A stretch of DNA of 64,000 bases from Heterodontus francisci (lineage: Eukaryota). How positions within the stretch are numbered: the first letter of the stretch is position 1; each line of letters starts with the position of its first letter. The stretch lies in assembly GCF_036365525.1 (NCBI RefSeq), contig NC_090388.1, positions 31,037,518 to 31,101,517 on the forward strand, read 5' to 3'. The translations under genes and the position numbers were made by a program. Below are positions 1-64,000 of this stretch, in pieces. The notes under the pieces were generated by a model that saw only the letters and a list, made by a program, of their open reading frames with translations, was not told the DNA's origin and made no database searches.

Positions 1-277
1 CGATCCCGACACGTGAGGTCAGCAGAGGATTGTGGGATCTTGGAGGATCTTACCAGACCTCCCAAACTTCCTCCTGTCTGCTGATGGGGTCAGTAGCATT
101 GCCAAAGAATTGAACGCTGTCCAGGGCCAAAAACAAGACATTTACCTCACATTATCTTCAACCATATGCATTCTATTATTATTAGGTATTTCCGTTTTTA
201 ACTATATTTATTATAAGGTTACCAAATTTAGCTACCGCTAAATCAGCACAGAGCAGTTTCAGTTGTCAATTGTTCAG

Positions 278-1395
278 AGTTACAGAATCACAGAATAATA
301 CAGTGCAGAAGAGGCCCATCGAGTCTGCACCGATGCATTAAAGACACCTGACCTGTCTACTTAATCCCATTTGCCAGCACTTGGCTCATAGCCTTGAATG
401 TTATGACGTGCCAAGTGCTCATCCAGGTACTTTTTAAAGGATGTGAGGCAAGTCACGTCTACCACCCTCCCAAGCAGTACATTCTAGACCATCACCACCC
501 TCTGGGTAAAAAAGTTCTTCCTCAAATTCCCCTTAAACCTCCTGCCCCTCACTTTAAACGTGTGTCCCCTCGTAACTGAGCCTTCAACTAAGTGGAACAG
601 CTGCTCCCTATCCACCCTGTTCATGCCCCTCATAATCTTGTACACCTCGATTAGGTCACCCCTCAGTCTTCTCTGCTCCAGCGAAAACAACCCAAGCCTA
701 TCCAACCTCTCTTCATAGCTTAAATGTTCCATCCCAGGCACCATCCTGGTGAATCGCCTCTGCACCCCCTCCAGTGCAATCACATCCTTCCTATAATGTG
801 GCGACAAGAATTGCACAGTACTCCAGCTGTGGCCTTACTAACGTTCTGTACAACTCCAACATGACCTCCCTGCTCTGTGCCTCGATTGATAAAGGCAAGT
901 GTCCCATATGCCTTTTTCACCACCCTATTAACCCGCCCTTCTGCCTTCAGAGATCTATGGACAAACACGCCAAGGTCCCTTTGTTCCTCGGAACTTCCCA
1001 GTATCAGACCATTCATTGAATACTTCCGTGCCATATTACTCCTTCCAAAGTGTATCACCTCACACTTTTCAGGGTTAAATTCCATCTGCCACTTTTCTGC
1101 CCATTTGACCATCCCATCTATATGTTCCTGTAACCCAAGACACTCAACCTCACTGTTAACCACTCGGCCAATCTTTGTGTCATCCGCGAACTTACTGATC
1201 CTACCCCCCACATAGTCATCTATGTCGTTTATATAAATGACAAACAATAGGGGACCCAGCACAGATCCCTGTGGTACGCCACTGGACACTGGCTTCCAGT
1301 CACTAAAACACCCATCTGTCATCACTCTCTGTCTCCTACAGCTAAGCCAATTTTGAATCCACCTTATCAAGTTACCCTGTGTCCCATGTGCATTT
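278..1395 (-). mobile_element. CR1-clade LINE, 3' portion (RT C-terminus and tail)
   Basis: ORFs 780..1370 ([17 protein letters not shown]) and 484..816 (LEGVQRRFTR...LFSLEQRRLRGDLIEVYKI), frameshifted. Confidence 0.93.
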
Positions 1396-1609
1396 GAATC
1401 GAAGCAGAGTTATTCTTTTTGAACATGTACTAAATGCTTACAAATATCATGACACTTCTGACATCACTTTTCTTTCCTAGTTGTTATTGACAATCTACAG
1501 AAATAAATATTGACATTTTCATTTATGTATGCCTTTTATTAATTACGTGTTTGGATTGCTTTAGGGTTGACTGTTGGTGTTGGTATGGAAGGGAAAGTGC
1601 TGTGGATAA

Positions 1610-2380
1610 AACGGAACCAGTGGGATGTACTGTACTTAGATTTCCAGAAGGCATTTAATAAGGTATCACATCAAAGGTTACTCCGGAAAATAAATGCTCA
1701 TGGTGTAGGGGGTAACATATTGGCATGGATAGAAGGTTGGCTAGCTAACAGGAAACAGAGTAGGCATAAATGGGTCATTTCTGATTGGCAAGATGTAACA
1801 CATAGTGTGCCACAGGGTTCTGTGCTGGGACTTCAACATTTTACAATTTATATAAATGACTTGGATGAATGGACCGAAGGTATGGTTGCTAAGTTTCCTG
1901 ATGACACAAAGTTAGGTAGGAAAGTAAGTTGTTAAGAGGACATCAGGAAGTGACAAAGGGATATAGATAGGTTAAGTGAGCGGGCGAAGATCTGATAAAT
2001 GAAGTATAATGTGGGAAAATGTGAAATTGTCCATTTTGGCAGGAAGAATAAAAAAGAAGCATATTATCTAAATAGTGAGAGATTGCAGAGCTTTGAGATG
2101 CAGAGGGGTCTGGGTGTCCTAGTGCATGATTTGCAAAAGGCTAGTATGCAGGTTCAGCAAGTAATTAGGAAAGCTAATAAAATGTTATCATTTATTGCAA
2201 GGGGATTTGAATACAAAAGTAGGGAGGTTATGCTTCAGTTATACAGGGCATTGGTGAAACCACATCTGGAGTACTGTGTAGAGTATTGGTCTCCTGATTT
2301 AAAGAAGGATGTAAATGCGTTGGAAGCAGTTCAGAGGTTTACTAGACTAATATCCGCAATGGACAGGTTGTCTTATGCTA
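1610..2380 (+). mobile_element. CR1-clade LINE fragment
   Basis: [40 protein letters not shown], with stops. Confidence 0.92.
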
Positions 2381-2397
2381 TCTTTACTTGGTCTTAT

Positions 2398-3220
2398 TGT
2401 AACAGGGTTTAATTTTTAAACACATTGTGTTTTGAGCTCCCGTTTGTCTGAATCCTTGTTCACAGTTTCCAATTATAAGTTAAAGAACTGAGCACAAACA
2501 GGCTTTCTTTGGTTTAAAGCAGAAAGATGAAATTCATTAAACCTTAAACTTAAACTCTAATACGATTCACGCTTACGGATATATGCGTGCTCACGCTAGC
2601 ATGCACATGCGATATAAACATGCAAAATAGGGACAGAAAAGAGAAGAAAAGATAAGTAGAACAGTTTGAGGCAATATCTTGTTATTGTTTCTCTAGTTCT
2701 CTGTAGTCCTTGATTGAAGATATAGTCTTGCATTTCGTTGGGGCCCAGTAATCTTAAAACTTGGTTCACGTGGCAAACTTTTCTGTTTGAGTTTCACGTG
2801 TTTTCATGAGATTCAGTTCCGTGGGAAGAGATGAAAGCAGGCAGACAGGAGAGGCTGTAATTCTTGCTTTAGTTCCAGGAGAGGTGTTTACTGCATAAGT
2901 ACACAGCTTTGTCTTAGTTCAAATTTTTCAAATTCAAAAAAGACTCCCAGGTTGCCCTGCAGGTTAGTTATCCGACTAGTTCCTTATATGGACCAGTCTT
3001 TTCATATCCTTGGTGACGGTTCAAATTTCTCTGCCACAGCCAGTTAGCCATGTGACTAAAACTGGTCTGACCACTTCAGTATATTGGAGAAGCAACTGTT
3101 GGATCCTCATTGTCCGTTACCATGGAAACATCTTTCTGGTCAGGGCTTGCAATTTTAAGTTTAAATGTTCATGTGGCAAAATAATGTGTGCTGCAGTCTT
3201 GGCAGGTGGCGTTTTCCTGA
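2398..3220. mobile_element. Possible solo LTR-like repeat
   Basis: Starts TGTAAC where the CR1 breaks off and ends ...CCTGACA; no TSD found. Confidence 0.35.
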
Positions 3221-4009
3221 CAAAATTCAATGCAATATCACTATTGTAAATCATTTTATATCTTGTTCCTAACCATTTATTTCCATATTTAAACATGGCA
3301 GTCATTTCAGTTGTGTATACTGAAAAACATTTGAACTTGTTCAAAGTAATGCAGAACATAAATGGCAGTGAAAGCAATTTAACACATAACTGAACATAAA
3401 ATCTACTCAACATACAATGAAGCAAAGAAATGTGACATAAAAGGAACGGACCATTTGGCCCAACTGATCTATGCCTGTGTTTACGTTCCACATAAGCCGC
3501 CTCACACTCTACTTCATCTAACCCAATCAACGTATTCTATTTCTTTCTCCTTCATATATTTACTCAGCTTCCCTCCAAATGCCTTTATGCTCTTCACCTC
3601 AACTACTCCTTTTGATAGTAAGTTCTATATTATAACCTCTCCAGTTGAAACATGCATGCTTGACCTACTTTAAAAGCATCTGTAGGTCTGTATTGAAAAT
3701 AGGATATCTTATACCGCAAATAGGTCACATCAGATTTTTAAAAAATGCCTACTTACATGCCTGAGTGTGCTTTTTTATAAACGTAAAGAAAAAGGCAGTA
3801 GGGGCACTTCAGGTTGGGGTCTCAATAAATTTCAAATATGAAAAATAACCTCAATAAGGAGAAATTTTTAAAAAGTAGTCCTGACTGGGACAGAGACTGA
3901 TTATGTGATCTCCATGGCAAGGGAAGAGCATGAAAAGGAGATATTTCTCAATATCAAGTGTCAATTGAATTATTTTGGGTCTTTTAATGCTTTATTCAGG
4001 AAGGATAAT

Positions 4010-4171
4010 TTCTCATCCAGGTTTTCAAATCCCTCACCCCTCCCATCTCTGTAACCTCCTCTGGCCCTATAACCCTTCGAGATCTTCATGCTCCTCCAAG
4101 TCTGGCCTCATATACATCTGATTTTCATCACTCCAACAATGGTTGTCAAGCCTTCAGCCGGCGAGGCCCCT
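4010..4171 (+). mobile_element. L2-type LINE 3' fragment
   Basis: L2-like 3' sequence (TTTTCAAATCCCTC...GCCTTCAGC...GGCCCCT) interrupted at 4172. Confidence 0.5.
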
Positions 4172-5451
4172 TGTTACAACTGAGGCAGGAAGGGTGCACT
4201 GTTAATTCAGTCCCACTTCTCCACAGGTCACAACATATCAATAAATTTTCCCACATACCAGAACAACTAATTAGATAATCTATTTGTGCCCAGAATAAAG
4301 CACACTAACCAGGTTTCTTTAATAAACAACAAAATTATCCATTGGTGATAAACCAAGTCTTAACCAATAATGAAGTAAATATATATGCAAATTGAGACAT
4401 TAAAACCCCATATTTTTGATCCCTGCCCTCATGCACATACATCCAAAAACTGGTTAACCAGGAAAAAAAAAGATTTTTTGTTTACAGCTGTTACAAAGGA
4501 ATAGAATGAATAAAAAAAACACTTAAGACTGCAAAGATCTGGAAGGAAGGCCTTTGTTTTGGCGAGGTGTCCCAAAGTCTAATAGTTGGCTGGCAGTTGG
4601 TTTTGGGGGGGGGGGGGGGGGGGGGGTGGGGGTGGTGGGCGGCGGTTGGAGGAGAAAGGGTGGGGTGGCGTCAAATGGAGCAGTAGACTCCGGGAGGCTT
4701 TCCTGACCCACTCCCGCCTCTGCCGTCCTTTCCATAGGGCAGTGGGGCCAAAAATGGCCCGCCTGCCCCAGGCCAAATCAAGGCCCTTAAGTGGCCCGCT
4801 GATTGGCCGGCAGTTCAATGAGGCGGGACTTCCTCCCTCAAGCGGGTGGAAGTTCCGCCTCAGAACAATTAAAAGCCTCGGGACCCGTAAAATACGGAAC
4901 AGATCCCCAGGCAAGGCGGAAGCGGGTTCGCCACCAACTTTTCAGTCGGTGGCCAGCTCCCGTCCACCCAATGTAAAATCCCAGTCACAGTCGATGCAAA
5001 GTCCTTTTTAAAAATGCAAGGTTTCTGCAACCAGAGTTTCGTTAAAATACAGGAGGCAACAGTACAACTTCATACAAGCTTTTGCTTTTCAAGAGCAGGG
5101 ATTCTTCAAAGAGAGGTAACAGTGTCCTGGATGTTCTTCTAGTCTCCAAAAAAGCTGGCTTTTAACAGTTCAAAGTGAAACCAAAACAGTTCCCATGTTC
5201 AGTCCATGATAATCATAAATTCTGTCTTGTCACAACTTAGAAATAGCTCTGAAGTCAAACCCCCTGTGATGTTTACTTGAAATCACCTGTTTTCTAGTAC
5301 TTGTTTACTCGTCAACCCTTTTGTTTACCTTCCTTTAAAAAAAACAAAGTTCAGCAATCTCCAGATGTTTCAATGTCCATGAAATCCTTTTTTAATTTAT
5401 AAAAAATATAGATTCCCAAGTTTTGACACAAAAAATGGAAATTCCATAACA
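4172..5451. mobile_element. Solo LTR with 4-bp TSD, containing a nested GC-rich repeat (about 4530-4985)
   Basis: Ends TGTTAC...ATAACA, flanked by CCCT at 4168-4171 and 5452-5455; similar sequence at about 49746-50510. Confidence 0.6.
4603..4640 (+). repeat. Poly-G tract
   Basis: G run of about 24 nt followed by TGGGGGTGGTGGG. Confidence 0.9.
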
Positions 5452-5560
5452 CCCTAAACAAAAGGGGTATTTCACAATTGGTTAGCTAGTTCAAGAGACA
5501 CAAGTTATTAATATCTTTTAAAATAGACACTTTCAAACATAAAAGGCAAACTGCACAAAT

Positions 5561-5566
5561 TTTATT
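5561..5566 (-). terminator. Candidate TMBIM4 polyadenylation signal AATAAA
   Basis: TTTATT on + strand about 480 nt past the stop, followed on the minus strand by GU/U-rich sequence. Confidence 0.5.
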
Positions 5567-6045
5567 CAAAGGGATGACATATTCAATTGAACATTTTTTT
5601 TTTTTTACAGAATAGGACTCCAAGCCATGAGCATTCAAATAATTACAGGAGTGAGATATTGCATTTAATAAAACAGTATTCACGGAATCCTTGCCAAATC
5701 TAAAATTGCTTTCTCCAAGTTTAGCATCAAGTTTCAATTTAGAGAGACTTAAGAAAAAGTTTTAAAAAATCTAAATTCAAAACAAGCAAAGCTGACGAAA
5801 ATGTTACTGGATTCTGAATCTGGATTGTAAACTATTCTCCCAAAAGTGCCCTCAATTTCCCTCAAGGAAAAACTATACAAATTGACTATAATTACTCAAA
5901 ATTATCTACATCATACAATGCATATAAATATGATCCATTAACAAAGTCAGACAATAAATCAGCAAGTCCATACACAAAGTGCACCCCTTCATTTAAATTT
6001 CAGTTAGAGTTATACTAACATCTTTTTCTGTAATAATCTTGGTCA

Positions 6046-6252
6046 TTACTTTTTGTTAAGTGATTGCAGGATTCGGAGGATATGCAGGAATAGATTAATG
6101 ACATCCAAGTACAAACTAATTGAAGCCAGTACATATTCTTCAGGTGAAAGTTTGTGCATCAGTACGTGTGTGTCATAGATGATAAAGCCGCAGAAGAGGA
6201 GAGCTCCGGCACTTGCAAATACAACCTCTACTGTGTCGCTCGAGAAGAACAC
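6046..6252 (-). CDS. TMBIM4: TMBIM4 exon 7, last coding exon ([10 protein letters not shown]...LQSLNKK*)
   Basis: TTGCTTCAG acceptor; 3' part of ORF 6046..6315; TAA stop. Confidence 0.97.
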
Positions 6253-9200
6253 CTGAAGCAAATTAAGAGATAAACTCGTTAGGAATCCCCTTATGATTGA
6301 TGCCATTGTGACCAATGTGAAGCATTTTTATCTATGAGATTACTTTCTTTCCTTGTGACTGTACATAGTTAAAAGCAGCCCATCACAACTTTCATGAAAA
6401 AGTTCCAAGATACACAGAAACAGACCCAGCTTGTTTTCAACAGCCCCAGAATATAGACATATGCTCAGGCTTTCTGATTGGGGCATATCTGCCCTCAAGT
6501 TGTGTTCCAGTGCCAGGTGGTCACACAAAATGATCAAAAATTGTTTGGCTCCAATTGCTACAAATCAGCATTAAATGTAGTCTAGCAGGAGTGTTCAGGT
6601 CATCACAGCTTGTTCTCGATCAATATTAAAGATCAATCTCCTTGTACCATTGATTATGGCATATCAAGGAATTTTTCCTTCCCCATGGGACAAGAGAATG
6701 TACTGGGTTATTTCCACCAGAGGGAACCAAAACAGTAAACCTTTGGAGTAACATGGAGTACCTCACTGGTGCAGGATTATAACTTGTCTGTCAGGGCCCC
6801 ACATCTGTGTCAGACACACTAGAATACAGCCTTGCAATACTGAAACTATTCCCAACAGATGCTGGTGGAGAATCCCATGTAAACCTCATATGAAAGCATG
6901 AAAGAATTTATAAAGCGCTTGTGAAATTATTGGCAAAATCTGACCAATTTGTTTATACAAACTAATGTCTCTAACCATACATTTATAATAAAATCCACAT
7001 TAAAAGTCTTATTATTTAGAGCAACTAATTCAGTTACAATTTAAAACAACGAACACTTACTCTTAAAAATCCGGCCAGGATCAAAATCCACAGACACGCA
7101 AAGAGACTAAAGGTAAGACAAAATAAAAATTTGGCATTTAGTTATCGTCCTGTGTACATTACACATTGACATGTATTCTAATCATGAATTCTATGTGGCA
7201 ACTCAGGCTAAGCTTCATTATCAGGGCTGTGGAAACTGTAAGATAAGGCACATAAGTAACTCTCCTATTTATAGTGGCTATTTTGGTAAAACTCCTATAA
7301 AAAGTTAAATAAGTATTAAAAACATTCATTCATCTTGAAGGTGCAATTGTACATTATTGACCAAGGAAGAGTTACTCTCTTTCAGATTAAATACATCAAA
7401 TTATCTCAGTTTGTGGTAAGTTTGGCTTCTGAACTGAATCCAGAATTACTGTCATAAAACCACACACAATGCCATAAGGGATGTTTCCACAATTTGTCAA
7501 TTACAAAGAACACTGAGACTTGTTTTTGTCTGCTAAACAGACTTTTCTTTAGAGTCATGATAGTGGTCACTAATATTCTGGCACTACGTCTAACAACATC
7601 CAATCTCTTCAAGAAACAATTCTTACCAATGCAAGTAGTTATACAACAATATAAATTAGCATGACTACTAAGACTTCCATTAGTTTTTACCTGTAATGTA
7701 CTAATAAACAAAATTACTGTACATATAAGGGCATAAAATTTTGCAATCTTCACTTTCCCTTCCTCTTCTGAAGGCTGTAATTTATGAAATGATCCCATTG
7801 GCACATGAAACCCTTCAATACTTTACCCAAGATGCAATTCTTTGAGTGAATTTTGGCATGCTGTGCCACTGCCAGGATGAATATAATTGTCCTGAACCAA
7901 CATCCACTTTCTCAGTTGTCAGGCCAACTTGCTTTGTTGAATGATCATATTCTTTAATCCAGACTGAAGATCTGAATTTATATATTTAAGAAATTTGAGA
8001 ACAGCTAAATGGATGACTTTGCTGGCAGCTCAGGATGGCCTTCTAATTTGCAACACTGTATCCTATATTGCAAAGCCTGTGAGGAGGGAGACGAAAATGT
8101 CTGCTCATTTCTCAACAAGAACCAAGACTCGGGAAGTTTACGGGAACTACCTGTTCTTTTCAGCAAGAGGAGAAACACTGCTACCATGTTTGAATCACTG
8201 GGTGACTGTCATGTAACAAGCTCCTCACCATCTGTGGTTTTAAGCTTGTGTTTCTCTGCAGCTGAAAGGAGAAGCTTCCGGACTCTGACACATGTAGACC
8301 CTAGTGGGGGTCCCCGCCCTCTCTCCATTTCAGCTTACAAGCTTCAAACTCTGTCTGTTGACCGACTACCTTTGCATACTCCGGCTACAATCAGAAACCC
8401 CGTTGGAGGAAATCATCCACATCACTGTGTCCAAGAGACCCACTGAACCTGTCATCTACCTCCAAACTAAAAGCCTCGGGACCACAGAATTCAGTTAGAA
8501 GCCAGCTGAATACCAACCCCAACCCCCCCCGAATGTATACCCCTTTATTCTACAGACTCTAACTCAACCAACCAATCTACATTTCCCCACTCTAACCTTT
8601 TTTTTGTGTGTAAACCTCTCGTGTGTGAGAGAGAGTGAAAGTTGGCGTGCAGTTTATTATTTTCATTAGTTCAGTTTAGGTAGAGTAAAGTTAACCTCTT
8701 TCTTTGTTAAACTCAAGAAAACCTGTCTGATTACTTACTTGCTATGATCGTAACAGGAACCAAACACCTAATGAATTGGCCAGTACATCCACTTTAAGAA
8801 AGAATGAAACCTGTTGTGGTCAAACAAGGAGAAAGAAAAGAGGGAAGCCCTTCGACCCCTCCTCACTTGACTGTAACAGAGTAAATATACTGTTTCTAAG
8901 CTTTGTGGTGTACTAATAATTAAAAGATAGTTTATTGTTGTAACCTTGATTAGCTGGCACCCAAAAACTTAAGGCTCCCATCATTAGAGTTAACAGTGTG
9001 TACTGAAGTGCCACAATGTGGTACGAGGCAGGTTTGTGCCTACAATTTCCTAAATGGAAATTTCTGATCTCTGCCCAGTCACTGGAGCAGGTGTTAAGAG
9101 CAGGCTAGAGAACAAGTATTTTCAGGCCGCAATGGAGCACTTTCAAATGGTCAAATATTCCCAGTTATTTCTAAAGTAAGTTATCTGCAAATTTCTTCTA

Positions 9201-12200
9201 GAAAAGGAATGTGGAGTACCTGAGGGTCCTAAAATGGAAGGAAATAAAAATGAACTATTATGCAGAACTATTAAAATATATCCAGTCTTTCTCCCCAGTG
9301 CACATACCCTGCTCCATATTTACTGAAATCCCTCTTCGACTGAAACGTGTAGAGAGTCAATGCAATGAATACAGCTGTCGTAAGAACAAATGCTTGCAGA
9401 ACCACTGAATAGTCATAGAAAGTAACTAAAAATGAAAAAGAGATTTAAAACATGGTTATCACAGGGTTTCAAGATAGATACTTCACATATTTATATCTCT
9501 GAAGCAACACTTGATGTACTGTAGTATCCGACAGGATTAGGCACAAGATGATTGATTAATACAAGCAATTCCATACAGGTGAACAAAAGATACAGTGGAG
9601 CTCTCAGATTTCAATTTGCGAAATTAAAACAGTATATTGCTTTCCTGCAAGTCACAGTGGAACATAACCAGATTTTTTTTGAGGCATGTTACCAGCATTC
9701 TCAAACAAATTAACCTAATAAGAGTGTCAACAAAAGCTAATTAATTTTTGCCAAGCAATGTCAGATGCCTAATGGTGAATTTGAATATCAATCCAACCTA
9801 AACAGTTCTTTTGGTCAGCCAGGGATCTGATATACACATAAATCCATCATGATGTTTGACAGTCAGGACCGCAGCGGTTCAAGAAGGCAGCTCACCACCA
9901 CCTTCTCAAGGGCAATTAGGCGTGGGGAATAAATGCTGGCTGAGCCAGCGATGTCCACATCCCATGAATGAATAAAAAAAGTCTCCAATTCAAGGTACTG
10001 GGAAAACTACACTCACCTGCAAGTTTTTGGTTTATCTAAAATAAAGTCCACACTCTCTCCCCAATAAAGACACATTCCATTTCCCTGTACCCACACAGCC
10101 AAGGTGCAAGTTGGCAAAGAGAAGACTTAGAAACTCCCAACTGTGCGCAGAGCTATAGTGGACTTTAACAAGCTAAAACTGCAGTTTACCAAAGCATGTT
10201 GTTACTTGTCCAACTAGGATTACCTTATCCACTGGAGTTATCTGGAGCTATTGCAGGAAAAATCCTAGTTCCACACTGACTGATTCTATTAGATCAATTA
10301 CATCGGAGTATTGTGGGCCTGCTTGGCTCAGACTTTTACCAAGATTGCGGCAGAAGATTAACTTGGTTCCAAACTTTAAATTACCAAGTGTATTATCTTA
10401 CAATCATATTGATACCAAGAATCATCATCAACCACCCCACCATTTGAGGAATTATAAACCATTCAATATAATAGCAATTGAACTCCAAAACTGAGTTACG
10501 ATCATGCAATTTTGGCAATCAAAATCCTTGATTTGCTAGAAAAAAAGCTGATCCTATACAGGATTCAATCTAGAGATTTCACTAGATTTTAACCACATTG
10601 AAAGAAACATTAATGCAGATTGTATCTGCCACAAGATGTCACCACTAACACTTACTAATCCCCTTATTAAACAGCACAATATGCTCATGTAACATACAAA
10701 TGCCCATTTACAGGCAGAAATGAGGGTTGGGCTAGGGCCTAATTTTCATGTGTGTAAAAGTGCTGAGGGAGGTCTGTAGACAGGATCCATAGCAGGTTCG
10801 TGAAACTTGCACTCCATCCAGCTCCAATTTATAACAATTCAGCATCCAAGTTAGGATCTGCTGATACATTACTACATTCTGGTAGCACAAAACATTATAA
10901 CACAGTTCTTTTTAAATTTCAGGAGGTTGTGGGGAAACTTGCTTCTAACATGAGAGGTCAATTTAAAAAAATCTAGTGATAAGAATATAAACATGTTTTT
11001 ATATTATTGTAATACAGAACAACTAATGTAAATAGAATTGGTTTAAACTGTGTGCTTGCAAATTCTATCTTTTCCCTTCAATGACACTGATAACATTGAG
11101 AAGGATGAATGGGGGAGACGTGGTGGTAATATCACTGTACTCGTAATCCAAAGGCCCAGGCTAATGCTCTGGGGACACAGGTTCAAATCCCATTATGGCA
11201 GCTGGTGGAATTTAAATTCAGTTAATAAAAATTTGGAATTGAAAGCTAGTCTCGGTAATGGTGCCATGAAACTATTATCGATTGTCGGTTTAAAAAAAAA
11301 ACCCATCTGGTTCACCAATGTCCTTCAGGGAAGGAAATCTGCCATCCTTACCTAGTCTGGCCTACATGTGACTCCAGACCCACAGCAATGTGGCTGACTC
11401 TTAACTGCCCTCTGAAATGGCCTAGCAAGCCACTCAGTTCAAGGGCAATTAGAGATGCTGGCCTGCCAGCGATGCCCACATCACATGAAAGAACAAAAAG
11501 AAATTTCAGGGCTGAATACATTGTACTGCAAGTTAGGCACATACAGATTATTAAATAAATAAGCTGGTTGGCATGAATGATATAACACAGAGCTAAAAGT
11601 ACTGTTTGTTTCTAAAATACTATGCTGTACTAAATACTAAAAAAATTCCAAGACCTAGCCTTTACTAGATACATGTAGGAAGATGCAAATGCCCGCACAG
11701 AACGGGAGGTTAAACATTTTAAATGCTGCTTTAGTGCCATACTTTTGGGGTGGAGGGACAAAAGTTGGAAACCTTTGCTTCAATACAAGTTGAGCAGTTG
11801 ATCTGATAGCCTGAATCCTAAAAGAAGTGGCTGCAGAGAAAGTAGATGCATTGGTTGTGATCTTCCAAAATTTCCTGGATTCTGGAAAGGTGCCAGCCAA
11901 TTGGAAAACCACAAATGCAATACTGCTATTCAAGAAAGGAGGGTGACAGAAAGTAGGAAACTATAGGCCAGTTAGCTTAACATCTGCTATCGGGAAAATG
12001 CTAAAATCCATTGAGGAGGTAATAGCAGGACATTAAAAAAATTATAATACAATCACGCAGAGTCAATATGGCTTTGTGAAAGGGAAATCATGTTTGGCTA
12101 ATTTATTAGAGTTCTTTGAGGAAGTAACAAGCAAGCTGGATAATGGGGAATCTGTAGATGTGGTGCAATTGGATTTCCAAAAGGCATTCGATAAGGTGCC

Positions 12201-15200
12201 ACATAAAAGGTTACTACACAAAATAAGGACTCATGGAGTAGGGGGTAACATATTAGCATGGATAGAGGATTGGTTAGCTAACAGGAAGTAGGGAGTAGGG
12301 ATAAATGGGTCATTTTCGGGTTGGCAAGCTGCTACTCGTGGAGTGCCACAAGGATCAGTGCTGGGTCTCAACTATTTACAATTGATATAAATGACTTGGA
12401 TGAAGGGATCAAATGAAGGTAGCTAAATTTGCTGATGACACAAAGGTAAGTAGGAAAGTAAGCTGTCAAGAGGTCACAAAGAGTCTACAAAGAGATATAG
12501 ATAGGTTAAGTGAGTGAGCAAAAATTTGACAGATGGAGTATAATGTGGGAAAATATGAACTTGTCCACTTTGGCAGCAAGAATAGAAATGCAGTATGTTA
12601 TTTGAATGGAGGGAGACTGCAGAACTCTATGGCGCCCCCTCCGCACAGTGCCCCCGCGTTGGCTGTGGTGGGGAAGAGACGGTCGCACACCTCCTCCTGG
12701 AATGTGCCTTTGCAAAGCAGGTGTGGAAAGAGATGCAGTGGTTTTTGTCAAGGTTCATCCCAAGCAGCTCTGTAACACAGGAGTCTGTGCTCTACGGGCT
12801 GTTCCCAGGGACGCACACCGAGACAAACATCAACTGCTGCTGGAGGACTATCAATTCGGTGAAAGACGCCCTTTGGTCTGCCCATAACTTGCTGGTCTTC
12901 CAGCGCAAAGAGTTGTCCACCACCGAATGTTGCAGAATGGCACATTCCAAGGTCCAGGACTACGTGCTGAGGGACGCACTAAAGCTTGGGGCAGCCGCAG
13001 CAAAGGCTCAATGGGGAAAGAGCAGAGTGTAAGGTTCCCCCACCAAGCTGGACTGAGGGGCTGGATTCATGGGAAACCCCTCGAACTGTATCGTTAATAT
13101 TCTCAATTGCTGTAAATGTAAAACTGTAATTGACATGACATTTGTGAAACGGAAGGGTTGGGAAGAAACTCATGACAGTATTGAAGGAAACTGATCTCCC
13201 TTGCAATGTTTGTATTTTTTGGTGCTGTTTGGAAACTGTTTGGCAATGTAATTTTTACAGATTTTTATGAATAAAGTATATTTTGGAAATAAAAAAAAAC
13301 TCTATGGTGCAGAGAAATCTGGGTGTCCTGGAGCATGAATCACAAAAGGTTAGTATGCCGGTCCAGGAAGTGACTAGGAAGACAAATGGAATGTTGCCGT
13401 TTATTGCAAGGGGAATAGAATATAAAAGTAAGGAAGATTTGCTACAGCTATACAAGGCCTTGGTGAGAACACATCTGGAGTACTGTATACACTTCTGGTC
13501 TACTTACTTAAAGGATATAACTGCACTAGAAGCAGTTCAGATAAGGTTCACTCGACTGATTCCTGGGATGAAGGAGTTGTCTTAGGAGGAAAGGCTGAGC
13601 CTATACCCATTAGAGTTTGGAAGAATCAAACATATAAAATCCTGAGGGGACTTGATAGAGTGGATGTTGAGAGATGTTTCCCCTTGTCTAGAACTAGGGG
13701 ACACAGTTTAAAAATTAGGGATACTGAGATGAGCAGAATTTTTTTTCTCTCAGAGGCTCGATCGTCTGTGGAATTCTCTTCCCCAGAGAGCAGTAGAGGC
13801 TAGGTCATTGAATATATTCAAAGCCGAGTTGGATAGACTTTTGATCAACAAGGGTTATGGGGAACAGACAGGAAAGTGGAGTTGAGGCCAGAGTCAGATT
13901 AGATCAGCCATCATCTTATTGAATGGTGGAGCAGGCTCGAGGGGCCGAATGGCCTACTCCTGCTCCTAATACAGTGTTCTGTATTGTGCCAAGCTTGCAC
14001 TTAAAATTGCAGAAGAGGAAAACCGTATCGTTGATGACACCATTATTAAAGTAAAAACATAAACAAAGCATTGTCAACAGCTTATTAACAATGGATTCTC
14101 ATTAGTGTTGCTCATTAGTCTGCAGCATGTTTCTGATTTTTAGCCACTAGCCTTGCCTCTCCATTTAAGGGCACCATAGAGTACCAGGAAATTATAAACT
14201 GATTGCAAGTTTCAAGTTCCAGGTCACTGATTGGATTTTACTCTCTTTTTAAAAACGATTTTGCGTTTGTAACATAATGGTATGTTTGGTATGTGGTGGA
14301 ATATGCTACATACAAGTGTTAAGTATATATATTTTTTAAATTGAACATATTAAAAAACTTGATTCGTGCCATTAAGTTTTATTTTTTTTTTTAAGAGATA
14401 CAGCACTGAAACAGGCCCTTCAGCCCACCGAGTCTGTGCCGCCCATCAACCACCCATTTGTACTAACCCTATACTAATTCCATATACCACATCCCCACCT
14501 GTCCCTATATTTCCCTACCACCTACCTATACTAGGGGCAATTTATAATGGCCAATTTACCTATCAACCTGCAAGTCTTTGGCATGTGGGATGAAACCAGA
14601 GCACCCGGGAGGAAACCCACGCAGACACAGGGAGAACTTGCAAACTCCACACAGGCAGTACCCAGAATTGAACCCGGGTCACTGGAGCTGTGAGGCTGCG
14701 GTGCTAACCACTGCGCCACTGTGCCGCCCTCAGAACAAAGAACAACCTTGCATCCAAGTTGATTAAGCTATGTGAAAAGTGAGTAGAGAATGTGACCATG
14801 TACAAGCATGGGAAAAAAATGAAATGGAGAAAATGGAAATGTTTAGGTCCTAAGAGGGACTTAATCTAATCATTTTCCATTACGAAATGAATACAATTTA
14901 TGAATATATAATACATAACTCCTCAGGAAAAGTATACGAAATGTTATTCTGAGTGATGTTTTCATAGCATACTTTCCCAAACCATATTCTGTTTGTGGTA
15001 AAACATTGAAACAATCAGAATGTTCACATCTACACGGTTGCATCGTCCTCATTTTCAAACAAAGTACCCATTACTTCGAAAAATATCTCCCATGTGATGG
15101 AAATCAAAATATGTTACATCTTCCTGCAAGTAAGATCTGAAAATTGAGAAAAAGACCTTACCAGCAGTAGCCACAGTACAAGCCTCCAGCAGGGTCTGTG

Positions 15201-18072
15201 GAGAAAACATTTTCAATATGTTATTAAATGTCTAATAATAGTTATCATTTGCAACTCTCCCCTCTGTATAAAAATACACAAGCCGAATGTGCTGATTCTG
15301 TATTTTATTTCATACAATTAAAAATGGAGCCCATCTTTCTGTATCAAATTTCAAAATGAATTTTGGGGAACAAGTTGTCTACTGACCAAGACAGGTTGAT
15401 TGATCTGAAATTCATCAGAATAGAGGGGCTTTCCACTAAGTGCAAACTGAATACAAATAGTCAAAGGATTAAGACACTTGTAACCCAGAATACACAGAAA
15501 CAGTATTCTACACAATAATTGCTACTATTACATCTTCAAATATCTGATCTCAGTGGCTGTTGAGCATAAAAAGTTGTCAGTTCTGGCAGTCAATAAGTAC
15601 TCCGCAACTGAACTGGATCAAAGATTTTTATCAGCTACAAACAATATCCCATTTGGAAGGTCTATTCATCTCCTATCAGACCTCGTAAGAAATAAGAAGT
15701 GGCTATTTTAACCCTACGAGGATGGATTCCGAAGCTATTGTTAAAGTATTATGCTGATTCAGTACCTTGCTGTGCCACATAGATTATGTGCATTAATTAG
15801 TTTGTAAATACATATGACTGCAATATCTGGGACCTAAAAAGTGACACTTTTTTCAGAGATAGGAGAATGTGGTGATATTCAGTGAACAATATACTGCAAT
15901 TAGGGGTCAATTTCTAAACTCAGACTTGTAAAGCTACAAGGATGTAGGTTTCAGTTCATAGGACACTCAAATTGCTTTTAGCCTTGAAGGCAAATGTGTT
16001 GGAGAAATAACCTGAACAGTCAACAGTTCAAAAAAAAGTGTGTAAAATCATTACATAAATTCATAAACATTTGGAGTTTCGTATAATGCAAACTTGAACA
16101 TTACTACAAACGTCTAAATTGTAAGTCAAATCTGTAAAACAATTAATCCTCAATATAATTCTCATAGTTCACTAGTTTTATGAATAGAAGCCAGGAAAAG
16201 CAAGATCTCATTTGGCATTTAAAAAAAAAATGAAAGTGGCTTAATCTTATAAAAATTAAAATCAAGATCCCAATTTTCTGTGAGAGTATTAAAAATATTT
16301 ACAGAAGACAAACAAAGAGCTACTGTTTATTCAATGACTCTATGAGAACATGTCCTGCTAGTGTAAGGCCAGTTTCTAGATCAAGCATTGTACAAATGAA
16401 CCTCACAATGAGAAAAACTGACTAGACAAACTATTTTTCATGGGACCAAGCATCTGATAAAACAAAGTCCTTAACAACAGCTTAACTAAATGATATGGAG
16501 TTAAAAAGTCTTCATATAACCTCAATCCAATGAATTTGTTGAGTACTTACAAAAGCAAACAGGAGATACAGGTTAATGGGATACTGATGTCTGTAGATCG
16601 CCAGAGCAATTATTAGACCCAGAGATCCCAAACATGCTACCAACACCAAGACGGGACTAGAATAGGAACAAGGCAATACATTAGAAGCACATATATAACA
16701 GAAAAAGTATTTATGTTTTTATTAAATTTGAAATTAATTCATTATATATCAGCAAGAGTATTTGCATTCTATTTTGCTATTAACTGGAATTGAATAGGCA
16801 TAAATTACTGTACCTTGAATGGTCACATCAAATCTCAACTTGGTCAAAACAAAAAAGAATTATGGGAATACATAAATTACATACCAATGGATTAGGTAAT
16901 GTTATATAACTAATGGTAGTTACCTTGCATGAACAACATCCTTGATTGCATCACTGTACATAAACACAGCAGACGTCACAGTAGTAAGAATAATCTGGAC
17001 AGACAAGATGCTGTACACCTTCCGCAGAAATCCTATCACAAGGAAAGAACTGACATTAAACAGATAGTATCAAGTGGCGACATTTATAAAACAAGGAACA
17101 TTATGTTTCTGGTAAGGTATCATACTTGTTATCCTCTCCAACTACAGCACTGTTTTCACCCTGTTTTCTTGCCATTAGTAGGTTAACATGTCCACATCTT
17201 CCCCACACCTCTTCCAATGCCTCCAGCTGACAAATTAATTATCACTCCCATGCCATCTTCCAGAATATTTGTTCATTCACAAAGAAGCCCCTTGCCATAA
17301 ACAACCTGTCACAAGCCCAATGACATCCTGATACTTACCAAAACATAGCTCACAGGTTGTGATTCTTACCTCAACTAAACGTCCCCACCTGGTCACATAT
17401 TTCACCATTTAGCCTGCCCAGGTGGTGTAGCCCTCATCAATCACACCTTGGCCTTGTGAAGCATCATGGGATTTTAAAAAATATGTTAAAAGGACTGTAT
17501 CATAGAAGCAATTGAAATACTTCGAATAGTAAGACTTCACTAAATATAATTGAGGGTTCCTGCAATACCCCTGTGAGTTGAACCTACCCATTGCTTTAAA
17601 AACTGGAATCCCACCCTACTCCTATTTCAGACAGATAATATGTGCTTGTGTTATGATTTTCAGGGCTGGACAAGTTTTACGATTCTGAAGTACAGGATCT
17701 CAAACATGAAGCAGCCTAGGGAATTACAGGACTCAACCATACCCCTCTCACCAACAACTCCCCCTCCTCTCTGTCTCTCCCTCGCACCATCTCGCACATC
17801 CTTACCGTCTGCTCCATCACACCTCTCACCCTCTCCCACTACCCACCCACTATCTCTATCACCCTCTCCTGCCGGCCACTCCCTTCACTGGATCAGCTGC
17901 TGCGCCATGGTCGTAATGCCGGCCCTGGGAGCGCCTGGCGCCACCCTCACAGTCTATAATATTTGATTTGTATTTCTGCCCTCTCACCCATGCGGATATG
18001 GAGACTAGCAGACGCCACATTGGAGCCATAGTTGAAGTCATCCTCAATAGACGATCGGGGATAAGAATCCAT
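6046..18072 (-). CDS. TMBIM4: TMBIM4 / Golgi anti-apoptotic protein (Bax inhibitor-1 family), complete 7-exon CDS
   Basis: complement join(17988..18072,16924..17032,16551..16656,15162..15195,9308..9425,7061..7106,6046..6252). All introns are GT-AG with compatible phases; 705 nt = 234 aa + stop. Recognisable TMBIM4 motifs: [39 protein letters not shown]-terminal KK. Confidence 0.97.
7061..7106 (-). CDS. TMBIM4: TMBIM4 exon 6 ([15 protein letters not shown])
   Basis: CTTTAG acceptor, GTAAGT donor, 46 nt. Confidence 0.95.
7850..8878 (+). mobile_element. LTR-like repeat in TMBIM4 intron 5
   Basis: Ends ...GACTGTAACA with LTR U5-like composition; 5' boundary not resolved. Confidence 0.35.
9308..9425 (-). 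CDS. TMBIM4: TMBIM4 exon 5 ([38 protein letters not shown])
   Basis: TTTTAG acceptor, GTATGT donor, 118 nt. Confidence 0.95.
9866..9980 (+). mobile_element. 3' tail fragment of the tRNA-headed LINE/SINE family
   Basis: Near-identical to 23239-23357 (CAGCGGTTCAAGAAGGCAGCTCACCACCACCTTCTCAAGGGCAATT...TGAATGAATAAAAAA). Confidence 0.9.
11112..11500 (+). mobile_element. tRNA-derived SINE sharing both 5' region and 3' tail with the LINE at 20282/45229
   Basis: B box GGTTCAAATCC at 11180-11190. The middle matches 20285-20388 and 45229-45508; the tail matches about 23279-23345. Confidence 0.88.
11790..13975 (+). mobile_element. CR1-clade LINE (RT to 3' tail) interrupted by a Tx1-like insertion
   Basis: [41 protein letters not shown]; tail GGGCCGAATGGCCTACTCCTGCTCCT. 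Confidence 0.93.
12633..13297 (+). mobile_element. 5'-truncated Tx1/L1-group non-LTR retrotransposon (C-terminal CCHC zinc knuckle, 3'UTR, polyA)
   Basis: [19 protein letters not shown]...W; stop at 13032; AATAAA at 13270; A tail; 10-bp TSD AACTCTATGG at 12623-12632 and 13298-13307. Confidence 0.9.
14384..14729 (-). mobile_element. HE1-like V-SINE (tRNA head, V domain, CR1-type tail)
   Basis: GGGCGGCACAGTGGCGCAGTGGTTAGCACC head, GGGTTCAATTC B box, GTGGAGTTTGCA..GTCTGCGTGGGTTTCC V-core; three more copies in the window. Confidence 0.9.
15162..15195 (-). CDS. TMBIM4: TMBIM4 exon 4 ([11 protein letters not shown])
   Basis: TTTTCTCCACAG acceptor, GTAAGG donor, 34 nt. Confidence 0.93.
16551..16656 (-). 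CDS. TMBIM4: TMBIM4 exon 3 ([35 protein letters not shown])
   Basis: TAG acceptor, GTAAGT donor, 106 nt. Confidence 0.95.
16924..17032 (-). CDS. TMBIM4: TMBIM4 exon 2 ([35 protein letters not shown])
   Basis: TAG acceptor, GTAACT donor, 109 nt. Confidence 0.95.
17740..17890 (+). repeat. CT-rich low-complexity tract in TMBIM4 intron 1
   Basis: Degenerate CTCTC/CACC repeats. Confidence 0.7.
17988..18072 (-). CDS. TMBIM4: TMBIM4 coding exon 1 ([28 protein letters not shown])
   Basis: ATG at 18072, donor GTGAGA, 85 nt, phase 1. Confidence 0.95.
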
Positions 18073-18089
18073 TGCTCCCCAAATTGGTA

Positions 18090-18160
18090 AACACCAAATC
18101 CCACAGCCTCGCGAGACTCCAAACAAACACTTCCGGGGCGGCCGTGGTGACCTTTACTGA
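18090..18160 (-). promoter_or_regulatory. TMBIM4 proximal promoter / 5'UTR, housekeeping-type motif cluster
   Basis: CpG-rich stretch upstream of the ATG. It contains ETS CCGGAAGT (18129-18136, minus), a GC box GGGGCGG, CTCGCGAGA (about 18108-18116) and TGACCTT (18148-18154). Confidence 0.6.
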
Positions 18161-18249
18161 CACAATCCGATCCCATAACAGCTGGAGCTTGTTTATTCGA
18201 GTGACTGTCCCCAAGAAGTGAAATTAGACAAAAGTCGGCCAAACAAGGA

Positions 18250-19020
18250 AATGTTTGAAATCATTTAGTCAAAGAGGTGGTTTTAAAAGGAGGATCTTAA
18301 ACGACGAGAGGGAGGTGGAGGAGATATGGGAAGGAATTCCAGAAAGAGGGATTTGCAGGGCAGCTGAAGATATCCATGTTAGTAATGGGGGGAAGGATAA
18401 GGGGGAAATGCACGAGAGCTTAGAGTGGGGAGAGTTGTAGGATTGGAGGGGGTTGCAGAGATAGGGGGGAGCAAGGCCATGAAGCGATTGAGAATTTTAA
18501 ATTTGGGGTGTTGGGGGCCCATACAGATCAGCAACCACAGGGGTGATGGATGAGCAGGTACTTGGTGTGGTATAGGGTATGGTCGAGATAGTTTTAAATG
18601 GGCTGCAGCTTACAGAGCTTGGTGAATAGGAGACCAGTCACAAGTGCATTGGAATAGATGACAGAGGGTTTCAGCAACAAATGGCTAGAGGCAGGCGTGC
18701 AATCCTATGGAAATTAGGAAAGGATGGGGACAAGGACTAAACCCTCAGGGTCTCCAGAAGTAACAGTGTGGAAGTGAAATGGTGCTCTTGCTAGAATTTA
18801 AATAGGTAAGATAGGAAGCAATTAAAAGCAGCTCTGCTGAGATGGATAATGGAGAATAGACATTGGAGGAGAATGGTGTGGTCAACTGTCAAAGGTTGCT
18901 GAGAGGACGAGGAGGTAAAATGCACCATGATCACAGTCACATAGGATGTTATTTCTGACTTGATTATGGTCATTTCAGTACTGATGAATGTATTGGAAAT
19001 CTGATTGGAGAGATTCAAAC
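18250..19020 (-). mobile_element. Degraded L2-type LINE fragments
   Basis: Minus-strand translation TVDHTILLQCL...FLSYL, resembling the RT region. Confidence 0.6.
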
Positions 19021-19215
19021 ATTGAGTCCAATCCGTTACTGATCCGAGTCCAACGCAACTCTAATCTATTTCAGTCCAACTCAACTGCACTTCTGCTCAT
19101 TCCAATTAACTTGCATAAATTGATTTTCTCTTCAACCCAGAGTAACCTAACCCAGTTCAACTCCAATTCAATCTAATTTAACCTCGTCCCACTGCAGTCC
19201 AATCCAGACTATGTT
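19020..19215 (+). repeat. Degenerate pentamer-like low-complexity repeat (TCCAA/CTCAA), resuming at about 23628-23785
   Basis: Recurring TCCAAT/TCAACT/CTAATC units on both sides of a block of nested insertions. Confidence 0.5.
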
Positions 19216-19662
19216 AGCCCAGTACATCTCCATTCAAGATGAAGCTAAACAAGTTTTTCTCCACTTCAATCCAATCCATGCTGATTTACCTATTGTTATG
19301 AAAACTGGACTTTGTAGTATGATTATGTTTTTGAAGCTGTGATCTTTAATGCAGTAAAATGGATAGTCGGAGGAGACATGTGAACTCACACCAATTCTGC
19401 CCAGAGACAAGCCAGGGATATTGGTTACCATGAACACAAGGAAGCCAGATCAAAGATCCTTTTGAAAGCAGTTGCAAGGTTGTAACACCTAAAGGACAAT
19501 GAGTTTCGCTCTCCCAGACTCATAGACTGTAAACAGGGAGCCAAGGCTCTGAAATGCAAATCCGAGTTGCAATTATTAACACCTGGAAACAAAGGAAGGC
19601 CCAGGTAGTTTTTCTATGGTCACACTTATGGACTATGAGAATTGTAAAAGGCAAAAGGTGCT

Positions 19663-19994
19663 GGGCGGCACACTAGTTAGCCTCACAGCTCCAGGGACCT
19701 GGGTTCGATTCTGGGTACTGCCTGTGCGGAGTTTGCAAGTTCACCCTGTGACCGCATGGGTTTTCGCCGGGTGCTCTGGTTTCCTCCCACAGCCAAAGAC
19801 TTGCAGGTTGATAGGTAAATTGGCCATTATAAATTGCCCCTAGTATAAGTAGGTGGTAGGGGGATATAGGGAAGGTGGGGATGTGGTAGGAATATGGGAT
19901 TAGTGTAGGATTAGTATAAATGGGTGGTTGATGGTCGGCACAGACTCGGTGGGCCGAAGGACCTGTTTCAGTGCCGTATCTCTAAATAAATAAA
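19663..19994 (+). mobile_element. HE1-like V-SINE
   Basis: Same family as 14384-14729; (TAAA)n tail. Confidence 0.9.
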
Positions 19995-20281
19995 TGACTA
20001 TTAACTTTATGATCTGGATAAATTCAACTGGCTTTCCAAGTCAGCAGGCTGAAAGGAAGGCAGGCAAGCAGACCTGCACAGCCTAAACAGAGAGAGAGAA
20101 AAAACAGCTGCTAAGAATTGAACCTAATTCGAAAGTTGAGATTTGCAGAGGAGAAAAGACCAACAGGGTCACCAGCAATTGCCTTATTAACAGAAGTCCA
20201 GGTTGAATGTGCTTGGAGGAAGTGAGCGAAGAGGACATTGGCTTTGAGAAGGACTGGGAGATCCAACCCATTGCAACTTGG

Positions 20282-23200
20282 AGGAGTCTGCTGTCCTTAC
20301 CTGGTCTGGCCTACATGTGACTCCAGACCCACAGCAATGTGGTTAACTCTTACATGCCCTCTGAAATGGCCTAGCAAGCCACTCAGTTGTACCTAACCGC
20401 TACGAAGTCAATAAAAAGGAATGAAACCAGACGGACCACCTGGCATCAACCTAGGCACCGGAAACAACAACGGCAAACCCAGCCCTGTCAACCCTGCAAA
20501 GGCCCCCATCTGGGGGCTTGTGCCAAAGTTGGGAGAGCTGTCCCACAGACTAATCAAGAAACAACCTGACATAGTCATACTCACGGAATCATACCTTACA
20601 CACAATGTCCCAGACACTGCAATCACTATCCCTGGGTATGTCCTGTCCCACCGGCAGGACACACCTAGCAGAGGTGGCGGGACAGTGGTCTACAGTAGGG
20701 AGGGAGTTGCCCTGGGAGTCCTCAACATCAATTCCAGACCCCATGAAGTCTCATGGCATCAAGTCAAACATGGGCAAGGCAACCTCCTACTGATTACCAC
20801 CTACCACCCTCCCTTAGCTGATGAGTCAGTACTCCTCCATGTTGAACACCACTTGGAGGAAGGACTGAGGATGGCAAGGGCACAAAATGTACTCTGGGTG
20901 GGGGACTTCAATGTCCATCACCAAGAGTGGCTCGGTAGCACCATTACTGACCGAGCTGGCCGAGTACTAAAGGACATAGCTGCTAGACTGGGTCTGCGGC
21001 AGGTGGTGGGGGAACCAACATGAGAGAGAAACATACTTGACCTTGTCCTCACCAATCTGCCTGCTGCAGATGCTTCTGTCCATGACTGTATGATAGGAGT
21101 AACCACCGCACAGTCCTTGTGGAGACGAAGTCCAGCCTTCACATTGAGGATACCCTCCATCGTGTTGTGTGGCACTATCACCGTGCTAAATGGGATAGAT
21201 TTCGAACAGATCTAGCAAAGCAAAACTGGGCATCCATGAAGCGCTGTGGATCATCAGCAGCAGCAGAATTGTACTCAACCACAATCTGTAACCTCATGGC
21301 CCGGAATATCCACCATTCTACCATTACCATCAAGCCAGGAGACCAACTCTGGTTCAATGAAGAGTGCAGGAGGGCATGCCAGGAGCAGCACCAGGCATAC
21401 CTCAAAATGAGGTGTCAACCTGGTGAAGCTACAACCCAGGACTACTTGCATGCCAAACTGCATAAGCAGCATGCAATAGGCAGAGCTAAGTGATCCCATA
21501 ACCAATGGATCAGATCTAAGCTCTGCAGTCCTGCCACATCCAGTCATGAATGGTGGTGGACAATTAAACAACTAACTGGAGGAGGTGGCTCCACAAATAT
21601 CCCCATCCTCAATGATGGGGGAGCCCAGCACATCAGTACGAAAGATAAGGCAGAAGCATTTGCAGCAATCTTCAGCCAGAAGTGCCGAGTCGATGATCCA
21701 TCTTGGCCCCCTCCTGAAGTTCCCAGCATTACAGATGCCAGACTTTAGCCAATTCGATTCACGGCGCGTGATATCAAGAAACGACTGAAGGCACTGGATA
21801 TTGCAAAGGTTATGGGTCCTGACAATATTCCGGCAATAGTACTGAAGACCTGTGCTCCAGAACTTTCCGCACCCCTAGCCAAGCTGTTCCAGTATAGCTG
21901 CAACACTGGCATCTACCCGGTGATGTGGAAAATTGCCCAGGTAAGTCCCGTACACAAAAAGCAGGACAAGTCCAACCTGGCCAATTACCGCCCCATCAGT
22001 TGACTCTCAATCATCAGTAAAGTAATGGAAGGTGTCATCAACAGTGCCATCAAGCAGCACTTGCTTAGCAATAACCTGCTCAGTGATGCTCAGTTTGGAT
22101 TCTGCCAGGGCCACTCAGCTACTGACCTCATTACAGCCTTGGTTCAAACATGGATAAAAGAGCTGAACTCAAGAGGTGAGGTGAGAGTGACTGCCCTTGA
22201 CATCAAGGTAGCACTTGACCGAGTATGGCATCAAGGAGCCCTAGCAAAATGGAGTCAATGGGAATCAGGGGGAAAACTCTCTGCTGGCTGGAGTCATACC
22301 TAGTGCAAAGGAAGATGGCTGTGGTTGTTGGAGGACAATCATCTGATCCAGGACATCACTGCAGGAGTTCCTCAGGGTCGTGTCCTAGGCCCAACATGCT
22401 TCAGCTGCTTCATCAATGCCCTTCCTTCAATCATAAGGTCAGAAGTGGGGATGTTGGCTGATGATTGCACAATGTTCAGCACCATTCGCAACTCCTCAAA
22501 TACTGAAGCAGTCTGTGTAGAAATGCAGCAAGACCTGGACAATATCCAGGCTTGGGCTGATAAGTGGCAAGTAACATTTGCGCCACACAAGTGCCAGGCA
22601 ATGACCATCTCCAACAAGAGAGAATCTTACCATCTCACCTTGACATTCAAATGGCATTACCATCGCTGAATTCCCCACTATCAATATCCTAGGGGCTACC
22701 ATTGACCAGAAACTGAACTGGAGTAGCCATATAAATACCGTGGCTACAAGAGCAGGTCAGAGGCTAGGAATCCTGCGGCGAGTAACTCACCTCCTGACTC
22801 CCCAAAGCCTGTCCACCATCTACAAGGCACAAATCAGGAGTGTGATGGAATACTCTCCACTTGCCTGAATGGGTGCAGCTCCAACAACACTCGAGAAGCT
22901 CGACACCATCCAGAACAAAGCAGCCCACTTGATTGGCACACCATGCACGAACATTCACTCCCTCCACCACAGATGCACAGTGGCAGCAGTGTGTACCATC
23001 TACAAGATGCACTGCAGCAGCGCACCACGGCTCCTTAGACAGCACCTTCCAAACCCATGACCTCTACCACCTCGAAGGACAAGAGCAGCAGATGCAATGG
23101 GAACATCACCACCTGCAAGTTCCCCTCCAAGTCACACACCATCCTGACTTGGAACTATATCGCCGTTCCTTCACTGTCGCTGGGTCAAAATTCTGGAACT

Positions 23201-23357
23201 CCCTTCCTAACAACACTGTGGGTGTACCTACCTCACATGGACTGCAGCGGTTCAAGAAGGCAGCTCACCACCACCTTCTCAAGGGCAATTATGGATGGGC
23301 AATAAATGCTGGCATAGCCACTGACGCCCACATCCCATGAATGAATATTAAAAAAAA
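20282..23357 (+). mobile_element. Near-full-length single-ORF CR1/L2-group LINE (APE endonuclease + RT), few disablements
   Basis: APE: PDIVILTES, VGDFNVHH, LDLVLT. RT: GPDNIP, NYRPIS, QFGF, ALDIKVALDRVWH, GVPQG, ADD. A tail present. The 5' end is shared with the SINE at 11112. Confidence 0.93.
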
Positions 23358-24081
23358 GTTTGGGATACTGCAAGGATACTTTTTAGTTGAGAAGACGGTG
23401 TAACATATAAATGTGAGGTTTAGAAATGTGTTAATTGGTTAATGGGAAATATCTTTCTCTGACATTTAGTGTATTAGCTCCCTACTAACTACTGTTTAGT
23501 TAATGTTGATTTTGAGTTTAGTTATAGTAAAAGTCTTAAAATGTGAAATCTTGTATAATTCTTTAATCAGTCTGGGGAGTTCATATCTCTTGTTTTAAAG
23601 TTAATGGTCTCTACTGAGGTTGTAACACTATTCTCAATCCACACCGATCTAAATCTGACCAGATGGGTCTAACTATTCTGTTCTGGTTCAATCACAGTCC
23701 AGTTAATTGAGACTAGTCGAAACCAATACAATAAAAAGCTGGCAGTCTATTTCTCTCTGATCTAACTCAATACAAGTCAAATCAAAAGAAAGGCTTGCAC
23801 TTACATAGTGCCTTTCATAAACTCCAGTCAAAAAGAAACAAACAGATTTGCTCTACTGAAGGCTTCATCTGAGAAACATTGGCTCAGATTTTGTGGTCAG
23901 CGGCAAATCAGTAGCACTCGTCAATCGTTACACTTGCCCACAGACCTTTTGGCTTTTTGCTCTGCAATTTGCTGTAATCAGAGTCAAAACAGCATTCTGT
24001 CCTCTACAGAGGATCTGGGATCTCTGCATGAACAGTGTGTCTTAACCAACCAGATTGAAGAATCCTGACAGAGACACACGG

Positions 24082-24903
24082 GTCTGAAATTTATGGTCAG
24101 CGGCAGCCGTAAACAATGGCAACCAGCACTTGCAGGCCACGCTTCACGAAGCCGCTGCAATATTAAACGCTGTGGCTCATTTAAATGGCCGGGGCGGGTT
24201 GCCCCCCCCCCCCACCCCAGATAACTTGGAGGGGGCGGGTGGTCCGTCCCTGACAATGGCATCAGGCGCCACTGCACAGGAGCTGACAGCAATTTTACAG
24301 GATTTCGAGCCCTTCCATTTCATTTAAATATTTAAAGAGATAGTCATTGAAAATTTATTTTAAAAAATTTTATAAATGTTTGTAGCCCCTCTCCCAGCCC
24401 CATCCAATAACCATATGATTCATTCCTTGCCCTCTTCCCCCCGCAAAAAAACTTATCTTCTATACTTGACCTTCCCCCTCCAAAGTTCATAAACTTTTAA
24501 CTTCACCCCTTCCCACCATCCCCTACACCAATCAGATTTGTTCGACTCCTCTCCCCCCCCTCACTGAAATACCTACCTGCTCCCCCCTCCCCACCAGTGT
24601 CCTGCATCGGATCTCCAGACGGAGATCTGAAGGCGCAGCAGTGTCTGCCATGGCACCAATATCTGAGCGGGATGTACGCAGGAGTGGGTAAGTGATTAAT
24701 TCATTTATTTGCATTTTTAACAATATGTAAATTCTGCTCCCATCGCCGAGCAGCTGGGGGGCCGTCACGAGGCCTCACCACTGCTGGCAATATTGGGCCA
24801 GGCCATCCTGGCGTTGAGGCCTGTGGCAGGCCTCTGCTGGAGGCATTTTCTGGCCTTCCCCCAACACGACCCCTGATGTCAGGGGGACTGTAAAATCCAG
24901 CCC
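24082..24903. repeat. GC-rich interspersed repeat with imperfect terminal inverted ends (MITE-like)
   Basis: Starts GGTCTGAAATTTA and ends GTAAAATCCAGCCC; a similar end GTAAAATCCCAG occurs at about 4973-4984. Confidence 0.45.
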
Positions 24904-25126
24904 ATGGAGTCTAAACCAGGAAGTATAAGTTAGAATATTTAATTCAATATAAAATGACATATATAACACAGAATAGAGAGAAAGAAAGATGGGATTAAGA
25001 GAGAGATGAGACAGAAAGAGAGCTTTTTTAAAATCTCCAACTATTTTATTAAAATCTGAAGGAATGAGAATTCACACTTATAAAAGTAAATTTTCAGTGC
25101 CAGAGAGGTTGTTTTATGGTAATTGG

Positions 25127-26083
25127 TATCCCACTAGGATCTCTATTGGGGCATATTCATTAAAGACTTAGGTGATGGGATAGAAAACTACGTTATAAAG
25201 TTCGTGAAAGACACAAAGATAGGTGGCATTTTAAGCAGTGTAGTTGGACGCATAAAATTACAAAGAGATATTGATAGATTAAGTGAATATGCAAGACTGT
25301 GGAAAATGGATTTCAATGTAGGCATAAGTGAGGTCATTGACTTTGGACAAGAGAGGATGAAACAGAGTACTTTCCAAATGGTGAAAAACTACAATCAGTG
25401 GAGGTCTAAAGAGACTTGGGGGCCCACGTAGATCATTAAAATGTCATTAACAGGTGCAGAAAAAAATCAAAAAGGCTAATGGAATGCTGGTCTTTATATC
25501 CAGAGGACTAGAATACAAAAGGATAGAAGTCATGCTTTAGCTATACAGAGCCCTGGTTAGACCACACCTGGAGTACTGTGAACAGTTCTGTGCACCACAC
25601 CTTAGGAAGGATGTATAGATAAGACTTGGAGGGAGTGCAGCATAGAGTTACCAAAATGATATCTGGACTCCAAGGGTTAAATTATGAAGAGAGATTGCAT
25701 TCCTTGGAATTTTGATGGCTAAGGGGTAACTTCATCAAAGTTTTCAGGATGTTCACAGATAGGGTAGGTAGAAACTATTTCTGCTTTTTGGGAGTCTAGG
25801 GCAAGGGGGCATCATCTAAAAATAAGAACATAACCTTTCAGGAGTGAAATTAGGAAACATTTCCACATGCAAAGGGTGATTGAAGTTTGGAACTCTCTTT
25901 CACAAATGGAAATTATTGCTAGATTAATAATTTCAAATCTGAGATTGATAGATTTTTGTTAACCAAAGGTATTAAGGAATATGGGGCAATGGCAGGTATA
26001 TGGAGTTAGATCACATTTCAGCCATGACCTCATTGAATGGTGGAACAGGCTTGAGAGGCTCAATGCCCAACTTCTGTTCCTAT
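25127..26083 (+). mobile_element. CR1-clade LINE 3' portion, degraded
   Basis: [25 protein letters not shown]1-type tail. Confidence 0.85.
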
Positions 26084-26899
26084 TAAGACTTACCCTGCCA
26101 TTAAAAATCACTTATACTTGAATGGACAAGCTCTAACTTTTTCTGGCATGATTAGTGTGTACCTAACAGGAGAGTACCATGACTTCATATCATTGCATGT
26201 GTTTCAATGCTGAGTTTCTTGATGAGGTACAGGTATAGTGCCTTGTGGAAGAGCGGGGCAACTCAGACAGCAACTTCCTGATTTCTGTGTTTGACTCTGC
26301 ATATGTGGACACTGGAAGTTGCTGTCTAATTTACTCCTTAATAATGATGAGGACTGATAGCCTCACTATTATTCTAACTGCAAAATCCAAGCCATTGCCT
26401 TATCTATTCTTTCCAGAGATATTCAGTGTTGTGCTGAATGTTTCCAACATTTTTCATTTTTGTACAGAATTTATTTTGTGTTTTGCTTAATTTATCGAGC
26501 CTCGTTTGCTAAAGCAAAAGTCATGTTTATCAGCAACGTAATTTGATGTATTTTGGGTTCATCGCAGGAGGTTTCATTTCCAAGCCTAAATGTTTATATG
26601 TGTCTTACCATTGAGAATGTCAAGGCTAATTTTTTGTACGTACATATTATGTTTGATGTTTTTGTAACAATACTAAATAAGCAGCTTGCCCCCTATTTTT
26701 GTCATTTCTCCTTCAATGCAATGCCTATTGTTATGAAGTAATATTCTTCTCATGAAATGGATAGAAGTCAAATAATTTTACAAAAAACATTATAGCAGCA
26801 ATGATATTTAGCTTTTCCTAATATCTATCAACTGCTTACACAAAACCATTTTTAAGGAGGTCTGCAGCATGTTGTCCATGTATGTTGCCTATACAGACT

Positions 26900-27430
26900 T
26901 ACATAAGAGACTCGCATAAGAGATTATTAGCAAAATAAGCACATGAAATTGGAGGTAACCTTGTGACATGGCTTGGTAATTGGTTGGGAGGTAGGAGGCA
27001 GAGAGTAGTGATAAAAGGTATATTCTCTGATTGGTGGGAAGTGAAAAGTGGTCTCCCAGAGAGATTTGTACTGGGGTGACAGCTTTTCACCATTTACATT
27101 AATGACTTGGATGAAGAGTTGTATATCCAAGTTTTCAAAACAGGAAATTACAAAGGGACATAGGCAAATGAATTGAGTGGGTAAAAACCATGGCAGATGG
27201 AGTTCAAGTGGGCAATTGGAATATTTTCTTTTTGGTAAAAGATTAAGAGCTATGGACATTGATCACTAAAAGCTAGTGCATCAGTATAAATAGTAATCAA
27301 AAAAGCTATTGGAATGTTGGTTTCTATCGCAAGGTGGCTGGAGCACAAAAGGGAGTACGCTATGCTTCAATTGTACAGAGTCCTGGTGAGACCCCATCTG
27401 GATTCAGCTTTATGCACTGAACTTTAGGAA
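26900..27430 (+). mobile_element. CR1-clade LINE fragment, highly degraded
   Basis: Nucleotide similarity to the other CR1 copies (ATTAATGACTTGGATGA, CTGGTGAGACC). Confidence 0.7.
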
Positions 27431-27434
27431 AGAT

Positions 27435-27870
27435 AGAAACTGCTGGAAATTACAGGTCAGGCAGCATCTGTGGAAAGAGAAATAGAGTTAACATATCAGG
27501 TCCATGACCTTTTGTCAGAACTGGAATAAGTTAGAGATATAACAGTTTTCAAGGAAGTAGAGGGGCAGGGAAAGGGAGGAGGGGATAAGAACGAAAGGAG
27601 TCTGAGATAGCTTAGCAGGTAGGAGCGATTAAATGACAAAAGGAATGATAGTGCAAGGGAAAGACAGTGGTAATGGGGCAAGTAAAGAAACAAAAGATGG
27701 GTCCAGAGGAGCTGTAAATGGCAACAACAGAACCATTAGCAGCACCTGCAGTTTGAAAAATGGGAGCAATGGTTATGACCTGAAAGTATTGAAGGTTGTA
27801 AAGTGCCTAATTGAAAGATGAGATGCTGTTCCTCAAGCCTTTGTTGAGCTTCATTGGAACAGTGTATGAA
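27435..27870 (-). mobile_element. Penelope-like terminal repeat fragment with degenerate hammerhead motif
   Basis: Shares GCAGCATCTGTGGA.AGAGAAA.AGAGTTAAC...GACCT with copies at 29072, 32161, 51528 and 53575. Confidence 0.65.
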
Positions 27871-29071
27871 TGATTATTTGCAAGATGCATTGGTCCCTCT
27901 GCGCATGCACACCCTGTTTGGGACTGTACATGTGCACTCGATCGGTCGCTTTCCTGCATGCGCCCTGTCTTTGGAGTGCTGACTGGAGAGCAAACCAGAA
28001 GTGGGGCCTGACTGCCAAAATACGTTGGTTCCCCAGCCTGGTGCCTGAAGCAAATGTGGATCCTAGGCCTCGCTTGGTAGGCAAAAAGAACCAGGAACTA
28101 CTGACAAGTGGCCTATAAGCAGCAGCAGCTGTGTACTTCCAGGCTCGGCAAGGCAAGGTAACAAGCTCAGGAACAACATGCTTAGCAGACTCCAGAAACA
28201 GGAGATAGGAAATGGAGACTGCCTGCCAAAGCACGTTGTTGCCGTTCCCAAGTCTGTTATGTTGCCTTGCTGAGTTTGGAGGCAGGCAGCTGCTGCTGAA
28301 GCTGGTATGGTATTATTGTTCATGCTGCTGTCCAGAGAGCAATAATGCACTCAGACATTTAATGATGTTTTGTGCTGCTTATCAGGCTACTTGTAAGTCA
28401 TTCCTGGTTTTTGCTGTCTACCAAGCAAGGCCTCAGATCCATATTTATGAGTTCTCTAATAATGATTAGTGGCTGTCCTCTTTTTGCCGGGTGTGGGAGA
28501 TGAGAGGGGGAGATAAACAATGTCTTTTGAGATTGATGTAGCTCCAGTATGACTGGCGATGAAAGTTTAGGACCACCTCTACACTGAGCGGTGGACTCAG
28601 TAATATAGTACCTAGGCAATCAGGGGCTGAAATGAATGGGGGAAAAGTCATGTGCTGGAAAGCACAGAGGCAGAAAACTCCAGCCATGGTGTTCAAATTG
28701 ATACCATCAAATCAGGTGACCAGCCCTGATGTAATGAGAAGTATGGAACAACTTGCCAGGAGCAGCACCATGCATAGATGCAAATGAGGTGCTAGCGTAG
28801 TGAAGCTACAGCAAAGAACTACATGTATGCTGACTTATAGAATTTTACAGCACCGCAGGAGGCCACACTTGTGCCAGCTCTTTAAAACAGCTATTCAATT
28901 TAGATAACAGAGGATATTACAAAGCTAACTACAGATCCACTTTGTGCATTCTACCATATCACTGTTCTCACGTGATTTGCTTTTTCCTCAGTCATCACAA
29001 TATCACTGTGAGCTCTGAAACCTGTTTGCCTGTCTAACCGGATCAAATTACACATTGTGGAGAATATTGAA

Positions 29072-29170
29072 ATAAAAACAGAAAGTGCTGGAAATACTCA
29101 GCAGGTCTGGCAGCATCTGTGGAGAGAGAAACAGAATTAACATTTCAGGTCAATGACCTTTCACCAGAAC
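29072..29170 (-). mobile_element. Short Penelope-like terminal repeat copy
   Basis: Flanked by the 14-bp direct repeat TGGAGAATATTGAA (29058-29071, 29171-29184). Confidence 0.75.
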
Positions 29171-29554
29171 TGGAGAATATTGAATTACTCTACATCAGGC
29201 AGGATCAAATTACACATTTCAGAATAACTGTTGTCCTCCAAGGGAACCAATCAGAAATCTTGTCCAACCCACTTCTGTTGCAAATAAACGCTGCTATTGG
29301 AGATTGAGAACAGACAGGACATGGGGTGGTGAGTTAAAATAGCAAGCTGGAATCTCAGGGCTATGCTTGCAGATTGATCTGCAGTTGACGTTGCTATTCG
29401 TTCATTCGCAACTTGTCCGAGTCAGAGGAAATAATGCAGTCTAGAGCCAGTATGGCCCCAGTATCAGTATTGTTGACCCTTTTCCTCTGTAGGGTATCAA
29501 CTGACGTGATGGATAAAGATACACTGTAAACCAAAGTCCAATATAACTTCACTT

Positions 29555-29866
29555 TTATTTTTTTATTTAGAGATACAGCACTGAAACAGGCCCTTCGGCC
29601 CACCGAGTCTGTGCCGACCATCAATCACCCATTTATACTAATCCTACAACATCCCCACCTGTGCCTCTATTCCCCTACCACCTACCTATACTAGGGGCAA
29701 TTTACCTATCAACCTGCAAGTCTTTTGGTGGTAGGTGGAAACCGGAGTACCCGGCGAAAACCCACGCAGACACAGGGAGAACTTGCAAACTCCACACAGG
29801 CAGTGCCCAGAATTGAACCGGGGTTGCTGGAGCTGTGAGGCTGTGGTGCTAACCACTGTGCCGCCC
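29555..29866 (-). mobile_element. HE1-like V-SINE
   Basis: Same family as 14384-14729. Confidence 0.9.
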
Positions 29867-32160
29867 TACTAAAATCACTTATAACATACAAGTGCTTGAT
29901 TACTTCTCAAACTTAGCGTCTATTTTACTCTGCTTAATTACTACTGATTACAATAAATCACAAGACTCACGACTTGGACTTAAATACTACCCGTGAGAGG
30001 CGAACTGGCCAGGCTCCTTCCATGCGGTCATCGTCTTCTCTGAGTATCGAACTCAGGTCTTCCTTCGCGATGTTGATCCCAGATTGTCGCTCCCGAGGCT
30101 TCGGACCCTCCTATTTTTATGTTTTTCAAGAAGTTTACATCACCCAGGACCCTCATGATCCTGAGATCATCTGTCCAAATGTCTCATAAACAGGACACAT
30201 TGTTCCCTTATGCATTCTTGATATAGCATCCTTGATAACCACAAAGATTAGTGACCCTTGATGCCTAGGGTCGCTCAGTTAGCAGTCTAGTTTTGCTTCC
30301 TTCTTCAGAACAGATCGACCTTCACAAAATCACAACCTCAGCTCTTTTCCTTTTGCAAGTGTGGTGTTTGTGTGAGGTTGGCTTATTTTCCCATTATGCT
30401 TTGTGGAGACTTGACATTAGCCTCTGCTGTCTACAGTATCCCTGAGTGATGCTACAATGGATGCCAGAGTCCTGCATGGAGAACTCAGCGGCAGCATCCA
30501 TTGAGACAACCTCACATTCCATGGTTGACTGCAGAGCATCAAAACCATGTGCAAGAACCCCACACAAGTTATAGTGGACTTTTTCACATGTTGCAGAAGT
30601 TCTATCGTAAGCAATACAATGCATTCAGCAATTGTTGCTGCACGGAAAGTTTTTAAAAAAAGTCTGCATCTCTGCCCTCTTTAACAGAACTAGGATGTGA
30701 CGTGATGGAATATAGGTATAATAGGCTTAATTAGGTAGCATTTACATATAGTTAATATATTATACCTTTTAGAATTAAAGATTGAATAAATGGTCAGTTT
30801 TTAAGACTCACTGACATTCCCCTTCAAGAACAGGGAGTTAAGAAATTTCAAGGTCCCTGTTAGAATAAAATTTCTGTTATCACGGACTTGGAAGATAAAC
30901 ACACACATTGAAATATCCTGTGTGTCATCAGTCAGAGGTAGCAATAAATTTAATTTGTTTATGGGGTTGTTGATGCAGACATATTGGCTCAAAAGGTTGC
31001 TTTAAGGTACCATAAAAAGGCAATTATAGATAATAAAACAATAAATGGAATGGACTTACAGGAACAAGAGAGCAAGTAAACATAATCCAAAACATTTTGA
31101 TCAGATAAATGCTCACAACTTCAAGAGCAGGGAATTTCCAACAAAACATTAAGTGGATTTTGAAAGCAGGAAAAACACACACAGAAAGGTAATACCTATA
31201 TGCTAAGAGGTCATATGATACCTTAGCAACAGTATAAACATGAGAGGTTCTGAAGCGAAAAATTAGAAGTGTTGAATTCCTCAAACAATACTTCTCACCC
31301 CATGGTTTACTTGGGGGATTTAAGGTAAAAGTTAACTTTAAATTTTGATGGATATTCTAAGATATTTTCCTGTAACATTAGCTGGGTTAAACTTTTGTAT
31401 TCTATGTTAGAAATAAGATTATGTGTTACATCTCTTAGTAATATTTGATATTGTGATATACTTATCCACTAAAAAGTGTAAATTCTTTAATAAATATATA
31501 AAAGTTAATAAATCATCTCATAGTATTCTGTATGCAACTACAAGAATCCCCTCTCTGTGCCTCTTTAAGTGGAGAGTTTCCCAGACCCTTATAATATCTG
31601 GGATATTTATGACTTATCCATAATTATTAAAAATAGGCTATTTGAAAGATGGTATTATTCTGTTAGTTTTCTTTCTTTGAGTGAAAACTAGTTCAATTCT
31701 TTGGACCTAAATAAGTGTCAATAAGAGTTTGTCTGGTTTGAACTTAATTAAAGGAGATTCATAGGGATGTATGCCTGATTTGGTTTTGTCCCTATAAGGG
31801 GTTGAAATCATAAATCACTTCAGTGAGTTATCTTGGAAGTGAGCAAATGTGGAACAAGGGCGCAGAGACTAAGAATTATCACTGGAAGAACCCAGGGGAA
31901 GGGATAAAGAAAGTCCTTGAACTAAGACTTATTTCACACAGGATGCTTCACAACAAGTAACTATTGAGATAGAGGCTGTTTCAAAAGGACCAATATAAAA
32001 GGATCAGGTGGCTGGGGTGGGGTTATAGGAGAGACCACCTATGACTGGGGAACCTGACTGTACCTTGTGTAGTTCAAGGGGATTCTGAAATAGTTTCAGG
32101 GTGACCATCAGCAGATTATAGGATTACTAAGTAGGAAATCAGGGGAAACACCTATTGCTA

Positions 32161-32426
32161 TAATAAAAGCAAAATACTGTGGATGCTGGAAATTTGAAAT
32201 AAAAACAAGAAAATCTGGAAATACTCAGCAGGTCTGGCAGAATCTGTGGAAAGAGAAGCAGAGTTAACGTTTCGGGTCAGTGACCCTTCTTCGGAACGAG
32301 CAAATATTAGAAATGTCAAAGGTTATAAGCAAGTGAGGCGGGGGTGGGGCAAGAGATAACAAAGGAGGTGTAGATTGGACAAGGCCACATAGCTGACCAA
32401 AAGGTCATGGAGCAAAGGCAAACAAA
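32161..32426 (-). mobile_element. Penelope-like terminal repeat insertion with hammerhead motif, 17-bp TSD
   Basis: TSD GGAAACACCTATTGCTA at 32144-32160 and 32427-32443. Confidence 0.8.
32262..32297 (-). ncRNA. Minimal type I hammerhead ribozyme motif (core variant CCGAAGA)
   Basis: GTT CCGAAGA A GGGTC-ACT-GACCC GAAAC GTT AAC. Confidence 0.6.
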
Positions 32427-32462
32427 GGAAACACCTATTGCTACCAGTTACATATAGTCTAT

Positions 32463-34168
32463 TCTTTCTTTTTTCTTTTGTGCCTCCTTATCTCGAGAGA
32501 CAATGGATACGCGCCTGGAGGTGGTCAGTGGTTTGTGAAGCAGCGCCTGGAGTGGCTATAAAGGCCAATTCTGGAGTGACAGGCTCTTCCACAGGTGCTG
32601 CAGAGAAATTTGTTTGTTGGGGCTGTTGCACAGTTGGCTCTCCCCTTGCGCCTCTGTCTTTTTTCCTGCCAACTACTAAGTCTCTTCGACTTGCCACAAT
32701 TTAGCCCTGTCTTTATGGCTGCCCGCCAGCTCTGGCGAATGCTGGCAACTGACTCCCACGACTTGTGATCAATGTCACACGATTTCATGTCGCGTTTGCA
32801 GACGTCTTTATAACGGAGACATGGACGGCCGGTGGGTCTGATACCAGTGGCGAGCTCGCTGTACAATGTGTCTTTGGGGATCCTGCCATCTTCCATGCGG
32901 CTCACATGGCCAAGCCATCTCAAGCGCCGCTGACTCAGTAGTGTGTATAAGCTGGGGATGTTGGCCGCTTCAAGGACTTCTGTGTTGGAGATATAGTCCT
33001 GCCACCTGATGCCAAGTATTCTCCGAAGGCAGCGAAGATGGAATGAATTGAGACGTCGCTCTTGGCTGGCATACGTTGTCCAGGCCTCGCTGCCGTAGAG
33101 CAAGGTACTGAGGACACAGGCCTGATACACTCGGACTTTTGTGTTCCGTGCCAGTGCGCCATTTTCCCACACTCTCTTGGCCAGTCTGAACATAGCAGTG
33201 GAAGCCTTACCCATGCGCTTGTTGATTTCTGCATCTAGAGACAGGTTACTGGTGATAGTTGAGCCTAGGTAGGTGAACTCTTGAACCACTTCCAGAGCGT
33301 GGTCGCCAATATTGATGGATGGAGCATTTCTGACATCCTGCCCCATGATGTTCGTTTTCTTGAGGCTGATGGTTAGGCCAAATTCATTGCAGGCAGACGC
33401 AAACCTGTCGATGAGACTCTGCAGGCATTCTTCAGTGTGAGATGTTAAAGCAGCATCGTCAGCAAAGAGGAGTTCTCTGATGAGGACTTTCCGTACTTTG
33501 GACTTCGCTCTTAGACGGGCAAGGTTGAACAACCTGCCCCCTGATCTTGTGTGGAGGAAAATTCCTTCTTCAGAGGATTTGAACGCATGTGAAAGCAGCA
33601 GGGAGAAGAAAATCCCAAAAAGTGTGGGTGCGAGAACACAGCCCTGTTTCACACCACTCAGGATAGGAAAGGGCTCTGATGAGGAGCCACCATGTTGAAT
33701 TGTGCCTTTCATATTGTCATGGAATGAGGTGATGATACTTAGTAGCTTTGGTGGACATCCGATCTTTTCTAGTAGTCTGAAGAGACCACGTCTGCTGACG
33801 AGGTCAAAGGCTTTGGTGAGATCAATGAAAGCAATGTAGAGGGGCATCTGTTGTTCACGGCATTTCTCCTGTATCTGACGAAGGGAGAACAGCATGTCAA
33901 TAGTCGATCTCTCTGCACGAAAGCCACACTGTGCCTCAGGGTAGACGCGCTCGGCCAGCTTCTGGAGCCTGTTCAGAGCGACTCGAGCAAAGACTTTCCC
34001 CACTATGCTGAGCAGGGAGATTCCACGGTAGTTGTTGCAGTCACCGCGGTCACCTTTGTTTTTATAGAGGGTGATGATGTTGGCATCGCGCATGTCCTGG
34101 GGTACTGCTCCCTCGTCCCAGCACAGGCATAGCAGTTCATGTAGTGCTGAGAGTATAGCAGTATAGAG
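32463..34168 (-). mobile_element. Young 5'-truncated RTE-clade LINE with uninterrupted RT ORF
   Basis: 522-aa ORF 32525..34093 (NYRGISLL, QCGFR, FIDLTKAFD, GVKQGCVLAP, LFADD, C-terminal CSTCGRACHSRIGLYSH); 10-bp TSD TATAGTCTAT at 32453-32462 and 34169-34178. Confidence 0.95.
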
Positions 34169-34239
34169 TATAGTCTATATCAGTGAGTTATTGCATTACT
34201 GCTGGTTATGATGGAAATCTGAGTGTTACCAATGTTACT

Positions 34240-34739
34240 ATTAGTTATTGGCGAACCATTCCCCACCTCCAGTTTCTCTTCCTCGCCTGCTCAGGCGTGG
34301 CCTCTTTGTTGAAACCTCTACAATAGCTGCTGATTGGTACAAAACCAGAAGTAAAGATACTACAGGCTGCCCAAACTTTATACCGTAAATGCAGACTTAG
34401 TGAGAATGCCACATGATGAATACTCCTCCCATGTCTCCAATCAGAGTTGGCAGCCCTATTTACTGAATCTTAAAAGTGTCCCAAAAATGTTTGCATGATT
34501 GAGGCACGATTGATTAAAGAAAATGAGCATTTCAGTGTACTGGGGGGTGGTAATCAAAACAGCATCTTTAAATGTTGGGGCGTAAGAGCGCTCGGGAGAA
34601 TTGCGGAGGAATGGATTTGCAAAGGGGGAGCTTTGCTGGGATTGGTGTAGCGGGAATGGGCGGGTTGCAATGTGAGGCTGTCATTGGTGCTGGAGGTGGG
34701 TGAGGGGAGGCGCCGGCTCTCTGTCCTTACAGAGCAACA
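34240..34739 (+). promoter_or_regulatory. Candidate HELB promoter / 5'UTR region
   Basis: CCAAT boxes (ATTGG 34333-34337, CCAATCAG 34437-34444), locally elevated CpG, and a splice-acceptor-like CTCTCTGTCCTTACAG ending 34732. Confidence 0.45.
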
Positions 34740-34926
34740 ATGGCAGGATGGTGCAACTTCATTGTCCTGGAAGGTTACATTTTACCGCCAAAAGACAAAG
34801 TAGCGGAGGAAGGCTTGGATACAGAGGACGAGGACGAAGTGCCGCAGTTTCTGGACCTCAAGGATATGATTAGTGTGTCTGACGGTGCAAGCTCTATCAA
34901 AGCCTCTTCTGTGGCGCGACGGTTCG
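34740..34926 (+). CDS. HELB: HELB first coding exon
   Basis: MAGW...[10 protein letters not shown]...EDEDE.PQFLD resembles the HELB N-terminus; donor GTAAAA; 187 nt, phase 1. Confidence 0.88.
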
Positions 34927-37900
34927 GTAAAAGATAAAGGAATTTCATTTTGCAATACATTCAATGCCCGAGGCGTGAGCAATCCAGCAAAACCTTTAGT
35001 TTCCTTACTGGCTGAAGGGGTCCACACTTGTCGTGGAGTGAGTCTTGTGTATCACATGCTCAAGCAAAATACTGTGGATGCTGGAAATCGGAAATAGAAA
35101 TTGAAAATGCTGCAAATACTCAGCAGGCCCCCGAGGAGAGTTATCGTTTCATTTCTGTGACCTAAAGATGCTACCAGACCTGCTGACTGCCGAGTATTTC
35201 TAGCACTTTCTGTTTCTTTAACTGAATTTTTCACTTTTAATTACAATTGTAACAAAGAGCAAAGTAAATAGGTCATATAAATGAGATTAAGGTCAAAGCT
35301 GAAATATCAAACATTAAAAAGTATATTAAAATATGAATTTTATCGATGGAGAAATCCAACATTCTACAAACATAAGATTAATTTTTGAGGCACAGTGAGG
35401 CTGTTCAGCAGTAATGAATTATTAATGAATTATTCAAACTGATGTCAGGAAAGGGAAAAACCACATCATGGATTCGCTAGATCTTTGGGGGCAGCTTTCT
35501 TCAAGGTCAGTGGCCATTGAGGTATTCTCACAGATAGCAAACCAGGAAGTAAAATGCACTGATGCTCCTTAACTTTTAAATAAATTTTACAGAGTGAAAT
35601 GATTGGGACATCACGTGGGATTAAGGTAGAAGCTGAAACATCATAAAAGCTTTTAAAGAAAAGTATTTTAAAAATATGCATTTTTTAATGTAATGCAGAT
35701 ATTTGACATTCCACAGCTACAAAATTAGTTTTTCAGAGACTGTTCAGTAATTCTGAGCTTAGTATGCCTTTATAAACCCGGTTACACTTTATTCAATGGT
35801 GTGTAACCTTTTCAAGGGTTTTTACAGTGAGAAAATAGCGTAAAACGGTCAGTTCAGTGATTTCTACCTTATTGCATTGTCGGGGCACCTCAACAGCGCA
35901 CCTTCTGGCGAAGCGTAAAATCACTGACAGCAACTTCTGGATTTCCATGTTTAACCGTGCATGTGCGGACTTCAGATGTTGCTGATAGTTTCAAAGGAGT
36001 AATGATGATTGCTGACAATTTCGCCATCACTACTACTGCAAAAATTGTCAATTTAACTGGCTACCTACCTGATGATATTGTTGCTGGACACCTGAAAATC
36101 CCTTTGATTCAGAGGAGTAATGTTAGCCCAAACTGACCGTTCTGCCGTCAGTACCACTGCAAGATCTAGGCAATTGTATAGGAGCTAATAACTTCAAGCT
36201 AGTTACATCACTAAGACAAAAGCACAATGCTGGAAATCTGAAATAAAAACAGGAAATGCTAGAAACACGCAGCATCTGTGGAGAGCGAAACATTTAATGC
36301 TTCAGCTTAATGACTACTGTCTAGTGATGCAAAATGCTGAAGCTCCTTAATTGATGAAGATAATCACAAGTTAACTACAGAACAAGACTGAAACGCAAAT
36401 GGGGTTATGGTACATAGCAGAGACAATTAGAACAGAAAAAATGAAAACATAATGCAAGTGTTAAAACTTGGAGGAAGGGACACCCTTCATTCATTTCACC
36501 ATAGTGATTGTGCCCGTGAGTGAAGAAGATCGATTGACCTCTTAGTTCATCCCTCCAGAAAATGTACAATTTCCCTAATCACAGCAACATTTAAGACACT
36601 TTGATACTTGGGCTTAAGCGAGGTACCTCGGGTACTGCTTTAAATTTGCAATTTTTGATTTTGAATGATGATGGGAGCCGATAGTCTTCATTGTAAATAG
36701 CCCACTAGCTCTGCTCGGGTGGCATGTGAACCATGACCACTTTGGAAAGATATGGGATGGTTGCCAGTGCCCATAGGACTATACTTCAGCACGAGTCATT
36801 GACCTGGAATATCCTCCATGGGTGCAACCAGGAAGTTAGGCCTGAAAATGCATCCGTTCCTGTGCCCATTCTGCAGACGTCAAGTAACACTCAAATTTCC
36901 TCTGAGTTTCATTAGAATACGCCTGAATGTAAAATGGACAGAAATCGGCATAAATAATCAGGGCCCAATGAATGCACCAAATAAATATCTTTAAGTATGA
37001 AGACTAAAATTTCAACTCATTTAAACATCATTCGTGCATATTAGGCACAGCATGTTTAACAACCTGCAATCGGGGAATCTTTTCAGTTTTTAATGTGACT
37101 TATATGTGTGACATAAAAATGGATTTATAGAAACTGAAAATACAGTGTCAGTTTCAGTGAGGATACTGCTAATAAGAAACAGTCAAATGCATTCAATAAA
37201 ACACCAGAAAAATAACAGTTTCCTGCTTTGTCCAAAAACCTGATTGTAATTTGAAAGCCCCTAAGCAAGCGCAATTGCAGGAAACATGCTTAATAACTGT
37301 GCAACCTGGAGGTGGGGCTATTATGAGTGAAGAGATTGATTGACAATTAAGAATTATTGGACATTTTGTACTTGCTCATGTACCTCAAGCTCAAAATTTT
37401 GCATTCTTTTGGACTGCATACTGGATTAATGCCCAGATTGTATGTGTCTCTGGGCGCAAATTTGTAGGAAATTCCATACTAACATTTCCAGGAAAGAGGA
37501 AAAACTGGGTAGGGAAAAAATTCTTATCAAAGAAGTCTTATTTGGACCACTGTTAACAAGTAGTTGAATATGCCATATGATGAATCCTTTTTTTAAAAAC
37601 ACTTCTCATTTCCTCAATGCATTCTATTGATAAAGTGGTCATATGAGAACATCATCGGGTGGAAGTGTATTTAGCAGATGCATACCTACTTTTTAATGTA
37701 AACCTTTGAAAGTTACCAGTTAGACTTCACATATCTGTATTTATCTTTCTCCAGTTACAATCGAAGACCTTGTCTCCAATTTAACTTACAAGGTGTACGG
37801 ACAGTTTCATTTTACTGATCCTTGGTGGAAAGTGACTGCAAAGATTGTGTACAAACAGAAGAAATGGTATTTACAGTGGTATCCATCTTACAGTCTGAGG

Positions 37901-40900
37901 AGGCAGCTGGGCGATCAGAGAAAGGAAATTTTCAGCCTGTTCCTAACAGCATGTGGCGTCCATGAGCAACATATACAATTCTTTATTGATTCTTTGTCGG
38001 AGAATAGTAACCTTGAGTTTTCAAACTTATTGATGACTTTACAATGGATTGCAATTGAGAAGAAGGATACGGAAGAAAAAGGTTTTGCAGAAAGCATTAT
38101 TAAAGCCATAAGCTGTTCGGGTAAGCTTAGGTATTTCTTTTTGGATTATAGGTTTTGCTCCTTTATTGAAAGTTTGTATATGATCATTAATGATCAGTAG
38201 CATAAGATATCTTTGATCAGCAGCTGCAAGAGTAAGGTAAAAGGAAATGAAAGTTGCTGTAATTTGTCCTATTAAATTGCAACGGAAGTAAATCTGTCAC
38301 ATTACATCAGATGTGAATATAGAAAGAAATATTGATCTTTGGGCTCTTTTAGAAAAGTTGTACAAAAGCTTATTGCAAGAAGTTGAAGAATGACAAAGTA
38401 AATATTTGCGTAAAGTTACAGGCTATTTCAGCAATGACAGAACCATCAGATGTATTGTGAAAGTAAAATGAACGCTTGGAAAATGAAGCATTTTGAAGAC
38501 CAATATTCCAAATTCACTAAACAGTCTCTTTTAATTAATACTCATTAATGCAGATTTTCAGAAGTCCACAGTTTTCCCAATAAATCAGTTCCAGTGGCAG
38601 CAATTATAATTTCCATTTGCTCTCTTTTTACCCAAAGTAAAGATGTCATTATTTAAATCCTGTTTTGTATGGTTTGAGTGACTTTATCTTAGCTATTTGA
38701 TTCACAAATTTAAATTAGAATGATTGATGTATAGTGTACAATATCTCCCTGCAGTGTTCAGAAATCACCCTGTAGGAGGCTTACAGTCTTAATGAGTCAG
38801 TTCATGAATATCTAATAATACAAACTACTATTAGAACATTTTTTTTAAATCTGTCTAATGTGGATAGTAACTAGATCCGAACTGAATGTATCTTTCATGA
38901 TCCTGTATGCTGAACAGCTATGTAAGTTCAAAAGGAGGAAATAATAGAATTCATATTTAGAGTCATGGAGTTATACAGCATGGAAACAGGTCCTTCGGCC
39001 CATCGTGTCCATGCCGGCCATCAAACACCTATCTATTCTAATCCCATTTTCTAGCACTTGGCCCGTAGCCTTGTATGCTATGGCGTTTCAAGTGCTTATC
39101 TAAATACTACTTAAGTGTTTCTGTCTAATGAGTGTGAAGCGAGGCTTTTATTGCTATCTTACATATGGATTATTTTTATAGCATTAATGTTTCAGATTAC
39201 AACCAAAAAAAATTGAGCTGGAAACAGTGGGGATAGATCATTTTTATTTCGCAGGCATTTATAAAATGATTTAAAAATTGGAATCGTAAACCCCTAAAGT
39301 GCATCTTCTTCAAGTTGACACAGTGTGGCTTATTAGTAGTTGATGGGTTGTATGATATGCTACTCTATTTCTATTCAATGAAGATGTCATTATTTAGTCT
39401 TACTATAAAATCTCAAGTAGCGTTAGTCTTGTTTCATACAAAAGCACAGCTCCTGTCAACCAGTCCAATGTTTCCTAATGTCACTTGTGTAGAACACACA
39501 GTTTCTTTGCTGAAGAGGCAATTGGATAGTAAAAGGTAGTGCAAAGGATTCTTTTAAAGGAGAGGCTATTAGAATGTAAGTAACAAAGTGTAGGCGTATG
39601 TTAGAACGTTAGTTGTAATTTTAAATTTCAAGTGTATAAGAAAACCAGGAAACTGAACTTGTGGAATTTTACAGGCTAGGTACTGTAATTTTTTTTTCCC
39701 AACATTAAAGTAATTTTTGCCATCTTCACTCTCTCCACAGTCACCTAGCCTCGTGGGTAAATTCATGGTGTGGTGTGACACCAAACACTCTGGCTCAGGT
39801 TTAATCTCTGCTTTGTGCTCGGTTAGACAATTTCAGCCAGGATGCAAGGAGAGTTAAAACATAAGAACATTGGAGCAGAAGTAGGTGATTCAGCCCGTTG
39901 AGCATGCTCCGCCATTTAATTAGATCATGGTTGATCATCTACCTCAATGCCACTTTCCTGTGCTATCCCCATATCCCTTGATATCATTAGTATCCAGATA
40001 TCTATCGGTTTCTGTTTTGAACATGCTCAATGATTGAGTTTCCACAGCCCTCTGGGGTAAAGAATTCCAAATATTCACCACCCTCTGAGTGAAGAAATTC
40101 CTCCTCATCTCAGTCTTAAATGGCCTGCTCCTTATTCTGAGACTATGTCCCTTGGTTCTAGACTCACCAGGTAGAGGAAACATCCTATTTACATCTATCC
40201 TGTCATGCCCTGTAAAAACGTTGTAAATTTCAATGAAATCACTTCTCATTCTTCAAAACTCTACAATCTCTCCTCATAAGACAATCCTGCCATCCCAGGG
40301 GTTAGTCTGGTGAACCGCTGTTCCACTCCATCTAAGTCATCCTTCTTTAGATGAGGGTTGCTATTGGTCTCAGCATCCCTGGGATGGAGAGGAGAAAATA
40401 ATCAGGAATCCAATTCATAGTTATTGTCTAGTACTCCCTGCCGGAATTACATGTTTTAAAATCCTGGTTGAAGCCATAATGATGAGAAACGTTTTTGTTT
40501 ACATCAGCCATTATCTCATAGAATGGTAGAAGAGGCTTGAGGGACTGAATGGCCTACTCCTATTCTTATGTTCCGAGAGGGTTTTGAGGCTGTGGAATGC
40601 ACTACCAAAGACCATAACATTTAAGATTAGATTTGTGTGTTGAAGGAAAAGGTAATAAAGAAATTTGGGAACTGAATGGTCATTGCTTGTGTGGAAGATA
40701 ACAGCAACTTGCATATATACAGTGATTTTAACATAGAAAAATATTCGAGGGCGCTTCACAGAAGTGTAATCAGAAAAAGAAAGTTATTTTAGAAATGGAC
40801 TAGGGCAATCCTTAAAGGAATTATCCTGTTAGTGTTAATCTGAGTGTTAAATGGATGCATGTGTATAAGTATCTGTACAAAATACTGCATAAGATTCAAG

Positions 40901-43900
40901 TTATTAATTGTCCAGTAATTTAGTTGAAGGTCAATATGTGCAGCTTGCTTTGAAGTTCCGAAATCTGATGGCGTATCTGCCAAAACTTTTGCCACGGCAC
41001 TTTTTGCATATTTTGACGCCGAAGGAGGAAAAGAATATGAAAGAAAATGAAAGAGAACCCCTCGCCCTCTGTACTCTGGAGCAGCTGGATCAAATGATTG
41101 AGACAGAAGTGTGGAAGCTAGGATTCAGGCTTGTAAGTTATTCTGTGAGCACAATTGTCAATATGAAGATATCCTGATTATGCTGTTGATTTTTGTGTAT
41201 ATGCATTTAAACATTATACTGCATGCAGTTGTTTTTCATCTGGAGTTGCTTTCTGAGGGAGAGCATGGCTATCCGACCCTAACCCGACGGGACCCGACGA
41301 CATGTTTCAGGGTCGGGTTGGGTTGCTCTTCCGGGTCCGGCATTAGGGCTCGGGTTGGGCCGGGTCGGACACAGTGGCAGTGCTGCCTTTTGGTCAGGGA
41401 GGGAAAGCGAAGTTAAGAGTAAGCATGATTAATTTCCAGCAGTTGAGTCGGGCCAGGTCGGGCACGGAAAAAAAAAACAAAGGATTCAGGCCTGGGTCAG
41501 GTTCGGGTTAGATGTGGTCGGGTTGGGCCCGGGTCATGTTTAAATTGTATCCTCAAGCAGGCCTTTATTTTGAGGTATAATTTTATCGACTTCATTACGA
41601 TGTTATTTGGCTTCAAGATTGTGAGGCTGTAACCTGGCGGGAGGGAAATATTTTCCGCTCTCTCTTCATTTTATTTATGCTTGTTATTCATCTCAGATCA
41701 GTAGCCAGCTATTTTAATATTGATGTAATAACTTGAACCTGTGTGATATCAATAAACATTTGAAAATAGGACTTGCAGAAAATTAATAATGACAATAGAC
41801 AGCAACAAAAATATCGACCATACAATGAGAAAAATCTATGAAAGTAGAAGTGGGGAGAGGAAATAAGTGTGACAGAGAGAGAAATACAGCAAGAATTAGA
41901 GATTGGCAAACAAAAGAATCAATTATAGGAAACAATGCCATTGGAGTTCAGCTTGAATTCCTAAATATTGGAAAATGTTACACCGCAGTGGTTAGCACCG
42001 CAGCCGCACAGCTTGAGTGACCCGGGTTCAGTTCTGGATACTGCCTGTGCGGAGTTTGCAAGTTCTCTCTGTGACTGCATGGGTTTCCGCCGGGTGCTCC
42101 GGTTTCCTCCCACAGCCAAAGACTTGCAGGTTGATAGGGAAATTGGCCGTTGTAAATTGCCCCTAGTGTAGGTAGGTGGTAGGAAAATGGTGGGGACGTG
42201 GTAGGGAATATGGGATCAATGTAGGATTAGTATAAATGGGTGGTTGTTGGTCGGCACAGACTCGGTGGGCCGAAGGGCCTGTTCCAGTGCTGTATCTCTA
42301 AATAAATCAATAAATTATTAAGTCTTTTATCTGAGACTAAACAATATGGCAGGACGTGACAAGTGGAGTCCCGCAGGGGTCTGTGCTTGGGCCTCAACTT
42401 TTTACAATTTAAATCAATGATTTAGATGAGGGGAGTGATGTTATGGTAGTTAAATTTGCAGATGACACAAAGATAGGTAAGAAAGTATGTTGTGACGATG
42501 ACATAAGGAGCTTGCAGACTAATATAAATAGGTTGAGTGAGTGGGCAAAAATCTGGCAGATGGAGTTTAATGTGGGAAAATGTGAAGTTGTTCAATTTGG
42601 CAGGAAGAATCAAAAAGCAGAGTATTACTTAAACAGAGAGCGACTGCAGAATTCCAAGGTGCGGAGGGATCTAGGTGTTCTAGTGCAGGAGTCACAAAAG
42701 TTAGTATGTAGTTATAGCAGTTAATAAAGAAGGCTGATGGAATGCTATCTTTTATAACGAGGGGAATTGAAAATAAAAGTAAGGATGTTATGCTTCAGTT
42801 ATACAGGGCATTGGTGAGACCACATCTCGAATACTGTGTGCAGTTTTGGTCTCCTTATTTAAGGATGTAAATGCATTGGAAGCAGTTCAGAGGAGGTTTA
42901 CTAGATTGATGCCTGGAATTAGTGCATTGTCTTATGAGGAAAGGCTGGACAGATCAGGCTTGTTTTCACTGGAGTTTAGAAGAGTGAGGTAAAGGCCGGC
43001 TACCCAACCCGAACCCAACGGGACCCGACGACATGTGTCAGGTTTGGTTTGGGTCGGGTCGCACTTCTGGGTCCGGCATTTGGGCTCGGGTCGGGTCAGA
43101 CACGCTCTATCATAACCTCAGGTAAGTGGCTCCAATGTTAATTTACTTTTTGGGCTTGAAAGGTGATTTTGTTACAGTTAATTTAAGCTTGTGCAGATAA
43201 GCAACAAAGTGAAAAACGGAAGGCAGGTTAACTGAAGGTTGGGTTGGGCGCGGGAAAAAATGGAAGGACTCGGGGTCGGGGTTGGATGTGGTTCTGTCGG
43301 GCTCGGGTCGGGTTTCATTTGCTGACCTGAACAGGTCTTTAGAGTGAGGGGAGACTTGTTTGAAGTTTATAAGATCCTGAACGGTCTTGACAAGGTGGAT
43401 ATGGAAAGGATGTTTCCTCTTGTGGGTGAGTCCAGAACTAGGGGGCACTGTTTTAAAATTAAGGGTCTCCCTTTTAGGACAGAGATGAGGTGAAATTATT
43501 TCTCTCAGGGTTGTGTGTGACTTTGGAACTCTGCCTCAGAAGATGGTGGAGGCAGGGTCATTGAATATTTTTAAGGCGGAGCTTGATACTTTCTTGTCAA
43601 GGGGTATCGGGGGTAGATGGAAGTGTGGAATTCGAAACACAAACAGATCAACCATGATCTTACTGAATGGCGGAAGGGGCCAAATGGCCTACCTCTGCTC
43701 CTAATGCTTATGTTCGTACGTATAGATATGATTAAAGACTAGCTTAAGGTGCAGCTGTTCTCATATTAAATGCTTAGTTCAAGAATGATTTCTGAAAGAC
43801 ATTGCTTACTTTTTGATAGATTCTCTTAAAGGAGCTCACACTTACTGGTTGTGAGGCATCCTTGATGGCCTTTGAGGAAGCTGATCTACTGAGGACAATT

Positions 43901-46900
43901 CCAGAGTTACAAAAGCATGCTTTGGTCATTTATGATAAACTCAAACAAACTTGCTGGAGTAAGGGACACACCTATGTTAATGTTGATGAGCTGACTGAAT
44001 TACGTCCATCTGAGTTCAGTGTTGAAAGTGCATGGGAATCTCTAAAATTTTTAAAGGACTACAAGATTATCGTAATAGAAAACAAGCGAGTGTATCTCAC
44101 ACATTTCTACAACTGTGAGAAAGAAATTGCGTCTTGTATAGCGGAACTTGTGGAGAAACCTCCATGGCGCATTTCTGTGGAGGAAGTTCTGAGAAAAGCC
44201 AGCACTCCAATTCCGAAGGAAAGATTATCTGAGTATACAGAGCACAGTGAAGGTGTTGATTTGGACCCAGATCAGTTGAAAGCTGCTGCCATGATGTGTG
44301 TAAATCCTGTTACGGTCATTAGTGGTAAAGGCGGCTGTGGAAAGACCACGCTTGTCAGCCTTATCTTCAAGGCAGTAGTTGAAAATATGGAGAGTGCGGA
44401 AAATGAGGAACTGTTGCAAGCATGTCGAGATCTTGAGCGGGATCAGTCGGCTCCTGAAAGTTGGGATATTCCAGCAGGTAAAGCTTCCAAAGTTGCCTCT
44501 GTTGAAAAAGGTGAAGTCAGAAAAGCATCTGTGCTGTTCACTGCACCAACTGGAAAAGCAGCATCTCTTTTAAAGAAAAAAACTGGATTTGGTGCTTATA
44601 CTTTACACCAGGTAATTAGGATACAGTTATAGATAGTTCAAATCTTTTCTTTGTGTTTTAGCATGAAGTGAACAGATGACCTTTCAGAGGATTCCTAAAG
44701 CACTTTTCCTGTTATCGTGTTGGAGGCTAAATTTTTTAAAAGGAATATATTACTCCAGGCACTATGTAAAAGTCAATGATTTGTTGATCAGTTTCTCCAA
44801 CATTTTTCAAAAATAACTAAAGTATATTAATAATGTCGATTTTCAGATTTGGCATTAGGCAATATATTAAGACTAATCAACTTTGGTTACTCTGGCTGAT
44901 TTTACAGAATCAACTTAATTTATGCAGTAGGGTTGAGAAATTGCATGTAAGTCGCCTTTACAGGTTGCTGACATGGCGTGCTGGAATCTATTTGCATATG
45001 GGGATAAAAATCTTGCTTGTAATTACAATGGCTGCTAACATTTTTAATGTATATTTTAACTTCGGCAAAGGTGGCTTGGGTGAAAAGAAATGGCTGGCAA
45101 AGCCCTGTGGCTGACAAGAAATTCAGATGATGGCTAAGTGATGAAATGGGGCATTATTCCAACCCCTGCTTGATGGCTGGAAAAGTGGAAATGGTGAAGA
45201 ATGAGGTGATAGCAAGGAAGGTTTGCCGCTAGTAATCCAGATGCCTACAATAATGCTCTGGGGACATGGGTTCAAATCCCACCTTGGCAGGTGGTGAAAT
45301 TTGAATTAATTTAATAAATCTGTAATTTAAAGCTATTCTAATGGTGACCATGAAACCATTGTCGATTGTTGTAAAAATCCATCTGGTTTTAGGCCCTTTA
45401 GGGAAGGAAATCTGCCGTCCTTACCTGGTCTCGCCAACATGTCGCTCCAGACCCACAGCAATGTGGTAGACTCTTAAACCTCAGAAATAGCCTCACAGGC
45501 CACTCAGTATTAAACTGCTACAAAGTGTAAGAAAAGGCATGAAACTGGATGGACCACCTGGCATTGACCTAGGCACTGGAAACGACAACGGCAAACCCAG
45601 CCCTGTCAACCCTGCAAGGTCCTCCTTACTAACATCTGGGAGCTTGTGCCAAAATTGGGAGAGCTGTCCCACAGACTAGTCAGGCAATAGCCTGACATAG
45701 TCATACTCATGGAATCATACTTTACAGACATCAAGGCAGCATTTGACCGATTATGCCATCAAGGAGCCCTAGCAAAATTGAAGTCCATGGGAATCGGGGG
45801 GGAAAACTCTCCAGTGGTTGGAGTCATACATAGCACAAAGGAAGATGGTTGTGTTTGTTGGAGGTCAATCATCTCAGTTCCAGGACATCACTGCAGGAGT
45901 TCCTCAGGGTATTGTTCTAGGCCCAACCATCTTCAGCTGCTTCATCAATGACCCTCCCTCCGCCATAAAGTTAGAAGTGGGGATGTTTGCTGATGATTAT
46001 GCAATGTTCAGCACCATTCACGACTCCTCACATACTGACGCAGCCCATGTCCATATGCAGCAAGACCTGTACAACATCCAGGCTTGGGCTGATTAGTGGC
46101 AAGTAGGATTTGTGCCACACAAGTGCAAGGCAGTGACCATCTCAAACAAGAGAGAATCTAACCATCTCTCCTTGATGTTAAATGAAATTACCATCACTGA
46201 ATCCCCCACTATCACCATTCTGGGGGCAGGGAGGGGGGGGGGTCACCATTGACCAGAAACTGAACTGGACGAGTCATATAAATGCTGTGGCTACAAGAGC
46301 AGGTCAGAGGCTGGGAATTCTGTGGCGAGTAACTCATCTCCTGTCTCCCCAATGTGTGTCCGCCATCTGCAAGTCATAAGTCAGGAATGTGATGGAATAC
46401 TCTCCACTTGCCTGGGTGGGTGCAGCTCCAACAACACTCAAGAAGCTCGACACCATCCAGGACAAAGCAACCCGCTTGATTGGCACCCCATGCACAAACA
46501 TTCATTCCCTCCACCACCGACGCTCAGTAGCAGCAGTGTGTACCATTTACAAGATGCGCTGCAGCAGCTCACTTAGGCAACTCAGGCATCACCTTCCAAA
46601 CCCACGATCTCTACCACCTAGAAGGACAAGGGCAGCAGATACATGGGAACACCACTGCCTGCAAGTTCCCCTCCAAGCCACACACTATCCTGACTTGGAA
46701 CTATATCACTGTTCCTTCAGTGTCGCTGGGTCAAATCCTGGAATTCCCTTCCTAACAGCACTGTGGGTGTACCTACCCCACATGGACTGTAGCAGTTCAA
46801 GAAGGCAGCTCACCACCACCTTCTGGAGGGCAATTAGGAACGGGCAATAAATGCTGGCCTAGCCAGTGAAGCCCACATCCCATGAAACGAATATAAAAAA

Positions 46901-49900
46901 AAAATTCTTGTCCAAAATCTGTTTCACTATACTGTTGAAAAGTTTGTTTGGTTGTAGGCTGGAGAGGAACCATTCAAACTCAAACAATGTTGTGTGATTA
47001 GTTCAGTTTTATACCTGACTGGTAATTCCTTTTTAAATTTTTTTTTAAAGTGGTTTGATATCCCAAATATAAGACCCGCTCTTCTGAGATATGAAAAGAG
47101 CAGTTCTGTTTAAATTAAAGTATTAATTTGAGACAGTCTCAGCAAAAGAACTGGTCAGTTTGAAACTGTCAAGCAATCATTTAAATTTAGAGGGGTTGAG
47201 GGGCAGTGGGGAAGAAATTAATCGCCAGTATTTTGCAAAACTGTTGGCGTTCATTACTCCTCTGAAACTGAAATCCTCAGGAGTCCGGACATGCACAGTT
47301 AAAAATGGAAATCCAGAGGCTGCTGTCAGTGATTTCACGCTTCCCAATATTGTGCACTGTTGGAAGTTCCCCCAAATTGGAATCATTAGAAATTACTGAA
47401 CTGACCAGAACATTTCCTGTTATTATTAGTTTTGCTGTAAAAACCCTTGAAGTTGCACCTTGGTGAATGAAGTATAACTGGGTTTTTAACTAAGTGCCAA
47501 CCAGGTCAACTGACCAATCGAGCTTCACAATTGCTCTCTCTCTTCTTTAGATATGACTTCTTTCTATGAGGACGTAGTACGATCAACTGGGATGGGAGGA
47601 GTAACACTCTCTAAATAGGATTATTAATTTAAAATTATTCCAGACCTATTCTGCTTAATATCTAAACCAATATATTAAAAGCCCTATAAGTCTGATTCCC
47701 AATTTTAAATTCTACTTTAATCTTAGCAACACATTTCTCAAATTTCGCAGTACCACCCCATAAGAAATCATCACCCTGAATTATGAAGATGCCTGAAAAG
47801 TTTCCTTTATGATACTGATTAAAAAAATTGCGGGATCGGCTTTTAGTTGAACACAACCTATTTTCAGCAAAACAGATCTCTCTGAAAAATACCACACCCT
47901 GGAAGTATCATTCAGGCCATGGATGCTTTTGTTTAGTTTCCATACTTTCCCTCTGCATCTGTTACCTATTTCGGAGGTTTCAGAAACATGTCTCTCTGAA
48001 AAGTATTGCCCTGCAGAAATGTGGTTTTAAAGTCAATTGAATGACACATTCATATTCATGTGACCAAAAGAGGTGTGGGAGAGTCCACTTTAACCTCTGT
48101 ATCACCCTTTCGGTCCTCCAATTCCCTCACAGCTAGCCTCGCTTTAGCCTTTTAAGTCCAATCTACAAGAACCTTTTCAGTACAAATCCACCTATGTGAC
48201 AAAGCTGGTTGCCTTGTCTAGTACTTCAGAATAAACTCCAAATACTGTCGAACTATCTAATTCCCTTTGTTTTGCCTTTCCTATTAGATTATCCTCAAGT
48301 TTATTGGCAGCCACCAAAACTTCATGATCATGAGGACTTCTTCTAGTTCTGTCCTGAGACTGTTATGTGGCTTTTATTTCATTGTCTAATCTATCCAAGT
48401 TTCGACCTTACTTGCATTTTTATGTTTTTCTGGACCACTACTGCGAGGTCTTCCACTTGCATGATTGCAGGGTCTTTCTCTGGTACATCGTTTTCTGATG
48501 CAAGAGTCAGTTCTGGACCCACTATCAATACATGCACTGTGCTTTCTTATTCTCCATTCTTTCACCCCATTCTGCCAGTCCATGGACCTCGCTTCTTGGC
48601 CGTCATCCTGAACATCCAACCAATATTTAAACTTGGCAGTAATAAAAATAGAAAGTGCTGTAAATACTCAACAGGTTTGGCAGCATCTGTGGAGAGGGAA
48701 GCACAGTTAATGTTTCAGGTCTGTGACCTTTTAAACTTGGCAGTATATTTTCCTGCACATCCCATAATTGTCACATCCTTCCATTCATTAGACTCCTCTG
48801 GAATATATACCATTCCTTTACCCACGCTGGGCAATTGGCCTTTGGCTGTGATAGCTCTGTCGTGTGTCATGATCATTGATATTACCATGATCACTCATTA
48901 CCCTTGAACCCTTGATCTACCATATTCTGTTCCTCAGGACCTTCATCACAATACACATGAGCATTTGAGGGATAAGTTGCCTCATTTACTTCTATCAACT
49001 GCTCAGAGTCTGAGATTTTGGAATTAATTCTGATTAAACATGAGGAATGAACCTTAACAGTTTGATAAGTACTGTAATACCATCATAACCTATTACCTTA
49101 CCAGGGCCTTTCCATTCCCTATGACTTTTTTATAATAACACCAAATATCCTGAATTAAATTCTCTCAGATGGTCTTATACGATGCCTCAGTGGTGTCCGA
49201 ATTTTCTCTGAGACCTCAGCCTTGATGAAAGCCTGTCTCCCTACATGTAAAACATTTATTTACAGAGTTACACATTACAAGCTTGCGCCTCCTAACCCCA
49301 GTTTCAGTCTGTGTTTATCTATAATCAAAGATTATCGTGGGTAGATGGGAGTGTGGAATTCGAGACAGAAGCAGATCAGCCATGATATTATTGAATGGTG
49401 GAGCAGGCTCGATGGGCTGAATGGCCTACTTCTGCTCCTAACTCGTATGATATAGGGACACAGAATCCCCAGTTAGTTCCCACCCCCTGCATGTAATTAA
49501 ACACAATTAATATTGTTCAAACTGTTTATCCTGCTTGATGACATTATTGTTGCTGGATGTCTTGAGATCGCCTTGATGGTGCCAGATTCAAACTAATGTT
49601 GGGAAAGGGAAGTCTAATCTTTGTGGGCAGCTTTCTTAAGGTCAGTGGTGAGCTTCTTCACTTCACGGCTGCCCGCAAAATCTGGGCTTATTGTTAGACC
49701 GACTGCTCCAGTCAAAGCCCTCAATCAAAATATGCGATTCTGATTGTGGTAGGAGAAACGCACTGAAAATTCAATGCCATCCCTCCACAGATCTCCTAAT
49801 ATATCATTTTAAACTTGCCAAATTATACTACCCATTAACCCCTGAATGAGGCTAACCAACCCAGGTGTCTTTAAATCAACAAATTAACTGTTTAAGAATT

Positions 49901-52900
49901 TAGTTTTTCTAATTAAACACTACTAAGACATAAACAACATTAAAAATAGAAAAAATTAGAGTCCTTGCAAATTTACAGACCAATGTTGCTTGAAGTCCTC
50001 ACAGTCCGCCGATGGGGGAAAAGGTTCTTCAACAGTAGAGCAGTCTGTAGTCTAATTCCAGCAGTAAGTGATGCTTTCCTTCTGCAGTGATGAATTTCAA
50101 CAATTAACGACTTGCAAACACTTTTTAAATGAATCAATTTAGCTTTAGAATTTTTGAGGGACAAGAGATTGTCAAGGTCTAACTTCCCTTCCTTCAGTTT
50201 AAGTTAGCTGAGAGCTCTCCTTTCCGGTGCTAACACAGAGCTGTCTGTCTGTATTGTCTGTTAGAACAGACTGTTTGCATTATAAGCCAGTTCAAAATTG
50301 AATTGTAACAAAAGTATCTCTTGATGCTCAGTCCGAGTGGCTGTATCCAAGACAACAAGAATGCACCCTTTGAATTGCAGTCTCTGAATGGCTGTTTGCA
50401 AGGCAACATGAATGCATTCTTTGACTCAGTCTTACAGCAATACAGCTCTTTTTCCAGTCTTAAAGACACACCGCATTCTTCCCGGAAAAAAAAACTACAG
50501 GATCATAAAACTATAAAGAAAAAAGCATATACAAAACATAAAAGTTATTTACAAATGTTTACCTTAGTACTTAGTGTTGTGATCCTTTGTATTATTTTCT
50601 CCACTTAAAAGTGTTAGATAATGGACTTTCTACCTTAAATGTATGACTAGTTGTTACTTAGTCCCTTGTTTTCTTTTGTTAAATTTGCTTCATGGTTTTA
50701 AACTTAAAATGTAGTATGAAACTCTGATGCTTATCAAAGATGAGAGATTAACAGACAAAGCTTTCTATTTCATTATTCCTGACATGTTACAAAGCTTACC
50801 TAGTTATCAAGGCTGAATAGACACTTTTGACAGTATAGGGAGTTGGGATCATGAAAGTGATGCAAGATATGAGAGCTAAAATGAATGAGAGGTAGAAAGG
50901 ACCTCAAATCATACCCTAAACTTTCAGAATAATCTGTGTTTTTCATTGTTTCCTCTTCAATTTTAAGGTCTTGCTCTCCTTTAGGATTAAAAATGAACAC
51001 ATAGAATTGCAATAAAATTATTAGAAAAGAATACAGGATATATTGTAATCAGCAAAATGTTGTTGCAGACTGGTGAGTTTTTCTTCATTTGCGTTTGATT
51101 AGTAAATATAACTTCGGACTTTTTGTAGGATTTGAACATTGCTTAGGGAGAAAAATGCAGATTAAAATTTTGAATCCTTTCCAGATAAAGAACATTTGAA
51201 TTATTTTTTTTTAAATAGGTGATATGGAATTTCTTTTCTACCAAGAAAGCTAAGGTGTTAGGAGCACTCGACGATTGGATGTTTTCTGATGTCCAGGTTC
51301 TGATTGTTGATGAGGGCAGTTTGGTCTCTGTGCAGGTCCTAAGTACAGTTTTAAAGTTGCTTATGGAACATGCCAATCTCAAAAAGCTTATAATCCTTGG
51401 TAAGTGTCTGCTGATAGTTTTGCATGTTTTCGGAAGACATTACTATCGTTAACATGCATTCCAAAATACTATTTTCTTCAGTTTTCTCTGCATGCAAAGC
51501 AAGATAGACAGACAGATTATAGAGTACCTTCTTCAGAACTGCTCTGAAGAAGAGTCACTGACCTGAAACGTTAACTCTGCTTCTCTCTCCACAGATGCTG
51601 CCAGACCTGCTGAGTATTTCCAGCATTTCTTGTTTTTATTTCAGATTTCCAGCATCCACAGTATTTTGCTTTTAGATTATAGAGTACAGTTACTAATGGT
51701 GTCAAGTAAACCTAAAATTTATATGGTTTCAAATTTAATGCTACTATTAACTAGCATTTAAACAAATAATTTGCTGAATGTGAATTAATGAACATTTCCA
51801 GAAATGACCCATTAACACCACATATTTAATAAATCATTATCGTTGAGCGTACATGTATTCGATTTTTGTTTTCGTATGCCTGTGCAGTACTATAATGTAG
51901 ACTTTAATCAGTCTCTAGCTGCGACTGCTTTCCGACCGCTAGTACTACTTCCTGTATCAGAGGTCTCCAACCTCTTGGAGCATTGCGGCACGTAGTGACA
52001 TCCATATCTGATTAAATTGCCTTTGAGTCAGGCAGAATCATGATTAATGTCATGGCCATTCTCAGTCTATTTCTTGGAATCCTTGGATAGTTATTTATAC
52101 CTCTTTCATCCATCCATCTCCTCCTTTCCCCTCTGCATCACTTTTGTCAGCTTCTCCTTCTGTTTTTGTTCCCTTTTGTACTCTTAAGTACTTCTCCCTC
52201 TTTTTGTCTCTGCAGTTATGGGTAGAAAGAGACAGCAGCAATGGGGCTCAAATGAATGGATGGTTAGAGCAAGGGTCTCAAACTTATTTTAAATGGTGGG
52301 CCTGATCCCACATCTTAGCAGTTGACGTGGGTCACATTCTGCAAAATTTATTCGAAATACTCGGTAGAAATTTGTAGCATTTCACCCATTTTGTGCCATA
52401 AAACCAGGTGGCTGAGGGATATATACCAATTACTGGGTGCAAGGTCCTGCAACTTTGGCCGCATGGTGGTTGTCATATTAGTCCGATTTTAGGCATCCCG
52501 GGCAGCTGCTTGAAATCAGTGTTTGATTAATTTAAATATGCAAAAGAGGATCGTCTGCCTGTTTCTGGACCCTTCTGCAAAATGCGTGAAAAACTACGTT
52601 GAACATGCACAACACTAGCTCCGACTAGCTTTTAAAGAACTACATGGCCTGAACAGAGACCCTTACAGGCATTGCTGAAGGCTGACAAAGAAATGGCAAG
52701 AAAAGAGTGCCTCACCCAACTCCACAGCACGATTATGGGCTGCTGTCGGTCGTGCTCAGCTCTCCTGTCTACTTACCAGTGATGTAGCATGCCCAAACAT
52801 TGGCCAAGCTGCCTCTGGATTTGCAACAGGTGCCAGTAGTTCACCTCTTATTAAAATGAGACTGGATACCCAATTTTGGCTGAACCTTGGGGCCCCGGCT

Positions 52901-55900
52901 ACAAATTCTGCAAGATCCTGAGTGAGGAGCCAACAGTTGAGACTGGGTGTCAAGCCGGGGGATTGTTTGTGGTGTGTGTTGCCCTGAGAGGAACTGAAGG
53001 AATATAGCTGTTGCTGATGGCAGTGCCATGCACTGTTTCCCCCCTCAGCCCGATGTGAACGGTAGCAGTTGGAGCTTGCGATGCGCCCACAGTAAGGTCC
53101 CCAGATTTCACTCACTGTTTACTCGTTGCTCCTCTCTCTGAACCACTCCCACTAACCATGCTGCTGCTTCCACCTCTGCAGAAAATGATGGGACTCATTC
53201 CCCAGCCCTTTCTTCACCCTCCGCCCAAGGCACAATCCCTCTTTCTACCATAGCATATCTCTCTGACGATCCTCATTCCCCTAATACCATTTCACTCTTT
53301 TCCCCCTGTCTCAATTCCCAAATAAACCCCACCCCAACCATGGGCCCAATTCCCTGACTATCCAACCAGGATCCCTCAACCCCAATCATCCGACACCCTA
53401 AGACCCTGCACCCCGCCTCAAAATTGTTGCTGTATGACAGCAGCCTGAATGCTCTCCCAATTTTCCTTCCTCCTGTCCTGCTCACACAGAGAATGAAAAA
53501 TAAAAAACATTTGATGACCAATTAGTGCATGGCTGATGTGGGAGCTAGCATGGGATGAGCAAGTTTTGATATACAAACAGAAAATGCTTGAAATACTCAG
53601 CCGGTCTGGCAGCATTGGGAGAGAGAAACAGCGTTAACATTTCAGATCGATGACCTTTCATCAGAACTAGTTAATTTCTGTCTCCACAGATGTTGCCAGA
53701 CCTGCAGAGTATTTACAGCATTTTTGTTTTTATTTCAGATTTCCAGTACCTGCAGTATTTTGCTTTTGTAAGTTATGACATGCTCTGTCACTGCACATTG
53801 TTTGGTCATCCCTGCAGTTGAACGGCCTCTGCACATGCACTGTTTCTAATTTTGTGAAGTTTATAAAATTATTTCTTTTATTTCTTCTAGGCGATGTTAG
53901 ACAGTTACCGAGTATCGAACCTGGCAACATGTTAAATGACGTATACTCCATTTTATACCGAATTAAATGGAGCATTGAACTTGCAACCAATCATCGTGCA
54001 GAGAGTCAGCTGATAATAGATAACGCTGCTAAGTATGTTTTTTTTTCCTTCTTCGGACCTATAGTTACCCACTCACATGCATGAGCACAAAGTGAAATGG
54101 TTTTCCTGTATTTTTTTTCTTAATCACTGCAAACTTCACACGGTATCTTCATTCTCCTCTTAGTGGAATTTGATGAATTTTGGATGATCTGTCCTAAAAA
54201 GCAGGCTCAAGAATCCTGACTAGCCTGTGTTTGCTCCAAAATGTTTTTGCCACTTGCAATTGGATCTTCTGTTCTTATTTTGGCAACTTTGTAATTTGTT
54301 TATTACACTTTTGCTGCTGCATTGCTAGCTTATTTGGGTTTCTTTTGCATCATTGGTCACTTTTTCCTCCTTTTTTGTATAGATTATTGATTAGTACTCA
54401 CTTTGTTTCTGCATGGGCTGCAAACAATGGAAAGGGCTTGGCTACTGGCCTATATGCCAGGGAAAATTAAAGCCATGTAAATATTACTGGTCCTACTGTA
54501 ACTCAAAATTATCTTCCTGCCTCTGCAGTGAGGTGTCCTTTTAATAGCACTAATCAAGCTGCCTGTCTGACTGGACATGTTCCACTCTGTCCTGCTAACT
54601 CAAAGCTTTGTGCAAGTCAGGGCGGGTACTGATTGCAACTGCTACCCACAAGTCACTGACTTTAGAAGGTAAATTGTAAAACAGTGGGGGACTAGGTAGG
54701 TGAGAGGGAAAAAGTAGTTTTTGAAATAATGCTCAAAAGACTTGCTTTCATAGCATCTGAATTTCTTTTGATGTAACCATTTCATTTTTCATGAATTTTA
54801 TTTCTCAGGATTGCTGAGATGGGATTGAAGTCTACTTATAAAGAGTTGCAATATGATGCAGTGATGTACATATCAAAGGGTGTAGATGTCACAGTTCCAA
54901 CGTCTGATAAAAAATTCATTCTTGTTTCTCTACCCCCCAAATATAGCCCCGTTGGTGAGTATGAAAACCGTTCATGTTGATTTATTACTTTGAGCTTGCT
55001 ATCGGAAAGGGATGTTTTACATTAGCTATTAGCCAGAGGTAGCATTTGAACTTGTAATGGCTGTCGCTGACTCTTGATTTTAACTTCCTTGTGCACTCCT
55101 GTGGAAGATGGACAAGTAAAATGTATAAAATTGAAATCTCCATCCACTTTTTGCCAACTGTTCCCATTATAAGTTCCTATGTCCACATTTATAATGGAAA
55201 CTTCCTTTGTAAACTTCTCATGCTGTAAATACACCCTCTCCCTCATCGGGACTGAATTATATCTGTGTGCCCTGGTCCAATTATACCCTGGCCTCTAACC
55301 TTGCTTCATCTGAAAAATATACTTGGTCTTTACTCCCCATGTGCAATGAATGCACAGTTTCTACATCTTGAGGGAATTAAGATCGACTAGTATACATTTG
55401 ACTGTTTATGATGGCTGAATACAAATGAATGCTTTTGAGCAGGCGGGTCTTCTAAAGGTCGTAACTGGGAGTTTGGAATCGGGCATAATATTGCATGTGT
55501 TGGATGCAGATTTGCATTGAGGACCACTGCTAACAAGAATGAAGGACTGCACTGAGCTGATTAAATAGCATAAAGGAATATCCTCACAAAGATTAAATCA
55601 ATTCAAAATGCACAGAATCTTCTTTGTTACTTCAGGTTTGATTGTGATGTTTTGGAGTATGATGATAACTGTGAATTCTTTTTGTCATTGGCAGATCTTC
55701 AAGAAGCTATCAGTTGTTTACTAAAAAAGGCCCCAGGCCTGGACAATGATGTGACATCACAGTTCATTGCATTTAGACGGTAACTATATTTTTAAGAAAG
55801 TTGGTAATGGAGTGCAAAGTACAGTATTTTTCCCTAAGGTGCCACTGCACAAAAAAAGCAGGAAGGAGGAAAGAAATAAAAGGTATGAGCATTTTTGCCA

Positions 55901-58900
55901 GTGATATGAATGTGCAGTAAATTGAGACTCACTGAATATATTACTAACCATAAAATGAGTAGTATGGAGGTTAAAGCTTTGCACTCCACTAAGATTTATC
56001 TCATGGTGCTTTATGAATATAATCTGGTCTCTAAAATGGGGGCTGTGAAAAGATTAAAAAATGCTTTCACTGTATTTCTCTGTGGTAAGAGAAACACCAT
56101 GTATACAAAGATCTCCAATGTAATTCCCTTATAGAAAGGGAACCATACAAGGTAACTTTGTTTTTTATTTGATCATGGGATCTGGGTGTCCCTGGCAAGG
56201 CAACATTTATTGCCCATCCCTAAGTGCCCTTGAGAGGGTGGTGGTGAGCTGCCTTCTTGAACTGCTGCAGTCTGTGTGGTGTAGATACACCTACAGTGCT
56301 GTTAGCGAGAACGTTCCAGGATTTTGACCCAGTGACAGTGAAGGAATGGTGATATAACTATCAGGAGTCACCTGACTATCACCAAGTCAGGATGGTGTGT
56401 AATTTGGAGGGGAACTTGCAGGCGGTGGTGTTCCCATGCACCTGCTCCCTTTGTCCTAGATGGTACAGTTCATGGTTTGGAAGGTGCTGTCGAAGAAGCT
56501 TTGATGAGTTGCTGCTGTTCATCTTATAGATGGTACACACTGCAGCCATGGTGCGCTGGTGGTCAAGAGAGTGACTGTTTAAGGTGTGGCTTCAACTGCA
56601 ATTCTCATTCTTTTAAACTGGTTATATTTCATTATAAATATTGAAGTGCAATCAATAGGTGTGGCATAAAGCAGCCTCTATCTTGATAAGTTTAGATACA
56701 GTCTGGAATATGCCGCATCAGAGCATCTCTAATTTTAATGCTTTCATATGTACTGCCAGGCTGCATTGACCTAAAAACTACTCAATATGCCTTTATCTTA
56801 GAACTTGATTGTTGTAATATTGGATATATGTACAAAAGTCAACTGATGCATAAATCTGCATTACGATTTCTGACTTCCTCTTTTTATGCAGGATGGATTG
56901 TGCGTTAATTAATGAACTCTGCTGCATCCGCTATTCAGATCATCCGACTAGGTGAGAGGTGCTAAGTGTGAGACAATTTACTGTGATTGTATTTTCACCT
57001 GTATGTCTGAAGTGTTCAGCTTGTAGAAAGATAGTAAAGATACAGATTTTCCATTGCATACCAAGTTTGGTCCGTTATAGAAATTACAGCATTGTATCAG
57101 TACATGAGTAAAATACAACTACAGTCTTTAAGGGAAACATGATAAGGGTCACAAATGGCATCTATTAGCGTATTCACAACTGCTAATCTACTGTTTAGTA
57201 AGGAACATAGGAGCCGGTGTAGGCCATTCAGTTAGATCACAGCTGATCTTAATTCCATCTGCCTCCCTCCCGCCCCAATCTGTAACTCTTAATATCCCAG
57301 CCTAACTAAAATCTATCAGCCTCAGTTTTGAAATTTTCAATTGACCTAACCTCAATCACTATTTAGGAGAGAGTCTCAGATTTCCACTACCCTTCGTATG
57401 AAGAAGTGCTTTCTGACATCACTCCTGAACAGACCAGCTCTTATTTTAAGGCTTTGCCTCCTTTTTCTGGGCTCCATCACCAGAGGCAATAGTTTCTCCC
57501 TATCTTGATACTGCTGAGAATGAAACTTCTGAAATGGTTTGGGTGGTATTCTTAAGTGTTGCATACTGGAGAATCTCAGTATTTTATTTAACACAATGTG
57601 TGTGCAGTTTTCTCCCAGTTTGTTATTGCTTTGAAACCAGGTTGAACACTGAACTCATTTGGTTCTCTAAAGGAAAATAATTTTGGTTAATTCCTTTCAA
57701 TTGTAAAATATAGACTCTGTTTCATTATTAAGCCATAACAAGAGAACACATGTACAAATACGGAACTTTAAAAATCAATGTAATATTTCATGATCTAGAA
57801 TCCAATCAGCAAGAAGGGTTTCTGCTAATCTTCCACCCGTTATGGCAGTCCATTGGGAAAACCTCTGAGGAAACTCCTGATGCATATATTTATAGAATTA
57901 TTTTGTGCCGCTATTGTCCATCACGAACCATCTCAACACTTAGAACAGCAATTAAGTTGCAGATTGAGGATCTTCACATTGGGAAATACCGTTCTGGGGA
58001 ATATTCCATTATATCAGCCTGTTTTTTTTTTTATTGGAACCTCAACATGTAAAACATCCTGAGCATGGCCTTTCACATTTATTCCCAGAAATATACCAAT
58101 ATTGTTTTTAGCTTACTTCTACAAAAGCTGATAGGAACCACAGTTTTCAAATTATGACATCGATGTAGCTCGAACAAGTGGGAATTTCATTTAAATATTG
58201 AGATATGGATGGGGATATCTTACACCGTTTTCTGACATTTGTGCAATGCAGAACAACAGAGTAAATTGCATTCATTCACTGAGGCATCGAGGGAAAGTCA
58301 TACTGAAGCTCATTGCTCCTACCTGGCAGTGACCATGGGAACTATTTTTACAGTTTCGGGCAGCAGAGATCCTAATATGGAGCTGTGCTGTCTGCTGCAA
58401 AGACACCTGAGGTTAACATGCAGCATAAGGCTGGCACAGCTAGTGATTCTCTTGGTCTGCAGCAGCATCAAACTTACCTCCATCATCATTTAGGATTGTT
58501 GTGATGCTAACCTGTGTGGATAGGGCTGTGGAGTGGCAGACTGCCACCTCATGCAGTACCACCTTCACTTCAGATGCCATCAGACAGGGCGTTGGGTGTT
58601 GGACTGCTCTGTGACTTGCTTGCAGAATTCTGCCTGGTACATTGGGTCTCCTTTTCCTCAATTGTTGCTCATCACTTCTTTGCGCTCTCCTCATTCAGGC
58701 TTGCCAAAGGTTGCCAATGAGTTAAGATGCCTTTTGAGCCTTTCCAAAGGCTTTAAGAATATCTCCCCTGATTCTACTTCCCCTTTTAATTGCCTGTAAC
58801 TCCCTTTAAGTTTTACTTACAAATTTCCTCCCACCACTAGCATGCTTCCTGTACCTTGAGCTGTAAATGATTATGCAGATAGCCTGAAGGTGGAGAATTG

Positions 58901-59290
58901 AGTGTGAACTCGCATTTTAGCAAGATATGCACCAATTTCTAATGCAGAGTTGTTGAGCTCAAGGTTCTCAGTCATCTATTTTATACAGTTCGTGGTGATC
59001 GTGATGCAGTAATGGTATCTCATTGATGAAAATTGTGTTTTTCAGTATGTTTATATTAGAGATCAAAAGGTGAAGCACTATACTAAATAAAGTTCCAAAA
59101 ATTTGGTTTGCATTTCAGAAATCATAAAAGTAAGATTCAGTTCCAAGTTGGGGACAAAGTGTGCTGTACAAAGAATGGATATGTCAGAGACTTTACAGAA
59201 GAACCAGAGCCAAAACCAAAGTCAAAATCAGAGTCAGAAAGAGAGAAACGAGTTCGTCTGTGTAATGGAGAAATCTTTTTTATCCTTCAG
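34740..59290 (+). CDS. HELB: DNA helicase B (SF1B, RecD2-like), first 10 coding exons, 3'-incomplete in window
   Basis: join(34740..34926,37755..38120,40924..41132,43820..44611,51219..51399,53891..54032,54809..54954,55695..55779,56892..56951,59119..59290) = 2340 nt open frame, all GT-AG. Motifs: GKGGCGKT (Walker A), APTGKAA, LIVDEGS (Walker B), [33 protein letters not shown]. Confidence 0.96.
35060..35220. mobile_element. Penelope-like terminal repeat, two inverted degraded pieces
   Basis: GCAAAATACTGTGGATGCTGGAAATC...ATACTCAGCAGG followed by inverted CAGACCTGCTGA...GAGTATTTCTAGCA. Confidence 0.6.
37755..38120 (+). CDS. HELB: HELB coding exon 2
   Basis: TTTCTCCAG acceptor; [15 protein letters not shown]...YPSYSL; GTAAGC donor. 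Confidence 0.93.
38960..39115 (-). mobile_element. CR1 3' tail fragment
   Basis: Similar to about 290-430 (TAATCCCATTT..AGCACTTGGC..TAGCCTTG). Confidence 0.7.
39858..40350 (-). mobile_element. CR1-clade LINE 3' fragment
   Basis: ORF 39944..40249: TKGHSLRI...[17 protein letters not shown]. Confidence 0.9.
40924..41132 (+). CDS. HELB: HELB coding exon 3
   Basis: [19 protein letters not shown]...WKLGF; TTAG acceptor, GTAAGT donor. Confidence 0.92.
41260..41567 (+). mobile_element. hAT-type MITE, second copy (5' TIR degraded)
   Basis: Shares ACGGGACCCGACGACATG and (GGGTC)n subterminal repeats with 42990-43341; 3' end AGCAGGCCTTTA. Confidence 0.75.
41983..42315 (+). mobile_element. HE1-like V-SINE
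   Basis: Same family as 14384-14729. Confidence 0.9.
42348..43720 (+). mobile_element. CR1-clade LINE 3' portion interrupted by a MITE
   Basis: [23 protein letters not shown]1 tail. Confidence 0.92.
42990..43341 (+). mobile_element. Non-autonomous hAT-type DNA transposon (MITE)
   Basis: Imperfect TIR TAAAGGCCGG / CAGGTCTTTA; 8-bp TSD GAGTGAGG at 42982-42989 and 43342-43349; CCCGA/TCGGG subterminal repeats. Confidence 0.85.
43820..44611 (+). CDS. HELB: HELB coding exon 4 (Walker A, motif Ia)
   Basis: 792 nt; [26 protein letters not shown]; GTAATT donor. Confidence 0.97.
45229..46903 (+). mobile_element. Internally deleted copy of the tRNA-headed LINE
   Basis: SINE-like head with B box at 45269-45279, then ORF start, a deletion of about 1.6 kb at about 45727, RT C-terminus, shared tail and polyA. 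Confidence 0.92.
48640..48735 (-). mobile_element. Penelope-like terminal repeat fragment
   Basis: AAATACTCAACAGGTTTGGCAGCATCTGTGGAGAG...GTTAATGTTTCAGGTC..TGACCT. Confidence 0.7.
49746..50510. mobile_element. Solo LTR-like repeat related to 4172-5451
   Basis: Shared GCACTG..AATTCA..CTCCACAG and CCAGGT.TCTTTA blocks. Confidence 0.45.
51219..51399 (+). CDS. HELB: HELB coding exon 5 (Walker B)
   Basis: [12 protein letters not shown]...KLIILG; GTAAGT donor. Confidence 0.96.
51528..51673 (+). mobile_element. Short Penelope-like insertion with 5' inversion and 14-bp TSD
   Basis: TSD AGATTATAGAGTAC at 51514-51527 and 51674-51687; CTTCTTCAGAAC is an inverted copy of the adjacent G.TCTGAAGAAG. Confidence 0.82.
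51541..51576 (+). ncRNA. Minimal type I hammerhead ribozyme motif
   Basis: GCT CTGAAGA A GAGTC-ACT-GACCT GAAAC GTT AACT; core intact, stems I and II imperfect. Confidence 0.6.
53575..53768. mobile_element. Penelope-like terminal repeat in inverted (fold-back) arrangement
   Basis: 53575-53668 is a minus copy, joined to a plus copy at about 53675-53768. Confidence 0.75.
53633..53668 (-). ncRNA. Minimal type I hammerhead ribozyme motif
   Basis: AGTT CTGATGA A AGGTC-ATC-GATCT GAAAT GTT AAC. Confidence 0.62.
53891..54032 (+). CDS. HELB: HELB coding exon 6
   Basis: [12 protein letters not shown]...[17 protein letters not shown]; GTATGT donor. Confidence 0.96.
54809..54954 (+). CDS. HELB: HELB coding exon 7
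   Basis: TTTCTCAG acceptor; IAEMG...YDA...[10 protein letters not shown]; GTGAGT donor; phases fit both neighbours. Confidence 0.88.
55695..55779 (+). CDS. HELB: HELB coding exon 8
   Basis: [27 protein letters not shown]; GTAACT donor. Confidence 0.92.
56160..56582 (-). mobile_element. 3' fragment of the tRNA-headed LINE family
   Basis: Reverse complement of about 22950-23350. Confidence 0.88.
56892..56951 (+). CDS. HELB: HELB coding exon 9
   Basis: [19 protein letters not shown]; GTGAGA donor. Confidence 0.92.
57200..57510 (-). mobile_element. CR1 3' fragment
   Basis: [17 protein letters not shown] and CR1 tail. Confidence 0.8.
59119..59290 (+). CDS. HELB: HELB coding exon 10
   Basis: [21 protein letters not shown]...[13 protein letters not shown]; GTAAAG donor. 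Confidence 0.94.
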
Positions 59291-60169
59291 GTAAAGTCGT
59301 GCATTTACTAATTTCTTTTTAAATAGAGAGGATCATGCCATCAAAATGGGTTCAAGGAATTAGGATTAATCAATCTTTTGTTCTGTTCATTTAATTAGCT
59401 ATTTAAAATGATACTTAATAAAATTTATGGGAGCTGAATTATCAACATTTTTTTAATTAAAAGCTTCCATCCTTGCCTCTTCCACCCCTTCCTCAACTCT
59501 TTTCTCACCTACTCCCCTCAATGTATTGATTCTTGCAGGGATATAGTTCCACAGATACTGGAAACCCTCCAGGACTTTGTGCAAGTGCACATTTTTAATG
59601 TGCCAGCTTTGACAGTTATATCAAAAGTCTAATTGACACAAGAGACATCACAGCTGTGCTCAATTCTGCACACATCTAACATACTTTCCAGTGGAGTCAC
59701 TAGGTAGAGATGAGTTGACATCTGACCTCCTAAAATCACAAGAAGCAAGATCAGAGCATAGATATAATTGAGCAAGGCTATTTCGTCCATCTTAATTCAT
59801 CTATCCAGAAAGAACCTACGTCTGGAATTTCCATGGGAGTTCTCCTAATCATCCACTGTAAGTTTGGTGGAAGGTTGCTGGAAGCCCTTGAGAAATGGTA
59901 GAATTAGTTGTTCATACCCTTTCTCTCAGTTTTTAACTAGTATCATTAGGAGAACCCCGGTGCAAATTCTACTTCCTACTGTTTTTCCTACCCTGATTGC
60001 AGCAACCAACTGTTTTTAAATGATTATGGGAATTTTGCCTACATTGCCTGATCGAGAAATCCAATTCATGCATTGATCCTTCTTTGTGAATTTGAATTTG
60101 TGCCCCCTGTCCTCCTGTCACAGTTTAGTTTGAAGTTTTACCTTTTCTATGCTACTTACTATCTTCTTT

Positions 60170-60490
60170 ATAAATATTGGGAAGACTGAAGCCATTGTCT
60201 TTGGTCCCTGCTCCAAACTCCTTTCCCTAGTTACCGACTCCATCGCTCTCCCTGGCAATTGTCTGAGACTAAACCAGATCCTTTGCAACCTAGTTGGCAC
60301 ATTTGACCCCGAGATGAGTTTCCGATCTTTCATTCACACGATCAATAAGACCGCCTGTTTCCACCTTCAAAACATTGCCTGTCTCCTACCCCTGCCTCAG
60401 CTGCTGAAGCTTTCATTTATGCCTTTGTTACCTCTAGATTTGACTGTTCTGATGCACTCCTGGCTGGCCTCCCGCATTCCACATCACTCC
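60170..60490 (+). mobile_element. L2-clade LINE fragment, interrupted by the Gypsy element
   Basis: NIGKTEAIVFGP...NLVGTFDPEMSF...KTACFHLQNIA. Confidence 0.85.
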
Positions 60491-63400
60491 TGTGATGACA
60501 TACATATTAACGGAAATATATTTATATGATTATATTTAACATACTAACAAATATACTATCACAATATCCCCCATTCCCTTAAATAATAACCCATGTAGTA
60601 TAACATTAACATGTATCATAAGCAACTCTTATGCAATATAAGAAATTTAACAACTATAACACTAGTAACATAAAACATTGAACTGTAACAAGAACATTTG
60701 GAACACTCCTCTTCATGGTGTTGTCTACGTTTGGAACCATACTGGTCGTCAGCTGACTGGACCAGACCTTGTGATAATGGTATGTGGGTGTGTTCTTGAA
60801 CTGTCCGAACTCTCCTCCTGAAGATTGTGTTTGGGAGGGTTGTCCTCAGTTGTCAGTGTGTGTTGCTTGTTATTTTTGTCTGCAGAATATACACGGGTAT
60901 GTGCAGGCAATGCTGGTTGGTCACCTTGTGCATGAGAGTGCCCTGAGGTGAGATTGATTCCTTCGCAGTATTGCACCATTTGGTGTTGTCACCTCTGCTG
61001 GGATCTATGTCTGTTCTTGTGGGTGAAGGACCCTCTCCTTCTGGCCAATGTATAGTGGTGGTAATTCTACACTCGCATGCACATCATATGCATATTTCAT
61101 CGTGTCTTGTTTCTGATGTAACCGGTCTGTGATCGAGGATGACAGTGGGATGATAGCTTGGTAGTGTGGTTCTCACCGGTCGACCAAACATAATCTCAGC
61201 AGGTGATGGCAATCCAGAGTCTAATGGCATTGCATGAAGATGCAATAATACAACTTGGATATCTTGCCCGATTTCCAAACACTTTATCAGTGATTTGACT
61301 GTCCTGACCATACATTCAATCATCCCATTTGAACGAGGATATCGGGGTGGTGATGTGACATGATTGATGGACCATTATTCACACATATCCTGGAACGGTT
61401 TTCTGGTGTATTCTGGACCATTGTCGGATACCACTTCTACTGGGGCACCAAAAAGACTAAAGATGGCACTGACAGTGTTGGCCACTGCTGTATGTGAAGC
61501 TTCTGCACAATAGAACATTTGAAGAGACAGTCACCAGATGGTCTTCTCTGCCTACAGAGCACAGATCTGTTGCTATTTTAGTCCATGGTGACGATGGTAT
61601 GTCATGCAATTGGACAGTCTCTTTCTGTTGACTAGCCTGGTGTTCCTGCCACGCATCACAAGATCTTACCATCTGGTCAATATCCTTGCTGATGCTGGGC
61701 CAGAACACTGACTCACAGGCAAGCCATCTCGTTCTTTCTATTCCCATATATCCTTGGTGGAACTGTCAAAGTGTGTCAGACTGAAGTGTCGCTGGAATGA
61801 GTACTTGGCATTCTTTGAGCAGTACTCCATTGGATATACCGATTTCATCTCAATATGGCCAATACGTTCTCTGATCCGTAGGGATCTCCTGAATGGTCTC
61901 GGGCCAAATCTGTACAACGATCTGCCATAGAGCTCGGAGTATGGGGTCTTGAGAGATCTCCCTCTGGAGTTCCTCTCTCTTGTTTTGACTGAAGCGGGTG
62001 AGATCTACCTTGTAGACATCCTGCAATCTTGCACAGACCTCATCCACCTGGAAGTTGAATGGTATGGCTTGCACCTTCCCAGGGTTGGGCAGTCTACTTA
62101 GAATGTCTGAAATGACCATCTCACTACCGGGTTTGTATCCGACATCACAGTTGTAGCCTTGAATCTTGATGAGTAACCTCTGGAGTTGTGGTGGTGCACT
62201 CATAGCGGTTTTGTCCAGATCATCTCCAGTGGCTTATGATCTGTCTCGATCGTGAACTCTTTTCCAAATAAGTATATGTGGAAGCTGATGGTCCCGAAGA
62301 CAAGAGCGAGAGTTTCTTATTCGATGTTGGAGTAATTTGCTTGAACTGGCGACAGACCTGCTGTCTTGAAGAAAACTGGCACCGAGACCTTTCTGTGATG
62401 TGTCCACATCTAATGTTGTTGCCTTCTGAGGGTCATAGTATTAAAGACATGACTCAGCTGACGGTGCTTGTTTCAACACAATGCATGTTGGTAATGGTCC
62501 TGCTATAGGAATTGGGTGTCTTTCTTCAGCAGTTCTTTTAGTGGAGATGTCTTCTGCAAGAAGCTCTGTATGTATGCAGCAAGGAAGTTAAATAGACCTA
62601 GACACCTTTAGAGGTTGTCTTTGTCCTGCATTGTTGGCATTGACTGGATGTCTTCAATCTTCCCAGGATCCAGGTGGATACGTGAGCTTGTGTAAATGGC
62701 ATCTAAAGAATTGATATGATCAGCCTTAATGAAGCATCTTTGCTGTTGAAAACCAAACCTTCGCATCTGGTGGCTTCCATTAATAAGTGTAGGTTTCTGC
62801 AATGCTCTTCTTCCATACGTCCAACTATGGCGATGTCGTCCACAATACACACAGCCTGGGACTTGTTCCGTTATCTGGTCCATGTGCTGTTGAGATATAT
62901 TGACTGACCGGCAGCACAAATGGTAAACGGAGGAAACAGTACCTGCCAAAAGGAGTTCTGAATGCTCTTGTGACTCTCTTGACAAGTGTACGGACCAATA
63001 TCTGTTATTTGCGTCCAATTTGAAAAAGTAGTTCTGACAAACGTTGAGTTTGACTCTTCTAGCATTGATATCTTATCAGGACATCTCTTTAAGGCTTTGT
63101 TTAGCCTCCTCGGGTCTAAATACAATGGATTTGAACCCTGCTTCTTGATTGCAGTAGTGATGGCACTGCACCAGTCTATGATGTTGCACTCATCGAATGA
63201 TGCTTTGTTTTTCCATTCCATCCAATTCCATCTTAAAGTTTCTTGAATGTGCATGCTGCATTTTCATAGAGGGTTGAATGATGGCGTTGCACCTTCTTTA
63301 AGGTGTAGGACTGCACCCCCGTGGAAATTTCCAACCATGTTACACCAGTCTGAGGACAACCTCTGGAGCTCTTGTACCAATCCAGTGGGTGTGCACCTGT

Positions 63401-64000
63401 TTTGACTGCTGTGGTCTTCTGACTGGGTCAGCTCATGGATGGTAACCATGTTAAGTTCATTGTATGCTGGCAACCCTGCTACTGCTGGTCCTGACACATC
63501 CATATGTAGAATATCTGAGTAGACTATGTTGACTCTTTGCATCTGCATTCCAGGGCTAGGGAACTTAGGCACTTTTATTGTTGAGCCATCAATGCTTGTG
63601 GGTTGGACTACAGACTTCCATGCCTTGTGGTACATGGCCTTAAAAATGTGGAGAGGTAGAGTGTTGGCACTTGTACCTGTGTCAGTGTTCACTCTCAGTC
63701 AATGCCGTCAGTCATACTGGGGCAGATGATCTGTAAGATTGCAAAAGCTTCCATTTTGTTAACGGAATCGACCTGTTCCGCTAAGGTGATCGTTTGAAAT
63801 AGCTGTTCACCTACAGTGTCTTCACCTCAATCCACGCCCTCCATTTTGGTCAGGTGTTCCCCCATTTCATGGATAGGTCTATGCTTTTGGCGATGTTTGG
63901 ACGTGCCTTGGCTCCATTTGCCTCTGGGTGGCCTACTTCTGCGGTTTGAGCACTTCACACTCTGGCTTCTCCCCATGTTCCTACTGCTGGAATTTCTGCA
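60491..64000 (-). mobile_element. Degraded Ty3/Gypsy LTR retrotransposon, antisense in HELB intron, runs off the window end
   Basis: Minus-strand order: protease (DTGTSANTLP), RT (LDPRRLNKAL, DANNRYWSV), RNase H/linker (YKPGSEMVISDILSR), integrase (VFWPSI..C, PWTKIATD, SPAEIMFGR). Then PPT AAGGGAATGGGGGATAT and 3' LTR 60491-60563 (TGTGAT...ATCACA). Confidence 0.92.

Follow-up and report, generated by a model that had tools for sequence, protein, structure and literature searches.

A tRNA-headed Zenon LINE in a shark genome, free of Pol III terminators on its sense strand and a candidate for transcription by RNA polymerase III

In the textbook division of retroelements, LINEs are coding and transcribed by RNA polymerase (Pol) II, whereas SINEs are short, non-coding and transcribed by Pol III, an enzyme that normally yields only short non-coding RNAs. 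A 1995 paper is said to describe a functional mRNA made by Pol III, and the Pol III dependence of the L1 promoter was reportedly the subject of a 1995 paper. In R2, the LINE RNA is not made by Pol II: it is co-transcribed by Pol I in rDNA, released by an HDV-like ribozyme, uncapped, and translated without a conventional start.

A Pol III promoter derived from a small RNA, like the one proposed here, has been described for the non-SINE retroelements Cassandra, Helenus and Ajax (TRIMp3). However, these are non-autonomous LTR elements of 0.3-1.3 kb, and their autonomous partners are expected to use Pol II (PMC10886601, in part). Passages of the same paper state that Pol III restricts element length to about 0.1-1.3 kb. 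CoeSINE4, Bov-tA and SINE2_Gav have the same succession of tRNA head, LINE 5' part and LINE 3' tail as the SINE described below, with RTE or Vingi as the donor clade where ours is Zenon (PMC5786205, in part). In the model given in passages of that paper a head joins a non-coding, deleted LINE; here a full coding LINE bears the head, and the order is inverted. Cartilaginous fish also have SacSINE1 (with L2-2_CM), a SINE in which a tRNA head is likewise combined with a tail taken from a LINE, but by its description (PMC5499810, in part) it is set apart by a Deu domain and an L2 tail, where the SINE described below has the 5' block and A tail of Zenon. In Lepidoptera, Zenon, likewise a single-ORF LINE of the CR1 group, gave rise to Persaeus, a short element built from its 5' and 3' ends. 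In the passages of PMC6740152 concerned, Persaeus has neither tRNA homology nor a Pol III promoter, whereas the shark LINE and SINE are both tRNA-headed. The closest system is the elasmobranch Zenon group (CarCar_, RhiTyp_, ScyCan_, HypSab_ and SquAca_Zenon), shark and ray elements that share with our LINE a single APE+RT ORF, the lack of ORF1, a poly-A tail and crustacean relatives (PMC13343379, in part).

Identity, extent and ends of the family

We analysed a stretch of 64,000 nucleotides (the window) in which a LINE had been placed at 20282-23357. The end of that interval stands, but the element starts at 20287: the copy (20287..23357, + strand) is a decayed Zenon-type LINE that covers family positions 220-3289 plus the A tail, with 95.7% identity to the family majority. 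Since its 5' end lies at family position 220, the tRNA head is missing from this copy. It retains, all on the + strand, the 3' part of a near-invariant block shared with the SINE (20287..20388, family block 180-321), the remnant of a single ORF (20375..23292) with a basic N-terminal stretch, an APE endonuclease and a reverse transcriptase (RT), and the 3' end common to LINE and SINE (23301..23357), with AATAAA at 23301 and the A tail at 23350-23357. The preliminary description was right to read APE and RT in one frame with no ORF1; in this copy the remnants are interrupted by stops and frameshifts. Within the window the interval 20282-23357 has five further matches, including an older sibling (45229..46903, + strand, 86-89%), in which family positions 35-545 are fused to 2141-3284 by an internal deletion, and the partner SINE (11111..11500, + strand), in which family positions 1-321 run directly into the final ~70 nt of the LINE and a B box lies at 11180. 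The tRNA-like head ascribed to the sibling is there in part: the B box, GGTTCAAATCC at 45269, occupies 45269-45279, but the copy starts at family position 35 and the A box was removed by this truncation. Alignment also gave an old LINE 3' fragment on the - strand (56160..56580, 80%), a short 3' fragment (9866..9980, + strand) and an old internal fragment (28702..28830, + strand, 74%).

A first-look search of the 6.0-Gb genome returned at least 13,642 family candidates, and the family occupies 15,537 of 200,000 unselected bases (7.8%). The family majority, taken by column from the 39 best copies at full length, is 3,289 nt long. Pfam PF14529/PF03372 (APE) and PF00078 (RT) matched on natural copies, and the best relatives are single-ORF proteins of 930-1,000 aa at 41-44% identity. 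In RT trees the family grouped with crustacean and beetle elements (Petrolisthes, Armadillidium and Acanthoscelides proteins), apart from vertebrate CR1; bird CR1 and the CR1 of the window fell separately from it. No relative was found in viral contigs, and nhmmer gave no homology between the first 345 nt of the family and 74 metagenome relatives. A tree of 105 copies formed a ladder of age classes from ~14% down to 1-2%. Searches for a separate old subfamily returned the same lineage at other ages and no second family.

The family is almost certainly the published elasmobranch Zenon, a name that reflects a by-eye match to the published consensuses, as the trees contained no named Zenon reference. 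CarCar_Zenon-1 has 3,288 characters compared to 3,289 here and, in its first 400 nt by eye, the same head, block and upstream ATG (PMC13343379, in part). Seven consensuses from five shark and ray species in the supplement of that paper, compared by eye over the first 400 nt, open with the same head and conserved block, and the upstream ATG is present in six of the seven; the A and B boxes are kept in both shark and ray consensuses, with a variable spacer. The hagfish and coelacanth Zenon rows of the supplement, read in the orientation given, lack such a head over their 400 visible nt. In the main text of PMC13343379, as far as available, the terms tRNA, polymerase III, Pol III, promoter and start codon do not occur. 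The literature searched, with Repbase, Dfam and subscription journals outside it, describes no Pol III-transcribed or tRNA-headed autonomous LINE. The family is thus already known, and its head, its terminator purge and its missing AUG appear to be unremarked in that literature.

Agreement among alignment columns falls to background upstream of +1. Full-length copies open with GGG(G/T)AGGCGG and carry, at +11 and +75, what we take to be the A and B boxes by their fit to the box consensus. The commonest A box is TGGCGTAGTGG (+11 in 20 of 45 copies) and the commonest B box is GGTTCGAATCC (+75 in 28 of 59); the next commonest forms are products of CpG decay. ARAGORN placed a tRNA at +6 to +96 in three of five young full-length copies, and the head of one copy scored 17.4 bits against Rfam tRNA, under the 29-bit cut-off. 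Judged from its sequence, the head has the geometry of a Pol III type-2 unit, with tRNA-like A/B spacing and an A box that begins about 10 nt into the element.

The 5' ends are sharp. Among 114 loci, a sample biased to 5' ends by the use of 5' queries, 58 begin at or before +10, 19 at 11-320 and 32 further in, and five ran off the locus. When 29 copies were chosen by their 3' protein alone, eight started at +1/+2, three in the head and 17 further in, and one was not followed. Upstream flanks have nothing in common except in the pair L194/L242, and the upstream flank of L194 is another piece of the same family. As the preliminary description anticipated, no full-length copy extends 5' of the tRNA head or carries ORF1; only 307 nt precede the open frame. 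Zenon 5' ends accumulate only at +1, and the 5' 600 nt of one copy gave no Rfam ribozyme match, in contrast to R2, RTE and Ingi, LINEs whose 5' end is set by a self-cleaving HDV-type ribozyme. The commonest 3' end is GAAT(A)8-10. Target-site duplications were not clear in most of the 20 copies scanned, which yielded four short candidates.

In thirty-four short elements the sequence jumps from family position ~321 to the terminal ~70 nt. This SINE, of ~390 nt, is short, non-coding and non-autonomous. Its majority is identical to that of the LINE in 138 of 142 columns at positions 180-321 and in 80 of 95 columns of the head. The LINE has the tRNA-derived head of a SINE2 element but, at 3.3 kb and with an ORF under purifying selection, is neither short nor non-coding. 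On alignment the SINE is this LINE with the middle deleted, a SINE arising from a LINE through deletion alone.

Terminator motifs on the sense strand

A recount agrees with the preliminary description that the sense strand of 20282-23357 contains no run of four or more T (T4). The T content is 20.8%, at which a mononucleotide shuffle gives ~4.5 such runs, close to the earlier estimate of roughly five at about 22%; there are six TTT, and the "about ten" AAAA runs are ten internal runs of A4 or longer plus the A8 tail. The sibling has a single T4, at 45387, which is private to it, and some weak terminator motifs produced by decay. The SINE at 11112 and the fragment at 56160 have none, as had been noted. 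The column majority of the family is also without T4, compared to 4.7 expected from mononucleotide shuffles (P 0.007-0.01), 2.4 from synonymous-codon shuffles (P 0.04-0.06) and 1.8 from dinucleotide shuffles (P 0.15-0.18). The absence of T4 alone is weak evidence, whereas the wider terminator set gives a strong signal.

Human Pol III stops in vitro at T4+, T3VT, TVT3, T2AT2 and T2CT2 and hardly stops at isolated T3 or T2GT2 (Orioli 2011, PMC3141230, in part). These motifs formed our panel, which is that of human Pol III in vitro; the ORF counts for two classes had been seen before it was read. The 3,289-nt majority contains no active motif, compared to 13.1 expected from mononucleotide shuffles (0 of 3,000 as low) and 7.2 from dinucleotide shuffles (0 of 2,000 as low), and its ORF contains none, compared to 6.7 from synonymous-codon shuffles (0 of 3,000 as low). 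The inactive motifs were kept, with eight isolated T3 (11.4 expected) and two TTGTT (0.9 expected), and both TTVTT sites of the majority are TTGTT. The antisense strand carries 29 active motifs. The copy at 20287..23357 has neither T4 nor an active non-canonical motif (0 versus 6.7 expected), and 20 natural copies, counted without use of the majority, together have 23 active motifs versus 236 expected. Four age classes, up to 148 columns apart, have zero each. In the remaining one of the five, at ~2.6%, the active-type motif TATTTCT (+57 to +63), a weak terminator, lies in the part of the head that separates the A box from the B box.

The purge was not seen in other LINEs. RTE and CR1 majorities from the same genome, built like that of the LINE, contained 14 active motifs versus 14.1 expected (RTE, T 21.2%) and 24 versus 17.3 (CR1). 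They carry four and 11 sense T4 runs, respectively, in agreement with what had been reported of these elements. The lowest observed/expected ratio was 0.74 among 74 metagenome relatives (median 1.0) and 0.75 among 56 MAG-borne relatives (median 0.99); a frame of at least 400 codons was required (6 of 80 and 15 of 71 were dropped, L067 being dropped as a duplicate of L048), and only about ten of the relatives belong to the family's own clade. None of the 74 and 56 had an A and B box pair upstream, many of their contigs having little upstream DNA. L325, the sole sister-clade element with DNA, whose 5' end lies off its contig, had eight active motifs versus 9.0 expected at a T content of 20.1%. 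The terminator depletion that had been proposed for the LINE therefore exceeds that of shuffles and T-matched LINEs for the wider motif set, but is borderline for T4 alone.

At synonymous third positions beside at least two T, the ratio of T to C is 5:37 in the LINE, versus 24:37 in RTE and 43:30 in CR1. Near position 1387 a subfamily changed from TACTTG to TATCTG and not to TATTTG (49, 21 and 4 copies, respectively). Phe makes up 1.8% of LINE residues versus 2.2-2.8% in sister proteins, so that the low value is in part a lineage trait. Loss of U-runs for a cause unrelated to the head, such as innate sensing or cleavage of U-rich RNA, decay factors or splice-acceptor avoidance, would fit the general depletion of TT in the LINE (o/e 0.69) and its low TAT. 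However, the LINE shows no depletion of pyrimidine tracts or splice-donor motifs, motifs of the same shape built from A, C or G occur in the majority at near-expected numbers, and RTE and CR1 share the host and are unpurged. We consider such a cause very unlikely.

Terminator-creating changes showed no deficit among shared compared to private changes (8/187, 6/96 and 2/35 shared versus 31/638 private; P 0.46-0.80). The eight shared motif-creating sites comprise six scattered recurrent C>T changes, one compensated swap and one head motif. With scattered recurrent C>T changes making up the bulk of the shared cases, the test is low-powered, and it gives no support either. We counted this null result and the TATTTCT in the head of the ~2.6% class against transcription by Pol III, as we did the non-significance of T4 alone against dinucleotide shuffles and the human in vitro origin of the panel. 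The first two would also fit a Zenon transcribed by Pol II that had taken up a SINE head on a single occasion, with the head now a Pol II promoter or beside one and the poverty in T-runs a relic or compositional. LINEs normally use Pol II (PMC10886601 and PMC5786205, both in part, on non-LTR elements), and an AATAAA precedes the A tail. But a relic would hardly account for zero active motifs in four age classes so far apart, for the unpurged state of the T-matched RTE and L325, for the different treatment of active and inactive motifs, or for the retention of both boxes in shark and ray consensuses whose spacer is variable (PMC13343379, in part). A captured head on a Pol II element is thus quite unlikely.

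Two candidate terminators were rejected. A T4 at position 1142, present in nine copies, is CpG decay of TTTCG. A 3' T-run built into the element, in the style of class T+ SINEs, was suggested by the T5A5 ends of some copies, which we read as post-insertion mutation: the combined T+A length stays at ~10-11, a single T is the commonest form whichever age class is taken, and most long T/A junctions across the genome have the form TnAn. The 3' end at 23301..23357 has no built-in T-run terminator. In 17 of 20 copies a T4 is first met 2-341 nt into the downstream flank, as for read-through SINEs. The AATAAA near the 3' end equally fits Pol II.

The open frame and its translation start

A single open frame, 975 codons long, spans positions 308-3232 of the family majority. 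Single copies retain up to 941 open codons, and many keep 500-940. Changes common to at least eight copies comprise 96 synonymous, 53 missense and 1 stop, compared to 483 synonymous, 1,537 missense and 82 stop among private changes, indicating that the master lineage has been under purifying selection for its protein.

The ORF start about 140 nt from the 5' end, as first described, turned out to be peculiar to the window copy. The upstream ATG (20421..20423, + strand, family 354) is in frame there only through a net 8-nt deletion near 20501-20507, private to this copy; in the family it is out of the ORF frame. It is kept at +354 in 74 of 78 copies; of 68 natural 5' fragments, 62 have it 92 nt ahead of the catalytic Asn codon, which puts it out of frame by one base. 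The majority ORF contains no in-frame ATG before codon 284. The annotation of 46 of 50 proteins of the clade places a Met ahead of the catalytic Asn, though gene callers force starts.

We looked for other ways to enter the frame. The block at 20287..20388 ends in a hairpin containing ATG-GCC-TAG (20366-20374). Stop read-through from this ATG was rejected: 16 of 77 LINE copies, but also 10 of 25 scored SINE copies, have a changed TAG, and the changes are scattered over the tree, which points to a mutation hot spot. By eye, the spacer that leads to the ORF has a different length in two of the published consensuses, off by 1 and 4 nt (PMC13343379, in part). ACG at +335, tried as a start codon, is absent from the ray consensus (by eye, same source, in part). 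In a frame test of region 354-434 the variants were mostly CpG, and no canonical slippery site was seen. Block 180-321 folds no better than shuffles (z -0.9). The lack of an in-frame AUG before codon 284 and the lack of a structure signal in the block were likewise counted against the Pol III reading.

The protein could derive from a different transcript, capped and read through, than the one copied. Under such a split, Pol III would make the copied RNA, while Pol II, reading through from nearby promoters or across host introns, would make the capped mRNA from which the protein is supplied in trans; the element would amount to a giant SINE still bearing its own gene, the maker of the mRNA being the only difference. 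With this arrangement the head, the 5' ends and the purge are accounted for and no uncapped translation is needed, and many long-open copies of an abundant family are there to be read through. However, purifying selection on the master lineage is easiest to maintain if the protein acts on its own RNA, and the missing in-frame AUG troubles scanning ribosomes too. Supply in trans is accordingly an unlikely arrangement.

Predicted Pol III transcription and its consequences

A tRNA-derived head together with a terminator-free sense strand of 3.3 kb makes it likely that the copied RNA is made by Pol III. That Pol III makes it, by whichever route the protein is translated, we regard as highly probable; that the LINE RNA is made end to end by Pol III and serves as its own mRNA is predicted as the probable case. 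This was the central proposal of the preliminary description, and its sequence-level predictions were borne out, none of the refuting conditions it named that bear on sequence being triggered, although its picture of the ORF start does not hold for the family. What we describe is a known family with an undescribed, very specific signature.

In the proposed mechanism, the internal boxes would be bound by TFIIIC and Pol III would initiate at +1, pass the encoded A tail and stop at a T-run in the flank. Master copies gaining a terminator would give truncated RNA without the 3' recognition tail, and so leave no progeny. The uncapped RNA would then have to be translated non-canonically, which is the least certain step. 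Most likely, block 180-321 would recruit the ribosome, which would then start at a non-AUG codon or enter the frame by a -1 shift after initiating at the +354 AUG; the SINE may keep the block to reach the ribosome and capture RT. The ribosome-recruiting role of the block is the weakest step, and we infer it. Tentatively, and with a little less than even confidence, we put forward the full scheme: elasmobranch Zenon as an autonomous, natural Pol III mRNA of 3.3 kb, translated uncapped and without an in-frame AUG through a ~140-nt block kept by its SINE, with a direct deletion route from LINE to SINE.

If true, Pol III would here make a natural mRNA whose length exceeds that of known Pol III retroelements several times over, and which would appear to have been maintained across sharks and rays. 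Translation in a vertebrate would then have to start independently of a cap and possibly of an AUG. Several percent of the genome belongs to the family, and some of its copies are near-intact. Assembled contigs, which carry no start, strand or level information, contain the element in 24 runs (seven organisms and one metagenome), one of them recorded as RNA. The contigs of four runs cover all 30 bins of the element and the SINE junction, and the same SINE junction is present in contigs of four other organisms.

Tails and variable sites of the Zenon-type LINE

At the 3' ends of the Zenon-type LINE, for example in the copies at loci L033, L034, L052 and L057, the T(A)9 tail has changed to a palindromic T5A5 while the total length has remained constant. 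Across loci, TnAn was the majority form among long T/A junctions. Together, the tail change and the predominance of TnAn suggest a strong local mutation process. In the conserved block, the T of the hairpin-loop TAG (window 20372, family position 305) was the most variable T of the region in the LINE and its partner SINE alike, varying in 16% of copies. In a single case, a tRNA-Gly(GCC) was called at L299:188-258, 375 nt upstream of a full-length LINE copy.

LINE contigs in prokaryote assemblies

Many animal LINE contigs (L325-L395) were found inside species-representative prokaryote MAGs, among them those of mollusc symbionts. These contigs are host contamination.

Other families and frames in the window

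The RTE copy at 32525-34174 (minus strand) belongs to a very young family with 495 candidates, of which the best 40 copies showed 99-100% identity. The family majority carries a frame of 876 codons that opens with ATG, and the family was likely active recently. The CR1 copy at 400-1396 (minus strand) belongs to a family with 25,191 candidates and copies 94-95% identical. A second SINE family of about 330 nt, presumably HE1-like, is present in at least four copies (19679-20016, 14377-14717, 29553-29866 and 41984-42333). Plus-strand open frames at 43820-44632 and 37724-38200 resemble host helicase gene exons, with a Walker A motif, and are presumably HELB-like.

Follow-up and report, generated by a model that had tools for sequence, protein, structure and literature searches.

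In the window, by which we mean the whole 64-kb stretch of DNA analysed here, eight loci have in common a unit made of a minimal type I hammerhead motif followed by a tail (Table 1), and this is far above chance. Searched with at most three mismatches, the stem II/helix III motif of the family gives 7 matches in the window for 1.15 expected, a number reached by none of 100 shuffles; a minimal-hammerhead descriptor in which 2 core mismatches are allowed gives 4 matches, every one of them a family copy, for a chance level of 0.08 matches per shuffled window (12 shuffles). The family pattern has the core boxes, the helices I and II and the self-complementary helix III of minimal type I hammerheads; helix II is preceded by one additional base, and positions 15.2-16.2 are palindromic. 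The hammerhead-plus-tail part of the longest copy (c27) is about 75-79% alike to that of the other copies. A scan of the window with Rfam, up to E=1, gave no match; no tandem repeat was found in the window and no tRNA either, so there is no tRNA-derived SINE head.

Table 1. Copies of the family in the window and their parts (PLE, Penelope-like element)
Feature	Position	Strand	Remarks
c27, longest copy, ~440 bp	27429..27873	-	probable 5'-truncated PLE end; no target duplication found; order: GIY-YIG C-terminus and stop codon, then a 3' UTR rich in pyrimidines, a hammerhead in decay and a short 3' end without tail
GIY-YIG endonuclease ORF in c27	27781..27873	-	last ~28 codons, then frameshift
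c27 ORF, likely original stop	27773-27775	-	
c27 hammerhead motif	27486..27522	-	core changes at G8 and A14
c27 hammerhead 5' edge	27530-27534; 27521-27523	-	branch-point-like word; CAG; possible splice site
c29, 99-bp insert	29072..29170	-	from helix I 5' edge; short 3' end; A6 core change
c29 14-bp duplication	29058-29071; 29171-29184		
c32, 266-bp insert	32161..32426	-	~130 nt of 3' UTR; full tail
c32 hammerhead	32262-32298	-	U4C; predicted cut between 32266 and 32265
c32 17-bp duplication	32144-32160; 32427-32443		
c35	35061..35215	-	degenerate, tailed, internally deleted; duplication not found
c35 inverted 5' arm	35166-35215	+	
c36	36227..36315	-	degenerate, most of hammerhead gone; duplication not found
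c48, 88-bp insert	48642..48729	-	cut off within first core box; short 3' end
c48 16-bp duplication	48626-48641; 48730-48745		
c51, 146-bp insert	51528..51673	+	core intact, helices broken, full tail
c51 inverted 5' piece, 14 nt	51528-51541		ends at helix I edge
c51 CAG/ATG	51592-51597	+	
c51 26-codon open frame	51595-51672	+	
c51 14-bp duplication	51514-51527; 51674-51687		
c53, head-to-head fold-back	53565..53767	-	no clear duplication
c53 main arm	53565-53670	-	hammerhead, without tail
c53 hammerhead	53632-53668	-	sole copy passing full descriptor; predicted cut between 53636 and 53635
c53 inverted arm	53676-53767	+	tail, without hammerhead

State of the hammerhead and ends of the inserts

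A preliminary description of this DNA had listed five hammerhead copies and three partial ones, at about 35060, 36215 and 48640. The partial copies are indeed members of the same hammerhead-bearing family. The coordinates and strands of the five copies stand, but their sequence as it was written does not: CTGANGA is exact in two of the five (c51 and c53), the core departing from it or from the rest of the consensus in c32 (C at U4), in c29 (G at A6) and in c27 (A at G8 and T at A14). Since one stem II pair and helix I are broken in c51, the full minimal-hammerhead descriptor is passed by one copy of the five, c53, and this with a U-G pair in helix III. The palindrome ACGT of helix III is intact in c32 and c51 and is replaced by ATGT in the other three. 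According to hammerhead numbering, the predicted cleavage after GUU is correctly placed.

For the stem II which had been described as covarying, the test on these copies gives no support: among the five sequences from the window, a single pair (10.1-11.1, G-C versus A-U) has a single double change, which 316 of 500 shuffles equal or exceed. The contigs of the public runs considered below are unfit for this test, the reference (c32) being of the G-C type, against which contigs of the A-U type were probably clipped. Nor is the core more conserved than the 3' flank beside it (4/44 versus 6/80 non-majority letters), as is expected of neutrally decaying copies. The folds are weak, shuffles doing as well, and their z-scores (from -1.5 to +2.0) are uninformative. 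At U4, letters other than T account for some two thirds of the depth in the run X1, a proportion biased by the reference, which itself has U4C; this change lowers hammerhead activity in vitro (PMC3088659).

The duplications of 14-17 bp which had been reported at several inserts were recovered exactly at four of the eight loci, and none of 1500 random window pairs reaches 14 bp. Three loci (c35, c51 and c53) have inverted 5' arms, and three (c29, the inverted piece of c51, and c53) start at the edge of helix I. There are two 3' ends, about 30-34 nt apart, a short one (c27, c29, c48 and the main arm of c53) and a long, tailed one (c32, c35, c36, c51 and the inverted arm of c53), so that c53 has the tail on one arm only; such a pattern is likewise found in PMC3846280, PMC8557442 and PMC11167929. 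The duplications, the inverted 5' arms and the tail difference of about 30 nt are published marks of PLEs, hence we read these inserts as PLE 3' ends. After the hammerhead, CAG/ATG offers a candidate ATG 22 nt past the predicted cut site. The frame of 26 codons which follows (P0001) has no Pfam match and another frame is open too, so we take it as a candidate ORF start only. An RTE LINE adjoining c32 (32525-34174) was considered as a partner and rejected, as it has its own A-rich tail outside the 17-bp duplication of c32.

A GIY-YIG end upstream of the hammerhead

In c27 the hammerhead and the last part of a GIY-YIG ORF stand together on one strand, the ORF end about 255 nt upstream, which supports the earlier proposal of ribozyme-bearing Penelope termini. 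By itself, the c27 fragment (~28 codons) has no Pfam match. Compared by phmmer to 1.8 billion proteins, it matched P0002-P0005 (E 4e-4 to 1e-3), all labelled Rhincodon typus (whale shark); conversely, tblastn of whale-shark relatives to the fragment gave E 7e-10 for P0005 and E 1e-4 for P0024, and the latter passes the Pfam cut-off for GIY-YIG. In the ESM Atlas, the 30-aa fragment fell in a GIY-YIG cluster at 0.81, which is a lead only, and P0003 gave nothing named; a PDB sequence search with P0024 gave only weak, unrelated matches. The CX2-5CxxC linker which precedes GIY-YIG is seen in the whale-shark relatives, that region being absent from the window, and the whale-shark gene model P0033 passes from a Neptune linker to the sequence that follows the hammerhead here (E 2e-5).

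Thus a C-terminal GIY-YIG upstream of the pLTR is seen on one copy, over about 28 codons. No PLE RT was found in the window; PF00078 (RT) is carried by relatives overlapping P0003 (P0019). Scans of metagenome and viral contigs found neither a full-length element nor a hammerhead-linked RT: the DNA patterns gave 0 matches, and the protein patterns for a PLE locus matched 86, 9 and 21 stretches, none of which was confirmed. Word-index protein searches for longer relatives gave no match. The upstream regions of c27 and c32 align weakly (score 79, for a mean of 64 and a maximum of 88 in shuffles), which is within the range of shuffles and does not establish that both have the same UTR. The link from ORF to hammerhead comes from one copy, c27, which is without target duplication, and from the hint of one gene model, P0033. 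This junction would narrow the PLE reading to a Neptune-type clade, an assignment drawn from the linker motifs of relatives in another shark, the whale shark; the linker also occurs in Nematis.

The sharp 5' edge and the rival readings

We compared four public runs to c32 taken as a reference (X5 and X9, presumed to be RNA, as contigs only) and found very many copies of the family. In all four runs there is a sharp 5' edge with long unrelated flanks at the start of helix I, 32297-32299, about 32 nt upstream of the predicted cut (404 contigs in X1, 51 and 66 contigs, and 1,212 reads); in X1 the depth falls upstream of this edge to about 1/5 to 1/4 of that of the core. Upstream of the 5' end of c32, the element goes on in 47 contigs with a common sequence (agreement 0.84), which means that c32 is a truncated piece of a longer element. 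The edge exceeds what random truncation gives and is the sole unexplained feature, part of the pile-up being perhaps due to clipping at 32298-32299, where the letters are private to c32. A dip in the depth of X5 at 32305-32369 was considered as a skipped intron and rejected, since X9 is without it and no splice joint is among those listed.

Such an edge would be produced if most short copies came from a dedicated non-autonomous RNA of about 135 nt, running from the helix I edge to the tail and mobilised in trans by the Neptune protein in the manner of a SINE. The mobilised RNA would then begin at the 5' edge of the hammerhead, by start or by splicing, and not at the ribozyme cut, and this recurring mini-PLE would span at least two sequence types and two species, an abundant type carrying the activity-lowering U4C. 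Besides the edge itself, the lower depth upstream of it in X1 and the three of eight loci that start there, this reading, whose origin is compatible with a Neptune-type PLE, is favoured by the resemblance of the edge to a 3' splice site, the family sequence having two acceptor-like sites. The edge can also be taken for an initiator-like word. In the Penelope of D. virilis, an intron ends at helix I (PMC4209133). However, long and short copies occur in both sequence types (c32 long and c51 short in the G-C type, c27 long and c29 and c53 short in the A-U type), as would sooner be expected of a stop that recurs than of a single short master; among the 15 of 33 joints listed none is a splice joint, contigs cannot mark RNA starts, and clipping may account for part of the edge. 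We regard the dedicated RNA as unlikely, in its start as in its spread over types and species. Slightly less likely still is that the motif is a vestige or a chance look-alike, non-cleaving even in the source and retained as a promoter or a binding site for protein. The absence of a covariation signal, the core no better conserved than its 3' flank, the weak folds and the letters found at U4 all agree with this, and so does the failure of 8 of 9 predicted Xenopus dimers to cleave (bioRxiv 10.64898/2026.07.22.740005). Yet the position and layout fit the published minimal hammerhead of PLEs far above chance, the likeness of c27 to the other copies lies in the hammerhead-plus-tail part, none of significance being seen upstream, and in Anolis a minimal PLE hammerhead does cleave when the protein of the element is added (PMC11167929).

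It had also been suggested that the family is retrozyme-like. In a non-LTR retrozyme family the hammerhead would cut units lying in tandem, which would then become circles and insert anew. Animal non-LTR retrozymes (PMC7229834; bioRxiv 10.64898/2026.07.22.740005) are similarly short and AT-rich, with a type I hammerhead and long target duplications; they have been proposed to derive from PLE pLTRs, with one chondrichthyan case in the latter source, and X1 has a few head-to-tail joints of about 110-133 nt (6, 3 and 1 contigs, the intervening letters not being known). But these are 10 contigs of 50,703, counted over the joints listed, and there is no tandem array in the window. The inserts have constant ends, one at the tail and one at the helix I edge, which are neither permuted nor at the cut site. 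Where retrozymes have tandem arrays, circular RNAs and canonical type I hammerheads (PMC7229834), the shark copies are solo and 5'-truncated, with a minimal motif deprived of loop III, and one of them, c27, has coding sequence. We therefore hold a retrozyme to be very improbable.

A probable Neptune-type element of cartilaginous fish

The best explanation, to which we give a probability of roughly 0.88, is that the repeats are 5'-truncated, dead-on-arrival 3' ends (pseudo-LTR) of an endonuclease-bearing Neptune-type PLE of cartilaginous fish. To judge from c27, the source would read: GIY-YIG end, stop, 3' UTR of about 255 nt, minimal hammerhead, CAG/ATG, 15 codons and an optional tail of about 30 nt. 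By a mechanism inferred from other PLEs, GIY-YIG would nick AT-rich DNA and the RT would start at either of two internal sites about 30 nt apart, leaving a tail-less or a tailed 3' end, then copy backwards and as a rule stop short, the 5' edge of helix I being a very frequent stopping point; an occasional fold-back of the RT would give an inverted 5' arm and the staggered cleavage of the second strand the duplications of 14-17 bp. The hammerhead did not set the 5' ends of the inserts. In intact tandem source elements, we are inclined to think that it would need dimerisation or the protein of the element to cut after GUU, and would process tandem transcripts. The solo copies of the window are in decay and almost certainly inactive.

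Neptune-clade EN+ PLEs (PMC8557442) likewise have a C-terminal GIY-YIG preceded by the CX2-5CxxC linker (here in the whale-shark relatives), a hammerhead close to the 3' end, copies strongly truncated at 5' and some with inverted 5' arms, an optional tail of 30-40 nt and target duplications; unlike them, the shark family was seen neither at a (TA)n target nor as a full-length copy. Duplications are 8-10 bp long in the rotifer Penelope (PMC3846280), shorter than those found here. Hammerheads occur in Neptune, Poseidon and Xena elements of fish (PMC4209133). Metazoan PLE minimal hammerheads (PMC4209133) share with ours the core boxes, the one extra base before a helix II of 5 bp, a helix I of 3-4 bp, the palindromic 15.2-16.2 without loop III, U-rich flanks, mostly solo copies and the U at position 17, which is common in their alignment; they differ in that the shark family has, next to the usual G-C, an A10.1-U11.1 type and, in c32, a U4C form which may be common in the genome. 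The Poseidon element PAc of Anolis carolinensis (PMC11167929) also has two 3' ends set apart by a tail, insert ends off the ribozyme cut and an ATG overlapped by the pLTR, but it is of another clade and its ATG lies in stem II.

The hammerhead motif is of the ordinary type known from PLEs, and the family is a further case of a known class of elements. What is gained is mainly annotation, a very abundant shark repeat being assigned to the terminus of a Neptune-type PLE, and the extension of the PLE hammerhead to cartilaginous fish: neither the motif there nor a shark family of this kind was found in the literature searched, though the family may well be in Repbase or Dfam. What PLE hammerheads do is an open question (PMC8557442, PMC11167929). 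The 5' edge, fixed upstream of the cut in hundreds of contigs, agrees with the result in Anolis that the uncleaved RNA is the template (PMC11167929), and it provides a cheap genome-wide handle on where the template RNA starts. If the short copies did come from a mini-PLE, they would be a very large natural record on the purpose of PLE hammerheads.

Hammerhead motif and its conservation

All-against-all BLAST of the window recovered eight loci of one short repeat family, named here by their position in kb (c27, c29, c32, c35, c36, c48, c51 and c53), and the five hammerhead copies of the preliminary description (c27, c29, c32, c51 and c53) lie where it had placed them. The motif is far above chance: it has 7 matches in the window against 1.15 expected, with none of 100 shuffles giving as many, and a hammerhead descriptor has 4 matches against 0.08 in shuffles. 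Its details, however, are weaker than had been claimed. The CTGANGA/GAAA core, attributed to all five copies, is exact in only two; c51 has an intact core, yet its helix II has an A-C mismatch and its helix I is broken. The full descriptor is passed by c53 alone of the five, although with a helix III of the weaker U-G form, for which the self-duplex has -0.6 kcal/mol compared with -4.9. An Rfam scan gave no match.

The proposed covariation of stem II did not hold: one of nine pairs (10.1-11.1) is changed on both sides, in one cell, and 316 of 500 shuffles score at least as high. The pairing register is 88.9% paired against at most 42.2% in slid registers, for a structure derived from the same sequences. 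Because the A-U form at 10.1-11.1 is common to c27, c29, c48 and c53 (c32 and c51 having the G form), this change is best read as a single inherited subfamily change. Several changes (U4, 11.1, 15.2) fall on CpG sites. Nor is the core better conserved than the adjacent 3' flank, non-majority letters occupying 4 of 44 core cells against 6 of 80 in the next 20 flank positions (four copies). These counts do not indicate that the copies are under selection, and five sequences are too few to speak for the source elements.

Positions of the features discussed and core changes of three copies
Feature	Position	Strand	Remark
Eight family loci	27429-53767		main arm on - in 7 of 8
c27 core			G8A and A14U
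c29 core			A6G
c32 core			U4C
Stop in shifted frame	27773-27775		255 nt ahead of c27 hammerhead core
c27 coding fragment	27781-27873	as c27 hammerhead	upstream of hammerhead
Duplication around c29	29040-29056 / 29202-29218		exact, 17 bp
c32 3' edge	32165
c32 predicted cut	32266|32265
c32 5' edge	32297
Upstream continuation of c32	32425
RTE-type LINE piece	32461-34174	-	549-codon open RT frame
RecD2-like helicase gene exons	near 37.7, 43.8, 51.3, 53.9 kb (37755-54010)	+	NCBIfam TIGR01448, E 3e-23
c51 tail region	51605-51665
LTR-retrotransposon pol-like frames	61850-63700	-	broken

Edges and anatomy of the insertions

Four public runs were aligned to c32: X1 (DNA, 50,703 contigs, possibly the window's own source), X5 (5,251 contigs), X9 (5,482 contigs, other species label) and X22 (10,971 reads, other sample), X5 and X9 being guessed to be RNA; these totals do not count copies. 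The 3' edge is marked by long unrelated loose ends in 1,059 contigs of X1, and the 5' edge in 404 contigs of X1, 51 of X5, 66 of X9 and 1,212 reads of X22. As the c32 letters at 32298-32299 are private, the true 5' edge probably coincides with the beginning of helix I, 1-3 nt more to the 5' side. The predicted cut has no loose end among the 24 rows listed (852 more exist). Upstream of c32, short concordant loose ends (47 contigs, agreement 0.84) show that the element continues. Head-to-tail joints are rare in X1 (at least 6, 3 and 1 contigs, among the 15 of 33 joints listed). Several X1 contigs (32251-32297) join the helix I edge to just past the hammerhead with 1-3 extra letters, like the fold-back junction of c53. 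At U4, T accounts for 36% (X1), 31% (X5) and 15% (X9) of the depth; these values are biased towards the reference, but suggest that the C4 form is common. U4C reduces activity in vitro (PMC3088659).

Exact duplications of 14-17 bp are present at four of the eight loci (insert lengths 99, 266, 88 and 146 bp), and an inverted 5' arm at c35, c51 and c53. Two kinds of 3' end occur, separated by about 30-34 nt and lying 15 and 26 codons past CAG|ATG, c53 having the longer one on one arm only. In a rotifer Penelope described in PMC3846280, the pLTR carries the first 12 codons, or 22 with the 31-bp tail, which likewise sits on one of the inverted pLTRs, whereas duplications there measure 8-10 bp. Two internal RT start sites are given as the origin of the tail in PMC11167929. 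At its beginning, the c51 tail imperfectly repeats an 11-nt word also present about 30 nt upstream, which may mark the two sites.

The order of the parts, the truncation, the duplications, the inverted arms, the two 3' ends and the 5' edge were observed directly. By analogy with other Penelope-like elements (PLEs), the GIY-YIG endonuclease would nick the target, target-primed reverse transcription would begin at two internal sites, and it would stop early, with fold-back. Cleavage by the hammerhead after GUU is predicted to need either a dimer formed through the palindromic helix III or the element's protein. Two papers describe no cleavage of a PLE hammerhead monomer and low cleavage of dimers (PMC4209133), and protein-assisted cleavage that is dispensable for insertion (PMC11167929). 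How PLE hammerheads cleave as dimers was reportedly the subject of a 2017 study. The inserts retain the whole motif, beginning about 32 nt ahead of the cut site; therefore the template was uncleaved RNA.

The stop at the helix I edge may be a transcription start, the word found there being initiator-like. It may also be a 3' splice site, consistent with a branch-point-like word and CAG in c27 and with the D. virilis Penelope intron, which ends at helix I (PMC4209133), or else the product of a non-autonomous short master. Since each of the two sequence types includes long as well as short copies, we favour a recurrent RNA end at this edge.

Setting in the window

The DNA is vertebrate-like (GC 35-50%, CpG observed/expected 0.33) and rich in LINE fragments. 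A cartilaginous-fish host is suggested by the best protein matches, which come from whale shark. The RecD2-like helicase gene, presumably HELB, contains c48, c51 and c53 in its introns; c51 lies about 130 nt downstream of one exon and c53 about 115 nt upstream of the next, and both carry an acceptor-like CAG|ATG in the sense orientation of the gene. The first four family loci may lie outside it. The prevailing strand of the main arms opposes the gene, in numbers too few for a bias. The LINE piece, RTE by our own reading, looks young, and its A-rich tail ends just outside c32. Three pieces scanned from the pol-like frames had no Pfam match. c29 is inserted within an older stretch of about 30 bp that has its own exact 17-bp duplication on either side, and this inner piece has no second copy within the window.

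Coding fragment and identity of the family

The c27 fragment translates to a protein end. A 30-residue query from it found four proteins at E <=0.001 among 1.8 billion, all four labelled Rhincodon typus; a search with one of these four gave 34 proteins out of 105 candidates, six with PF26215, one of which also has PF00078 (RT). In a Pfam scan of six relatives, P0024 is above the GIY-YIG cut-off, P0028 and P0037 match GIY-YIG and P0019 matches RT below cut-off, and two are without relevant match. The fragment aligns at the extreme C-terminus of these relatives. One whale-shark gene model runs from the relatives' linker into post-hammerhead sequence (E 2e-5), which again hints that the ORF and the repeat are one unit. 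Within the window this link is a single copy (c27), without target duplication, and the upstream parts of c27 and c32 have no significant alignment (score 79, with shuffles reaching 88).

Neither a shark PLE hammerhead nor the helix I 5' edge is described in the open papers that our literature search covered. The preprint bioRxiv 10.64898/2026.07.22.740005 includes one chondrichthyan, and the shark family may already be catalogued, for instance in Repbase or Dfam.

Of the two origins first proposed, Penelope termini or a retrozyme-like family, the former is supported and the latter is not, the two retrozyme features tested, tandem units within the window and a canonical hammerhead with loop III, being absent. 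The family functions like an endonuclease-positive PLE and has its testable membership features; the relatives' proteins make the Neptune clade likely. We concluded that the feature is real and its kind ordinary: these loci are 3' ends, now decaying, of a probably Neptune-type PLE and carry the minimal hammerhead to be expected there.
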